DNA of 54,571 nt, the filler included, from Stramenopiles sp. TOSAG23-3 (lineage: Eukaryota): assembly GCA_900128585.1 (NCBI GenBank). It is 4 parts of 4 records of this genome, joined end to end, with 100 filler letters (N's around TTAATTAATTAA, not from the genome) between each part and the next. Parts side by side here need not be neighbours in the genome. Positions count along the whole stretch, not along the records: positions 1 to 25,164 come from LT642292.1; 3 more parts are not named here. One strand, 5' to 3'. The translations under genes were made by a program, and so were the position numbers. Of this stretch, positions 1-54,571 are shown one piece after another (position 1 is the stretch's first letter; the number at the start of each line of letters is the position of its first letter). The notes beneath the pieces are model-generated. The model ran no database searches. It was not told the origin of the DNA and saw only the letters and a list, made by a program, of their open reading frames with translations.

Positions 1-1812
1 GTCTGCAATACTGGAGGAGAGTTGATATGCTGCGACGTCAAGGAATGCCCGAGGGTGTACCATTCAGGGTGTTTGCGCCTCCGAGATCTTCCCCCAGACG
101 ATTGCGAATTCGTATGCCCCTGGCACTTTTGTTCGGCTTGCGGTACCCGCGACCAGCACTTCCTCAGCGGAGACAACGAGAACGTCGACTTTAAATTAAG
201 ACTGCTGAGTTGTCCGAAAAATACTGTTCTCGCTGGCCCCAGCAGGGGGGGTGCTCCAGATAAAGGAACCCTCTCGGAAAATCTGCCGGGCAATCGCCAG
301 GAAGCCAGGGTTGGGGCTGGAACCAGCAGTGGGGAGAAGGACAAACCCACGGCCCGCACCACTGAAAATCCTGTTGAAGGAAGCAGAAAGGATGCAAAGT
401 ACTCCAAAGCAAAAGAAGTGTATTTTTGGTACGGTCACAACACGACCTTGTCGTTTTGCCCCCTGTGCGTTTCCAAGCAGGACTTTACGTTCCATCTCAC
501 CGAGGAGATGCCGCTCAATTGCATTGCAAGCCCAAAACCAATCCAGTATTTTACGCCTAGCTTCCTCACCAAACCGTCTCCGATTGTTCAGCTCAATCTA
601 ATTTTTGAAAGGGTTTGGGGGTTTGTGGTTTCGAACCGCCTGTCGCGCCCTTTTATGCAGCCCTTGCTGGCTTCCGTTTCTCCAACAGAGCGCTACTCGT
701 TGTCCAAAATTGCATGCGAGCCGCACACCGACCTGTCCGTTGTTGGCGAGAAGATTAGGTATGCCAAGTACACATCGTCGGAGGAGTTCAGAAATGACTT
801 TAAAGCGATCGCAGCCAACTGCTCCCTGCTTTGCGGGGGTATGTATGGGCCCGCAAGAATAGCGATGATAGAAGCCGCCAGGACGGTGCTGTACTTGTGC
901 GACGATCAATTACGGGCGCACCGAATAATTATCAACAATTTAGAGAGGGAAATTCAGCGCTTACGAAAACAGCAGAGTTTTGGTGGCGGAGTACAAAGCC
1001 TTCCGAAAACGACTAACAGGGCTCTGCCATACCCACTTCGGTCGTTCTTGTGTTTTCCGTTGCTTGCCCCCCCACCCGAAGCGTTTGATTCGGAAGCGTC
1101 TCTAGGCTCCAGGGTTTTCTTGTCTATGACGCCAACCCATTTTGCGGAAAACGGGAATGCTTTCCCATGCGGCAACGAATTTTCTGCCGCCAAGTTTACC
1201 CCTTACACTGAAAATGCAATGAAGCTGTTCCCAGAGTTCCCCCTGTGGAGTTTAGAAGCATGGGACAATTTTGTCGCAGACGAACGTGTTAAGCTTACAA
1301 TGGATGCCGACGGTGGCAATTCAGTGTCCCTGGCCCCGTCCCGTCCCTTGGACAGGTTGCGAACGGCAGAGGAAATGGAGATGGCGACCATAATGGCGAC
1401 CCTGGAGGTTCCAAGACGGCAAAGCGAAGAAGAACTGCACGCAGCAGGCCGTAGTGACCGTCATGCGTCAAGTCTATTGCCCGACCCGGTCTCGCAAATA
1501 AAATCGTTGGTCGAGCAGCAGGCTCACCATATGAGAGCTGCGTTAATGGCGTCCAGGGAGCTACAGCATGCATGGACGCACACCCACAAAATGTTTTGCG
1601 GTAGCGATGCTAGTGAGAACGCAGGAATTGTCAACATTGGGGATGGAAACCTCATCGCAGAGTACCGACTTGCGAACAAGAACTTGAAGCACATGTTGGC
1701 TAAAGTAAGATCGGAGCTTGTTGCGGAAACAGCCCGGCGAAAAGAGCTGGAACTAGAAAATATAGAGCTGAAGCAAACATTCAAGACCACGAAGGAGGGG
1801 AGCAATCAATAA
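1..1812 (+). CDS. PHD-finger plus bromodomain-like chromatin protein with C-terminal coiled coil; 5'-truncated by the window edge
   Basis: The frame is open from base 1: VCNTGGELICCDVKECPRVYHSGCL...CPWHFCSACG (PHD plus NSD-like Cys/His finger). LSRPFMQP...DLSVVGEKIRYAKYTSSEEFRNDFKAIAANC is bromodomain-like. Confidence 0.8.
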   Translation, partial: VCNTGGELICCDVKECPRVYHSGCLRLRDLPPDDCEFVCPWHFCSACGTRDQHFLSGDNENVDFKLRLLSCPKNTVLAGPSRGGAPDKGTLSENLPGNRQEARVGAGTSSGEKDKPTARTTENPVEGSRKDAKYSKAKEVYFWYGHNTTLSFCPLCVSKQDFTFHLTEEMPLNCIASPKPIQYFTPSFLTKPSPIVQLNLIFERVWGFVVSNRLSRPFMQPLLASVSPTERYSLSKIACEPHTDLSVVGEKIRYAKYTSSEEFRNDFKAIAANCSLLCGGMYGPARIAMIEAARTVLYLCDDQLRAHRIIINNLEREIQRLRKQQSFGGGVQSLPKTTNRALPYPLRSFLCFPLLAPPPEAFDSEASLGSRVFLSMTPTHFAENGNAFPCGNEFSAAKFTPYTENAMKLFPEFPLWSLEAWDNFVADERVKLTMDADGGNSVSLAPSRPLDRLRTAEEMEMATIMATLEVPRRQSEEELHAAGRSDRHASSLLPDPVSQIKSLVEQQAHHMRAALMASRELQHAWTHTHKMFCGSDASENAGIVNIGDGNLIAEYRLANKNLKHMLAKVRSELVAETARRKELELENIELKQTFKTTKEGSNQ

Positions 1813-2001
1813 GCAAAAGCAGGATTTGCCCAGTTGCCTGAGTTGATTGAGATTAGTCCAGTTTAATTGTTGTAGATAACTACCGTACTATATATATACC
1901 AAGGGAGAACAGATTATTTACAGGCACACAGGTGCTGATTACTACCCGTACTTATACTATTATACATCTCTTCTTTGTTGATTTTTCGCTTTTTTTTTTT
2001 A

Positions 2002-2081
2002 GCGTCGCCGCCGCTCGCCGCGTCTCAGTCCGCCGTCTCTCCCCGCGCCGCCGCCACTAAAAAACATACCTATATATATAA
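2002..2081 (+). promoter_or_regulatory. GCC-rich island followed by a TATA-like tract upstream of the MFS gene
   Basis: gcgtcgccgccgctcgccgcg...gcgccgccgccac lies in AT-rich intergenic DNA, followed by tatatatataa at 2071-2081, about 170 bp before the ATG at 2249. Confidence 0.35.
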
Positions 2082-2248
2082 TTCAAACGCCGCTTCAGTT
2101 CCTTTTTCTTTTTAACTGTGCGTTTTTGTATGTTATATTCAGACTGCATTTCACAATATACGACAAGCTTGTAAATAACTTCGCCGAATATACAGGAGAG
2201 GGACGTGGACGTTGTAAAGCAAACAGGGGAAACTTTCCCCGTGCATGA

Positions 2249-3655
2249 ATGTCTGCCGAACGATGGGCTTCGTGCTGTCGTGCACTTCCTATTTGCTGCT
2301 GCCTTTTTCAGAACCCTGGCGGGGCCAATAAAGCCAGGTCGTCATTTTTTGCAGGGCTGTTGGTGATTTTTGGGTGTAGTATTCTCACCATATCTACGTT
2401 CCCTGCACATACGTTTGGCTGGGCGTTTTTCTTGCCGCACCTTATGGCAGAGGTCAACGTGAGCAGAAGTGCAGTAGCAAGCATGTGGGGGGTTGCGTTG
2501 TTGGTCGACGCGCCGCTGTTGGTATTAGCAGGCCGGTTTTTGGATCGTTACGGCCAACAGCTGACGCTTACGTTGGCATGCCCCCTGTTCGCGTGCTTTG
2601 TTTGCCTTGGGAGCACAATAGACTCATGGGTTGGGCTGATGGGCTCGTTTTTTGTGTTGCGTTTTTTAGGCGCCGGGGTCATTGTGCTGGTTTCTAATAC
2701 CACACTTGCAAAATGGTTTAAAGTGCACCGGGGGAAAGCTGCCTTGGTGGTTGTAGTTAGTAGCTTTGTTATGGTGATCATGCAGGCCCCAGTTCATTTT
2801 CTCATTGGGTTGTATGGGTGGAGATGGGCGTTCATTATTTTGGCCGTAATTGTTTTTAGTATTCAATTAATTACGCTTGCCATAATTCGCGATGATCCTG
2901 TCTACTACGAGCTGTTACCTGATTTCGGGCAATTGGATAGAACGGACAGTATCGACTTAGGCGGGATCGAAATGAGGGAAAAGCCTCGAAATGCTGAGAT
3001 TGTTAAGGTCGAAGCAGGGTGCGAAGAGTTGACGTTGGACGGCTTCGACCAATTGTCGTACGCGGAATGCAAGAAAACAGCGCTTTTCTGGGCATGCATT
3101 ATTTCCCAGTGCAGCGTGGAGTTTTCATGGTGTGGCTTTCAATTTTTTATTTATGATCTACTCTCGAGCTCAGGCGCGAAACTGAGCGCGGACGACGTTG
3201 TTTTCGTTCAGGTTGCCGGAAGCATTGTAACAATGGTGTATACCCTTTTGGTTGGTCTGATAGTCGACAAAATAAAAGCTTGGCACCTGAGGTATGTGAT
3301 GCTTCTGTCATTATTCTGTGGAATGGTTGCCCAGTTGTTCTTGGCGTTTGGGAATAGTGTTGCTGCTATGTGCTTGTTTACAAGTTTTCTCGGAGCTTCC
3401 ATGGGACCAAACGATTTGCTTACGTCGACGCTTTACGCTGGTATATTTGGAAGGAAAGAAATCAGCAAAAAACTTTCCTTGGTCAGCACGGCGGCACATT
3501 TTTTTGTTGGCCTGTCGCCCTTGTATTGTGGCTTGACGGCGGACCTTTCCGGTGGTAGTTACTCCATCGCGTTTTGGACAATGTTTGCCTTTTCAGGGAC
3601 TTGCGCCGTTGCTTTGCTTTTCTCCCCAAACCCGCATCAAAATGTGCCAAAATGA
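2249..3655 (+). CDS. Major facilitator superfamily transporter (MCT/OFA-like)
   Basis: 468 aa with about 12 hydrophobic segments, motif A GRFLDRYG, KWFKVHRGKA and YGWRWAF. Confidence 0.88.
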   Translation: MSAERWASCCRALPICCCLFQNPGGANKARSSFFAGLLVIFGCSILTISTFPAHTFGWAFFLPHLMAEVNVSRSAVASMWGVALLVDAPLLVLAGRFLDRYGQQLTLTLACPLFACFVCLGSTIDSWVGLMGSFFVLRFLGAGVIVLVSNTTLAKWFKVHRGKAALVVVVSSFVMVIMQAPVHFLIGLYGWRWAFIILAVIVFSIQLITLAIIRDDPVYYELLPDFGQLDRTDSIDLGGIEMREKPRNAEIVKVEAGCEELTLDGFDQLSYAECKKTALFWACIISQCSVEFSWCGFQFFIYDLLSSSGAKLSADDVVFVQVAGSIVTMVYTLLVGLIVDKIKAWHLRYVMLLSLFCGMVAQLFLAFGNSVAAMCLFTSFLGASMGPNDLLTSTLYAGIFGRKEISKKLSLVSTAAHFFVGLSPLYCGLTADLSGGSYSIAFWTMFAFSGTCAVALLFSPNPHQNVPK

Positions 3656-4732
3656 TGAATTTACAGAATGTGAGCGTTTGAAGTTCAGTGTCAAAAGATT
3701 TTATGCAATTAAAGAGACTCTGCATGAATGAGACGAGACTTCTTCTTTTTGCTGTATGATTAAGAAACCCTTTTTCTTTTTTCCTTTCTTTGCCCAAAAA
3801 CTTTCACAAACCCTATTTTGAACTGTAATGTACTATTACACACAGTTGTGATACGTGTAATACGTATACGAAATAATAGTTTTTGGGTGGTCACTACCAG
3901 CTGTAATGAATGAAGGATTCAACACTGTATTTAGTCGTCTAGCCTATTGTGTGTACATTACATATTAAATANNNNNNNNNNNNNNNNNNNNNNNNNNNNN
4001 NNNNNNNNNNNNNNNNNNNNNNNNNNNNNNNNNNNNNNNNNNNNNNNNNNNNNNNNNNNNNNTACCTTCTTTTTTTTCTTCATACTCCTCCACTACGAGG
4101 ACGTAGTCAGTCAGTCATCTTCCTCTTTTACCTCCCTTTTAATTATTAACCTTTAATAATATGCAAAACTTTTCTACTTTCTCAAGTGGCCACAAAAAAG
4201 TGTATTTTTGTTACCTATGCTCTATTCTTATTACTTCAATACTTGGCGCCCTTTGTTTCATTCCTTTGCTTTGCTTTGCTTAAATAGGGTTTTTATTGTT
4301 TTTTTGTTTGTTTGTTTGTTGTCTCTGTGTAGTTCTACTCGTATGTGTATGATATTGTATCCATTGAATTCTATTTTATTAGATAGTCTAGCTATATAAT
4401 AATATAATAATAAATAGGTGACATAGAAGGAAGGAAGGAAGGAAGGAAGAAAGGTTCATTGGAATTTAAATAGATAGAAGAAGTGTAGACGACAGTTTGT
4501 TCCTTTCTTCCTCTATGTTTGTATGAAACATGTCTACACACTCAGTCTTACAACTGGTTTCATTACAAGTATGCAATTCTTCACGGGTTATTTTTTCGTC
4601 CGTTGATTCTCTCATTCCTTTTTTCGCCCGAGACAAATTTTCAATCGTAAGCACTTGATTCTTCTTGCCACCACCACACACTACTACCTCGCGCCTGTTT
4701 GAAACGTTTTCTACGAAGCAACTCTGCCCAAT

Positions 4733-7700
4733 ATGTCTAAACGGGGCAATCAACAAGGTTCACGGGATGGCGCGAACGGTGCGGCTGCAAAGAAACGCCG
4801 CTCTGCTCTCTCCGCGTCTGCACAAATGGTGTTCGATCCATCTCTTCGAAAGGCCGGAAAGCTTGTGTTTGAAGACGGCACGGAGTTCTCCGGGTACTCG
4901 TTTGGTGCGGACGTCGCCCAAAGCGGTGAAATCGTTTTCAACACTGGCATGGTGGGCTACCCAGAGTCCTTGTCCGACCCAAGTTACAAGAGCCAAATCC
5001 TTGTCCTCTCCTACCCCATGGTAGGAAACTATGGCGTCCCGGGCGACGACAAGGATGAGTATGGCCTTCCCGCTTTCTTCGAGTCCGACTCTGTGCACGT
5101 CGCCGGGCTCATTATTTCAGACTACACCGAAGCCTATAGCCACTGGAACGCTCGCCGCTCCCTCGGCCAGTGGTTGACGGAGCACAACGTTCCCGCGTTG
5201 TACGGCATCGACACCCGCGAACTGACGAAAAAGATCCGAGAAAAGGGGAGCATGCTCGGAAAAATTGTATTCCCGGGCAAGGACGTTCCGATCGAAGACC
5301 CCAACAAGAGGAACCTGGTGGCAGAGGTGTCCACTAAAGAGCCAAAGGTGTACGGGTCTGGCGAGACGCGAATCCTCGCGTACGACTGTGGGATGAAATG
5401 CAACATCGTTCGAAACTTGATCAAGCAAGGTGCCACCGTGATCGTCGTGCCGTACGATTACGACCTAAAAAATAATCCGAACAAGTACAAGTACGATGGG
5501 GTTTTTCTCAGCAACGGCCCTGGGGACCCGACGATGGCGGCTAGCACCGTGGAAAGCGTGAAGTGGGCAATCACCACGGACATTCCGATCTTCGGGATTT
5601 GCCTGGGGAACCAGATCCTCGCTTTGGCATGCGGCGCCAAGACGTACAAGATGAAGTACGGGAACCGTAGTATGAACCAGCCATGCGTTGATTTGAGGAC
5701 AGGGCAATGCTACATTACCCCACAAAACCATGGGTACGCGGTCGACAGCGACTCCCTCCCTGAAGGGTGGAGCACGCTCTTCATCAACGCGAACGACATG
5801 AGTAACGAGGGCATCATTCATTCCCACAAGAAAATCTTTAGCGTGCAGTTTCACCCAGAGGCATGCGGAGGGCCCACCGACACGGAATTCTTGTTCGAAA
5901 CCTTCCTGAACAATGTACGCGGGACCACGGAAAAAATCAAGCTCATCGACCCGTTGATGTACAACCGCCCACAAGTCCAAAAGATTCTTCTCCTTGGCTC
6001 TGGCGGTCTCTCGATCGGCCAAGCCGGGGAATTTGACTACAGTGGCTCCCAGGCGATCAAAGCGCTAAAGGAGGAAGGGAAAGAAGTGATTCTTGTCAAC
6101 CCCAACATTGCCACCGTTCAGACGAGCGTGGGAATGGCCGATAAGGTGTATTTTCAACCGGTGACGAAGGACATGGTCATTTCGATCATTGAGAAAGAGA
6201 AGCCAGACAGCATCATCTTGTCCATGGGGGGCCAAACTGCCCTCAACGTCGGCGTCGAACTGTACGAGAGCGGTGCGCTGGAAGAGCACAACGTTCAAGT
6301 CCTGGGCACCCCTATCCCCGTCATTGTAACGACCGAGGACAGGGAAGAGTTTGCAAAGCGCCTTGCCGAAGTCGGCGAGAGCTGCGCGTTGAGCTACTCG
6401 GCCGAGACCGTGGAGCAAGCCGTAGAAGCCGCGAACAAGATCGGGTACCCCGTTCTCGTTCGCGCTGCATTCGCCCTGGGGGGGCTGGGCAGCGGCTTCG
6501 CAGACAATGAAAAGCAGCTGCTTGCACTGGCCCACCAAGCGTTCGCCATTTCCCCGCAGATCATGGTCGACCAAGATTTACGCGGGTGGAAGGAAGTAGA
6601 GTATGAAGTCGTTCGCGACTGTCGCGATAATTGCATCACCGTGTGCAACATGGAAAATTTCGATCCACTCGGAATCCACACTGGTGACTCCATCGTCGTC
6701 GCCCCCAGTCAAACCCTTTCGAACTCGGAGTACTTTATGCTTCGCAAAGCAGCCATCAAAGTCGTGAGGCACCTTGGTGTTGTTGGAGAGTGTAACATTC
6801 AGTACGCGCTTCACCCCGAAAGCGAACGGTACTGTGTGATTGAAGTGAACGCGCGCCTGTCACGTTCCAGTGCCTTGGCCTCGAAGGCCACTGGCTACCC
6901 ACTCGCGTACGTCGCAGCCAAGCTTGCCTTGGGCGTTGATCTGGTAACCCTGCGGAACAGCGTCACGAAGACGACCACGGCGTGCTTCGAGCCTGCATTG
7001 GACTATTGCGTCGTCAAGATCCCGCGGTTCGACTTAAAGAAATTCAACCGTGTGTCGAAATCTGTCGGCAGTAGCATGAAGAGTGTGGGGGAGGTGATGG
7101 CTATTGGCAGAAATTTTGAGGAAACCTTTCAAAAGGCGATGCGCATGATGGCCCCCAGCATTGCAGGCTTCGAATCTTTAGGGCGTTTGAAAGACGAGTC
7201 AGACGAGGACCTCGACAAGCTGTTGAAGTACCCCGACTACGAGCGCGTGTTTGCCGTCGCCGAAGCGTTCGAGAGAGGGTACTCCGTGGACAGAATCCAT
7301 CAGCTCACTAAGATTGACAGGTGGTTCTTGTCGAAACTTGGCAACGTGGACGACTTGAAGAAGGCGCTGGAAGTCTTGCAAGATGCAAACAAGCTGACCA
7401 AGCCGCAAATGACGTCGTTGAAAATGGCCGGGTTTTCCGACCTGCAAATTGCAAATCGTTGCAATACCTCCGAGCTGATCGTTCGTAGAAAGCGATTGTC
7501 TATGGATATCAGACCGTACGTCAAACAAATAGACACCCTGGCGGCAGAGTACCCGGCTCAGACGAACTATCTGTACATGACATATTGCGGCAACGAAGAT
7601 GACATTGTCTTCGACGCCGAGGGCATCATGGTTCTTGGCTGCGGGCCGTACTGCATCGGGAGCAGTGTAGAGTTCGACTGGTGCGCTGTTAGTTGCGTGC

Positions 7701-9202
7701 GCCAGCTTCGCAAGAGCGGCTTCAAGGCCATCGTCGTCAACTATAATCCAGAAACTGTCAGTACGGACTACGACGAGAGCGACCGGCTGTATTTTGAAGA
7801 ATTAAGCGCGGAGCGTGTCCTCGATATTTACGAGCGGGAAGTGGCCCAAGGGGTCATCGTCTCTGTGGGAGGCCAAATTGCGAACAACTTGGCCCTCCCC
7901 CTGCACCGCCAAGGTGTCAATATTCTCGGCACAGCCCCGGAAATGATAGACCTCGCCGAAGATCGCCACAAATTTTCTGCCCTGCTCGATCGATTGGGTG
8001 TGGATCAGCCCAAGTGGATCGAATTCAGTGGGTCCAGCAGCGATCAAATGAAGCAGGCTTGCGAAAAAATGGGCTACCCCGTTTTGGTCCGCCCCAGTTT
8101 TGTCCTCTCCGGGGCCGCCATGCGCGTAGCTTCATCATTCAAAGAGTTGACGAACTTCTTGGATCACGTAGCTGCCGCCTCTTCCGACGGGCCTATTGTT
8201 GTTTCCAAGTTTATTTTGGGCGCCAAAGAAGTGGAGTTTGATGGCGTCGCCAAAGACGGGGAAATTTTGAACTACGCCATTTCTGAGCACGTTGAAAATG
8301 CTGGGGTTCACTCTGGTGACGCCACCCTTATCTTGCCGGCCCAGGGGCTGTACGTAGAGACGATCCGACAAATCAAAGCCATCAGTGCAAAGATTGCACA
8401 AGGTTTGAACATCTCGGGCCCCTTCAATATTCAGTACATGGCCAGAGATAACTTTGTGAAAGTCATTGAATGCAACCTTCGCTCCTCTCGTACGTTTCCG
8501 TTTGCATCGAAAACGTTTAATGTGAACCTCATCAGTCTTGCAACCCGCGTCATGGCAGGGTTGCCCGTGCAGCGATTGCGATTTAACTTGCTTGATTTGG
8601 ATTATGTTGGCATCAAGGCCCCACAATTTAGTTTTACTCGACTTCAAGGCGCCGACCCGACCCTTGGCGTAGAAATGTCATCGACCGGGGAAGTCGCGTG
8701 CTTCGGCTCCAACAGGTACGAGGCCTACTTGCTTGCTCTACAGTCAACAAAGTTTAAGTTGCCCAACCGGACCAAAAATATTTTTCTGTCTCTGGGGCCG
8801 AAAAAATCAAAAGAAGCTTTTTGTGAATGCGCTACAACTCTTTGCAAGCTCGGGTATTCTCTTTTCGGGACATTGGGGACTGCCCAGAGCCTGCGCGATG
8901 AAGGTGTAGAAATAACCACCTTGCACAAACCGTCGAGTGGTAAAAAACCGAACTCCAAGGAATATTTGTCGAACAACAAGATTGACCTCGTGATCAACGT
9001 TGCTGACGGGTTTAGAACCGAGAATATTTCCGAGGGCTATTTGATCCGCCGTGCAGCAGTCGATTTTGGGGTCGGTCTGATCACGAATTTGAAATGCGCG
9101 ATCATGTTGGTAAAGGCTTTGGAGTGGAAGGCAGAGCACCCAGCTGGGCCGCCCATGCACATGCAAGAATATTACCGCAGCAATACCTTCTCGAACTTTT
9201 AA
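4733..9202 (+). CDS. CPS: Carbamoyl-phosphate synthetase, fused glutaminase + synthetase + MGS-like domain, with no DHOase or ATCase
   Basis: GEIVFNTGMVGYPESLSDPSY, LSNGPGDP, GICLG (catalytic Cys), QFHPE, IGQAGEFDYSG, two ATP-grasp domains and a C-terminal MGS-like IRRAAVDFGV. Confidence 0.97.
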   Translation: MSKRGNQQGSRDGANGAAAKKRRSALSASAQMVFDPSLRKAGKLVFEDGTEFSGYSFGADVAQSGEIVFNTGMVGYPESLSDPSYKSQILVLSYPMVGNYGVPGDDKDEYGLPAFFESDSVHVAGLIISDYTEAYSHWNARRSLGQWLTEHNVPALYGIDTRELTKKIREKGSMLGKIVFPGKDVPIEDPNKRNLVAEVSTKEPKVYGSGETRILAYDCGMKCNIVRNLIKQGATVIVVPYDYDLKNNPNKYKYDGVFLSNGPGDPTMAASTVESVKWAITTDIPIFGICLGNQILALACGAKTYKMKYGNRSMNQPCVDLRTGQCYITPQNHGYAVDSDSLPEGWSTLFINANDMSNEGIIHSHKKIFSVQFHPEACGGPTDTEFLFETFLNNVRGTTEKIKLIDPLMYNRPQVQKILLLGSGGLSIGQAGEFDYSGSQAIKALKEEGKEVILVNPNIATVQTSVGMADKVYFQPVTKDMVISIIEKEKPDSIILSMGGQTALNVGVELYESGALEEHNVQVLGTPIPVIVTTEDREEFAKRLAEVGESCALSYSAETVEQAVEAANKIGYPVLVRAAFALGGLGSGFADNEKQLLALAHQAFAISPQIMVDQDLRGWKEVEYEVVRDCRDNCITVCNMENFDPLGIHTGDSIVVAPSQTLSNSEYFMLRKAAIKVVRHLGVVGECNIQYALHPESERYCVIEVNARLSRSSALASKATGYPLAYVAAKLALGVDLVTLRNSVTKTTTACFEPALDYCVVKIPRFDLKKFNRVSKSVGSSMKSVGEVMAIGRNFEETFQKAMRMMAPSIAGFESLGRLKDESDEDLDKLLKYPDYERVFAVAEAFERGYSVDRIHQLTKIDRWFLSKLGNVDDLKKALEVLQDANKLTKPQMTSLKMAGFSDLQIANRCNTSELIVRRKRLSMDIRPYVKQIDTLAAEYPAQTNYLYMTYCGNEDDIVFDAEGIMVLGCGPYCIGSSVEFDWCAVSCVRQLRKSGFKAIVVNYNPETVSTDYDESDRLYFEELSAERVLDIYEREVAQGVIVSVGGQIANNLALPLHRQGVNILGTAPEMIDLAEDRHKFSALLDRLGVDQPKWIEFSGSSSDQMKQACEKMGYPVLVRPSFVLSGAAMRVASSFKELTNFLDHVAAASSDGPIVVSKFILGAKEVEFDGVAKDGEILNYAISEHVENAGVHSGDATLILPAQGLYVETIRQIKAISAKIAQGLNISGPFNIQYMARDNFVKVIECNLRSSRTFPFASKTFNVNLISLATRVMAGLPVQRLRFNLLDLDYVGIKAPQFSFTRLQGADPTLGVEMSSTGEVACFGSNRYEAYLLALQSTKFKLPNRTKNIFLSLGPKKSKEAFCECATTLCKLGYSLFGTLGTAQSLRDEGVEITTLHKPSSGKKPNSKEYLSNNKIDLVINVADGFRTENISEGYLIRRAAVDFGVGLITNLKCAIMLVKALEWKAEHPAGPPMHMQEYYRSNTFSNF

Positions 9203-9318
9203 GTTAGAAAGTAACATGTTACTAAATGAGGTTACGACGGCGGTGTCTTACACAAATGTTTAACGCGCTCTGAAATCTAAGAATTTGTTTTAAAAACCTG
9301 ATTCAGTTTAATCAAATT

Positions 9319-9388
9319 AAACAAGAAAATTGGCTGTTATTTAAGTTAATTAAACTTAATGTACTGCGAACTGAAATCTAGATTTAGA
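9319..9388 (+). repeat. 3'-intergenic repeat family: core motif plus partial module B
   Basis: aaacaagaaaattggctgttatttaagttaattaaacttaatgtactgcgaactgaaatctagatttaga is near-identical to the copies at 12940-13027 and 45732-45818. Confidence 0.9.
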
Positions 9389-9478
9389 TTTAATCTAATA
9401 TTAAGTTTTTAGTACTGCATACGATGCTTAATACGAAGCGCGCTTTGTTTCATAATAATTATACTCGCGGGAGTTATA

Positions 9479-9531
9479 AAAAGAAAAAAGAAGGTGTCAG
9501 TTCAAGAACAAGCTCCCCAAGTTCTGGTCAA
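9479..9531 (+). repeat. 3'-intergenic repeat family: module C, first part
   Basis: aagaaggtgtcagttcaagaacaa matches 15341-15364. ctccccaagttctggtcaa (9513-9531) is the reverse complement of 41829-41847. Confidence 0.85.
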
Positions 9532-9776
9532 CTCTTTTTTTTTTAAAAACATATTTATATTAGTATGCTTTAAGACTCTCACTTTATACTTTTTATCAAT
9601 CATTCTTATATATATATGGTCTTAGTTCTGTATGGATTTTTGTACGTACATCTAGTATCTAGGTTGTCGACACCCCCTGTTTACGAGTTTTGCGTTAACT
9701 CTCGGACGAAAAAATGTGACGGAAGCTGATCTCGTTTCGAGGAACCCCTCGCTTTGCTCCACACTCCACACCCTAC

Positions 9777-10448
9777 TTACATGAAACGCAAATACAAGAC
9801 TAAAACAATAAAGAGGCAGCATGCGCCTGCCGCCATATACTTTTGAACAAGCTTCCAAAAGTTCAGCATTTTTGCATTCTTCTCAAATGCCTTTGATTTC
9901 CTCAACAAATCCCTGGAACCGGAGCCCACCTGTTCGAGCCTTTCCCCTCGACTGAGCACTTCTTCAATATTCATGCGCATAATGTTGGTAATGTCTGCTA
10001 GCTCTGAGTTTAAACGTTGCATGTTCTTGCTACTATTGGGGTTTTGATAATCTCTTCGTTTACGCTGAATGATCTTATCAAACTTTATAAAAGCGTACGG
10101 GTGGCTTACCGTGTCCACGGTGGACCTATAGTCTGGTCCGTGGTCCGCTCTCAACTCTTCAACGAACGCTCGCTTTATGTCTTCTAAAAAGCCGAACGAC
10201 AAGCGTTTGTCGTATCCTCTTTCACATAGCGTCATGTAACACACGCCGTCATCAATTATATAATGAAAGGTATAATCCCCCGATTCGAAACTACACTTTT
10301 TTGGAGACCGAGCGTTCAGCTTACCAAGTATCATCTTTGCTTGCTGTTTATAGGAGTCGAAGTTCTGCCCAGGCGCCCCCGCAACCTCCATACTCGCTGT
10401 CAGCAGAAGCCCATCGCTGGACCGTGCAACAAAAGTTAATATCGGCAT
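9777..10448 (-). CDS. SEC22: Longin R-SNARE Sec22
   Basis: N-terminal ARSSDGLLLTAS longin domain, PYAFIKFD, SNARE motif NIEEVLSRGERLE and a C-terminal TM helix. Confidence 0.93.
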   Translation of the reverse strand: MPILTFVARSSDGLLLTASMEVAGAPGQNFDSYKQQAKMILGKLNARSPKKCSFESGDYTFHYIIDDGVCYMTLCERGYDKRLSFGFLEDIKRAFVEELRADHGPDYRSTVDTVSHPYAFIKFDKIIQRKRRDYQNPNSSKNMQRLNSELADITNIMRMNIEEVLSRGERLEQVGSGSRDLLRKSKAFEKNAKMLNFWKLVQKYMAAGACCLFIVLVLYLRFM

Positions 10449-11269
10449 CGGTTCAGTTCGGTTTACTTTTTTCTAGAAAAACAAATGTTACATCGAACGC
10501 ACGAATAAATACGAAATGGAAATCACGCAAATCTACCTTTCTAAGTACGTTTGAATCTATACAATAGAGAAGACAGAGAGAGAAGAAGAAAACGAAACCA
10601 CTACTTTTTTAAAATTGTATTATTATATTTTTTTATTAAAATTATTATTTTTTTTATTATTAATTATAATATTATAATTATTTAGATTATTTTATAGTAG
10701 TCCTAATAAATAATAATTTTAAATATTAATAAATGTGATGATGATGAGAATTGTGATCATCATCAACAAAAAAACATTTAAAAAGTAAATAATAGAAGAG
10801 AAAGAGTCCGTCTTCTCTCTTCTTCTTCTATCTTCTTTTATTTCTTCTTTCTTCTCTTATTTCTTCTTCTTCTTTTGTTTCTTCTTCTTTCTTTTTTTTT
10901 TCTAGGATTAGTCTTCTCTAATGAGCTATTAGTCATATTTCATTTTTTGAATATTTATAAGTAAATAGCATTGAGAAATGATTAAAAGAATGCTCTATTT
11001 ATTGTAACCTTTTTCTCTGAAGATCCAGTCATGTATTATACCGGAACCACCGATAGTACATGCATGTTATATGAGGTATCATCATAAAATTACAAGAAGA
11101 ATGTAAAAAATTCTTTATCAAAGTACTTTTGTATGCTTCACTCAAATGATATTTAAATTGTTAGGTAATATATACAATAATTAGACACAAGTCTGATTTT
11201 GATCAAACGAATATTGCGCCGTTGTTTGGAAAGTCGTGCAAGCGTTTTCCATTAGTCTGTGCTGTTTCC

Positions 11270-12932
11270 ATGTCGGGCTTAAAAGGGACATATGGGGTTG
11301 GGTATGGGGGTGTAGACTTGGAAATGGTGCCTAATAAAGAGGAACGCATGTTTGTAATTGAATGTGGTAATGATGGAGCTTCTACCGTTGTGGCCAAAGC
11401 TCAGTCTAGGAAAAAATCAGTACGAGCGTTTGTAATAGAGTGCGAGAATGATGGAAGTTCTACCATAGTCGTGGGTAGCCCCGAAACTAAAAATGAGGAG
11501 AACGAAGAGGACGAAAATGATGAGAACGAGGAGATTACTTTGAATGCAATTCGGCAGCAAATGAAGGAACTCATTGAAAAACAGGAGAACAATATCAAGA
11601 CAATACACGAACTAGAGCAAGCCGTCAAGGTTCAGAATCAATGCAAGAGCGCCTCCACCATTTTGTTGAGGACGCAGACTTTCTTGTTGTAAAAGACGCG
11701 CCGCCAACCCTTGCAGGCGCATGCTTTTCGCTGTTGGTTCCTGTAATGTTGATTATTCTGGGAATCAATAAATGGGAAGAGTTTAACCAGCCCAACGTAT
11801 TGTTTCCATCCACGACATATTTTACACCAAGTTCGAGAAAGGCGTATCCCACGTCATTCAGATGTGTCCCGAGGGGGATGGACATTGGTTCGTTTGAAGG
11901 GGGTGGTTCTATGGAAGACATCGTTCGGGGTTCTGCCTGCGACGCGATGGACAAATCGTGCACCACTGCGTCCGATTGCTGTGACGCGCCAGGTTGGAAA
12001 TGTGATCCTTTTGGAAAGTGCAAGCGAGGGGGGTACCAAATCAAAGGCTCACTGTTTGGTCCTTGCAAAATCGATGAAGACAGTGGACTGTGAGCGATCG
12101 GTGCGCTTCAAAAATATGGGCAGTCGATGGGGAAGTCGTTTCGTGCGCAAATGGAGAACTGCCTAAGACGGGCAGTGGTAGCATGTTGATGGACGTAGGG
12201 GGTGGAAACGATACCATCTGTCTACCTTTGTGTTCCGACGAAGACTCGTCGTTGCTACTGTTCGGGTACAACAATTTGGCAACAAAATTCATCATCATAA
12301 ACGAGCTGAGGTGGGCCAACGGCCGAGGCCTGGAAGCCCTAGGACTACCCGAAAAAAATTCCACCGTGAGCAAGTTTAGCAGCAAATGCAAGATTCCCTA
12401 CGACCCAGATGAAGGCAACTGTTTTGGTTGGCCGCACCCCGTTCAATCGGACGAGACCATGGCGTCTGTCTTTGCTGTGGGAGCGAATGAGCTGTTCCCC
12501 GCAGCTACCTCTAGCAAAGTTACTGGGGCCAAGTACGAAATCTCAAGGTTCAACCTGACGTATGTTTCACCGACCTGGCCGGGCAAGAAAGTTCTGGTCA
12601 TGACTGAGGGATTCTCCCAAATTGTTCACTACGGATCTGTTGCATCGTCAATCTCCTACTCGTCTGAATCGTCGTGGGGAACAGACTTTCCGGAAACGGG
12701 CTACTTCATTGAAATTAAGAGCAGTCCAATGCACCATCATTTGGTTTCAATCTACCAAAATCCTGTCTTGGCAATTTTGGGGGCGATTGGCGGATACTTC
12801 TCGCTGCTGATGGCTTTGTTTGGTTATTTTAAGAAGTTTTCGCTGAAGGCAGGTCTGAAATGGGGCGTGCACTGTTGCCTTACAAAGACAGGGACGCATG
12901 TGGGAACTGAGTACAAAGTAAAACGACAATAA
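11270..12932 (+). pseudogene. Probable single gene for a two-TM membrane protein with a Cys-rich loop, split into three overlapping ORFs by two -1 frameshifts
   Basis: ORFs 11222/11270-11692, 11641-12093 and 12090-12932 overlap in successive -1 frames. TM1 is PPTLAGACFSLLVPVMLIILGI and TM2 is AILGAIGGYFSLLMALFGYF. No GT-AG intron explains the shifts. Confidence 0.55.
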
Positions 12933-12939
12933 ATTTTAA

Positions 12940-13027
12940 AAAACAAGAAAATTGGCTGTTATTTTAAGTAATTAAAATTAATGTACTGCGAACTGAAATC
13001 TAGATTTAGACATTCTAGGTTTGCATT
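12940..13027 (+). repeat. 3'-intergenic repeat family: core motif plus full module B
   Basis: Matches 45732-45818 except for one substitution and one indel; starts 8 bp after the stop at 12932. Confidence 0.92.
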
Positions 13028-13593
13028 CCATAGGAAAAGAAAAAGGAAAAAAGTACATATATTCCTAGACTACCTCGTACATATTGTTCATCAAACCTCT
13101 ACTGGAATAACTCAAAACCCCGAGAACGTTGTCAATCAATCAAAAAAACCCACACCTATATATATTCGTATTCTAACACTATTATATAAATACAATTTAT
13201 TAGTTACTAAATTCATTCCGTATTGCAATGTAGTAAAAGAACGCCCCGCCATCCGCCACCGCGGTGCTGTACGGCTGTGATAAAAAAAATTGTGATGACC
13301 CACCACCACGGACCACGGCCGGCCCAGGGACCCAGGGACCAGGCAGCAGGGTCTTCTCTGCTGAGATTTTATTAATATTTGTACATTCTTCTTTCTACAC
13401 GTACATCGATGTTGGATGTGTTAATTTGATGTATGTAAGTTATATATCTATTGATGATTACAAACTGAAAGTGAAAAGTAATATCTAGTTCGTGGGAAGG
13501 TGGAACCAAAGAAATATACGTTTTAATCGATTTTGTGCAATCCGTCCTGTTTCTTTTGTGTTGCATAGAGTGAGGAATTAATAACAAATAAAG

Positions 13594-15132
13594 ATGGCTG
13601 CACTGTCAGACTTTGAGAAAATGCGCATGGCGCTTATCCAGAACATTGCTTCTGCGTCTACGCCAGAAAAGGTTGCTGCGCTTTTGGCGAAATTTAATAG
13701 TCCAGAAGCCGAGGCTGCTGCCGAGGAAACGAAAGAGAAAGAAGAAGAGCCGCCTGCGCCGAAAGAATCAGAGTTCGTAGTGAATGCTAGAAAGGCGCTT
13801 CGCAAGGTAGGCCCTGCAAATTTTTTCAAGTTCGGGCAACTGTTGGCTGGAAGCGATGGTGAAAACACTGGTACCGTCAGCGTCGAAAGTTTGGAGGGGG
13901 CGTTCGCGGGCGTTCTGGGCAGCGCGGGGGATCTATCCGACGAAGTTTTTGATGGTTTAAAGAACGAGTTTATTGACCCGAGCGGTGGCGGTGGAGTGGC
14001 GCATGGCGCTCTTTACGAGGCCCTTTTGGGCGGGGCGCTGGAAGGGTCCCGGAAGAACATGTCCGACTCTGCGTTTCAGTCGTTTGAGAGGGTTGGTGCC
14101 GACCAAAAGTGCATTTCTCTTGCGTCTTTGCTCGAGACATTTTCACCAAAGAACCACCCCGACGTAAAAGCGGGTACTGTCACTGCAGATCAGATTGCAG
14201 TGGAATTTTGGCAAATGTTTCGCTGCACAGACGGCGAGGGAAGGGTGTCCACGGACGACTGGGAACGGTACAGTCGCGTCCAAAGCGCTATGCACGACGA
14301 CGACGAAACGTTCCAACTGTTCCTTCGTAGAGTTTGGAAAATGAGTGGAAACTTTCTGCTGTACGATTACATCCAAACGTCGCCGTCAAAACAGCCAACC
14401 GTTAGAGAGACGGGCAAGAAAATGATACAACACAGGCACGACGAACTGTACCGTGGCCAGGTGTCGGTCACGACCCCGGAGAGTGTCGTAGTGAAACACC
14501 ACGGGAAAAAAGCAGGGAAGCACATGGAATCGCACATGAGTGGTGCCAGCGCCATGTCTACAGCAGATGAGCCAAAGCGGGGCAAGAAAGCCCATCGGTA
14601 TGACAATGTTTCGCAGCTTGAAGGGATGACACCTAAGAAAGAAGTGGAGTACCGTCGCAGCAAAAAGATAAGCGAACGTTCGCCAATCGACACCCTTTCT
14701 GGCTCTGGGGTGGATCCAGGGCAACTTTCAGTAAAACCTAGTCTGCGTCTGATAGAAAAACAAGATCATTTTCACTCCGATACCGTCGGGGTTGCCCATA
14801 CAAAGGACCCTGTGCGAGGGCTGAAGCACAACGACGAAATCCATGCTGATCATTTTGAAAACGGTATTGCGCAGGACGAACAACCTTCCCCCCGTGGCTT
14901 AAAGCGCATTGTTGTCGAAGGTCATATGGAAAATACTGGAGTATCCTCAGCAAAGTTAGAAACCCTCCGGGAGCGCACGAGTAAAAGCATTGTCAGTCAT
15001 GATCCCTACTATTGGAACGAAAAACAATCTGTGAAAAACAGACATTCGAAAGATGAAGAACCGAAATACCGTGGTAAGTCGATTAGAAAAGGTGTTACTC
15101 CCGGCGGGAACAGCCAAATTGTATTCGGGTGA
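13594..15132 (+). CDS. Calcyphosin-like (degenerate EF-hand) protein with a repetitive C-terminal half and terminal PGG motif
   Basis: HPDVKAGTVTADQIAVEFWQMF...DDDETFQLFLRRVWKM resembles the calcyphosin C-terminus; the protein ends TPGGNSQIVFG. Confidence 0.7.
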   Translation: MAALSDFEKMRMALIQNIASASTPEKVAALLAKFNSPEAEAAAEETKEKEEEPPAPKESEFVVNARKALRKVGPANFFKFGQLLAGSDGENTGTVSVESLEGAFAGVLGSAGDLSDEVFDGLKNEFIDPSGGGGVAHGALYEALLGGALEGSRKNMSDSAFQSFERVGADQKCISLASLLETFSPKNHPDVKAGTVTADQIAVEFWQMFRCTDGEGRVSTDDWERYSRVQSAMHDDDETFQLFLRRVWKMSGNFLLYDYIQTSPSKQPTVRETGKKMIQHRHDELYRGQVSVTTPESVVVKHHGKKAGKHMESHMSGASAMSTADEPKRGKKAHRYDNVSQLEGMTPKKEVEYRRSKKISERSPIDTLSGSGVDPGQLSVKPSLRLIEKQDHFHSDTVGVAHTKDPVRGLKHNDEIHADHFENGIAQDEQPSPRGLKRIVVEGHMENTGVSSAKLETLRERTSKSIVSHDPYYWNEKQSVKNRHSKDEEPKYRGKSIRKGVTPGGNSQIVFG

Positions 15133-15242
15133 TGAAACGTGGCGCTCTTTCATTAATGGAAGTGTACTCCATAATTAAATTAAAAACAAAAAACTGGAAG
15201 TTAATTCAGCCATGTCATATTAATAAAATATTATTCTAATAA

Positions 15243-15528
15243 AAACAAAAAAATTGGCTGTTATTAAAGTATAATATTAAGACAAGAAAAACAAGAAAAA
15301 TTGGCTGTTATTTTTTATAGTAATTAAAATTAAAGAAAAAAAGAAGGTGTCAGTTCAAGAACAATNNNNNNNNNNNNNNNNTTGGTCTTAAAAGTACACA
15401 GCGGCATAAATGTTTTAAAGGGGCTCGTTGTCTGTGGTACTGCTCAATGAAATAATGATCCGGTATTGAGTTTGATCGTTTCGTGGTCGTATACACATAT
15501 GATATGATACAAGAAAATTGGCTGTTAT
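15243..15528 (+). repeat. 3'-intergenic repeat family: three core motifs plus module C, interrupted by a 16-N gap
   Basis: Core copies at 15243-15264, 15289-15311 and 15509-15528. 15382-15460 is the reverse complement of 41738-41816 (78/79 nt). Confidence 0.9.
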
Positions 15529-15848
15529 ATTATAATTAAAAAAAATTGTACTTCTATTATTACAAAGTTAGCAAACGACAAAAAAAGAGGGCGCCATCAA
15601 GAGGCAAAAAGGAGAAAAGTTGAACAATATATAATAAGCTTTTTTTTTTAAAGAACTTTGCTTTTACGGCTTACAGTCCTAAGATCATAAAGAGTTTGGT
15701 ACGAGTATTTCGTAAGAACGGTTAAAATTTATATTTTGTAAATACACACGGGTACATTTCAAACATTGCGCCCACTAACAAAGCGCGTTTCCAAATTCAT
15801 CGCACGCACGAGCCCGCGCGCGATTCGTTCCATGACGCGGAGGCCACT

Positions 15849-18800
15849 TTATGGTGCTGGAGATTCACCAGCTGTGGCATCGTCTTGTAACATCAGCCTA
15901 TCAGCTTTGCGATCGTCCATGTCTCGATAACTAGTTTCGCCGCGCGACTGGCGCCGGGGCTGCACCCGAGAGGGGGTGCCCGGGGGAAGCTCGCTTTTCT
16001 TTGACGATCGCTTCCCACTCCGAGCACTGCCGCGAGGAGATGCTGACTGCCTTCGAGCCACTTTCGAAAGCTTTCGCGGCGACGAAATCCGTCTCTGCCT
16101 GGGTGTGTTCTCGTTGGAATGCGGGGTGGACTTTCTCTTCTTCTCGCTGGTAGATGGCGTCTTTGCTTTGGTTTTTTTTAACTTTTCCAAAAAGTTTTCC
16201 TCCAACAAAGGCTCGCGATTCCTTGCATTCTCGGACATTCGGAACAAATTCGGCGGCAGCTTGAACTTCTCTGGCTCTCCAAACTCATTCTTTTTCGAGG
16301 ATTTCGATTTCGATTTCATTGTCAAAATCATCAGCTCCGCGACAGTCCGTGTATATTTTGTCTTCCTCAGCACATCGTCGCTGTTGTCGACGCAGCGCAA
16401 CAACTCCATCAAGTAGGAAAAATTATAAAACCCAGCAGACGGGAAGGATTTCAACAGAAAATTGATTAACCGGCGCTGCGAACTGTACTTTTCGTCGTCC
16501 TTCCGACCGTAATAATGAGCAATCAAATGAGCAGCGTAAACAACCAGGCTCTCCGGGCGATACAAATTTCGGAGCAAATCCAGGGTATGATCGGGCAAAT
16601 TTGGGGTCTTGGCGTACTGGAAGAAGACACGCTTGGCCGCGTTCAAAATTTCACTAATCTGCTTTTGTGCATCACTCTTTGCGCTGATGTCCTCGTCCAG
16701 GCCCCGGAGAACCAACAAGGCCCCATATTTTGTTGGCTTCCCCAGTGGTCTTTTGGACGTAGAGCAACACGCCTTCTTGACCCTTTCGCAAAATTCATCC
16801 CTTACGTACTCGTCTTTGTCTTTGACTAACTGGCCCAGCACTTGCCACGTCCTGGCATCCACGACCGCTTCGATTTCATTGCGGCGTGCGCACTTCAAAA
16901 CGGCATTTCCAGCAGCCAGCCGCACTGCAGAATGCTCGCTGTCTCGAACGAATCGTCGCATTGAACTCATCACACGCTCCCCTTCCCGGAGGAACAAGGG
17001 GCGTGATCCCTTCAGCGGAGAATTTATCAAGCTGTTACCCAGCCATTTTATTGCGGAGACCACCACTGACGTCGGTACGCTCGGCTGCTGCGACCCCGAC
17101 GAGTGCGCCTCGCCCTGCCGTGGCGTGCAGTGCTTCTTCACAAAACTGTTTATCTTGTCCCAGCATCCCTCTATCATGTTCGGAAGGCTTTCCGCGCAGA
17201 CCGCGAAACTCATCAGCACAGCGTCAAGGTGCTCGTTTTCGATGGACAACGAGTCCCCGGCCATGCACTCTCGAATGTAGTGGTTCCAAAACATAATTCC
17301 CGTCTTAGATTTAGGCTGCTGGATTGTTGCTAAGATGCGCGTCGCGTACTTTGCGTGGTCTGCGACGCCGTTCTTCCCTATGTGAATCAGCGTTTTGATG
17401 ACGGAGCTTGTGATATACTTCGACAAAACGTGCGAACCAACTTTCGATAACGTTTTCGCCAGTGTTCGCAAAACACTCTGGGCGATATCAACGTGCTCCG
17501 AGGAGAGCAGCGGCGTCATATATTTCAGCGCCCACTCTAGGTGGTCGGGCATCTCCGCGTCGCAGGTGACTTCGCCGATAAACTGGAGAACATCTAGCGC
17601 CTTCCCCTCGTCGTTGTCGTCGTTGCATTCTTTCGCAATGCGCGCGATATGGCCGAACGATAGCTTCTCTGCGGAGACCGTCGGCACAATAATAAGGCTA
17701 AAGAGGGACTTGAAGTATTGGCCCAACGGCGTCTTCGATCCCAGCCGTCCAAGGATGTAATCGCGAGAAGCAATCGCGTCTTTGTACGAAATGGACGAAG
17801 TGCATATATTTACAAGCGATCGAAAGATGGTCTGGTCCTTCGACTCCAGCAAGGTTGCAAAATGTTTCTTGCCGTTTTTCCCCGGGAGATTATTCGCAAG
17901 GGCCCCGACGGTCACGTCGATCGTTTTCTGTACACTGCGCTTCTTCTTGTCGGCGCCTGCAGGCGCGTCTGCCGCCGACGAAAGCGCTTTCTTCAGGTCC
18001 TCCCGCAGCGCCACCATTTTTTTCACCTGCTTTCGTACCACACCACGAAACTTCAGCGCCGAAATGAACGCGTCCCGCTGGTCCCGAGAAAACGAACGGT
18101 AGCAAGACACAAGTATTTCCGCCCTGACTTTCAACGAGGCCCCTTTCGGGAGAATGACTTGGTCGAACATCTTCCATGTGGTCATCTGCTGAGCAGGGCT
18201 TCGGTTGGGCCGAGCAAAGGTTTGCACGAGCGCTCCTGGGATCTCCAGAACCCGCTCTGTAATATTATTCGAGAACTGCGTGAAGAACGTAGAACCGAGC
18301 GTTGGGTCCCAATCCTGTGGCCATATGTTACTAATGTAGGCAGCGAAAACTTTGGCCAAGCCCACCGTTGCCGCGCGCGACACCTCCGTCTTCTTGTCGT
18401 CCATGCGGTTGATAATGCGGCGCAAGGCGCTCTTTGGCAAGAGCATGACGTTGTAAAACGCTAGGGTGCACAGTTTGTCTACCGCCTGGAACCGAACATC
18501 GACGTCTATATCTAACAATTTCTCTACGACCCGTGGCAAAATATCGCCTTGAAGTTCTGGCCGTGCCCGCTGCAGCTGGACGCCACCGATGACCATCTCC
18601 TTGCGGACCTGGGGCGACTTGTCCAAGAACCGCCCGAGCCAGTCTTGAAAAACAGCCTGGTGGTCCCTTGCCAAATGCGTGAATTCGGCAAACAATTTAC
18701 CAAGAAGGGCCACTGTCCTTAATCGAATGTTCTCGTCTTCTGCCTGGAGCTGCTGCCCCAAGTTCGGCATGATGCTGAGCAAAATATTAAAGTTCTTCTT

Positions 18801-19682
18801 TCTGCAGATAAGGTGCAGCTCGTAAATCAACGGGTGTACGTATTTTCTAATTTCACTCTTCTCTTCTCCCACGACGGACGTGCTCACCAAGGTGCTGTTG
18901 ATAAAGTCCACGATGCTCGGGACCAAGGAGTCAAGGCAGTGCGAAATTATCATCCGGACCAGTTTGAAAGATCTCGGCTGCTCCGCGACCCGGGCCATTT
19001 CTCCGTCGATCAGCTGGAGCTCGCCGTCGTTTCTCAGCTCTTTGATCAGCGGGCGCAGGAGGACGTCCAGGACGCTCTCTGGGATCCCTCCGTCCTCCAT
19101 TTCGTCCAAACAGGTGCACAGGATTTGCCCCATGGCGGCGGAAATTCCTTGGGAGTGCCGAGGGTGAATGCTCGTGAGAACGGCGTCGAAAAGGTCGACA
19201 ACCATGCTCTCTGAGTGTTTCGCGCTTTCCATAAAGTCTTCCACAAGCAGAACGCCCAGTGAGTCCTCCGCAAACACTTGCAAAATCCGGCAACGCGTGG
19301 GGAACGCGCTGTCCGCCATGTCCGGCACTCCCCTGATTTGCTGAATGATTAGGTTAAATATACCCTTCATCACGGATCGTTTCAGTTTCGGTTTGTTGGG
19401 CGCCACGACCCGTAGGACTTCGGTCAAAATTCCGGCCGTGAGAACGCGAACGTCCTTCTGTTTGTGCTGGATCATTGCGCTGCTTGCCAGAATGGGCAGC
19501 GCAAAGTCGCTTAATTCCGGGATTGCGCCAGAGACGTGCCTGTCCTTGATGCTCGCGTACAACGCTTCCAAGTGCTTCAACATTTGAGCCTTTTTGAACG
19601 TCTGAAAGTTGACCTGCCCTAATTTTCCCAACGGCGTGTTCTTGTACGCCGTGGACGTCTTCTTTCTTTTTCGGGTAGTCAT
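15849..19682 (-). CDS. PDS5: Sister chromatid cohesion protein PDS5
   Basis: HKQKDVRVLTAGILTEVLRVVAP, HPLIYELH, QLQAEDENIRLRTVALLGKLF, WLGRFLDKSPQVR, RMDDKKTEV, HEAT repeats and a basic S/TP-rich tail. The likely start is MTTRKRKK (19682); the ORF extends to 19862. Confidence 0.93.
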   Translation of the reverse strand: MTTRKRKKTSTAYKNTPLGKLGQVNFQTFKKAQMLKHLEALYASIKDRHVSGAIPELSDFALPILASSAMIQHKQKDVRVLTAGILTEVLRVVAPNKPKLKRSVMKGIFNLIIQQIRGVPDMADSAFPTRCRILQVFAEDSLGVLLVEDFMESAKHSESMVVDLFDAVLTSIHPRHSQGISAAMGQILCTCLDEMEDGGIPESVLDVLLRPLIKELRNDGELQLIDGEMARVAEQPRSFKLVRMIISHCLDSLVPSIVDFINSTLVSTSVVGEEKSEIRKYVHPLIYELHLICRKKNFNILLSIMPNLGQQLQAEDENIRLRTVALLGKLFAEFTHLARDHQAVFQDWLGRFLDKSPQVRKEMVIGGVQLQRARPELQGDILPRVVEKLLDIDVDVRFQAVDKLCTLAFYNVMLLPKSALRRIINRMDDKKTEVSRAATVGLAKVFAAYISNIWPQDWDPTLGSTFFTQFSNNITERVLEIPGALVQTFARPNRSPAQQMTTWKMFDQVILPKGASLKVRAEILVSCYRSFSRDQRDAFISALKFRGVVRKQVKKMVALREDLKKALSSAADAPAGADKKKRSVQKTIDVTVGALANNLPGKNGKKHFATLLESKDQTIFRSLVNICTSSISYKDAIASRDYILGRLGSKTPLGQYFKSLFSLIIVPTVSAEKLSFGHIARIAKECNDDNDEGKALDVLQFIGEVTCDAEMPDHLEWALKYMTPLLSSEHVDIAQSVLRTLAKTLSKVGSHVLSKYITSSVIKTLIHIGKNGVADHAKYATRILATIQQPKSKTGIMFWNHYIRECMAGDSLSIENEHLDAVLMSFAVCAESLPNMIEGCWDKINSFVKKHCTPRQGEAHSSGSQQPSVPTSVVVSAIKWLGNSLINSPLKGSRPLFLREGERVMSSMRRFVRDSEHSAVRLAAGNAVLKCARRNEIEAVVDARTWQVLGQLVKDKDEYVRDEFCERVKKACCSTSKRPLGKPTKYGALLVLRGLDEDISAKSDAQKQISEILNAAKRVFFQYAKTPNLPDHTLDLLRNLYRPESLVVYAAHLIAHYYGRKDDEKYSSQRRLINFLLKSFPSAGFYNFSYLMELLRCVDNSDDVLRKTKYTRTVAELMILTMKSKSKSSKKNEFGEPEKFKLPPNLFRMSENARNREPLLEENFLEKLKKTKAKTPSTSEKKRKSTPHSNENTPRQRRISSPRKLSKVARRQSASPRGSARSGKRSSKKSELPPGTPSRVQPRRQSRGETSYRDMDDRKADRLMLQDDATAGESPAP

Positions 19683-20528
19683 GAGTCCTCGCTGATGCGG
19701 GTTGTCCAGTTGATCCCCTTGGTTGCGTACGTTCTTAACCCCTTTCCTTTTTTCTTTCCGTGCGTTCGGGTACTTTTTCTCGGTAATATTATGAACAAAA
19801 TCTGAAGCAGTACTTTGTTCATTCTTTTGAAAACACGGTCTCTTCAAAAACAAACCGTTCATTTATATAATCATCAAATTGGTTGGTTGGTTGGTAGGTA
19901 GGTATACAAAGTATATCTTATTGTAAAACCTTTCTTCTTCTTTTTTTTGAAATTATTTTTTTTTTTTTATTATTTATTTCTACTAACAACTAGAGAGCTA
20001 ACAACTACTGTATTATTACATTATTATTTGTTGTTTTTTTCTTCTTCTATCTTTTTTAATAATAAAATAATACCTAATGCTGTGTATAGCCAATATGGAT
20101 ATTTATTATTATTTATTGTTGTGTATTACTGGAATCATTTAGTATTGCTACAGTATCGCCAATATATGTTATACTTATACTTAATTAACACTACTAAACT
20201 ATTTTAATTGATTTATAGTCAAACATACAGATGCTATGTTCTTCCTAGAAACAAGAGGCTACTCTATACCTTGGTATCCTCGTAATTAATATTAATGGAA
20301 TTAAGCCGACAGAGAACTAGAGAACAGAGAGAGACTTCCCGCCAAATCATTCATAACTACAACTTTAATACCCTATTTTGAACTCTTATACCGTTGCCTT
20401 GCCGTTTCATGAATACGAGGATACGAGGTAGATATAAGAGACCGATGATATTAGAAGAGGAGGTGTGGAGAGTGGAGAGTAACCTTTTTATGACGATGAT
20501 GTCTAAAACTTAATACACCACACATTAG

Positions 20529-20671
20529 CTCGCTATTGGGGTAGCTTTTGGGGCTTATTGGGGTAGCCGAGCTACCCCAATAAGAAAAATACACAAACAG
20601 AAATTATTTCTATACAGGCACATATCGTTGGCCCCAAAAATATACAAAATATTTTTCTTATTGGGGTAGCT
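20529..20671. repeat. Left-end array of four TATTGGGGTAGC sites with nested inverted repeats
   Basis: Copies at 20534-45 (+), 20556-67 (+), 20571-82 (-) and 20659-70 (+). Perfect 14-bp inverted repeat 20554-67/20571-84 with a 3-nt spacer; perfect 22-bp inverted repeat 20570-91/20650-71. Confidence 0.92.
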
Positions 20672-21468
20672 TACGCACCCCGGTTATAGATAGGAAATGC
20701 TGTAGTCAGTCAAGTACGAATAAGAAATTTGTTCGTTATTTTTTAGTCCATTTTTTAGAGTTCTTTTACAATAATAGACGACTAATAAATAATAATAATG
20801 TGATTAATAATGAAACATAATGATGTGAATAATACTGTAGTAGTATATATTTATCTTTTTTATTAAAAGAACGAAATGCATCGTAAAAACTGTAATATCT
20901 GATATATTACACTACTGAATAATGTCTTAAGTACAATTAAAAATCCGCCGGTTTTAGAGATGCTCCAATGTTCTGTGATGTTCAAAAAATAAAACAAAAT
21001 CTTGGCAAAACGTCAAAAAATAAATTGATAGGACAATATTTGTTCTCTATGCTGTGTTTATGTATTTCATTCCCATTTTTTAGATAAAAGTTTTAATAAT
21101 AAAATAACAGTAATAAAAAAAATAATAATTTAATATAAAAATTGTCATCATCACTATACTAGTATATCATCACAGTATCATCATCGTCGTCGTCGTCAAT
21201 CAACAATAATATTTTTTTTTTAATAAATATTATTTTTATTATTATTTTTTAACTTTTTTTATTATAATTATTATACCCCAAGAGGAGTATTATATTTGGT
21301 ACAATATTGATACAAAAATTAAAGGCTTGCCAACGAAGTGGGACAAACTTATTGTTATCTGAGTTTACGAGAAATTCTGACATCAATAATTTAAAACACA
21401 TCAGCCCCTATTGTTCAGATAGTGTATCAATTTAACCAGAGTACTGCGTGTTCTGTTACCTTTGAGAT

Positions 21469-23778
21469 ATGGCAAGCTTACCCAGTGCGGTGTCGGGTGC
21501 AAGGATAAAATCGGATTACGGCGAAGAGCTAAAAGATTTTGCGGAATGGTATTTTCAAATCTTTCCTACATTGGTTGCAAGTGGGGATGCGCGTCTATCA
21601 TTGTTTAAAAAAGCAAATCCACCACAGTATTTTGAATTTCAGGATAAAATAAAATACGTTGAACATATGGAAAGGGAAGTGGACAATAACGTCGTGTTCA
21701 CTTTCATTTTATATAAAAGAGATAATCATTTTTGGCCAAGAGGTCAGAAGGGCAAAGCGTTTTTTGACCATTTGAGGAGTGGTTTAAAACTCAGGCTGGA
21801 AGATATATCATCAAATGCTGCATATTATTCGCGTGCGGCAGAAATTAATATAAAAAATTTCTACGGAGGACTTGAAAAAAACTTGGCTGACAAAGCCAAA
21901 CTTGAAGGGTGGGAAAATAAGTCTTGTTCATCGGTGCCGTGGCTAATTTATGAGAAAATGTGTGCGGTTTTAATATTAAAAGATGTAGAGCATTGGCTCA
22001 TGTTTATTTTACAGTGGAATTTAATGAGTAGATCTATAGATATTGCTAAAATTAATATTAGTGCTTTATCCTTTTCAAAAGATATGCTTACACTGGAATT
22101 TTCACATGAAAAAACAGCGCGAAAAAAAAATGAAAAAGCTACCACAGTGCATATTGCATCAAATCCAAACAACCCGATTGTTTGCCCTGTGCTTGCCTTT
22201 GCCGTAAACTTCTGTTGCAGAAATATGGACTCATTACGCCTATTTGATGGTTCAAGTATACAACAACACTACGGTAATGCTGTAAAATGGGCTTTACAGC
22301 ACAGCATTGTACAAGAAGAATTAAAACATCTTGGGTTAACAGAGGCTAAAGTGGCTACCCATACATTAAGAAAATCAGCAGCTACTCATGCTGCTGGAGG
22401 TACTGATGGTACGCCCATGCACTTCACAATTCTTCTTCGCGGTGGCTGGTCTATTGGTAACGTACTTGATAGGTACTTTTCACTAGCAGAGAACGGTGAC
22501 AGGGTGTTAGCAAATCTACTAGCTGGTAGAGAATACTTTAGCAAAGAATTTGCTAGGTTAATACCGCATTTTAAAAGAGGAAGCAACATAAAATCAGAGG
22601 TTTTACGATCAATTTATTGTGGAAAGTATGTTGAGGAACACTTTGAGGAACTAGAAGGTGTTTTACATATATTTACAGCACAATTAGTTTATCACAATGC
22701 TACACTCAAAAAGATACTTGATAAAGAACACAAACTCTGCTACATTATGGACCGTAACTTATTGCATGCAAAATCATTTCAAGATGCTCTCGGTCCTGAA
22801 TTTGAAAGCAAAAACTCAACGTTTAAAGCAACTGGCCAAGGCGGCGCCGTAATTTATCACCGACTTGATGCTATCGAATCCTCAATACGTTCCATTGAAA
22901 ACTTTCTCATGAGGGGACAGTTTGGTGTCAATCCATCAAGAAATGAATGTAACCAATTGATGATTGAAATTGCCAAAATAAAAGAAACACAAGTTTCTAA
23001 TTTTCAAAATTTACAGCGGGACATACGAACAGCAATGAGCGCTGATACAACGAACGTAATACCCGTATCGCTAAATGTATTTGTACACCACACACAAAAC
23101 AAAAAAGTTTGGAAAGTTAGTAAGGATTACAATTTCCCTGCCAACTTTCAGGAACTGGCAACACAATACATTTTTAGTAACAAAAAAACTTGCCAAACGG
23201 CACTGCGAGAGTGCCTTCCCTCAAACGTTTACTACAACAATCCTGGCCTTTCCCCAGAAGAAAACGCACGGAGGAAAAAACAATTTTCACGCCACTACAG
23301 CAAGTGCATACTTGCAGTGCAAGTATTTCTCCAGTACGCTTCTTGTGAGTTTACAGCCAAATTTAATGATCTAACAAAATCGTTCTATTCTATTGATCCG
23401 TGGAGCCGGGGTGCAAAATGGAATGAGCTATTCTCTGTTGCATTTAAAAAATTCTCACAGGAAGTGTTGGCAACTAATTCAAGAAAAAGAAAATTAAACC
23501 AGTTGAATGGCAGAACAATCTACAATGCGATTTCAAAGAAGAGAGGTGCTTTAAAAAAAACTTTCATAAGTTCATTACGGGAACGATGTGCGTTGCCGCC
23601 TGCAAAGAAGTCAACGGCCATGCAGTGGTCATTCAAATTGCCTCAAATACGCCTTGCCGAAGAAGAAGACAATAAAATAATATCACCGATGATGATTGAT
23701 GATGATGACGGTGATGATCCAGCAGCAAGAACATCATCAGAGCATACAAGTGATAGTAATGAAATAATATTAATTTAA
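21469..23778 (+). CDS. Crypton-type (CryptonS-like) tyrosine recombinase, catalytic residues intact
   Basis: WNLMSR188, HEK215T, NPNNPIVCPVLAFA, TH298TLR301KSAAT and RGGW327SIGNVLDRY336 form the R-K-HxxR-W-Y set. The C-terminal WKVSKDYNFP region is similar to CryptonS-type proteins. Codon usage is AT-rich, unlike the neighbouring genes. Confidence 0.9.
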   Translation: MASLPSAVSGARIKSDYGEELKDFAEWYFQIFPTLVASGDARLSLFKKANPPQYFEFQDKIKYVEHMEREVDNNVVFTFILYKRDNHFWPRGQKGKAFFDHLRSGLKLRLEDISSNAAYYSRAAEINIKNFYGGLEKNLADKAKLEGWENKSCSSVPWLIYEKMCAVLILKDVEHWLMFILQWNLMSRSIDIAKINISALSFSKDMLTLEFSHEKTARKKNEKATTVHIASNPNNPIVCPVLAFAVNFCCRNMDSLRLFDGSSIQQHYGNAVKWALQHSIVQEELKHLGLTEAKVATHTLRKSAATHAAGGTDGTPMHFTILLRGGWSIGNVLDRYFSLAENGDRVLANLLAGREYFSKEFARLIPHFKRGSNIKSEVLRSIYCGKYVEEHFEELEGVLHIFTAQLVYHNATLKKILDKEHKLCYIMDRNLLHAKSFQDALGPEFESKNSTFKATGQGGAVIYHRLDAIESSIRSIENFLMRGQFGVNPSRNECNQLMIEIAKIKETQVSNFQNLQRDIRTAMSADTTNVIPVSLNVFVHHTQNKKVWKVSKDYNFPANFQELATQYIFSNKKTCQTALRECLPSNVYYNNPGLSPEENARRKKQFSRHYSKCILAVQVFLQYASCEFTAKFNDLTKSFYSIDPWSRGAKWNELFSVAFKKFSQEVLATNSRKRKLNQLNGRTIYNAISKKRGALKKTFISSLRERCALPPAKKSTAMQWSFKLPQIRLAEEEDNKIISPMMIDDDDGDDPAARTSSEHTSDSNEIILI

Positions 23779-23826
23779 ATATTCAAAAAAAAAAAAACAT
23801 CATCAGAGCATACAAGTGATACTAAT
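23730..23826 (+). repeat. 31-bp direct repeat of the recombinase ORF 3' end, separated by an A13 run
   Basis: aacatcatcagagcatacaagtgata(g/c)taat at 23730-23760 and 23796-23826. Confidence 0.9.
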
Positions 23827-24031
23827 TAATAATTAACTCTCCCCTCTTATTTATATGTTAAATTGATTATTTAAAAAAAAAATATTCATTCAAACAACTA
23901 CACTGTGTTGTTATTGCTTTTATAATAAATAGAACAGACGACTATTACCGTTTCCTGTAATCTCATTATAGGGATTGTTAGGGATTGTCGCTAATGGCGG
24001 AGAGATGCCGAAGTTGATGCTATGCCATGTA

Positions 24032-24081
24032 GGGTAGACAAGCTACCCCAATAAGACAAAAAAAGCTACCCTAATAGCGAG
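24032..24081 (-). repeat. Right-end inverted repeat of the recombinase element
   Basis: gggtag-acaag-ctacccc palindrome, gctaccccaata at 24042-53 and gctaccctaatagcgag at 24065-81. Confidence 0.9.
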
Positions 24082-24355
24082 GGAAAGCACAGTATTATTA
24101 CAGGTAGTATTTTATTATTTTTATGTGATGAGAAAAAAATGTGATCATATATCATGTATATTTTGTATATGACCAAAATGTATATAAAAGTCATATAACG
24201 ACATGAACGGTACAGATATGAAATTTGTTGTTAAAAGCGTTCTAGTTACCCCTCTCTTTTATTTTAAATAAATTCTAAAAAGTATAGTGCGTGCTAGGAA
24301 GGATTGCGGCAAGGTGTTTTTTATTTGATCGTTTTATGCACGTATTGTTTGGATA

Positions 24356-25164
24356 ATGGCAGCGCCGGAAACTTCGATGGACCCACCGTTGCCTCCTGGT
24401 GATGACTTGGCGTCTTCTATTTCGCACGTTTTCAACCTTATTGATTCGGACAGGAGTGGAACCTTGGAGAAAAAGGAGCTTTTAAAAGCCCTCGTGTTTG
24501 ACCCAGACGTCTCAATGGCCTTGACGAAATACCCGACGATACATGTGCTGGGAAAACCACGGCACTTTAAAGACGCGTTGGTCAAGATGGACACGGAAAA
24601 GAACGGGCACATAACGCTGCGAGAATTTACCGTATTCACAAAAGGAATCACGATGAGTGAAAACGAAAAGAAACTACGGGCGGTGTTTAAAATGGTCGAC
24701 AAACATAGCCATGGAAAAGTTGACAAAAAGGAGGTCTTGAAATCCCTCTCCCTGAACTTTTTTGTCATGGATATTTTGGAAGGGATCGAAGAGTTAAAAC
24801 ACTTGCTTGATCCCCATCACTACGAAGAGTCGTTTCATGAAATGGATGTTGAACACCATGGTTACGTGACCGAGGACGAATTCGTCCAATTTGCAAGAAA
24901 CCATCACGTCGCAATGAAAGAAAAAGAAGACGCTGCCGCATTGGCAAAGCTGGTAGAAGACGAAGAGAAGAAGAGGTTGGCGGAGAAGAAGGCCGCCATT
25001 TCGGACGAGACGGAAGCCGCGCTGCCGCTGCAAGAGGAGGAAGCGCCCAGACAAAAAGAGATCGCTCCCAAGACAGAAGAAGAGGTCGCCCCCAAGACAG
25101 AAGAAGAGGTCGCTCCCAAGACAGAAGAAGAGATCGCCCCCAAGACAGAAGAAGAGGTCGCTCC
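24356..25164 (+). CDS. Four-EF-hand calcium-binding protein with an acidic repeat tail; 3'-truncated by a gap
   Basis: EF loops DSDRSGTLEKKE, DTEKNGHITLREF, DKHSHGKVDKKE and DVEHHGYVTEDEF. Confidence 0.85.
25057..25164 (+). repeat. Coding 24-bp minisatellite (E[I/V]APKTEE)n, at least 4.5 units, running into the gap
   Basis: agag(a/g)tcgc(t/c)cccaagacagaaga repeated in tandem. Confidence 0.95.
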
Positions 25165-25264
25165 NNNNNNNNNNNNNNNNNNNNNNNNNNNNNNNNNNNN
25201 NNNNNNNNTTAATTAATTAANNNNNNNNNNNNNNNNNNNNNNNNNNNNNNNNNNNNNNNNNNNN
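25165..25264. other. Assembly gap with artificial TTAATTAATTAA linker (also at 50285-50384 and 52429-52528)
   Basis: An identical N44-TTAATTAATTAA-N44 structure occurs three times; the 12-mer has stops in all six frames. Confidence 0.95.
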
Positions 25265-25266
25265 AG

Positions 25267-28200
25267 ACGGGGGCGACGGGGGTCAAGGAAGCAAAGAAGG
25301 AAGAGGAGATGCTCGCGTGCGGGGATTGCTCGTGCGACGACGGCGCCTCTGCTCAGTTCGAAACCATCAAAGGGATGAACAGCTGCTTCTGTTCGCATAA
25401 TTTTTTTGTTACACGCCGTAGAAAATGCTGGGGGCCAGTTCCCGAGCAAGTAGATGCCCTGGCCTGCAGCCAGTGCAACTGCCCGGCCGACGAGTTTCCC
25501 GTAGGCCAAGTGCACGTTCAGAAACGGTTCGGTGGGAAGGGAAACACTTGCACCTGTGCAGGGCGATCCGGCGTCTCCCGGCCGAGGGTGTGCTCTGGTG
25601 CATTGGAAGCGGAAGAGAGCCTGGTCAAGTGCTTCCATGCGAAGTGTGGGACGAGCGAGGAGCAGCTGGGTTACCAAATCATGGGCGGCAATGGGGTCAC
25701 GAAATTCTACTGCACGAAGACGGTCTCCACGGCCGGATCTTCGAAAACGAGAGAGGTTGTAACGAAGAAGCCCCAGCGGTGCACGGGGTACGTCAACGCC
25801 AAAAAGCTGTGCACGTCATGCAAGTGCAAGGCCAACGGTGCAAGCCCGTCGCTGGTCTTCGAGCGCATGCACGGAGACAACAACGTGTGCTACTGCAAAG
25901 GGGAGGAACGGACCACCGTCCCCGAACCGTGCGCCGGGCCGCTGCCGAGAGACACCGACCTGGACGGGGAGAAACCCACCTCCTCGGTGTACCGCCACTG
26001 GCAGGCCCACACGAATTTGCACGGGGCAACCTCTACGGAGCGGTTAAAGGAGGCACTGGGCGTTCTCCTGGCGAACAACGCAACGTTTCAAGAGATGGAA
26101 AACGTCATTGGCGGACTCTCGTCCCAAGTCAAGGTGGACAAGAACTCGGCCGATCTCATCCATTCCATGGATGCCCGGGGTTGCGCCCATTCGATCGGGG
26201 AATACTCGCAGGAAGTAAGCTCTGCCCTCAGTAGCCGGAACCAGTACAAGCAACAAGTGCAAGACCGCGAGAAGGACCTCGACCAAGCGAACAAACGAAT
26301 GAGCGCCTGGGCCAAGGAAAACAAGTACGCGAAGGACACCCTGAAAGACTTGAACACGCGAGCCGCAACCCTGAAGTCTTTGGAAGCCGTGGAGAAAGCA
26401 ACTGCCGATGCGCACGTTGGGTTGAAACGTGCGTTGGGAAACACCATGGCTATCCTGGACGATGGCCTTCAAAAGGCATTGCTCAAGAGCGACCCGGAGT
26501 ACAAAGAAGACGACGAGAACTCCGAAAGTGCCCAGTTGAAGCGATCCATTGGCGAAAACAACATCACGAAGCAGGTAGAGGAGGCAGACGACTCCGCTGC
26601 AGTGCCCGCCTCCCTTTTGGAGGAAGACAGCGACCTGCTGACTTCCAATGCCCCAAAAAGCTACCAGATGCACAAGCTTCCCCAGCACCAGTTTGATGAA
26701 TGGCACAAAACGATTGTTGCCCACAATAACTTGAATGCAATTTCAAACGAAATTGACGGCGTTGTTCGAACAAAAGCAGTGGATGTGTCCAAGGCGATAA
26801 ACGCACCGCTCTTGAAAAGCGAGTACAAGGACATGGGCAAAGGCCTGTCTGAAGAGGCAAAGGAAGTCAAGAAGAGGTACTCTGTCTCGTCCCAAACTGC
26901 GGAATACGACCGTTTGAGGACCCGCAAAACCCAGGCCAAGGCCGCCCTTGCGTCCGCGCAACAACGGCTGGCAGACGCGGAAAGCCTGCTGAGCAACATT
27001 CGTGAATTTAGCGGCAGCGTCACTCGCAGTTGCGAGCGCAAGAGCAACCGGTACAACCGGGAAAACAAGGAGCGCGTCCGAACCATTCGTATTGCCACCG
27101 ATCTGTTGGTTGCGATCGAGGCGGCCGCCAACGGGGCGTCCTTCCCGGACGAGCTCATGCACATCGAGCGAGAACTGGAGAACTACGAGAAGCCACTGGG
27201 GAAGTATGTCCCAATTGGCATTCGTGTTGGTACCCAAGCGCCATTAAAGGCGGGCAAAGAATGCGCGTACTACGTGAAAGCCGGGGATAGCACGGCATCG
27301 ATTGCACAAAAGTTCACGGTTGGCGAGGCTGCTCTCAGAAAAGCCAACCCATCGATAGAACACTTATACTATGATCGGAACCTGAAGGTGATTTACCCCC
27401 CGAAAGGCACACGCTTGACAGTACCGCGCAATATGTTGACCAAGAAAGCTGTGGCAGAATTTTGTAAAATTGAGCGTCCCACGGAAGCAGCCGCTGTACC
27501 GGATACTACGGAAAAGAGCGAGATGGCTGCCTGGTGCCAGGCACACGTCGATGCGCACGACAAACGGTCGTGCGGGCACCATGGTATTTGCATGGAGAAA
27601 ACGAATGGTATGTGCAAATGTAACCCTGGATGGGGTGGACCCATGTGCAAAACCAAGCTTTGCCACGACGAGTGCGAAAAACATGGTATGTGCACGAAAA
27701 GCGGGCGATGCTTGTGTGCACTAGGCTGGCAAGGGCTTGCTTGCCATGTCAAGGACTTGGCGACAAACGTTGAGCGTGACCCAAGTGATTTCAACGGATT
27801 GTTGAAGGAACAGGTGAAGACCGTTAAAAAGTGGGACATGACCCATCGCATTGAGCAACGCAGCAAGCGCATGGAAATGATCATCCGCAAGAAGGCGGCC
27901 ATTGCCAACAAAAAAGGCGATATCGTTCGCGTCAAGGAGGAAGCCGCCAAATCTGACAAGAAAGTGGCAACTGCTGAAAAGCGCCCTCTGCCGCAGATTC
28001 CCCAGCGCCGCCCTCCCTCGAAGGAGCACGACAATGTTGATAGTATTGTCAGGGCTCAAGACGCAATGGGGGTTGTGAAAGCGGCGATGCATGAGGTGCA
28101 CTCGTCGACGATCGCAGGGAACGTGTCCGACGCTGAAGACCAACTGTCACAAGCGGAGAATGCATACAATGTACTGCGCCAACTGAGCACGGGCACCGCC

Positions 28201-31200
28201 CCGTTGGATAACAAGACCATCGCAATCATTGGCAACATGAAGAACAAAAGCCAAATCCACTTGATGACGGCTAGAAACGACCTAGAGTGGGCCCAAAAGC
28301 AGTGCCTGAACGACTGTTTTGCTCCGAAGAAGGGAGAGTGCAATTATACAACTGGTAAGTGCACTTGCAAGCTGGGATTCGGTGGGGAGGATTGCTCCGT
28401 CGTCGTCGACTTGCGCACCGATGGTGACAAGTTGTGGGACAGCGCCAATAAAACCCAGTGGGACATCGAAAAGCTTAACGCTCATCTTCGGGAACTTGCA
28501 GTAGAGAAAAATCGCTCCGAAATAATACTTGCGAATGTAACCGCGGTATGGGACCTGCTCCAGGAGCGAAATATTTCAAAGCTTAAGAAAGTGTACAATG
28601 ATAGCAAGAAAGCGTACGACCATTTGGTCGATCTGCTTGAAACAAGAACATTGCGACTTCGTCGTTTCGAACAAAAAGAGTGGCCGGAACAAAAGCGTTC
28701 CGCAAAAGAGAACATACGTCGCATGATCCAAAGTTTGAAGAAACGGAAAGTAGGAGAGGAGAAATTGAAGAAAACTCGTGTGATCGAAATCCTTCGTTTG
28801 AGGAAAATGTTTGAAGCCAAAGGGCACCTGGTCCCAGACATTCTAGGATGGGAGGCTTTTGCTGCAGACAAACGCGCCGGCGCGAAAACACAGTACTACA
28901 ACACTATCACGGAGGAAAATACATACGAAAAGCCCAAGCAAATGGGCTACAGATGGAAAGACTACGAAGTTTACATCAACCATTTTGTGAAGAAGGAGGA
29001 GCCAGCGCTTCTTGAGCTCCCCAAGCAGCAGGCTAAACTAGTCCGCGATCCCGAGTCAATCCCGGTCGACGTTTTCAACGCTCCTGGACTTCTTGAGGCG
29101 AAATCCAAGTACAATAAAATTGTAGCTTCTGGGGAGGAATTAATAGCGAAAATGAAAAACGACGTCGCTGAAGCAACAAAGCTGATGACGATTGCCAAAG
29201 CAAAGATGGAAGCCGCCAAAGACGTGTTGACCCAAAGTGTAAGTGATGGCATGGAGGACATGAAGAAGGCCCAAAATATAGTCGATTCTGTTGTTGCTAA
29301 AATCCAGAAGACAACCCAAGCCCGGAATTACTTGGAAAAGATTGTTTTGCACGCACAGATGGAGAAAGCCCACGAGTACAGTAGGGGTGTGGTTGAGGCA
29401 ACTTCCAAGTTTGGGCGCAACGCGGATGCGCCACTTTCTGGCAAACTGCGCCAAGTCGAGGAGGAGAATGTAGACTTGCAGAAGAACGTAGACGAGTTGA
29501 GAGAGGAATACGCAAAAATTGGTGCTAAAAAGGCCGACCTAGAAAGGGTAGGAAAGGCCTTGGCATCCTCCGAAGTACGCAGGATGTCCGAGATTGAATC
29601 GGAAGTTAAATCGGCTGAAGGGTTGCTTGCGGCGAACTCGATGAAAATGGTAAAACTTCGCGACACGTTGAAAAAGTTAGCCCTTGCCCACATCGAATCC
29701 ACCAAAGAACGATTTAATCACACTTCGTTCTCAATTCCGAGGATTCAACGGTGGACAGCTTCGTTTAGTTTTCAACGCGCCGAAGATGCGTACAAAGAAG
29801 CGCTAGAAGAAATGTCCTCCTGCTCCGAACGACTCGAGATTTTGTCTGCCAGGTTAATACGAGCTGCAAAAACAGGTTTGTCCAAGGCCGCGATCGCCGA
29901 AGCGAAACGTCAACAAGAAGCAGCAGATGTCATGTTGGCAGCGAGCCAAAAGAAGACCGATGGAGCCTTGATGCGTTTGCATGCGGCCATGGAGCATGCC
30001 AAAGCACACGGCTTCAAGGAACCGTTACCCCTGGTTATTTACCCCTGGATGAAACCAACGCAGGAAGCGATCGCCGAAAGCAACCCATCTGTAGGAAGAT
30101 CTAAAATGATTGAGCGGGCTGTGGAGGAGATGAAAAAGCGCGTCGAAAGGGAGGACCTTGAACTAACTCGCAGAAAGGAGCAGGAACGGGACATGAAATC
30201 GTATATGGCCGCTTTGGCGGAGCAGATGGCGGCGATGAAGAAAAAACTTCAAGACGCCCGCAATTCTGGTAACAAGCAAGTCATGGCTGCGATAATGAAA
30301 CGGCAGGAGGAAGCCGAAAAGAAGAAGCTAGATATGCATAAAGATCTCGTTAGGCAACAAAAGGCGAACGAAGCCGCGGAAAAGAAGAGGCGCAGGGAAC
30401 TAGCGAATTTAGAGACATCGCTTCGAGAAGAAGAGGGGACGAAACGTAGAGATGCCGAGGAGTCGAAGAAAGCTGCAAAGCGCGCCAAGGTGAAAAAGAT
30501 GTTGGGCATTACTGGTGCGGCAAGCTCGACTGGTGCTACTGGCGCGGCAAGCTCGACTGGCGCTACCGGAGCTGTAGGCTCCCGTGTCAACGATTTGATA
30601 GAAGGTCTTGTAGGGTCGTCATCAACAGGAATAACGGGACTAGAAGACGAAACGGGGGCAACTGGCGCAACGGGAAGCCACGCTTCTGGTTCCACTGGGT
30701 CTAGTTTGAGATCCACTGGTGCCACTGGCAGCGCCGCCACTGGCCCTGAAGAGAGTCTTGCTGGAATTACTGGCGCAACCGGGGTATCAGATACAAAGCT
30801 TGAAGATATGACCGGAATTAGCCTGCCCAGACTATCTACGGGGGCAACCGGAGAAACTGGTGTTGCCCAGAAGGTCATCGATGAAGAAGCGAACGCGGAA
30901 AATGACGCAGAGAGGTTAGGCGCCGAGACGGGCCCAACGGGGGCTAATATGAAGGCCCAGACGCTTCAAGACGCACAGATGGCTCTCACCGAAGCTATGG
31001 ACGTGTTGCGCGCGAAAAAGAAAGCCTTGGCTGCGGCCAGGCTTGTCGGCGGTAACGTTGCTAACTTAGAAGATGAAGTGTCAGCTGCAGTAGATGCGGT
31101 GGGGAAAGCCCAAGCTGATTTGGACGAAGCGCGTGCAAATTCTGGAAAAAAAGCAGCAACAATGATAGTAGGAGACAAGAGAGGGGAGACCGGAGATGAT

Positions 31201-31482
31201 GGCGCCACTGGTGAAACTGGTGTTGAAGATGATGGTTCTGCGGAGCAATACCTGAAGTCGGCATCCGGCGCTACCATGGCCATTAGCGGTGCGACGGGCG
31301 AAGAAGAGGACGGTGATGACTCGTTTAGCAACGCAGTTACTGCGGCCAGTGGTACCGTAGGCGCGGAAAAGCCGAAAGGTACTGGAAGCACAGGCGCTAC
31401 TGGAGCGACTGGTATGCCAGTAGGAATTGCCTCAACCGCTGGAGCAACTGCTCTAGAGCTTCAAGAAGAAAGTGAATTTTAG
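25267..31482 (+). CDS. Giant (>2070 aa) probably extracellular protein with Cys-rich repeats, coiled coils, LysM, three EGF-like domains and TGATG repeats; 5'-truncated by a gap
   Basis: The frame is open back to the gap (TGATGVKEAKKEEEM). LysM: YYVKAGDSTASIAQKF...LRKANP...GTRLTVP. EGF: CGHHGIC...CKCNPGWGGPMC, CEKHGMC...CLCALGWQGLAC and CLNDC...CTCKLGFGGEDC. Confidence 0.85.
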   Translation, partial: TGATGVKEAKKEEEMLACGDCSCDDGASAQFETIKGMNSCFCSHNFFVTRRRKCWGPVPEQVDALACSQCNCPADEFPVGQVHVQKRFGGKGNTCTCAGRSGVSRPRVCSGALEAEESLVKCFHAKCGTSEEQLGYQIMGGNGVTKFYCTKTVSTAGSSKTREVVTKKPQRCTGYVNAKKLCTSCKCKANGASPSLVFERMHGDNNVCYCKGEERTTVPEPCAGPLPRDTDLDGEKPTSSVYRHWQAHTNLHGATSTERLKEALGVLLANNATFQEMENVIGGLSSQVKVDKNSADLIHSMDARGCAHSIGEYSQEVSSALSSRNQYKQQVQDREKDLDQANKRMSAWAKENKYAKDTLKDLNTRAATLKSLEAVEKATADAHVGLKRALGNTMAILDDGLQKALLKSDPEYKEDDENSESAQLKRSIGENNITKQVEEADDSAAVPASLLEEDSDLLTSNAPKSYQMHKLPQHQFDEWHKTIVAHNNLNAISNEIDGVVRTKAVDVSKAINAPLLKSEYKDMGKGLSEEAKEVKKRYSVSSQTAEYDRLRTRKTQAKAALASAQQRLADAESLLSNIREFSGSVTRSCERKSNRYNRENKERVRTIRIATDLLVAIEAAANGASFPDELMHIERELENYEKPLGKYVPIGIRVGTQAPLKAGKECAYYVKAGDSTASIAQKFTVGEAALRKANPSIEHLYYDRNLKVIYPPKGTRLTVPRNMLTKKAVAEFCKIERPTEAAAVPDTTEKSEMAAWCQAHVDAHDKRSCGHHGICMEKTNGMCKCNPGWGGPMCKTKLCHDECEKHGMCTKSGRCLCALGWQGLACHVKDLATNVERDPSDFNGLLKEQVKTVKKWDMTHRIEQRSKRMEMIIRKKAAIANKKGDIVRVKEEAAKSDKKVATAEKRPLPQIPQRRPPSKEHDNVDSIVRAQDAMGVVKAAMHEVHSSTIAGNVSDAEDQLSQAENAYNVLRQLSTGTAPLDNKTIAIIGNMKNKSQIHLMTARNDLEWAQKQCLNDCFAPKKGECNYTTGKCTCKLGFGGEDCSVVVDLRTDGDKLWDSANKTQWDIEKLNAHLRELAVEKNRSEIILANVTAVWDLLQERNISKLKKVYNDSKKAYDHLVDLLETRTLRLRRFEQKEWPEQKRSAKENIRRMIQSLKKRKVGEEKLKKTRVIEILRLRKMFEAKGHLVPDILGWEAFAADKRAGAKTQYYNTITEENTYEKPKQMGYRWKDYEVYINHFVKKEEPALLELPKQQAKLVRDPESIPVDVFNAPGLLEAKSKYNKIVASGEELIAKMKNDVAEATKLMTIAKAKMEAAKDVLTQSVSDGMEDMKKAQNIVDSVVAKIQKTTQARNYLEKIVLHAQMEKAHEYSRGVVEATSKFGRNADAPLSGKLRQVEEENVDLQKNVDELREEYAKIGAKKADLERVGKALASSEVRRMSEIESEVKSAEGLLAANSMKMVKLRDTLKKLALAHIESTKERFNHTSFSIPRIQRWTASFSFQRAEDAYKEALEEMSSCSERLEILSARLIRAAKTGLSKAAIAEAKRQQEAADVMLAASQKKTDGALMRLHAAMEHAKAHGFKEPLPLVIYPWMKPTQEAIAESNPSVGRSKMIERAVEEMKKRVEREDLELTRRKEQERDMKSYMAALAEQMAAMKKKLQDARNSGNKQVMAAIMKRQEEAEKKKLDMHKDLVRQQKANEAAEKKRRRELANLETSLREEEGTKRRDAEESKKAAKRAKVKKMLGITGAASSTGATGAASSTGATGAVGSRVNDLIEGLVGSSSTGITGLEDETGATGATGSHASGSTGSSLRSTGATGSAATGPEESLAGITGATGVSDTKLEDMTGISLPRLSTGATGETGVAQKVIDEEANAENDAERLGAETGPTGANMKAQTLQDAQMALTEAMDVLRAKKKALAAARLVGGNVANLEDEVSAAVDAVGKAQADLDEARANSGKKAATMIVGDKRGETGDDGATGETGVEDDGSAEQYLKSASGATMAISGATGEEEDGDDSFSNAVTAASGTVGAEKPKGTGSTGATGATGMPVGIASTAGATALELQEESEF

Positions 31483-31677
31483 GAACAACACGAAAAACGT
31501 TTTTAAATCTGATTGATTTTTAGTGTACAAAAAAAATATAAGTTTTTATAATAATATATCATACGACACACTTTGTAAAACCGCATATAATAAAAGAGTT
31601 TTATTCTTACAAAAATACGAGCAGAAAGAAAATTTACTCTTGTGTGAATCGTATCCTAGACAATACGAATTGTAAAA

Positions 31678-33834
31678 TTAGGTTGCATTTTGGGTTCTTT
31701 CACTACGGGAATCCCCTACAGGGGCAATAGAATCTAAGACGCGGTCTAGTATGGGTGGCACACTACCTGATATGTGGTGAGCAAATTCTGCCATCATACC
31801 ACCACCCTCAGTGGTTGCTTCGGTACCGCCTCCACTGACTAAATTATCATACCGTGACGTGCCGATGAATTTCCCTGCATGTAAAATATTCAGGGTAGAC
31901 CCAACCATCGGCCTATGGTCCAGTGCTTTATTTGCCATCATTACGTCATCTTCCGTGACAGGTACATATTGGGATTGGGATCGCGTCCGTTTCAAATTTG
32001 CCCGTCCCGCCATTCGCAATTCACCAGCCCCCGATGTGGACACGACATCTGCAAAAGAATGGGCCCGGGCACCCTGTCCGTATCGTGTTCCTGCCTTTGA
32101 AGGTGATTCTATCCCGCCGCTATTGATATCACGAAACGTCAGAGTCATCGGCCTTTTGGTCTTCTTCAACTTCTCAATGGCAGAGTTCCACATATTTTTT
32201 TGTTGCAACAAACTGACTCCATCTATTCCGACCAATATCATGCCAATGCGCAGCCCTTGGGACTCCGCCGAGACTGCGTTGCTATTTGTTTCACTCTCCT
32301 CGTCGTCCACTTCAGTCAGAGGGAAATCACGGACCCTCCAGACTTTAACCATGCATTGCACCCTGGAGTATTTGGGGTGCGTTATTTTGACGACGTCTGG
32401 ATACAGCCCTACGCCTATGGATTTCCCTTGTACAGTAACTTCGATTTCTGCAAACGCATCTTCGCCCCCATAGTTCGAGGAACTGGAGCCTTCCCCAGGC
32501 GACGAAAGTAACGGGCTTTTGATGTTTTTCCCCTGATCTTGGCCATCTTCCAAACCCTTTCCTGCATACGCTCCTCCGCTTTGTGGCCTCTGGCTCAACA
32601 GGTAGACCCCAAACACGCATAGACTAACCCCTAACGGGAACATGAGAGCTTGGATTAATGAAAACGACCAGAATTCTTGAAAAAACACCCCACCACCAAT
32701 TGTGCTGAAAAGCATCCAGAAGCACTGAAAGACAGGCACGTTATAGAGAGCGTCGAAACGAGCTAGCCCCATGTTCAGCCAGTAAATTTGCATTGCAACA
32801 CTTAAACACAAAAATAAAATGACGGGGTATATTTGCCAATACGCTAAAAATATCTTGTTCTTTCCATTTACCCACTCTGAGATCGCCTCAATTAAACATT
32901 TCGCAAGCAAAACGCTTTGTGCCCCTGCCGTACCGGCAATGCAAGCGTAACTAAAGCGGTGGTATTTGTACCATTTCTGGTACAGGCTGGACTGTGCCCC
33001 GTAGCTTTCCAACACACGCTCGATCCACTTCACAAACAAGACCCCCCCGGTGATAGCACAAATAATGAATATAAAGTAGCACAACGCCCCCGGCTCGGCG
33101 AACAGAGTAAAGAGGCACTCGGTAGAGTACTGGACATCATCTTGCTGTGCGAAAATAACAGAAACGACACATCCACTTATAATTACCAGCGTGCACCCAC
33201 CATCACGCTTTGAAAATTCTTCGCCATGCATCCCCGTTGCTATCACAATATTTGCCACCAAGGCAAGGGAGCTAAGCGGGGCGATCAAACTCTGCGCACC
33301 GAATGCGAGCGCGCCAAAATCGCCGACAGAGCCCATGACGATGCAAAGCAACCCACAGACCCAAATTGCTCTATTTTTCGTTGTTTCCACGGTCCTTGAG
33401 TTCTTGAACGCACCCTCTTCGACCTCTACTTCGTCCAACGCTGCCGCGCGCCGCAGTGCCAGCTTCTGCAAATTCATCCCCAAATTGGCAACGGTTGATG
33501 CAAATGTGACACATGATATTGCAATGATTGTGCCTGTTGTGCTCGCGGGCTTTGCACCTTTGTCCTTATCAGCTGAGTCAGCAGTGCTCTGGTCGCGGCA
33601 GGAGGGCCGGACGTTGTGGCTGGGATTCGTTGGTTTCGTTGGTGTGCTACTACCATTCTTCCCCAACGCAAATGAGTCTGGCACAGCAGCTAACAGGCGT
33701 CTCGACCGGTGGTGTCCCACGACGCCGCGAAGCGGGTGCCCTTCCTCCGATCCAAAGGCGACGGAAACACAGGCTAGCAAACAGACCATTGTATGCGCTA
33801 CGCACAACCACCGTGCCTGTTGCCCACACTTCAT
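31678..33834 (-). CDS. NIPA-family Mg2+ transporter-like protein with an N-terminal extension and C-terminal PDZ-like domain
   Basis: NLGMNLQK, GDFGALAFGAQSLIAPL, QSVLLAK, QIYWLNMGLARFDALYNVPVFQ and GGVFFQEF are NIPA motifs. GKSIGVGL...GLRIGMILVGIDG...KRPMTLTFR is PDZ-like. The start codon is uncertain. Confidence 0.85.
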   Translation of the reverse strand: MKCGQQARWLCVAHTMVCLLACVSVAFGSEEGHPLRGVVGHHRSRRLLAAVPDSFALGKNGSSTPTKPTNPSHNVRPSCRDQSTADSADKDKGAKPASTTGTIIAISCVTFASTVANLGMNLQKLALRRAAALDEVEVEEGAFKNSRTVETTKNRAIWVCGLLCIVMGSVGDFGALAFGAQSLIAPLSSLALVANIVIATGMHGEEFSKRDGGCTLVIISGCVVSVIFAQQDDVQYSTECLFTLFAEPGALCYFIFIICAITGGVLFVKWIERVLESYGAQSSLYQKWYKYHRFSYACIAGTAGAQSVLLAKCLIEAISEWVNGKNKIFLAYWQIYPVILFLCLSVAMQIYWLNMGLARFDALYNVPVFQCFWMLFSTIGGGVFFQEFWSFSLIQALMFPLGVSLCVFGVYLLSQRPQSGGAYAGKGLEDGQDQGKNIKSPLLSSPGEGSSSSNYGGEDAFAEIEVTVQGKSIGVGLYPDVVKITHPKYSRVQCMVKVWRVRDFPLTEVDDEESETNSNAVSAESQGLRIGMILVGIDGVSLLQQKNMWNSAIEKLKKTKRPMTLTFRDINSGGIESPSKAGTRYGQGARAHSFADVVSTSGAGELRMAGRANLKRTRSQSQYVPVTEDDVMMANKALDHRPMVGSTLNILHAGKFIGTSRYDNLVSGGGTEATTEGGGMMAEFAHHISGSVPPILDRVLDSIAPVGDSRSERTQNAT

Positions 33835-34810
33835 GGTGCGCAGCAGTGCTAGTCTCACAATAAACTTAGTAACTAAACTTTTCAATTGCAGCAAGAAGGC
33901 AAAACATGTACGACAATGCGCATAAACTAAAAACCTTGATTGGTCACTTAAATACCCATTACTTTTCTTTCTTTGTCGTTGTGAACATTTTTGATTGAAC
34001 CCATGTGCTTCAGATTCCTAACTTGGTGTGACAAATCATCATCAACGGCCGTCAACAAAGGGCGAGCACCGAGCACCACATACTACATGATTACAGCAGC
34101 AGGCTCAGGCAAAATATCAAGCAATTTCCTCATCTTCTTCATCTTCGCAAATTTGACTTATTATTTACATGTTAATAAATAAAATGTATAAACCTACTTA
34201 ACATTTTAAATGTAGAATGATGAATATAATAGAAAGAAAAAAATTATAATATCTACAATCTATTATGTGGTGATTTATTTTAATCTATTTAATCAATATC
34301 CTCTTCGGATATTCGGATCTTCCAAATAGTATTATTAAGTATTATTAATACATGTATGAATGGTTAATTTCATTTATATTGAACAGCACAGGAAATTGAA
34401 GTAAACATTATTAAAACAATACCTATATATTAATATTAAGTTAAGTATATTAATATATATTGTTGAATTTCTTTCTTTTTGGGTCAAGTCATTTTTGGTT
34501 GGTGGAATTGATGAAATTCACCCAAATGAAAAGGAAATATTAATAAATAATAGAAAAGAGCAAATCCCTATAGAAACAGAGTATTCTAAATTGCTAACAT
34601 TTATCAACTGCTAGGCAATGTCTTTTTGCGCTGTGGGATTCACGATTCACGATGATTTATTACGCCAACCCATCTCTATCGGATCTTGCGATGTTAGTCT
34701 ATATAATGTTTCCTTTCCACCGTGTAGTTATATTATTATAGTCGCTTCTCTTTTTATCTTAGTAGTCCTCTACGGCGATGGAGTTTATGAGAAGTTGAAG
34801 AAGATGATGT

Positions 34811-35011
34811 TCTTTCTTCTTCTTTCTTCTTCTTCTTCTTATTTTTTTCTTCTTTTTTTTTCTTCTTCTTCTTCTTTCTTTCTTCTTCTTCCTTCTTCTT
34901 CTTCTTCTTCTTCTTCTTCTTCTTCTTCTTCTATATTCTTCTTTCTTCTTCTTCTTCTTCTTCTTCTTCTTTCTTCTTCTTCTTCTTCTTTCTTCTTCTT
35001 CTTCTTTTTGT
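34811..35011. repeat. Imperfect (TTC)n microsatellite in the divergent intergenic region
   Basis: About 200 bp of near-continuous ttc repeats; a similar tract lies at about 10811-10900. Confidence 0.95.
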
Positions 35012-35412
35012 TGTTGTTGTCAGTTTTCCGTGTTCTCTTCATCTCTTCTTCGTGCAATGGTGAAAATATCATGCTCCCTCACTCCTCCCTCAGCAGTGTT
35101 TCTATTTTTATGCTGTGGTCTTTGTATTATCTAGTCATACATTATTATCTAATCGCGTCAGGCACAGGAGGTGGTAGTGGAGGAGAAGAAGGCACCACCG
35201 GCGGCCACACAGAACAACTTCTCAACTCCTACTAACTAATTTCTTGCTTCGTCGCATTTGGTGGGATTCTGTAACGATTGTAAACCCGGTAAAATTGTGG
35301 AGGAACAATAACTTCTTGAGCAATATAAGTTTGGCGAGATCAGTGTATAATTACGCAGTGGCATTAGAGAACAAGAAAACAACAGACAAAATTTCTTACG
35401 AACGTTTCTCTC

Positions 35413-38400
35413 ATGGCAGTATCGTTCGAAAAGGACACCTGGGTATGGTGCCCGGATGAGGAAGATTTATTCCTTCCCGGCAAAGTTCAAACGTCCTTCA
35501 AACGTGGCGAGCAGGGGGAAGTAGTGTTTTCCAATGGGGAAGAGCATACCATTTCTGAAAAAGAATCCGCCAAGCTAACAGTATGTGATATCCAGAGTCT
35601 AGAGCCTATTGAGAACATGGTCCAACTGAATGACTTGAACGACGCCAGTATTCTGCACAACTTACGCATTAGGTTCCAGCAAGACTCTATCTATACCAGC
35701 GTTGGCCAGATTTTGGTTTCTGTGAACCCATTTAAGCTGCTTCCCATCTACACGCCAGAATGGCTTGATAAATACAAGGGCGGCTCACGGGGCCAGCCAC
35801 CCCATGTTTACGGCGTTGCCGATGATGCATATAGGCAAATGATTGCCAACGCAGACAACCATGCAATCATTATTTCCGGAGAGAGTGGCGCTGGTAAAAC
35901 AGAGGCTATGAAACTGGTGCTGCAGTACGTTGCAGAGGTTAGCGGTAAACGGGAAACAGAAGGTCCGTCGTTGGAGGAACAAATTTTGAAAGCAAACCCT
36001 GTTATGGAAGCATTCGGTAATGCCAAGACGGTGCGCAACAATAACTCTTCTAGGTTTGGGAAGTGGACCGCAGTGAAGTTCGACAAAGGCGGGGCAATAA
36101 TTGGAGGTAAAATTGTGAATTACTTGCTCGAAAAGTCGCGTGTGGTCTCCCAGTCCGAAAACGAGAGAAACTACCACGTGTTTTACCAGCTGTTTGCGGG
36201 TGCGGAGAAATCTAAACACGAGTCCGGGGCCGGAAAGACCAACTGGAAAACACTGTTGGGGGTTGGAGAAGCTCAAGATTACCTCTACACCAACCCTGAA
36301 AACCGTCTGGAAGCCTCCAAAGGAGTAGGAACACAGGTCAAGGGGATAAATGACGAGCGTGAATTTGAAGACTTGCTCAATGCGATGAAAGTCATTCAAA
36401 TGGATGATGGCGAGATTGAAAATGTGCTCAAGATCGTTGCTGGCATTTTGAATCTGGGAAATGTGCGCTACGTCCCTGACCCTTCTGCCGCGGGGGAAGA
36501 AAAAGTCAAAATTGACAACAAAGACTCGCTGCAGAAGTTCTGTTCCCTTTTGCAGGTGGACGAGATCCCCATGGAACGTTGCCTTACAAGCAGGGGGATC
36601 GGGGCGCACTCCGTGATTCAAGTTTCTTACAAGCTTGACGAGGCAACACAATCACGCGATGCTTTGGCAAAGACTATTTATGGCAACCTGTTCGACTGGC
36701 TTGTGGGGAAAATCAACACAACTTTAGCAGCTTCGACCGATGAAAAGGCTGTTAGCACGATAATCGGCGTATTGGATATATTTGGATTTGAAAGTTTCGA
36801 AAAGAATTCGTTTGAACAGCTGTGTATCAATTACTGCAATGAAAAGCTGCAGTTTCATTTCAACGAGCATATATTCAAACTCGAACAAGAGCAATACAAA
36901 AACGAAGGAGTCTCCGTCGACAACATCACATTTGTTGACAACCAGCCCGCGCTGGACTTAATCGAGAAGAAACGAGAAGGGATCATTGCCATGATTGATG
37001 AAGAAATCCGCACCCCGAAGGGTAGTGACCTCAAGATGCTCTCAAAACTTAACAAGGCTCATGGCACTAAAGGCAAAGAACATATTAATTACAAAATGCC
37101 AAGACCGCGGGCCAAAGACTCTGACCGCAGCTTTATTTTCTTACACTATGCTGGCCCCGTCACATACGATGTCACAGGGTTCATGGAAAAATCGAAAGAC
37201 ACGCTGCATGCTGATATAGCAGCGGTAATGCAGACATCCAAAGACAATTTGTTGCGGACCCTATTTCCACTGCCTACCCCCGCCGCCCCTAGCACGGGCC
37301 GGCGCCGGGGCGGTGGTAAGGGGGCTTCCAAGAAAACCTTAGGGACACAATTTAAAACCCAATTGAATGAATTGATGATCACGCTCAATTCAACAAGCCC
37401 TCATTTTATCCGGTGCTTTAAGCCTAATAAAGAAAAGGTCGGCAACATATTCACTGCAGATATGATGTTGCAACAACTTCAATACGCCGGGTTACTGGAA
37501 GTATGCCGCATTCGGCAAGTGGGGTTTCCGATCCGGTACGATTTTGATACATTTTTAAATCGGTACAGCTGTTTGATGCATGGCAAGACATCTGACCTAG
37601 ACGGTCTGTTGAAAGAACTGTGCCACAACAAAACTCTCGATAACACACAATATGCGAAAGGAAATACAAAGGTATTTCTGCGGAACGAACAAGCCCAGAA
37701 ATTAGAAATAGGGCGTGAGACAGCTTTATCTGCCGTTGCTACGCGGATGGCCGCAATGGCTCGTCGCTTCTTGCAACGCATCAGGTCAGCGCGGTATTCT
37801 AATATTTTAGCATCATTGGAAAAGGCCAAATCTTCTCGAGACGGAAAAGAAATTGAGCATTGGCTTGTACAGGCTGGGGAGCTTCCCTTTCGTGGAGTCC
37901 ATTTAAAAATAGTCAGGGAGTGTACGGCACTGCTAGAAGTGATCCAGGAAGAGCGAAGAGTTGAAACTCTCCTAACGAACGCAATATCGGCGAGAGAAAT
38001 CAACGGTCTGCTTGGTGCAATCAAAACCGCCAAAGACATGGGTATGCGCTCAAGTGCGTTGACGGAAGCACAGAGTTTAGTTGGACGAATCCAAGAGGAA
38101 GCTAAGTTGAAAAGTAGCCTTTCGAAAGCAGTCAAAGACCGCAATCGTAATGACTTGGAAACATTCTCTGCCAAAGCACAAGAACTCGACCTTAATGAAA
38201 CGGCCGAGTATAAACAAGCAGTGGCCTTGCTTGAGCGAATACGGTTGGAAGAAGACGCCGTCGGGCACCTTCAAGGCGCCATTGAAAGCAAAAATACAAA
38301 TGAACTTAATGCATATTTACAGCAAATGGTGGAAATGGGCTTGGACGATTCAGGTCGTTTTCCACAGTTTTCTAAAACGATTGCAGAAGCAAAAAAGCTA

Positions 38401-41400
38401 TTGGGGAATCTGAAAGCGAAAGTTGCGGCCGCGCAAGCGCTAGCCAAGGCATGCGAAAGCCGTGATATGAGCGCGTTAGAACGATCAATTGCCAATTGTA
38501 AGTCTTTGGGTGTCGCTGCGTCAAATATTTCAAAGGGTCAATCAGTTTACGATGCAGTGAAAATCGAACAACAAACCGTCAAGCTTTTGAACGATGCAAT
38601 TGCAAAAGAAGACTTGAAATTACTTGCCCAGGCGCTTGCAAAAGCGAAACAGCTGAATCTCCAGGATGACGCGATTGGTCGCGCTGAAACACAAAAATCG
38701 CAAATTGAGGCAAGACAAGAAGCAACCGTTGCACTGAAGGCCGCTGTGTCGTCTGGAAATGCTGCAAGCATTAGTGCGGCGTTGTCTCGAGCATGTCAAT
38801 TAGGATGCAACAAGGGCGACATCGAAACGGCCGAAAAAGCTTTAAGTAAACTTGGAGCTGCGTCGAAACTCTTGGGAAAATTGGCGGCTGCGGGTAACAG
38901 TCTTATTGACTTGGACAAAGCAATTGACGAAGCAACAGGTGCGGGGGGGCTAGAAGATGCTATTGCTAGTGCCAAAGTGACACGAGCTAGACTTGTTCTG
39001 CAGGGTGAAGCAGAAGCGCAAATTGCCGGCACCATCAAATCACAAGATTATGAAGGCTTGAAAGCAGCCATGGCAGATGCCGAGACGTGTGGATTGACCA
39101 CTAATCCTCTAAAAACTGAAGTAATTGTCAATGCTACGTCCGAACTCCAGCGTTTGGGTGAGATCGCAAGTTCTTTGGCTGATCTATTGGCAGCTTGTAC
39201 TGCCAGAGACAAAAATGCCATAATGGCTCTCTTGAAAACCGTGAAAGCGAAAGGCGTGACGGATGATGCCCCTGAATGCAATCGCGCACAAGGTGTCCTC
39301 TCTGCGTTGGAAGAAGAAGCCAAACTCACAGAAAAGATCGAAGCGGCGCTGAAAGCGAAAGACAACAAAAGTTTGAAACAGCTCTGGAATGAAGCAAATA
39401 AAGTTGGATTGTCCAATAACACGGTCCAAGCTGCAGGTATGATTATAAATCGCGAAGCGACCATTAAGAAAACCCTTGACAAAATGAAGGCTGCGGAAAC
39501 AAACTGGAACCTCGACGAAATGAATGAGGCGTTAGAAACGTGTATACAGCTGGGAATTGAAGGAGAAGAAGTAGAGCATGCAAAGTCCATCTTAGATGAA
39601 ATGAAAAAAGAGGGACTGCTAGCTTCAAAGATTCAAGCCGCCGCCAATACGCTGACGATGAAATCGAACAGCAAGAATGGCATAGGGGAATCGGATATTG
39701 AACCCCTGATAAAAGCAATGGACGAAGCAGTAAGCAGTGGCCTTTCAAAAACTTCGAAAAGCTACACAAAGTTTGAAAAAATGAAAAATAATGCTTTGGA
39801 ACAAATCGAGTTGTACTCTGAAATAAACGATGTAATTGCTACGCTAGACGATCGTTCGAGTGACGCCAGCGTTGAAGATAAGTTCAAACTCGCGTCGAAA
39901 ACTCTCAACAAGGCGCTTGATCTTGGGATGGAGGGAGTTGCAAGTGTTATAACATTGAAGGCGCTCTTCCGTGAGTACGACCGACTTGTCCAGGACGCAC
40001 GCCGCGAGCGAAATGAAGCAAGCGATGACGACGAGAGCGAAAGTGACGAAGATGAAGAAGACGAAGAAGAAGTCGAAAGAAAACGAATTGCGGCCCAGGA
40101 ACGCGCCAAGCAGCCCCGGTTTGAATTTTTTAAATACAGCCGCATACGTAGTCGAGAAGACTATGTAAGAGGCATGTGGTTTGGAAAACAGAAAGCAATG
40201 GACATGCAGCTTCGACATCAAACTTCTACAATTCGAAAAAGCCTTTCCGATCTACCAGACAAGCTGTCGAGGCAGGCGATAAAAATTCACAAGTGCATCC
40301 TTGGCTATTGCGGTGAAAAAAGTATGAACTATCCCGACATGCTTGCCCGAGACGTCCTAATGACTGGAATCAATGCATCAGAACTATGGGACGAAATTTA
40401 CATACAGATTTGCAAACATTTGACACAGAACCCCAACCACGACAGCCGTGAAAAGGCATGGCAGCTTATGTGTATGTGCACAGGTACTTTCCCCCCCACT
40501 GCTGAGTTTAAAGACTATATTTTGAACTTTCTGCTAACGTATGAAGATGAATCAGTTGCTGAATATCAACAGTATAGCATTCGCAGGTTGGAAGGTATGA
40601 TCGAACAAGGTGCCTCAGGATATATTCCTTCGGTTGCGGAAATTAAGGCGTACCATGACAGGCCGCCGATAGTGGCAACTATTGAGCTAGTGGACGGAAG
40701 TACTTTGACGACAAATCTTCCGATTACTCCTGATTTAGACGTTAAGCAGGTATCCGAGATATGCAATCATTTCTTGGGTATTGAAGATAACCGCAAATCA
40801 CACTTTGGGATATTCTTAGTTGATGAAGGCAACGCTAAAGGGAAATTGACTACCCCACTGTCCGAGAAAGTTTTCATGGGGGATGAAGTAATGAAGTTGC
40901 GACGTGCTGGTAATTCCGATTATAAATTTGTCTATAAGCGAAAGATTTTCTTAGAAGGTCCTATAAAATCAGAGTGTGAAGCATTTAACAGGTTAAATTT
41001 TTTGCAGGCCGTGGACGACATGATCACCGGATACTATGATACAGAAGATGTCTCAGAAGCGACTCAAGTAGTTTCATACTCAATATATATCGATAATTGC
41101 GACGATCTTGAAGGCGAAGAAATAGATGAGTCCACACTTATTGACGACTTGGCAATGATGGAGTACGTACCTCTCGCTTTTCGCGAACAGATGACGGAAA
41201 ACGAGTGGGCAACTTGTGTGTTAGCGTCTCTGAACAGGCTCATAGACGCCGAAGCAGATGCTGACCAGTTGCAAGACGAGATTTTAAATATTGCCGTTAA
41301 AGACCTCTGCTTCGGCTCAGTCTCCTTTCCCGTTGAATGCATTTCCATGGACGACAAACATGCGCCTTCCTATATGCGCAGCATTCCTACCCACGCAGTA

Positions 41401-41646
41401 TTACTATTTGATAGGAACGGGCTTCGGTTTCGTTCCGGGGAAGCTGGGGCTGCGAAGAAAGTGCTCGCTACATTTGGGTATGTCGATATTTGTCGATGGG
41501 GGGGCACTGCCAATAAATTTTCACTTCAGCTGTGGAACGCAGGTACAGAACAAGCTTTCAGTTGCATGTATAGAACTCCTCAAGGCACGGCTATTTCCAA
41601 CTATCTGCTGGATATGATAAATGCAATTATGGAGGAGCAAGAATAA
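35413..41646 (+). CDS. Unconventional myosin with a MyTH4-FERM tail
   Basis: P-loop GESGAGKTE, NNNSSRFGK, LDIFGFE, a degenerate IQ, a long alanine-rich helical repeat region and MyTH4 WDEIYIQICKHLTQNP...KAWQLMCMCTGTFPP followed by a FERM-like domain. Confidence 0.95.
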   Translation: MAVSFEKDTWVWCPDEEDLFLPGKVQTSFKRGEQGEVVFSNGEEHTISEKESAKLTVCDIQSLEPIENMVQLNDLNDASILHNLRIRFQQDSIYTSVGQILVSVNPFKLLPIYTPEWLDKYKGGSRGQPPHVYGVADDAYRQMIANADNHAIIISGESGAGKTEAMKLVLQYVAEVSGKRETEGPSLEEQILKANPVMEAFGNAKTVRNNNSSRFGKWTAVKFDKGGAIIGGKIVNYLLEKSRVVSQSENERNYHVFYQLFAGAEKSKHESGAGKTNWKTLLGVGEAQDYLYTNPENRLEASKGVGTQVKGINDEREFEDLLNAMKVIQMDDGEIENVLKIVAGILNLGNVRYVPDPSAAGEEKVKIDNKDSLQKFCSLLQVDEIPMERCLTSRGIGAHSVIQVSYKLDEATQSRDALAKTIYGNLFDWLVGKINTTLAASTDEKAVSTIIGVLDIFGFESFEKNSFEQLCINYCNEKLQFHFNEHIFKLEQEQYKNEGVSVDNITFVDNQPALDLIEKKREGIIAMIDEEIRTPKGSDLKMLSKLNKAHGTKGKEHINYKMPRPRAKDSDRSFIFLHYAGPVTYDVTGFMEKSKDTLHADIAAVMQTSKDNLLRTLFPLPTPAAPSTGRRRGGGKGASKKTLGTQFKTQLNELMITLNSTSPHFIRCFKPNKEKVGNIFTADMMLQQLQYAGLLEVCRIRQVGFPIRYDFDTFLNRYSCLMHGKTSDLDGLLKELCHNKTLDNTQYAKGNTKVFLRNEQAQKLEIGRETALSAVATRMAAMARRFLQRIRSARYSNILASLEKAKSSRDGKEIEHWLVQAGELPFRGVHLKIVRECTALLEVIQEERRVETLLTNAISAREINGLLGAIKTAKDMGMRSSALTEAQSLVGRIQEEAKLKSSLSKAVKDRNRNDLETFSAKAQELDLNETAEYKQAVALLERIRLEEDAVGHLQGAIESKNTNELNAYLQQMVEMGLDDSGRFPQFSKTIAEAKKLLGNLKAKVAAAQALAKACESRDMSALERSIANCKSLGVAASNISKGQSVYDAVKIEQQTVKLLNDAIAKEDLKLLAQALAKAKQLNLQDDAIGRAETQKSQIEARQEATVALKAAVSSGNAASISAALSRACQLGCNKGDIETAEKALSKLGAASKLLGKLAAAGNSLIDLDKAIDEATGAGGLEDAIASAKVTRARLVLQGEAEAQIAGTIKSQDYEGLKAAMADAETCGLTTNPLKTEVIVNATSELQRLGEIASSLADLLAACTARDKNAIMALLKTVKAKGVTDDAPECNRAQGVLSALEEEAKLTEKIEAALKAKDNKSLKQLWNEANKVGLSNNTVQAAGMIINREATIKKTLDKMKAAETNWNLDEMNEALETCIQLGIEGEEVEHAKSILDEMKKEGLLASKIQAAANTLTMKSNSKNGIGESDIEPLIKAMDEAVSSGLSKTSKSYTKFEKMKNNALEQIELYSEINDVIATLDDRSSDASVEDKFKLASKTLNKALDLGMEGVASVITLKALFREYDRLVQDARRERNEASDDDESESDEDEEDEEEVERKRIAAQERAKQPRFEFFKYSRIRSREDYVRGMWFGKQKAMDMQLRHQTSTIRKSLSDLPDKLSRQAIKIHKCILGYCGEKSMNYPDMLARDVLMTGINASELWDEIYIQICKHLTQNPNHDSREKAWQLMCMCTGTFPPTAEFKDYILNFLLTYEDESVAEYQQYSIRRLEGMIEQGASGYIPSVAEIKAYHDRPPIVATIELVDGSTLTTNLPITPDLDVKQVSEICNHFLGIEDNRKSHFGIFLVDEGNAKGKLTTPLSEKVFMGDEVMKLRRAGNSDYKFVYKRKIFLEGPIKSECEAFNRLNFLQAVDDMITGYYDTEDVSEATQVVSYSIYIDNCDDLEGEEIDESTLIDDLAMMEYVPLAFREQMTENEWATCVLASLNRLIDAEADADQLQDEILNIAVKDLCFGSVSFPVECISMDDKHAPSYMRSIPTHAVLLFDRNGLRFRSGEAGAAKKVLATFGYVDICRWGGTANKFSLQLWNAGTEQAFSCMYRTPQGTAISNYLLDMINAIMEEQE

Positions 41647-41698
41647 GTACACCCAAGAGATGTTGTTCACTCCTCTGCCTAAATTATTATTTTTATTA

Positions 41699-41872
41699 AA
41701 AAACAAAAAATTGGCTATTATGTAAGTAATTAAAACCGATCATTATTTCATTGAGCAGTACCACAGACAACGAGCCCCTTTAAAACATTTATGCCGCTTT
41801 GTACTTTTAAGACCAATCAATTGGAATCTTGACCAGAACTTGGGGAGATATAACAGCCAATTTTCTTGTTTT
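41699..41872. repeat. MITE-like unit: module C flanked by inverted copies of the core motif
   Basis: aaacaaaaaattggctattat (41701-21, +) and ataacagccaattttcttgttt (41850-71, -) enclose 41738-41847, which matches 15382-15460 and 9513-9531 in reverse. Confidence 0.65.
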
Positions 41873-42080
41873 AAAATTAAAATTTAGCTTTCTCAGTGTA
41901 CCGCGAAATGAATCTGCTCCTTTTGCCTATCCACTAAAGGCTTACGTTCCTTCATGCAGCGAACTGTGCGAACTTTAATCTCGAAAGTATTATTTTTAAT
42001 TTTTTCACAAATATTTGTGAATAACTAAAATTAAATTTAGTTAATAATAATCAATATTATGATATGACTGGGAATAATTG

Positions 42081-42412
42081 GCCAATTTCTTGTTTTTAAT
42101 CAATATATAACAGCCAATTTTCTTGTTTTTAATCAATATGGTATTTTTAATTTTATTTCTGCTCATCATCCTCTTCAAACAAAACGACTTTCTCTACCTC
42201 AGCAAAATAGCCCCTTCGTCTTGTAAACAACGAATCAAAATTACAAACCCACAAGTTAGGATTATGGTATGAGGAAGCTAAATTTAATTACTTAAATAAA
42301 TAACAGCCAATTTTCTTGCTTTTTAATCAATATGGTATTTTTAATTTTATTTCTGCTCATCCTCTTCAAAACGACTTTCTCTACCTCAGCAAAATAGCCC
42401 CCTCGTCTTGTA
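42081..42412 (-). repeat. Direct duplication of the channel gene 3' end including the core motif
   Basis: 42108-42225 is nearly identical to 42301-42412 (last ~10 codons, stop and 3' flank); a third partial copy lies at 42081-42106. Confidence 0.92.
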
Positions 42413-45290
42413 GATCCCATCGTTGGCCACATGTACCGCAAGTGACACCTACCCACTCTCCTGCTTCTGCACAATATGGGCAGTCAAATTTATCTTTTCC
42501 AGGGTGTTTGTCATGCACCCAACCCGACTTCACAGCCATCAACTTGAGCCAAGCGGATAAGTCCTCGCTTTGTTTCATACTGAACCAGTTCGATGATAGA
42601 GCTGTCGACAGGACCATTCTTACGGCATTCACGTCTTGATCGTGCCGTTTCCAAGCTGCATAACACGAGCGGAGTAAATTCCAGAGTCTCTCTCTATTAA
42701 CATTTTCTGGCTTTTTCCCGTACGAAAACACAAGCATCTGCGTTATTTCTAACGGGCTGTTAATCGAATACCTGTAGTCTTTTGACAGGACCACAAGTGC
42801 CGAGTGGTTTTTAAGTTTAGAGGGAGCACTAGCCCTGTCCATCTCCTCTCGCTGTACACACTTCGGGCAAGAGTAATGCTCACACTCAGTTTGCAAATGT
42901 TTGTCCATATCCGTGTAAGGAACAACTTTATTACAATATGTACAGCGAGACAGCCACGATTTAAATGTGCACTTAATTTCGTGATTTCCAACCAAACTCT
43001 GTTCTCCTGTCCACGAACAACCATGGACATGAAATCGGCAGCGTACTCGGACGCTCCCCCACATTTTCCATACAATTTTGTTGTTCGTTTCGACGTCCTG
43101 CAACTCTTCTGTTTTAAGCGGTTCTCCAGTAACAGGGCATAGCGGGGCCCTTTCAAGTGCGTCAGAGATACACGACGCGCAAAACAGGTGACCTGTTGGT
43201 GACTGTGTAGGTTTTCGGGATAATCCCCTGCAGATAGGGCACCGCAACTGGGGTGGCAATAAATCTGGCTGCAAGATGAGCGCGTCCCTCTGGTTTAAAT
43301 CATCACCACTTGCATTCAATGCGACTTGGGCCAAGCTGTTCACATTATTGGTACGGAGAACAATGTTGGTCTGTCCCCTTCCACCCGCTGCAGCAATTCC
43401 CCCGTCCCCTTCTAAACCATCAAATATTTCAGGGGGCTTTTCGCTGGCCCGTTTTCCATACTTGAGTTTCTTCTTTCCCTTCATTGACCCTTCAGGTAAC
43501 ATCAATGGAACTGCATTGGTTGAACTATTCCCGTACGTGTTCCCAAAATTGTCATCGTCGGATTCAGAGCCACTACTGGCATTTTCTTCGCTGTCGTCGG
43601 AGTTATAGTTGTTAACGTTCGTGTTTTGGGTATTTCGACTCTTTTCGCTGACACCAGCAGCAGCTCTCAGTTCTTGGGGCGTAATACTGGATAAAAATGC
43701 TATAATATTCCGTTTGAAAGCGTACTTCATCACATGCCGTCGCACGCATTTATAGATATGAGGGAAATTTCCAAGTTCAAGAACATCATCTAAATCGCTC
43801 TTTGACAAAACATACACATCCAAAAACGTTAAAGACCTGACATCATGCAAGCGCACTGCACTCTGAAGAATCATGTCTTCTCCAAAATAGTTTCCACCCC
43901 CCATTATTCTGCCATTGCAACCAACGACCCCTTTCCGAATAATGTACATTACCAACCCCCGTTCTCCCTTGGATATGACCAACTCTTCGGGGGCAAACGA
44001 GTCAATCGTCAGCTTCATAGTGACTTCGGTAATAAATGATTTCAGCTCTGCGTCTGTAGCAGCTTTTGGGTAAAAAAATGGAACCCGTTTCACCCAGTCT
44101 GCGTTGGACAAAACCGCAACTTCTCCTCTCAGGGTGGGCGTCATCAAGGACAGCAAGTCATTGTAATGGTGTGCTCTTTGAAGCTCCCGCGTATGATAGA
44201 AGTATTCGCGCAATCTATATCTGAGCTCCTTTGGAATTCGATTTTCTTTCATATAATCCTGTAGCGCATCCATCCGCTGCTGAAATTGGGCAGTCGCTGC
44301 ATCCATCGTGGCAACAATTCCACATACTGCCCCAACTATGTAGGCGTAGATGAACCCACCGCACGCCATTGCCACCATACCGACGCCCTTTTCTCCCTCT
44401 GTCGTCAGCTCAATGTCACCATATCCTATCGTTGTAATCGTCATTAATGCCCAGTAAACCCCGATCAGGTATTGTCCCCATTCGCCAGATTCATAAACGT
44501 TGTTTGACACTAGATAATTGATAGGAAACCCTTTCTCGTCAAACGCCAACTCTAACTCCACTATCAATCGCAACAAACACGCAAGCCAATGGGTCGTCGT
44601 AAGAACAACAATCACAAATTTAATTAAACTTTGCACCGCATAAGAGAGGGCAATCTTTGTTTCCCATCGTTTGAAAAGACGGGACGCGCGGAGCACCCGC
44701 GCTAATTTTATTAATCTGAACAACCGAATCACTCTTAAAACTTTTAAATCCTGAAGCGTGTCAGCAACGCTCTCGCCTCCCGTTGCCGACGGGGGAAGAG
44801 CAACAAACATGTCGAACGGAATTGTACTAACAACGTCTATTAAAAACCACCCTTTCACGTAACGAATGGCAATACGATCGTGTGACACTACCCATAAACC
44901 CTCGTCTTCTAATTCATATGCCAAGCAGAAGTTTATGATTATGTCTGCAAAGAATGCCATGTCTACAAGGCGGTTTAACATAAACAAAAGCGGGGGGACT
45001 GAAGCGCTCAAGTACGAAACCTCAAACGGCGTGACCACAGCAGTGTAAAGTAGCAGCAATATCATTAAAAGGTCCCACTGTTGCGAAAACTTGCTTTTCG
45101 GAGATATTATGCATTTTATATTGTCCGGGTTACTAACCCCCCGGTGTTGATGTATTTGTACTTGTTTGAATGTCGCTTCTTGCACTGCTGTGAACATGTC
45201 GGTCTTTAATGATGCCATATGTCTTTCTGGGCCAGACCCCTCATTCGATTCACTGAAAGGTAATACCGGAGTCTGCTCAACAGACGCCAT
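42381..45290 (-). CDS. Voltage-gated K+ channel of the cyclic-nucleotide-binding-domain superfamily, fused to a C-terminal RING-like domain and TRAF-type zinc fingers
   Basis: S4 LRVIRLFRLIKLARVLR, pore TITTIGYGD, C-linker, CNBD GNYFGE, then CPIC...GHLFCASC...CPV, CRFHVHGCSWTG...HEIKC and CTYC...HLQTEC. Confidence 0.9.
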   Translation of the reverse strand: MASVEQTPVLPFSESNEGSGPERHMASLKTDMFTAVQEATFKQVQIHQHRGVSNPDNIKCIISPKSKFSQQWDLLMILLLLYTAVVTPFEVSYLSASVPPLLFMLNRLVDMAFFADIIINFCLAYELEDEGLWVVSHDRIAIRYVKGWFLIDVVSTIPFDMFVALPPSATGGESVADTLQDLKVLRVIRLFRLIKLARVLRASRLFKRWETKIALSYAVQSLIKFVIVVLTTTHWLACLLRLIVELELAFDEKGFPINYLVSNNVYESGEWGQYLIGVYWALMTITTIGYGDIELTTEGEKGVGMVAMACGGFIYAYIVGAVCGIVATMDAATAQFQQRMDALQDYMKENRIPKELRYRLREYFYHTRELQRAHHYNDLLSLMTPTLRGEVAVLSNADWVKRVPFFYPKAATDAELKSFITEVTMKLTIDSFAPEELVISKGERGLVMYIIRKGVVGCNGRIMGGGNYFGEDMILQSAVRLHDVRSLTFLDVYVLSKSDLDDVLELGNFPHIYKCVRRHVMKYAFKRNIIAFLSSITPQELRAAAGVSEKSRNTQNTNVNNYNSDDSEENASSGSESDDDNFGNTYGNSSTNAVPLMLPEGSMKGKKKLKYGKRASEKPPEIFDGLEGDGGIAAAGGRGQTNIVLRTNNVNSLAQVALNASGDDLNQRDALILQPDLLPPQLRCPICRGLSRKPTQSPTGHLFCASCISDALERAPLCPVTGEPLKTEELQDVETNNKIVWKMWGSVRVRCRFHVHGCSWTGEQSLVGNHEIKCTFKSWLSRCTYCNKVVPYTDMDKHLQTECEHYSCPKCVQREEMDRASAPSKLKNHSALVVLSKDYRYSINSPLEITQMLVFSYGKKPENVNRERLWNLLRSCYAAWKRHDQDVNAVRMVLSTALSSNWFSMKQSEDLSAWLKLMAVKSGWVHDKHPGKDKFDCPYCAEAGEWVGVTCGTCGQRWDLQDEGAILLR

Positions 45291-45731
45291 GTTTCAAAGA
45301 TAAAAATAGCAGACCAAATATGAATTTTCCACGCCCTCTTTCAAGTCTAAAATGTAATGTAAACGTATAATTCTATCCGCATCACAATCGCTACCGTACA
45401 TATGTTTTGTCATGTTTGTTACAGGCATATGTTGAGTTTGCCCAAATAGCAAAAGTAGATAGAAAGGAATCTTGTCATAATAAAAAAATAAAATTTAAAA
45501 ATTCTTCTTCTTCGTACCGACCGGTAATTGTGTTGTGTACTCTACTACCGCGGCGGTTAAATATTATAATAAAAATTAATTAAAAAATATTTTTTTAGTC
45601 GTCTAATTTAACGGTAAGGTACGGAATTAATAGTCGTCTGGTCATTTCTATATTATTCTAACGTATTTGTTATTAGTTGGTAACCCTACAATAAACCCAA
45701 TCATCATCCCGCAGGACTTAGTAACTCAAAT

Positions 45732-45818
45732 AAAACAAGAAAATTGGCTGTTGTTTAAGTAATTAAAATTAATGTACTGCGAACTGAAATCTAGATTTAG
45801 ACATTCTAGGTTTGCATT
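45732..45818 (+). repeat. 3'-intergenic repeat family: core motif plus full module B, abutting the Ubl gene stop codon
   Basis: Near-identical to 12940-13027; its end overlaps the stop at 45817-45819 on the minus strand. Confidence 0.92.
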
Positions 45819-48174
45819 ATGAATCTTCCTCGTTAAATTCGTGGATAGTCTGTTGCGTTGCAGCAATACGCTGTTTTCTTTCTGAGACTTCGTCAAAATG
45901 GCGCCCTTCTTCAAAGAAAAGCATTTCTTGGCGATACCTCTGAAGAATATCGCTGTGGGTTTGCTTGACTTGCGCGAGTCGTTCGGCAGCTTCTGATGCT
46001 GTCCCGCTGTACTTTTGAAGGCCATCCAAGTCTTTCTCGACATTGTTGTTCTTAATTACCAAATCTTTCAAATGTTTGAAATGCAGGTTGTCCGTGTTTT
46101 GTCTGGTAGGGTTTATGTCAAGAATAACGTTACTCATGGTCATTTTTTTCCCGTCTGAATTTGCCAGCATACGAGTCAGCTCATCGTCAAGATAGTGAAC
46201 CTCAAGCCCTGGCGTTATTGGAACCTCCTCTTCTATATGTCCTTCTATATCGTCTTCTGGCACCGGAACTCTCAAAAGTCTAGATTCGCCCGTCTTCATC
46301 GGGGTCCCAGTGTGGTATGGATCATACACTGGCAACCATTCGTACCCATCATAATCTTCCCTGCCCACGACTCGTATATATAGTGTTTCATGCAAATCAT
46401 TCTGACTCAACTGCATCGTCATTTCACCCACAAACACGTGCTTCTCTACGCTTTCGCTCTCTGGGTAAACCTTTATTTTTCCTGTAACGGAGAAGGCTCC
46501 TTGAGAACATTTGCCTTGCCCGTTTTTGGAATACACCGCTAGTTCGCGGCCATTTCCGCGCTGGTCCTTATTGCTCCACTTTTCGTACAGATTTACTTTT
46601 ATTTCTTCAAAACCAGAGTGAACAGACTTTTCTTCTCGTTTGTCCCCTTTGTTCGATTTTAACCACGGCAGCGAAACTTGCATCGTGCCGTATAATATTC
46701 CGTTGTCGCTAATCGTCAATGTAAATCTTCCTTTGTCGTATGGCTCGGTCAGCCCCGTTTTGATAGTCCCGTCCATTGTTGGGCTTAAACTCCCATCTTT
46801 TGGTTTTCCTACCTCTCCTGAAAAAGTATATGCGTCGCCTTTTTTTACATTTATCGCATCTGTTCCCACTATCTCATGGACACGTTTGGTCCCATCTTCG
46901 GCCCAAATAAACCCAGATTCTATTTTACGGTTCCATGCATCAATCCGCTTGTCTTCGTAAACGTATTTTTGTAGAACTTTACAGTTGAGCGGGCAAATAA
47001 AATCTAAATCGTTCCTATCTTTGCTTTTTTTGTACCGGCCCACCTCTATGAACTGATTGGTCGCAAACAGCTGCCTTCCAGCAGAATCTTTCCCTTCCAG
47101 CATCTTGCGGTAAGCGATCCCCTTAGAGAAAACTTCAAAATTTTCATGCACTATATACCATCTCGCCCCTTCTTCCAGTGGTAGTTTCGGTGGGAATATC
47201 TGCACAGTAGACCCTGACGGGATGCCAAAGTCCAGCAAGGAACATTTGTCATTGTCTAAAACCTTTCTATCCCACATAAGCAGCTGCAAATCCGTGGCGA
47301 TGGATGTTTCATCACATATCATGCCTTTTAGATTCTCTATAGTACTATGAGGATCGATGGCAAACTCAATGTCGACTTGCCGCTTTTCTTGAGGCTTCGT
47401 TTTCACAAAAAGTTTCATCTTTAGTTTAAGCTCGCTTTTGTCCTGAACCCCAAAGTGGCTAAGGGGTTTAAAGTTGTCGGTCAAAAGCGTGCCATTGAAG
47501 AACAAGAGCTGCTGCCGTACTTCCACTGAGCAGTGGTCTGCAATCAGCTCCTTTATTTCCCCTAAGTTTTGAGATAACTCTATGTCAAATGAGACACTCT
47601 CTCCATCCAACATCCAAACATAGATCTCCATCTGGTCCTCAGGACGACCATTCTTACTTTTACCTTTTGCCTCATTTTCCGGCCGTCGTGGTGGTGGCAG
47701 CAGCTTAAGTTCTCCTAAAATAAGCTTCTGGGAAAATGGGTCGTGCTGTGGTATCCAGCAGTAACGATCTTCCTCGGCCACTTTCACTTCAGAGCCCCCC
47801 GGCAGCGTGTACTTCAGCACTCGAAAATACTGTACTTCCGATACGTGCATTGAGACCGCGCCGTCTTCGCCAAAAGTAGAATAATGAACTAAGGGTGCAT
47901 CATAAGAATTTGTATCTCCTTTGATCGTATCCTCTTCGACTCCCCTAACGCTCCTCCTGTCCACCGTGAGCAAAGAACCTATAGGTATTTCAAACGCGTC
48001 GACTATTGGAGCATCAGGCCGAAAGACAATAGATTCGTGCAGCTTTATTTCACGGTCAGACACCTTCATCCGAAATATAAGCTTTACCTTTCTTTCCTTA
48101 TCTGCTAATACTCGAAACTCCCGAAGAAATTTCCTCTCGCCCATCCGTTTTTCTGTTTGATGCTGAAACATCAT
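45817..48174 (-). CDS. Protein with two tandem ubiquitin-like domains, otherwise uncharacterised
   Basis: MEIYVWMLDGESVSFDIE...IKELIA...QQLLFFNGTLL...LSHFGVQDKSELKL and MKLFVKT...TIENLKGMI...QLLMWDRKVL...LLDFGIPSGSTVQI. Confidence 0.75.
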   Translation of the reverse strand: MMFQHQTEKRMGERKFLREFRVLADKERKVKLIFRMKVSDREIKLHESIVFRPDAPIVDAFEIPIGSLLTVDRRSVRGVEEDTIKGDTNSYDAPLVHYSTFGEDGAVSMHVSEVQYFRVLKYTLPGGSEVKVAEEDRYCWIPQHDPFSQKLILGELKLLPPPRRPENEAKGKSKNGRPEDQMEIYVWMLDGESVSFDIELSQNLGEIKELIADHCSVEVRQQLLFFNGTLLTDNFKPLSHFGVQDKSELKLKMKLFVKTKPQEKRQVDIEFAIDPHSTIENLKGMICDETSIATDLQLLMWDRKVLDNDKCSLLDFGIPSGSTVQIFPPKLPLEEGARWYIVHENFEVFSKGIAYRKMLEGKDSAGRQLFATNQFIEVGRYKKSKDRNDLDFICPLNCKVLQKYVYEDKRIDAWNRKIESGFIWAEDGTKRVHEIVGTDAINVKKGDAYTFSGEVGKPKDGSLSPTMDGTIKTGLTEPYDKGRFTLTISDNGILYGTMQVSLPWLKSNKGDKREEKSVHSGFEEIKVNLYEKWSNKDQRGNGRELAVYSKNGQGKCSQGAFSVTGKIKVYPESESVEKHVFVGEMTMQLSQNDLHETLYIRVVGREDYDGYEWLPVYDPYHTGTPMKTGESRLLRVPVPEDDIEGHIEEEVPITPGLEVHYLDDELTRMLANSDGKKMTMSNVILDINPTRQNTDNLHFKHLKDLVIKNNNVEKDLDGLQKYSGTASEAAERLAQVKQTHSDILQRYRQEMLFFEEGRHFDEVSERKQRIAATQQTIHEFNEEDS

Positions 48175-49551
48175 CTTGCTGCAAAGTTCAACCGTCAGTA
48201 AGCGTGCGTGTTGTGCTCCAGTTGACTTTCCGGTCAGTTTTTTCCTGTAGCTTGAATTTGCGGTTGGGAACTGCTTGTTAAAGGCTTTCTCTCAAGTGTT
48301 AACTTTGCGCTCAGATCAAGTTCTATGCAAAGATAAAACTCTTGCATCTCTTGAGATTCTTTCCCACCTTTCGTTTTTGATTCCTTTCTTATTGTTTAAT
48401 AACTTCTTACCAAGGCAACAAAAGGCAAAAACTAATAAACAAATGCTTGATCGTGATCTTGTTGTTTTTAGGCTTCCTTGTTTCTTTGTTCGGTGTTTTG
48501 TTGTTGCTTCTTTTCCGTCGCCGCCGCTGCTGCTGTAGTTGTTATTATACTATTATATAGGAGTTAGTTAGGAAGCGACAACGTTAGTCGTTTATAATAG
48601 GATATAAAGATAATAAAAGATAAAAATCCAAAAATCAATTTTAATCCTGTACTTTTACCTGGTATTTACCTATAATAATAAGTCTGTATAATAACGTCCC
48701 TAACGAACGAACGAGATAGAACAGAGTAACTAGAACGACCAGAATAACTACAGCATTAACTACAGCATTTCTCTTATTTATTACTATCTTATATATACGT
48801 ACATAAAAGTATAAATAAAAGCTTATGCTATAAATAGCAAGGATGAGTGCTTGGGTGCTTGCAGTTTTTAGTTATTAGAACTATAGAAATAGAACTAACT
48901 ACAAGAAAGAAAAAGAATACAATAAAACAACGTAATCAAACAGTTAAGGACGTACTTAGTCAATAATAAATGTACAAAATTATAACAAAGAACAAAATTG
49001 TAAACAACAGTTTCTTTTTTTCAACAATAGTAAAGTTAATAATATTTACTATTAAAGTTGGTATACTTTCAATAATGTTGATACAGCATTTGCAATAATT
49101 TGGTTTTAAAACAATATTTCCTATATATATATATAACTTAACTACACTATAATGTATTGTCATTATTGAATTATTTCACATTGTTCAAAAATTATTCGAA
49201 GAACAAAAACATCATCATATCATCCCCCAGACCACCACAACAATAGTGGTAAAAATGTGGTCTGGGTGGGTCCGGCCATCCATGTTGTTGCTGCTTCTTC
49301 TTTCTTTGTTTTTGCTCACCCTACTATAACATCATCAAACTTTCATTGAAACCGGTTAGTTGTCTATTTATGTTTTGGCATTTGTGTCCACCACGGTTTG
49401 ACAACGTGATGTATAATTACATTTCGGCATGTTCCCTGAAGACAGCCGTTTGCAGTCACACCGATCGAACTATTATTAACGCAGATATAGTTTGTGCGAC
49501 ATAGAGTCTACCTGCAGTTGCGAATATTAGACGACAGTAGATTTTTATAAA

Positions 49552-50284
49552 ATGGCAGAGACAAGTGGGACGTATGGCGCGCTAGACTTTCAACATGACT
49601 CGGTGTCGTTGGGCTCCGATAATGATTTGGTTCACCCTAGATCAATGTCTGACTCCGTATCGGAAACATTACTGAAATTCAAGAGGGGGGGTGATGGCAA
49701 ACGCTCGATATCCCACAATGTAAGGGAACTACCGTCGAGTCGTAAGTTCTATATGACTGGACTGGGTGAAGACCTGACGGGTTTTGCTGACTCGAAACTA
49801 ATTATTCAGACCTCCTACGATAACTCGGAGGATAATCCAGGCACTGCCTGCTCACAAGAGACCCCACTGGTACCATTTATGGATTTGGTGCTGTTCTTTA
49901 TTTGCGGTGTGGGCGTCTCTGCGCCTTTCACGTGCATCCTGTCGTCGTTAACATACTTCAGCGACACCTTCTATAACGACCCAAAAGTGTTTATGTACTT
50001 GAACGTTTGCGTTTACTCCCCTACGATAATCATATCGGTGGCTCAAGCGGCATGGGATGATTCTTTTAATGTGAAATATGGCGCAAAACTCGCATACAAT
50101 ACGCGAATTGTTTTTACATACGTAGCAAGCGCCTTAGTATTATTTTTGGCCCCCTCTTTAACGGGGGTGAAAGTTGGATCAGAGAAAACCCTCTGGCACC
50201 TTGTACTTGTCACATTCTCGTTTGGGGTCTTACATCAGATCTCTTACGGGTCGTTTTACCAAATTGCATCGTTTATTCCCAGTG
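49552..50284 (+). CDS. Equilibrative nucleoside transporter-like protein; 3'-truncated by a gap
   Basis: LFFICGVGVSAPFTCILSSLTYF resembles ENT TM1, followed by further TM helices and GSFYQIASF. Confidence 0.65.
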
Positions 50285-50386
50285 NNNNNNNNNNNNNNNN
50301 NNNNNNNNNNNNNNNNNNNNNNNNNNNNTTAATTAATTAANNNNNNNNNNNNNNNNNNNNNNNNNNNNNNNNNNNNNNNNNNNNTC

Positions 50387-51244
50387 GACCTCTTGGACCT
50401 TCAACCGACGATCAACACGCACAAGGGCACCGGCGGGGCGTTGCCCTCCGACGCCTCCAAGGCCAGGGTAGTCTTTGAAAACATAAAGTTTTCGTACCCC
50501 TCTCGAAAGGACATTAACGTGCTGACCGACGTGAGCTTCACTTGCGAGCCGGGGAAAGTAGTCGCCCTCTGCGGCCAGAGTGGGAGCGGGAAATCGACGA
50601 TCATCTCCCTTATGGAACGGTTTTACGACCCAGACGAAGGTACGATCAAATGCTGGGGCCAGGATTTGAAAACCATTGACCACGGGTTCTTGCACAGCAA
50701 AATTGCCTTGGTCAGCCAGGAGCCCGTACTCTTTGCGACGATGATTCGCGAAAACATTTTGTACGGGATAACCCGCAAGGTAACGGACGAGGAGATCGAG
50801 GCCGCCTCGAGGCAGGCGTGCGCGCACGAGTTCGTCACCAACTTCCCGGAAGGGTACATGACGCTAGTGGGCGAGCGTGGGGTGCAGCTGAGCGGTGGGC
50901 AGAAGCAACGAGTGGCCATTGCCCGTGCCATTTTAATGGACCCGGTCCTGCTCCTGTTGGACGAGGCGACGTCTGCGCTAGACGCGGAGAGCGAGGGCCT
51001 GGTCCAGGATGCCTTGGAAAAATTGATGGTGCAGCGGACCACGATCGTCATTGCGCACCGGCTGTCGACGATCAGGAACGCCGACACCATCATGGTGATG
51101 GACCATGGGAAGATTGTCGAGAAGGCGTCTCGAAACGAGGCGGGCCTCTCTGCCCACCAACAGCTCCTGGAGCGAACCGATGGGTACTATTTTACTCTGA
51201 TCAAGAAGCAGCTGGACGGAGAACTCCCGAAGAAGAGTGCGTGA
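50387..51244 (+). CDS. ABCB-type ABC transporter, nucleotide-binding domain; 5'-truncated by a gap
   Basis: Walker A GQSGSGKST, SQEP Q-loop, LSGGQKQR, LLLLDEATSALD and IAHRLST. Confidence 0.95.
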   Translation, partial: DLLDLQPTINTHKGTGGALPSDASKARVVFENIKFSYPSRKDINVLTDVSFTCEPGKVVALCGQSGSGKSTIISLMERFYDPDEGTIKCWGQDLKTIDHGFLHSKIALVSQEPVLFATMIRENILYGITRKVTDEEIEAASRQACAHEFVTNFPEGYMTLVGERGVQLSGGQKQRVAIARAILMDPVLLLLDEATSALDAESEGLVQDALEKLMVQRTTIVIAHRLSTIRNADTIMVMDHGKIVEKASRNEAGLSAHQQLLERTDGYYFTLIKKQLDGELPKKSA

Positions 51245-51460
51245 TAAGATAAGTTTTAAATTTACTCAATTTAGTACGGAGAAAGATAATAAAAACCATT
51301 GTAAAAGCGAAAGTATTCGCGCCACAGGGGGAACTAATAAAAAAACGATTTTTTTAAATAAGATGTACGAGATTTACTTTCGTTTCGTGATTTGTTGTAT
51401 CAATATTAAGCGTACCTTAGCGTTTAAGCAAAATGTGCTAAAATTCTTTTAAAATATTAA

Positions 51461-51482
51461 ATAATAGCCAATTTTCTTGTTT
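51461..51482 (-). repeat. 3'-intergenic core motif
   Basis: ataatagccaattttcttgttt, 25 bp after the stop of the minus-strand gene at 51507. Confidence 0.85.
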
Positions 51483-51506
51483 TTAAAAATACAATTTTTT
51501 TAAACG

Positions 51507-52427
51507 TTAACAGTTGTGCTTTCTTTTTATGTGACTTGAAAACTCTAGCTCAACCGCATTCTGTGGAACCCTAGCCTTCCGCCGCTTTTCCAAAAAGTAA
51601 ACGACCGGGCAAGTGACACAAAAGACGCTCATGCACCAGCTGGCAATGGCGCCGGAGGCGACGCCTCCTGGCATAAAAAAGCTGGCAAGAATTGCGTACA
51701 ACGATGCGCTCAGCATACCCAGGACCATGGGTGCCAACGTGCTCAGCGCAACCTCTTTCGATTCCGAAAGCCACAGCGAACTGACCACCACGGTGCCGAT
51801 TATCGGCAAATTGACCAAAATCCCGCTCAACGCCGGCAGCGTTTGCGCCAGCGCAAGCGCAACAAAGAAGAGGACAAACGTGCACGCCCCACGCCCCATG
51901 AATGCCCAAACCTTGCTACGAATATCGTCCTTCTCCCCGCCATCTTCCCCCGTCGTCTCCGCCTCCGTAGACGGGGCAGACGGGAAATAAACAATAAGGA
52001 GGACCCCGACCAAAAATTCAGCAAAAAACGAGGCAACCGCTAGAATTTGCAGCGTGGCCAGTGGCAACGTTTCCGGCTTTAAAAAAAACACCACGAGGGC
52101 TAAGATAACGAGAAAAACCGTCCCGGAACAGAAGAACGCCCGAAGCATGCGCCCCATCTCGCTGCTCTTCCCACCAAAACCGGCTCCGTAGTGCAGGCTA
52201 AACACACGAAGCCCTGCAAGGTAAAAGCTGTTGTTTAACATTCCAATAGGCATTACCAACATGGCCGTCTGAAACGACAAAGAAGTCGCCGAAAGCTGCA
52301 ACGAAAACCCGATCGATCCAACGACCGCAACGTGCGGCACAGTCCCCAACGCCCCCCCAACAACACCCCCACATAAATGAACCAGAAGGGAGACGGTTAT
52401 CGTAACGCACGCTGCCACCAAAGACGA
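51507..52427 (-). CDS. Uncharacterised polytopic membrane protein with two similar halves; 5'-truncated by a gap
   Basis: About 9-10 hydrophobic helices; GGALGTVP and SGILVNLP motifs recur in the two halves; the frame is open to the gap. Confidence 0.7.
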   Translation of the reverse strand, partial: SSLVAACVTITVSLLVHLCGGVVGGALGTVPHVAVVGSIGFSLQLSATSLSFQTAMLVMPIGMLNNSFYLAGLRVFSLHYGAGFGGKSSEMGRMLRAFFCSGTVFLVILALVVFFLKPETLPLATLQILAVASFFAEFLVGVLLIVYFPSAPSTEAETTGEDGGEKDDIRSKVWAFMGRGACTFVLFFVALALAQTLPALSGILVNLPIIGTVVVSSLWLSESKEVALSTLAPMVLGMLSASLYAILASFFMPGGVASGAIASWCMSVFCVTCPVVYFLEKRRKARVPQNAVELEFSSHIKRKHNC

Positions 52428-52529
52428 CNNNNNNNNNNNNNNNNNNNNNNNNNNNNNNNNNNNNNNNNNNNNTTAATTAATTAANNNNNNNNNNNNNNNN
52501 NNNNNNNNNNNNNNNNNNNNNNNNNNNNG

Positions 52530-53687
52530 GGGGGGGGGGGGAAGATCGGCATTCGCCTCGGGAGCGACCCGCAGCTTCCGGGGGCCGCGATCGTGATCGC
52601 GTTTACGAAGGGGCCGGGCGGAGAAGTGCTCCAGGCGGAAGAAAACGGGAGCATTCACCTGGGGGACATCCTTTTGGAAATCAACAGCCGCCGGATAGTC
52701 AACCTGCCGCTGCAGAAGGTCATGCAGATATTTCAGCAGGCCGAGCGCCCGATCACCCTGGTCCTGATGGCAAAGTCCAGGAGGAAGGTCTCCGGGGCCG
52801 GGTCGAAGCACGCAATCGTGGACATAGTGTTTGCGCCCGGGCCGATAGGCCTCGAGTTGACGTCCCGGGAAACGAACGGGAAAATCTCTAAGGGGGCCAT
52901 GATACGCTCGTTCAAGAACATGAAAGACGGCACCCCCGGGGCCGCCGAGCGGTGCGGCAAGCTTCAAGCGTCCATGATTCTGCACGCGTGCAACGATGAG
53001 GTAATCCATGGCTACCCCTTTGAGGACATTATGAAGTGCCTCCGGCAAGCGTCCCGCCCGATGGTCCTTCGGTTCCTCCACGACCCGGACATCAGCCTCT
53101 CGTTTCGCGAGTCCGGCCCGATTGGGCTGCGGCTGGGAAAGTTCAACGATTTCGTCGTCGTGACAGGCTTCGTGAAAATTCGTGGCCCGGGCGAGTCCAC
53201 CGGCGTCATAAAAACGGGGCACATCGTGCACATGCTCGGGGGGCAGCCCTGCACCGTCACCGCGGGGGCGAAACGGGACTGGACGTACTCTGAGATATTG
53301 AACGGGCTACGGCGGCTGCCACGACCGGTGGTCGTTCGTTTTGGGCCGAACATTCAAGATGTTTTCGCCGATGACACCGATGAAGCTGAAGAGGGGGCAT
53401 CCCTGAAGTGGTGCGACGTGACCTTTGGGCCAGGGGCGATGGGCATCACCTTTAAGAAAAACAAGGACGGTCGCACCGTAGTTACGGGGTTTCCTAAGTT
53501 GGAAAGTCCAGCGCAGAAGCGAGGTGACATTATCCGCCACGGTATGGTACTGTTGAAGTTAAATGGGGAGCAGTTGGGAAATTTGAGCCTTGAGGAAGTG
53601 ATTGGCCGGCTGAGAACGTCCCCGCCACCCCGCACCTTGGTGTTTCGAGACCAAGAGCTGTACAGTCGAATCCATAAAGAACGGTGA
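52530..53687 (+). CDS. Multi-PDZ-like domain protein (at least 4 units); 5'-truncated by a gap
   Basis: Repeated G(P/A)(I/M)G(L/I)...G(D/M)(I/V)L...N...RP..L.F units; the frame is open back to the gap (GKIGIRLG). Confidence 0.8.
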   Translation, partial: GGGGKIGIRLGSDPQLPGAAIVIAFTKGPGGEVLQAEENGSIHLGDILLEINSRRIVNLPLQKVMQIFQQAERPITLVLMAKSRRKVSGAGSKHAIVDIVFAPGPIGLELTSRETNGKISKGAMIRSFKNMKDGTPGAAERCGKLQASMILHACNDEVIHGYPFEDIMKCLRQASRPMVLRFLHDPDISLSFRESGPIGLRLGKFNDFVVVTGFVKIRGPGESTGVIKTGHIVHMLGGQPCTVTAGAKRDWTYSEILNGLRRLPRPVVVRFGPNIQDVFADDTDEAEEGASLKWCDVTFGPGAMGITFKKNKDGRTVVTGFPKLESPAQKRGDIIRHGMVLLKLNGEQLGNLSLEEVIGRLRTSPPPRTLVFRDQELYSRIHKER

Positions 53688-53734
53688 AACAATACTGTGT
53701 GTGAGAGAGTATTTTTTAAATATTAATCATAAAT

Positions 53735-53790
53735 CAAAAATTGGCTGTTGTTTAAAGTATCTCAATTAAAATTTATCTTCCTCGTGTACC
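53735..53790 (+). repeat. 3'-intergenic core motif plus a module B-related segment
   Basis: caaaaattggctgttgttt; aattaaaatttatcttcctcgtgtacc resembles 41875-41902. Confidence 0.75.
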
Positions 53791-53885
53791 AATAAAGCTA
53801 CTACTGAGGCCAAGTACGGGGATAATTATCTACAAAGTATACCCCTGCGTATTTTGGGTCCGTAGTAAATCGTTTTTAGCGGGTG

Positions 53886-54569
53886 TCACTGCCACAGTCC
53901 TTTCTGGGCCTGGCTTAAGCTGTGGCACTTCCTCCGAGTAAAGTCCAGCGCTTCGTCGCTATAGGCAGAGCCTGTCGCGATCCACAAAAAATTCATGACG
54001 TCCCGAGCTGGTGTTTTGCTCCGGTTCCAAAATTTTCGAAGTTTCTGTTTCTGATGCCTGCCCGTGAGCAGCCCAAAGTCGACGGATTCTTCATCGTTGC
54101 GCAAATGCCAAAATTCTTCCCCATCAATTCGCTGTTCCAATGCCGTAACCCTTTTTAAAATGCCAGTCGTGGCGTCGATTGACACGTTCGCGTAGTCTTT
54201 CATAACCTTCTCCTGCTCCTCTGCCGTCTCCTTCAGTTCTTGAAACTTGGTATCAAAATCCTGCGCCATTTTCTCCTCCATTAAATTTACTTTTCTTATC
54301 AGCAACGCCTTGGCCTCGGCCACCGCGGATTCTGTGCACTGCTGTTCGGCTTGAATGAGCGCGTCGTATTTTTCCTTGATGCTGTGCTCGCTGGTTTCTT
54401 TTGTAAAGAAAACTTCGCGGTCAAAGTCTGCCAAAATTTTGCTCTGCTGGACTTGCTTTGCGATTGCCTCTTTTATAGCTATTTTGTTCCTATGAGACCG
54501 GATGGCAATGGCAACCTTCAACTGCTGCAAGTCCACGGCAAGGCTTTCCTCTGCCACGTACCCATCCAG
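53886..54569 (-). CDS. Hypothetical coiled-coil protein; 5' end beyond the window
   Basis: The frame is open to the window edge, E/K/A-rich and helical, with host-like GC content. Confidence 0.6.
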   Translation of the reverse strand: MDGYVAEESLAVDLQQLKVAIAIRSHRNKIAIKEAIAKQVQQSKILADFDREVFFTKETSEHSIKEKYDALIQAEQQCTESAVAEAKALLIRKVNLMEEKMAQDFDTKFQELKETAEEQEKVMKDYANVSIDATTGILKRVTALEQRIDGEEFWHLRNDEESVDFGLLTGRHQKQKLRKFWNRSKTPARDVMNFLWIATGSAYSDEALDFTRRKCHSLSQAQKGLWQ

Positions 54570-54571
54570 CA

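Follow-up and report, generated by a model that had tools for sequence, protein, structure and literature searches.

The usual description of small, gene-dense protist genomes is that they contain almost no repeats. In bacteria, REP/BIME sequences are extragenic words of 20-40 nt that number in the hundreds to thousands; they typically follow genes or separate convergent ones, in either orientation, and many form clusters. REPs are imperfect palindromes mobilised by a dedicated transposase. Some MITEs supply poly(A) signals in 3' flanks, and Helitrons have 5' TC and 3' CTRR ends with a subterminal hairpin. Published abstracts place MITEs next to genes. The introner elements of Micromonas, as far as they are described in the consulted part of PMC4815162, are present in thousands of copies in introns, are spliced and mostly follow the orientation of the gene. 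In Blastocystis, the consulted part of PMC4159000 reports an 8-nt motif, TGTTTGTT, lying exactly 4 nt past the poly(A) site of about 96% of 2,419 genes, in the sense orientation only.

The window, the whole stretch of 54,571 nucleotides analysed here, carries a 22-nt motif at a density of 13 copies per 54.6 kb, or about one per 4 kb. The 22-mer has an A-rich start followed by a GU/U-rich stretch, and its outer end is a run of 3-6 A. Its reverse strand has a CCAAT pentamer, for which a CCAAT box or an NFI half-site was considered by eye. Allowing at most one mismatch, nine copies were found (9319, 12941, 15243, 15507 and 45733 on the plus strand; 41850, 42107, 42300 and 51461 on the minus strand), compared to none in 100 dinucleotide-preserving shuffles and a chance expectation of 0. 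A search with up to six substitutions added 15290 (with one extra A), 41700 and 53730 on the plus strand and 42074 on the minus strand; a further match at 20718 is at chance level and was not counted. A profile built from 166 metagenome copies only, with the window's own copies left out, re-found the same copies, 12 at E ≤ 6e-4 and one (42081-42099) at E 0.98, and the remaining 10 window rows had E ≥ 6. This profile revealed no decayed relics outside 3' flanks in the window, where the motif is either well kept or missing. The roughly 13 copies of the first-pass annotation thus all exist, at positions differing by 0-7 nt (15289 is found at 15290, 15509 at 15507, 41701 at 41700, 42081 at 42074 and 53735 at 53730). 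The copies are collected in Table 1.

Table 1. Motif copies, their repeat bodies and one local duplication in the window.
Feature	Position	Strand	Remarks
Exact motif (9319-9340) with family-A body	9319..9388	+	116 nt past carbamoyl-phosphate synthase stop
Exact motif (12941-12962) with family-A body	12936..13029	+	94 nt common to other loci; motif in tandem spacer, sense, 8 nt past stop of ORF 12078-12932
Motif, 1 mismatch	15243..15264	+	110 nt past stop of ORF 13585-15132
Motif with one extra A (15290-15311) heading family-B body	15287..15499	+	Approximate search, alignment, profile; N run at 15366-15381 interrupts body, which ends early at ~15499
Motif, 1 mismatch; third in direct cluster	15507..15528	+	Mismatch search, profile
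Degenerate motif with AT-rich follow-on	41700..41734	+	53 nt past myosin stop; 17 bits
Exact motif (41850-41871) with family-B body	41732..41871	-	Body adjoins directly; internally deleted, truncated; 98% to L025 over 116 nt
Degenerate motif	42074..42095	-	Profile E 0.98; 33-nt local tandem unit with copy 42107
Exact motif	42107..42128	-	Mismatch search, profile
Motif, 1 mismatch (42300-42321), with AT-rich follow-on	42285..42325	-	59 nt past channel/RING ORF stop
Motif, 1 mismatch (45733-45754), with family-A body	45729..45818	+	Antisense to both neighbouring genes; similarity to other copies stops at 45818, two bases into stop codon (45817-45819) of ubiquitin-like ORF
Motif, 1 mismatch (51461-51482)	51447..51486	-	24 nt past stop of ORF 51507-52472
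Degenerate motif, 3' half kept	53730..53766	+	42 nt past PDZ ORF stop; 16 bits
Local tandem duplication of ~190 nt between motif copies	42126..42412		Repeats last bases of channel ORF and its 3' flank

A metagenome scan for the exact 22-mer yielded at least 132 stretches from at least 12 assembly series. The context statistics below were drawn from such loci among the matches listed, each chosen by the exact 22-mer, so that conservation inside the motif is given by construction and the context alone is informative. Because many loci are only 622 nt long, 70 of the 176 copies outside ORFs, among the matches listed, have no called ORF on either side. None of the listed loci overlaps the window's genes. 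Two look-alike locus pairs considered as orthologues proved not to be homologous, and near-identical pairs (99.4-99.96%) showed one 6-nt indel at the motif edge and no filled/empty site. Viral contigs gave no motif match, and literature searches with parts of the motif returned primer-like chance matches only. In the consulted passages of genome papers, PMC3491373 among them, no such motif is mentioned.

Judged from the aligned sequences, the 22-nt motif is the sharp 5' edge of longer repeats and not a free-standing signal. Two families with different bodies share the same tip of 22-40 nt. Family A spans about 86-94 nt, a length shared by three window copies, and family B at least 290 nt, its copies being 96-99% alike at unrelated loci. 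Compared to locus L025, family-B copies at unrelated loci showed identities of 96.7% over 334 nt, 96.6% over 267 nt, 98.9% over 177 nt and 98.3% over 116 nt. Identity this high over non-coding DNA points to recent copying rather than to a conserved signal. The family-A core follows 25 of 180 copies, and words of this family are present in 29 of 132 loci (both among the matches listed). Over the 150 copies with full flanks, from loci chosen by the exact 22-mer, base agreement is 0.95-1.0 at the motif, 0.5-0.85 over the next ~20 nt on its 3' side and at background by about +45. The repeats multiply as units of ~22 to more than 290 nt with a sharp start at the motif. Some copies lack their distal part or an internal stretch, and others are nested, inverted or duplicated in place. 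In the window these variants include the internal deletion at 41850, truncations at 15499 and 41735, and local duplications of 33 and ~190 nt. At L025 a motif is nested within a family-A copy and surrounded by a 6-nt flank repeat, and copy 42107 is flanked by an 11-nt repeat; local duplication is a possible source of both, and the far end is undefined in most copies. No clear target-site duplication or poly(A) tail was seen at the repeat copies and no empty site among the loci compared, so that mobility is deduced from copy structure only.

Adjacent motif pairs among the matches listed comprise 44 direct, 18 facing and 11 back-to-back arrangements, spaced 3-1128 nt apart with no mode, and paired inverted ends at a fixed distance were not found among them; the window copies are mostly solo. 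No transposase, integrase or reverse transcriptase was found in the 184 distinct ORFs adjoining copies, and one of these ORFs has an endonuclease/exonuclease/phosphatase domain without reverse transcriptase (among the matches listed). A structured non-coding RNA gene was rejected, as neither family folds better than its shuffles (z -0.87 and +1.15), no Rfam family matches at gathering score and no tRNA was found. A Helitron was also rejected, since on inspection neither strand of the consensus shows its ends and there is no stable hairpin. Summed depth, which does not equal copy number, is 20,000-138,000 at repeat positions in the DNA run X3 compared to 3-26 for single-copy contigs. By the same rough measure, the RNA run X15 has 422-631 at the repeat positions and about 1-39 at genes, where X3 has 3-26, and RNA libraries may contain DNA.

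The placement of the copies is strict. In the window, seven ORFs are followed by a sense copy, at 8, 24, 42, 53, 59, 110 and 116 nt from the stop, in line with the 10-120 bp that the first-pass annotation had given for seven genes, and the copy at 45733, described there as antisense to a ubiquitin-like gene, is indeed antisense at 62 nt from the stop of that ORF. Two of the gene names fared less well: no Pfam family was found for the 'calcyphosin-like' ORF (13585-15132) or the 'membrane protein' (51507-52472), nor for ORF 12078-12932. By ORF coordinates, the convergent spacers of the window (~2.7 kb) hold 11 copies, the tandem spacers (~3.2 kb) two and the divergent spacers (~4.9 kb) none; coding and divergent-promoter DNA is free of copies. 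Of the copies with genes called on both sides, among the matches listed, 54 fall within convergent spacers, 20 within tandem and 1 within divergent ones, and 19 of the 20 in tandem spacers lie in the stop-proximal half (p 4e-5). Unbiased spacers hold a copy in 0 of 11 divergent cases compared to 10 of 19 convergent or tandem ones. Four copies 'inside' ORFs of 126-157 aa (622-nt loci L090, L102 and L121) were set aside, as these ORFs have no Pfam family, lie in repeat DNA and were taken as spurious. The restriction to 3' flanks, strongly confirmed here, exceeds what simple tolerance would predict and would also fit a selected function; a role in termination is possible.

Orientation leans to sense without being fixed, a bias that would likewise fit a selected function. 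Among the matches listed, 51 copies are sense and 24 antisense within 150 nt of a stop (p 0.002), 23 and 7 within 75 nt (p 0.005), and 12 and 3 in family A (p 0.035). In convergent spacers 36 copies are nearer the gene to which they are sense compared to 18 that are not (p 0.02), and tandem spacers hold 9 sense and 11 antisense copies, again among the matches listed. The distance from stop to copy varies from 8 to more than 500 nt.

We consider it probable, on balance, that the motif is the conserved end of a non-autonomous dispersed repeat family that lodges in gene 3' flanks. The tip would be the part required in cis for copying, and hence better kept than the rest, whether the copying route is DNA transposition, retroposition or recombination. 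Copies would be retained almost exclusively in the 50-250 nt that directly follow stops, mostly between convergent genes, either because insertion targets 3' flanks or because only there does an insert cause no harm in a compact genome. The moderate sense bias near stops may come from selection on the effect of the element on the upstream transcript, a sense copy being, for example, neutral or helpful as a read-through stop. Of the two readings offered by the first-pass annotation, the terminus of a mobile family thus fits best, given the longer families and near-identical copies, and a general 3'-end or RNA-binding element is weakened.

The latter reading, a lineage-specific cis element that directs mRNA 3'-end formation or terminates RNA polymerase II and is held by selection, is possible but doubtful. 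With its A-rich start and GU/U-rich stretch it could work like a poly(A) site and its downstream element, or it could be factor-bound DNA that blocks the polymerase between closely packed and often convergent genes, the longer repeats being secondary. The strict position behind stops, the sense bias near them, and a 22-mer that is better conserved than its AT-rich neighbour and is either well kept or absent all argue for such a signal, and Blastocystis already provides an example of a downstream poly(A) motif particular to one lineage, as reported in the consulted part of PMC4159000. In addition, a PAS-like hexamer overlaps the motif start and lies within 60 nt upstream of 46% of copies compared to 16-25% of controls. 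However, 15 of 43 AATAAA hits begin within the last 6 nt before the motif, and there is no positioned upstream hexamer. Of 17 window gene ends, only 8 carry a copy within 120 nt, seven of them sense and one antisense, and 8 of the 9 ends lacking one share no substitute word by eye. In RNA contigs, two convergent genes that lack the motif terminate 19 nt from each other. Furthermore, one in three near-stop copies and 11 of the 20 in tandem spacers are antisense (among the matches listed), the distance to the stop is variable, and hundreds of near-identical bases travel with the motif. Myosin RNA contigs (X15, X17) end at 41664, which is 18 nt beyond the stop codon and 36 nt short of the copy. 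These ends were not taken as evidence for a poly(A) site, as no DNA run covers the position and the loose ends listed are 24 of 190. Short metagenome contigs ending near a copy showed no poly(A) or poly(T) ends.

The mobile-repeat and terminator readings may also combine, in a repeat that carries a terminator. A self-spreading terminator cassette, that is, a mobile element whose 22-nt tip itself ends transcripts and which is kept or recruited behind genes of a streamlined genome, is a more tentative option still. If it were true, close-packed and convergent genes would be kept from reading into each other, and a transposable element would be the source of a large share of the gene 3' ends of this protist.

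A DNA site bound for reasons unconnected with transcript ends, for instance by a chromatin-boundary, cohesin-loading or replication-origin factor favouring 3' spacers, is improbable. Both orientations, homotypic clusters with irregular spacing (the 44 direct neighbours among the matches listed), the preference for convergent spacers and the CCAAT pentamer on the reverse strand would suit it, and budding-yeast replication origins favour convergent spacers. However, the sense bias near stops would be unexpected and the long near-identical bodies unexplained, and known origin densities, far below one per ~4 kb, count against an origin. Even less credible is an mRNA 3'-UTR element, for example a site targeted by an abundant 22-nt small RNA or a stability or localisation signal in mature transcripts: the motif has the length of a small RNA, is biased to sense and is crossed by some RNA-library contigs that carry 100-255 nt of other sequence on both sides, but a third of the near-stop copies are antisense (among the matches listed) and the repeat depth is low in X15 relative to X3 by the rough measure above. 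A technical artefact (adapter, amplification chimera or assembly linker), which the first-pass annotation had named as a possible refutation and which the three artificial N44-linker-N44 gaps of the window might suggest, can be dismissed with near certainty, as exact copies, with ordinary genes on their flanks, lie within contigs as long as 36 kb that come from at least 12 assembly series, the region is present in 20 public runs of 17 studies, 6 of them RNA, and the copies differ by point changes within a consistent gene context.

Genes near copies encode, among others, axonemal dynein heavy chain, ODAD1, CFAP298 and a MyTH4 myosin, and none of the 184 adjoining ORFs (among the matches listed) was recognised as a photosynthesis gene. 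On these grounds a small green alga, which genome size and G+C had suggested, was dropped as host; the host is probably a heterotrophic flagellate, an intron-poor marine protist with a compact genome. If the repeat family is merely tolerated, it shows where such compact genomes still absorb mobile DNA and offers a sharp marker for recruiting host contigs from marine metagenomes. If the motif ends transcripts, a mobile element would provide terminators genome-wide. The host turns up in many public marine metagenomes and metatranscriptomes, so that the 3'-end data needed for a decision are probably available already.

Similar to TGTTTGTT of Blastocystis, as reported in the consulted part of PMC4159000, the present motif is a lineage-specific, well-conserved GU-rich word behind gene ends in a compact protist genome. 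It differs in its 22-nt length, its occurrence at 8 of 17 gene ends (with a limit of 120 nt), its variable distance, its two orientations and its embedding in longer repeats, and it thus shows neither the presence at nearly all gene ends nor the sense-only orientation of a general poly(A) signal. Like the introner elements, as far as the consulted part of PMC4815162 describes them, it belongs to a short repeat family of thousands of copies, largely in gene orientation and restricted to a single type of non-coding DNA, in a small eukaryote of the sea; unlike them, it lies behind stop codons in an intron-poor genome. With REP/BIME it has in common extragenic words of 20-40 nt, numbering hundreds to thousands, behind genes and between convergent ones, in both orientations and clustered, but it is not palindromic, shows no fold and is eukaryotic. 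Features shared with the gene-associated MITEs of plants and other eukaryotes are the small size, the non-coding and AT-rich sequence, the very high copy number, the position near genes, the sub-families with common termini and the deleted or nested copies. The differences from MITEs are the lack of terminal inverted repeat pairs bounding an element of characteristic, fixed length, the single conserved end and the far stricter 3'-side restriction, and no clear target-site duplication was seen. Read on the opposite strand, the repeats resemble non-LTR retroposon families (SINE/LINE pairs) with a common 3' tail, in that different bodies share one terminal tail of 22-40 nt and the opposite end is cut back by differing amounts, in some copies until the tail alone is left. 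Unlike the tails of such pairs, however, the tail on that strand ends in a short T run where poly(A) or a simple repeat would be expected. Moreover, the 184 neighbouring ORFs (among the matches listed) yielded no partner with reverse transcriptase, and one copy is internally deleted rather than truncated.

The recurrence of the 22-nt motif in the window is real. Allowing at most one mismatch, we found nine matches, and 100 dinucleotide-preserving shuffles gave none. With up to six substitutions, four further degenerate copies were recognized, in agreement with the roughly 13 copies counted in the first-pass annotation; the row at 20718 at this threshold is at chance level. A profile built from metagenome copies only recovered the same 13 copies and nothing else of note, with E values of at most 6e-4 for 12 copies, 0.98 for one, and at least 6 for the remaining ten rows. 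Sense copies lie 8-116 nt past the stop in seven window ORFs, matching the 10-120 bp claimed earlier, and the copy at 45733 is indeed antisense, 62 nt from the stop of the ubiquitin-like ORF. By ORF-coordinate arithmetic, 11 copies fall in convergent spacers (about 2.7 kb), two in tandem spacers (about 3.2 kb) and none in divergent spacers (about 4.9 kb), bearing out the reported absence from divergent-promoter DNA. Overall, there is one copy for every 4.2 kb.

The window is eukaryotic DNA with few introns and with long open frames, among whose products are carbamoyl-phosphate synthase, PDS5, a teneurin-EGF protein, a NIPA transporter, a MyTH4 myosin, a cyclic-nucleotide-gated channel with a RING finger, a ubiquitin-like protein, an ABC ATPase and a PDZ protein. 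The channel ORF has an unusual domain combination, and a trio of plus-strand ORFs may be one gene with small introns or frameshifts. At least two of the three gap fillers are spanned by continuing ORFs, so that they look like within-gene scaffold joins and not arbitrary concatenation.

Coordinates of motif copies, repeats and other features of the window and of metagenome loci
Feature	Position	Strand	Description
Degenerate motif copies	15290, 41700, 42074, 53730		15290 with one extra A
Family A copies	9319, 12941, 45733		86-94 nt
Family B copy 1	ends early at 15499
Family B copy 2	41732-41871		motif joined straight to inner body part
Tandem duplication	42126-42225 / 42320-42412		about 190 nt, bounded by copies 42107 and 42300
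Motif-less convergent spacer	31482-31678		195 nt, holds both the teneurin-like and the NIPA end
Channel/RING ORF	42381-45293	-	voltage-gated-type ion channel, cyclic-nucleotide-binding domain and C3HC4 RING finger
ORF trio	11165-11692, 11578-12093, 12078-12932	+	abutting or overlapping, no Pfam family
Simple-sequence tracts	34795-35053, 10811-10919		long, CTT/TTC-rich, in divergent (promoter-side) spacers
Gap fillers	25165-25264, 50285-50384, 52429-52528		identical, artificial; 44 N, 12-nt all-frame stop linker, 44 N
Further N runs	3972-4062, 15366-15381
Other dispersed repeat	L002:3-711, L011:1879-2382, L058:197-916		metagenome loci; non-coding, 500-720 nt, 81-85% alike

The same placement was found in metagenome loci retrieved by the exact 22-mer, in which genes were approximated by ORFs of at least 120 aa. 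Among 180 distinct copies at no more than three mismatches, only four lie within ORFs, all short, without any Pfam family and inside repeat DNA. Where ORFs flank the copy on both sides (n=75), the spacer is convergent in 54 cases, tandem in 20 and divergent in one, and 19 of the 20 tandem copies occupy the half adjoining the stop of the upstream gene (p 4e-5). Spacers not used for retrieval contain a copy in none of six divergent, two of six tandem and one of two convergent cases. The orientation of the motif is biased but not fixed. Up to 150 nt from a stop, sense copies outnumber antisense copies by 51 to 24 (p 0.002), and up to 75 nt by 23 to 7 (p 0.005). Tandem spacers hold nine sense and 11 antisense copies. 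In a convergent spacer each copy is by geometry sense to one neighbour, so only distances are informative there; 36 copies are closer to their sense gene and 18 are not.

Alignment of 150 copies on the motif revealed a sharp 5' edge, preceded by T-A-A and a run of 3-6 A. On the 3' side an AT-rich follow-on with the consensus TTAAGTAATTAAAATTAA shows an agreement of 0.5-0.85 and reaches background by about +45. Two longer repeats carry the motif as their 5' tip. Family A consists of the motif, the follow-on, a 29-nt core and more, and its core follows 25 of the 180 copies. Family B is at least 290 nt long, and its copies in loci L091, L117, L101 and L102 are 95.7-98.9% identical to that in L025. 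The second family-B copy of the window has an internal deletion. Locus L025 contains a family-B body with a partial internal tandem repeat, and an inverted family-A copy in which a motif is nested, flanked by a 6-nt repeat. A tandem unit of 33 nt comprises copies 42074 and 42107, and the larger tandem duplication repeats the last bases of the channel/RING ORF and its 3' flank, producing a pseudo 3' end past the real stop. The likeness of family-A copy 45733 to other copies ends at 45818, two bases into the ubiquitin-like stop, and through this overlap (45815-45819) the repeat may have reshaped the end of that ORF. Neighbouring copies are direct (44), facing (18) or back-to-back (11), with spacings of 3-1128 nt and no favoured length; therefore, the motif family is not a classical inverted-repeat element. 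Families A and B fold no better than shuffled sequence, and Rfam and tRNA searches gave no matches. A further non-coding repeat of roughly 700 nt, without any ORF above 75 aa in L058, is common to three loci, indicating that the genome does carry dispersed repeats.

Repeat units thus multiply starting at the motif, and different bodies share the tip while their extent varies through deletion, nesting and local duplication; the copy number is high and the 3'-flank location strict. On balance we favour the reading that the motif forms the conserved end of a family of dispersed, non-autonomous repeats. The tip would then be required in cis for copying, and its location might arise from targeting, or from survival only behind genes. 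The first-pass annotation had offered a mobile family at gene ends as one of two options; it is the better of the two, although none of 184 distinct ORFs next to copies has a transposase, integrase or reverse transcriptase, and neither inverted ends nor a poly(A) tail, a clear target duplication or an empty site was seen for the copies.

The chief alternative is a termination or 3'-end element under selection, a serious possibility if an unlikely one. Selection would also fit the sense bias near stops and the absence of decayed relics outside 3' flanks. However, nine of the 17 window gene ends lack a copy within 120 nt, and eight of these nine have no common substitute motif by eye. The convergent teneurin-like and NIPA genes, both motif-less, have RNA-contig ends at 31553 and 31572, 19 nt apart; therefore, the motif is not required for 3'-end formation. 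A PAS-like hexamer lies upstream of 46% of copies versus 16-25% in controls. As 15 of 43 AATAAA hits begin within the last 6 nt before the motif, these hits are products of the A-run junction and not a positioned upstream element. In Blastocystis, extracts of PMC4159000 describe an 8-nt GU-rich word that follows the poly(A) site by exactly 4 nt in about 96% of 2,419 genes. In contrast, the present motif is optional, occurs in both orientations at variable distance and carries a long hitch-hiking sequence, a pattern unlike that of a core processing signal. The earlier suggestion of a general 3'-end signal is weakened accordingly, while a secondary role is possible. A mobile element carrying a terminator, which would combine both readings, is quite unlikely.

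A site bound at the DNA level by chromatin or replication factors is improbable. Some RNA contigs cross copies into unique sequence on both sides, and repeat positions have a low representation in the public RNA run X15 relative to the public DNA run X3, by a rough measure with strand unknown; a 3'-UTR element or small-RNA target is highly improbable. The chance of a technical artefact, such as the adapter or amplification chimera considered earlier, is negligible, as exact copies lie within contigs as long as 36 kb, adjoining ordinary eukaryotic genes, in at least 12 assembly series among the 80 metagenome matches listed.

The exact 22-mer occurs in at least 132 metagenome stretches, 330,740 bases in all. 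The myosin-channel region is present in 20 public runs from 17 studies, mostly marine metagenomes, six of the runs being RNA. In X3, depth is 3-26 for contigs that cover single-copy genes, and summed depth at repeat positions reaches 20,043 (41799), 63,056 (42298) and 138,291 (45780), values that are not copy numbers and serve only as agreeing with the density in the window.

Searches by motif strings and words, covering parts of the literature, including PMC3491373, PMC4815162, PMC5778133 and a 2026 bioRxiv preprint, gave no description of the motif. Gene-associated MITEs and tail-sharing retroposons come closest in their working, but the defining tests of both kinds are negative for the motif family. 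In distribution, the family is similar to bacterial REP/BIME elements. The introner elements of Micromonas, as portrayed in extracts of PMC4815162, are likewise confined to a strict class of sites.

Follow-up and report, generated by a model that had tools for sequence, protein, structure and literature searches.

Among the DNA transposons of eukaryotes, no class is less well understood than the Cryptons, reportedly described by Goodwin et al. in 2003, and it is notoriously difficult to tell where such an element begins and ends; an element with long terminal repeats, RNase H or a reverse transcriptase would be assigned instead to DIRS, Ngaro or similar elements. The tyrosine recombinases that have been studied make use of a 6-8-bp overlap and, in the sites of Flp (FRT) and Cre (loxP), 13-bp inverted arms enclose an 8-bp spacer, the full identity of which is required.

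In the excerpts of Kojima & Jurka (2011, PMC3212892), the short terminal direct repeats of Cryptons are regarded as the recombination substrate, and a circular intermediate is proposed. The repeats listed there are 5-8 bp long (TATGG in most CryptonS, CTGTAAG in a diatom element), those of fungal elements being 4 or 6 bp; Cryptons are described as being without terminal inverted repeats, with listed exceptions (e.g. a 602-bp TIR element), and the kinetochore protein Ndc10/Cbf2 is presented as Crypton-derived. For CryptonF-1_cRei of Chlamydomonas reinhardtii, the excerpted account (PMC9977147) gives a CACCG end and a CAYCG target with one mismatch tolerated, clean excision leaving only the target, insertions near genes and activity seen in mutation-accumulation lines. 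As for marine picoeukaryotes, the excerpted literature offers a preprint figure legend in which 'YR cryptons' appear among Mamiellales transposon classes, with no site data in that legend.

In the window, i.e. the whole stretch of 54,571 nucleotides (filler included) from Stramenopiles sp. TOSAG23-3, an insert of 3,563 bp (20525..24087, plus strand; 3,567 bp including one CACA) lies between two divergent genes of this marine microbial eukaryote. With a probability of roughly 0.8, this insert belongs among the Crypton-type DNA transposons, has a tyrosine recombinase gene as its only gene and joins via CACA, while the TAATAC/GTATTA arms that flank it are most likely a coincidence or reflect a weak preference at most. 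Compared with Cryptons, as far as the excerpts of PMC3212892 describe them, it is alike in its size range (about 3-4 kb), single tyrosine recombinase gene, lack of reverse transcriptase, short terminal direct repeats and low copy number, and unlike in combining a 4-bp CACA repeat with 21-nt subterminal inverted repeats and an array of an 11-nt motif. With CryptonF-1_cRei, on the excerpts of PMC9977147, it shares a fixed end motif matching the target, a clean empty allele and a gene-proximal site, but its motif is shorter and different, and it is known from population polymorphism and copies elsewhere.

The recombinase gene and the empty allele

The single open reading frame (P0001, 769 aa; 21469..23778, plus strand) comprises a tyrosine recombinase at about residues 10-430 and a helical C-terminal region; the three other reading frames listed in 20525-24087 (67-99 aa) all fall inside its coordinates. 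The catalytic set R-K-H-R-W-Y, and with it the R-H-R-Y set of Crypton recombinases, is kept, R188, K215, R301, R324 and Y336 being invariant and H298 and W327 at least 90% conserved among 73 aligned relatives. The AF2 model (pLDDT 83.4) resembles the Flp/Cre/Xer fold, and each of the Foldseek PDB matches listed is a tyrosine recombinase or Ndc10, the best being Flp (1flo, E 3.9e-4); a profile search matched Cre at E 0.01. Thus, the two-domain fold and the R-K-H-R-(H/W)-Y active site are shared with Flp and Cre. The likeness to Ndc10 is weak, in structure (3sqi_A, E 0.033; 4aco, E 0.034) as in profile (6gsa_E, E 0.082), and, whereas Ndc10 has lost its catalytic residues, P0001 keeps all of them.

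No Pfam family matched P0001 at E<=1, including DDE, reverse transcriptase, RNase H, GCR1_C and DUF3504, and none exceeded its curated cut-off in 30 relatives, three of which gave a sub-threshold SAM-like N-terminal domain. A repeat search returned no long direct repeats within the element, which is thus without reverse transcriptase, RNase H and long terminal repeats, as Cryptons are; it also has no replication gene. The family is unannotated; relatives of P0001 in the representative library number 1,748 at E<=0.001, and a scan of IMG/VR with protein alignment gave 57 pattern matches and no true relative. Neighbours in the ESM Atlas include NDC10_II/GCR1_C clusters, and the nearest clusters are Oomycota and diatom hypotheticals, to be taken as a lead only. 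CryptonS, the stramenopile Cryptons with a conserved C-terminal region, TATGG-type repeats and no GCR1_C, are a candidate group: P0001 shows no GCR1_C by Pfam, and its terminal repeat is CACA versus TATGG. Residues 431-728, modelled alone (pLDDT 65.2), gave only helical-hairpin matches with Z <=7.2, so that no fold is assignable to them. In 23700-23840, a stretch of 66 nt lies between direct repeats and may be spliced out. The RNA runs X15-X20 contributed small shares, which are no basis for a claim of expression.

The GC content of the element is 0.32-0.37, that of the neighbouring DNA about 0.48-0.50. An empty allele is carried by contigs of two independent marine metagenome runs, X3 and X13, out of four runs aligned, the two coming from different studies. 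The X3 contig (2,074 nt) spans 19500-20520 and 24088-25091 with four letters differing, and the X13 contig (375 nt) has the same joint, 20520->24088, at which 3,567 bases are skipped and four bases can be assigned to either side. The crossover repeats are, therefore, CACA at 20521..20524 and CACA at 24088..24091 (both plus strand), and the observed empty site reads TAATAC-ACCACACA-GTATTA, with an N8 spacer and exactly one CACA. TAATAC (20511..20516) and GTATTA (24092..24097), both on the plus strand and both present in the empty-allele contigs, are host DNA, as is ACCA (20517..20520, plus strand), which separates the left arm from the crossover. Near-identical element contigs occur elsewhere in the same two runs. 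The element is mobile, as shown by its presence/absence polymorphism in wild populations, with precise boundaries.

The sequence-only reading had placed the hexamers correctly (TAATAC 20511-16, ACCACA 20517-22, AGCACA 24086-91, GTATTA 24092-97), and an empty allele, which it proposed to look for, does exist. Its view of a Crypton-type recombinase element with a short direct repeat marking the crossover stands, with the crossover being the 4-mer CACA and not the 6-mer A(C/G)CACA. Indeed, the empty-allele contigs put its boundaries two bases off: it had predicted TAATAC-A(C/G)CACA-GTATTA, with an N6 spacer and 3569 bases skipped. Different boundaries were among the outcomes that the reading had itself named as refuting it. 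By the same measure, the circle junction it foresaw has two bases too many, since ...GGGAAAG-CACA-TTAGCT... is expected and a relative, L113, shows ...GGGAAAG-CACA-GTCCAG....

Other contigs touch the ends. One of 72 nt from X3 aligns from the element to 24095, i.e. through CACA and four flank bases, and diverges beyond; one of 571 nt from the same run aligns only down to 20522, so that another copy may have ACA and not CACA on the left. One X13 contig (side 30) has a joint 20636->24033, which may stem from a copy with an internal deletion or be an artefact of repeats. Of the contig pieces from the four runs, 32 were listed, and none of these bridges a circle junction or a filled junction of this locus; with 296 further pieces and 154 loose ends beyond the listing, this absence carries no weight in either direction.

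Element ends and related subfamilies

The subterminal inverted repeats at 20529..20549 and 24061..24081 (21 nt, 95% complementary; coordinates on the plus strand), which the earlier reading had also invoked, sit within imperfect arms of about 60 nt. The left one begins 4 nt and the right one stops 6 nt inside the element, so that the spacing to CACA is 4 nt on the left and 6 nt on the right; the earlier statement that CACA lies 6 nt outside each repeat is right on the right side, but on the left it needs the 20519-22 reading of CACACA, and the contigs fix 20521-24. Absence of terminal inverted repeats is thus one Crypton trait that the element does not share, a difference that is not decisive given the exceptions listed in the excerpts of PMC3212892.

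The 11-nt motif ATTGGGGTAGC has six matches in the window, every one within the element ends, and none of 100 shuffles reached six. Copy 1 is at 20535..20545 (+), copies 2 (+) and 3 (-), 3 nt apart, make up a palindrome at 20557..20581, copy 4 is at 20660..20670 (+) and copy 5 at 24042..24052 (-), while copy 6 (24065-75, one mismatch) lies inside the right inverted repeat. These copies are putative binding elements of the recombinase. In L113, a 64% relative, an analogous array is built of TTATTAGGGGAGG, and the terminal 23 nt CCCTAATAGCGAGGGAAAGCACA (24069..24091, plus strand) are identical, its arms being only about 70% alike. A motif-like half-site in the right flank, TTATTACAGGTAG, was dropped, its local score of 6 being unremarkable (a score of at least 7 is reached by 1.8% of 30-nt windows), and a scan of IMG/VR with CTTATTGGGGTAGC gave 111 loci with one motif copy each, i.e. 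chance matches.

A 91%-identical copy elsewhere, L112, has a right end identical through ...GGGAAAG-CACA and an unrelated flank beyond; the chance of finding the same CACA at this independent copy is 1 in 256. The head-to-tail junction of L113 also contains a single CACA. More generally, each subfamily has its own fixed repeat of 3-9 nt, present in one copy in head-to-tail junctions: ATC in L114/L115/L128, AGAT in L118 versus L119, GAAA in L133/L134/L138 (all three insertions of the L133 subfamily) and the 9-mer AGGTRTAGG, with one mismatch, in L127 versus L135. From these alignments, CACA is a constant and not a random duplication, i.e. a short terminal direct repeat that is the same among copies and equal to the target, as in Cryptons. 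In contigs of this kind, a circle and a tandem array are indistinguishable.

The flanking palindrome and the choice of target

The alternative that TAATAC-N8-GTATTA is a palindromic core-type target, recognised by the recombinase in the manner of Cre or Flp and setting target choice, is unlikely, although the crossover of the empty site does sit in an 8-bp spacer between perfect 6+6 arms. A chance count, in which perfect 6+6 inverted repeats with the crossover within the spacer were scored across the empty-allele window, gave 497 of 50,904 positions (0.98%) at spacers of 6-8 and 1,060 of 50,904 at spacers of 4-12, with corresponding values at CACA sites of 3/319 and 9/319. Such rarity speaks for recognition but, where the local GC is <=0.35 (the site itself has 0.25), the counts rise to 375 and 578 of 8,092 (4.6-7.1%), and the feature was picked after looking. 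Taken alone, therefore, a palindrome noticed post hoc is within chance, at 1-7% of comparable positions, as the sequence-only reading had itself cautioned for short AT-rich repeats.

The comparison with other insertions is likewise divided. In favour of recognition, the L112 flank past CACA, ATACTA, matches GTATTA at 4/6 positions, the 72-nt X3 contig, from another context, matches CACA plus four flank bases, and the L114 target holds a loose AATACT-N12-ATTATT with one mismatch. Against it, a perfect palindrome of at least 6 bases around the crossover is found in one of five reconstructed complete targets, the window's own, and none of the four from related subfamilies has perfect 5- or 6-nt arms at spacers of 4-12, bar one 5-mer (L138). 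Furthermore, the arms are dissimilar to ATTGGGGTAGC and far shorter than the element's repeated motif (6 versus 11-14 nt), not like a canonical core-type target with inverted 11-13-bp arms, and the inverted repeats of the element junction are 14-18 nt apart, not 8. In this respect, the element also differs from Flp/FRT and Cre/loxP, since its partners share 4 (perhaps 6 of 7) bases. The proposed TAATAC/GTATTA preference is thus unsupported, in a small sample where L112 is the only other insertion of the subfamily, and chance within AT-rich intergenic DNA is the likeliest origin of the arms; the palindrome's frequency of about 1% over all positions, the L112 match and the 72-nt contig leave some room for a weak flank preference.

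A model of exchange at CACA and its alternatives

In the model proposed for a Crypton-type element, the recombinase would bind the copies of ATTGGGGTAGC that line both ends, which would be joined into ...GCGAG-GGAAAG-CACA-TTAG-CTCGC..., either in circular form or where two copies lie in tandem, the expected junction being ...GCGAGGGAAAG-CACA-TTAGCTCGC... with a single CACA. The junction would then swap strands with a target requiring little beyond CACA; the match may be looser and longer, CACANTA, given CACATTA in the element, CACAGTA in the window target and CACAATA in the L112 flank. Integration and excision would both be conservative, with no duplication, and excision would restore the site. 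Observations that run against this model are the lack of a circle junction of the element itself among the listed contig pieces, an identity of 4 bases where the tyrosine recombinases studied use an overlap of 6-8 bp, and the spacing of the innermost inverted repeats, which at 14 nt in the junction exceeds such an overlap.

A cut-and-paste transposon would likewise have inverted repeats close to its two ends, together with a direct repeat of 4 bp, with CACA as a 4-bp target-site duplication from staggered cleavage. This is highly improbable, as the only reading frame is a tyrosine recombinase, with neither DDE nor another Pfam domain, the inverted repeats are set in from the ends by 4 and 6 nt, the same CACA recurs at L112, a single repeat copy is found in head-to-tail junctions and GAAA marks all three L133-subfamily insertions. 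A possible but doubtful alternative is that the insert is the integrated copy of a small (about 3 kb) circular episome, normally extrachromosomal like the yeast 2-micron circle with Flp. Joined ends at 6 of 27 related metagenome loci argue for it, as do terminal overlaps in L119 (22 nt), L121 (126 nt) and L135 (99 nt), the finding that L123 is the L121 cycle opened inside the gene, internal head-to-tail junctions in L113 and L134, the element-like size (2.6-5.7 kb) of contigs with relatives' proteins and the best fold match to Flp. An episome would, however, be without a replication gene; the depth of the X3 element contig (13.3-14.1 versus 7.76 in the flank) is only about 1.8x, contig depths being a poor measure; L134 and L121 continue from joined ends into flanks, consistent with tandem chromosomal copies; L113 has two left-end copies next to each other that are distinguished by indels; and a number of relatives clearly reside in chromosomes, such as L114 (contig of 24.7 kb) and L133 (contig of 12.1 kb). 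With similar reserve, the family may tentatively be pictured as integrative mini-circles of marine protists, i.e. closed DNA circles of about 2-3.4 kb, each coding for a single Flp-like recombinase and bearing a palindromic attachment region of binding-element arrays, that would enter chromosomes at matches of 3-9 bases. On this view, the attachment region has one orientation relative to the gene in the window and L112 and the opposite one in L113 and L114, which would suggest flipping driven by the recombinase, by analogy with the yeast 2-micron circle.

A neat palindrome can be misleading when the site has been reconstructed: here, the prediction was two bases off and the preference did not prove general. 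For this element, boundaries exact to the base come from natural empty alleles and the joined ends of relatives, and the point of exchange is marked by as few as 3-4 identical bases. Both ends contain putative binding elements in ordered arrays, which would lend the proposed circle-integration model to a straightforward biochemical test.

The element and its empty site

In a eukaryote with long uninterrupted ORFs, the insert occupies the intergenic region between two divergent genes: on the left a minus-strand gene for the cohesin factor PDS5 (15849-19862), whose start faces the insert, and on the right a plus-strand EF-hand gene (24356-25216). The GC content of the insert is 0.32-0.37, as against about 0.45-0.55 in the remaining window, and its single long ORF (21469-23778) encodes 769 aa. 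Two uninterrupted ORFs are found downstream (25309-31482, 2,057 aa; 35413-41646, 2,077 aa), the former with weak teneurin-type EGF matches, one under and one over the Pfam cut-off.

When Logan contigs from four sequencing runs were aligned to 19500-25100, the element proved to be precisely present or absent. A 2,074-nt contig of the marine metagenome X3 covers 19500-20520 and then 24088-25091, with four letters differing; a 375-nt contig from a different study (X13) makes the identical jump, over 3,567 bases. Four bases at the joint can be assigned to either side, so that the direct repeat is CACA (20521-20524 and 24088-24091), the element spans 20525-24087 and the uninterrupted site reads TAATAC-ACCACACA-GTATTA. 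The sequence-only reading had the letters and coordinates of its four hexamers right, as read off the window (left arm TAATAC, 20511-20516; ACCACA, 20517-20522; AGCACA, 24086-24091; right arm GTATTA, 24092-24097), and the empty allele that it predicted exists, but not in the predicted form: exchange between the 6-mers requires a skip of 3,569 bases and a 6-base spacer, which the observed skip refutes, placing both crossover and empty site wrong by two bases. Other X3 contigs carry the element (one of 3,038 nt; one of 571 nt running from the left end into unrelated sequence); with the empty-allele contig from the same run, it is therefore present elsewhere in the X3 population while the window site is empty.

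The ends contain an inverted repeat of 21 nt, 95% complementary (20529-20549/24061-24081; repeat search, I17). The motif ATTGGGGTAGC, with one mismatch allowed, has six copies in the 54.6-kb window, all within the two insert ends (20535, 20557 and 20660 on the plus strand; 20571, 24042 and 24065 on the minus strand), a number reached in none of 100 shuffles. Both ends follow a common plan: the terminal motif is separated by about 10 nt from a second motif, after which comes an inverted copy. The ends thus form imperfect inverted arms, each about 60 nt long. Since the inner pair of motifs is palindromic in its own right, a 29-nt direct repeat (D4; 20561-20589 and 24032-24060, 90% alike) is also common to both ends; each copy resembles a core-type site in which a 7-nt spacer separates arms of about 12 nt, and no recombination between the copies is seen among the contigs listed.

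In one X13 contig, whose shorter side has 30 letters, 20636 is followed directly by 24033, so that 3,396 bases are left out; the contig may come from a non-autonomous derivative of about 170 bp that arose by internal deletion, or the joint may be an artefact caused by the motif copies. In several runs contigs exit the element at shared internal points (20896-21057 and 21537): at 21057 in X3 and in X11, of which a 3,965-nt contig has only 162 nt in common, and at 21537 in X3 and X9. Some of the AT-rich upstream sequence seems also to be found in other contexts or element variants.

The recombinase

Pfam assigns no family to the 769-aa protein at E<=1, and none to 30 relatives over the cut-offs. 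The representative library contains 1,748 relatives at E<=0.001. Across 73 aligned relatives five residues (R188, K215, R301, R324, Y336) never vary, and H298 and W327 are conserved in at least 90%; as judged from this alignment, the seven residues are the catalytic set of tyrosine recombinases, and the active site is intact. The AlphaFold model (pLDDT 83.4) matches Flp (E 3.9e-4), Cre, Xer, IntI and Ndc10, with no other kind among the matches listed, and the family profile matches Cre (E 0.01). No informative match was obtained for residues 431-728, which are helical. The nearest ESM Atlas clusters, a lead only, are oomycete and diatom hypothetical proteins, plus NDC10_II/GCR1_C and DUF3504 clusters.

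The ORF 3' end carries a 37-nt direct repeat (92%; 23727-23763 and 23793-23829). A near-identical database protein, P0002, ends in TSSEHTSDTN, the product expected if the 66 nt between the repeats were removed, and a GT..AG cut fits. This segment is present in an X3 DNA contig; a small intron or a deletion variant may account for the difference. Over 23614-23800, in the GAT-rich, low-complexity 3' end, summed contig depth rises to 3,181 (X3) and 262 (X13), probably through simple-repeat cross-matching rather than copy number.

Relatives, joined ends and target choice

A metagenome scan with the subfamily alignment yielded 27 loci. One of them, L112 (protein 91% identical), has the right end of the window, ...GCGAGGGAAAG-CACA; similarity stops after CACA, where its flank continues ATACTAAC... 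In L113 (64%) both ends are joined head to tail via a single CACA, reading on the window-comparable strand ...CTAATAGCGAG-GGAAAG-CACA-GTCCAG-CGTTATTAGGGG...; its own motif, TTATTAGGGGAGG, has six copies. The 23 terminal bases including CACA equal the window's right end, while the arms are only about 70% alike, which speaks for a functional terminus.

The recombinase gene is colinear between the window and L113, but the ends are swapped with respect to it: the window left end (20531-20672) matches the L113 downstream end, inverted, and the right end (24010-24091) its upstream end (L113 segments 3225-3367 and 1-78). The L113 orientation recurs in L114, L115 and L128, that of the window in L112. 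On this comparison, one lineage carries an inversion, either of the gene body or of the entire attachment region.

The four-base repeat is constant in the window, L112 and L113, and the same rule holds with other letters in more distant subfamilies: ATC in L114, L115 and L128; AGAT in the integrated L118 and the closed cycle L119; GAAA in each of the three insertions L133, L134 and L138, with a single copy at the head-to-tail junction of L134; and AGGTRTAGG, with one mismatch, in L127 and the cycle L135. Joined ends occur in 6 of the 27 loci (L113, L119, L121, L123, L134, L135); head-to-tail junctions hold the repeat once. Closed cycles are formed by the contigs L119, L121 and L135, whose ends overlap by 22, 126 and 99 nt; L123 corresponds to the L121 cycle opened within the gene, and internal head-to-tail junctions lie at 3374-3378 in L113 and 47-50 in L134. 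Such cycles and junctions may reflect circles or else tandem arrays; at the boundary, L121 and L134 continue into flanks.

A palindromic TAATAC/GTATTA target preference, also proposed from the sequence, is unsupported. A perfect inverted repeat of at least 6 bases, with a spacer of 4-12 containing the crossover, is found in one of five reconstructed complete targets, the window's own. The background rate of such a configuration in the window's empty allele is 0.98% of positions (spacer 6-8) or 2.1% (spacer 4-12); it is 4.6% or 7.1% at equally AT-rich positions, and 3 or 9 of 319 at CACA sites, respectively. The arms show no resemblance to the element motif and are out of register with the element's own dyad. 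The L112 flank agrees with GTATTA at 4 of 6 bases, and one 72-nt X3 contig aligns past CACA and four flank bases before diverging; there may be a weak flank preference. A simpler, partial explanation would be a resemblance between the bases that directly follow CACA and the other end of the element (CACATTA in the element, CACAGTA in the window target, CACAATA in the L112 flank), a likeness reminiscent of the target of the Chlamydomonas Crypton, with its one mismatch.

Proposed mode of movement

The recombinase would assemble on the motif arrays and join the ends; conservative strand exchange would then take place with any site offering CACA (perhaps CACANTA), and excision would be the reverse reaction, restoring the site. 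The element agrees with the Crypton model of Kojima and Jurka 2011 (PMC3212892), where short terminal repeats are the recombination substrates and a circular intermediate is proposed. It agrees as well with Crypton activity in Chlamydomonas, as presented in PMC9977147, the only direct observations of such activity: a CACCG end, a CAYCG target, clean excision and gene-proximal insertion. Cryptons are described without terminal inverted repeats, whereas the element has inverted arms with motif arrays; it further differs in its 4-base repeat and in a protein invisible to Pfam. The element is real, recently mobile and Crypton-like; on a bolder reading, such elements would be integrative mini-circles with an invertible attachment region.
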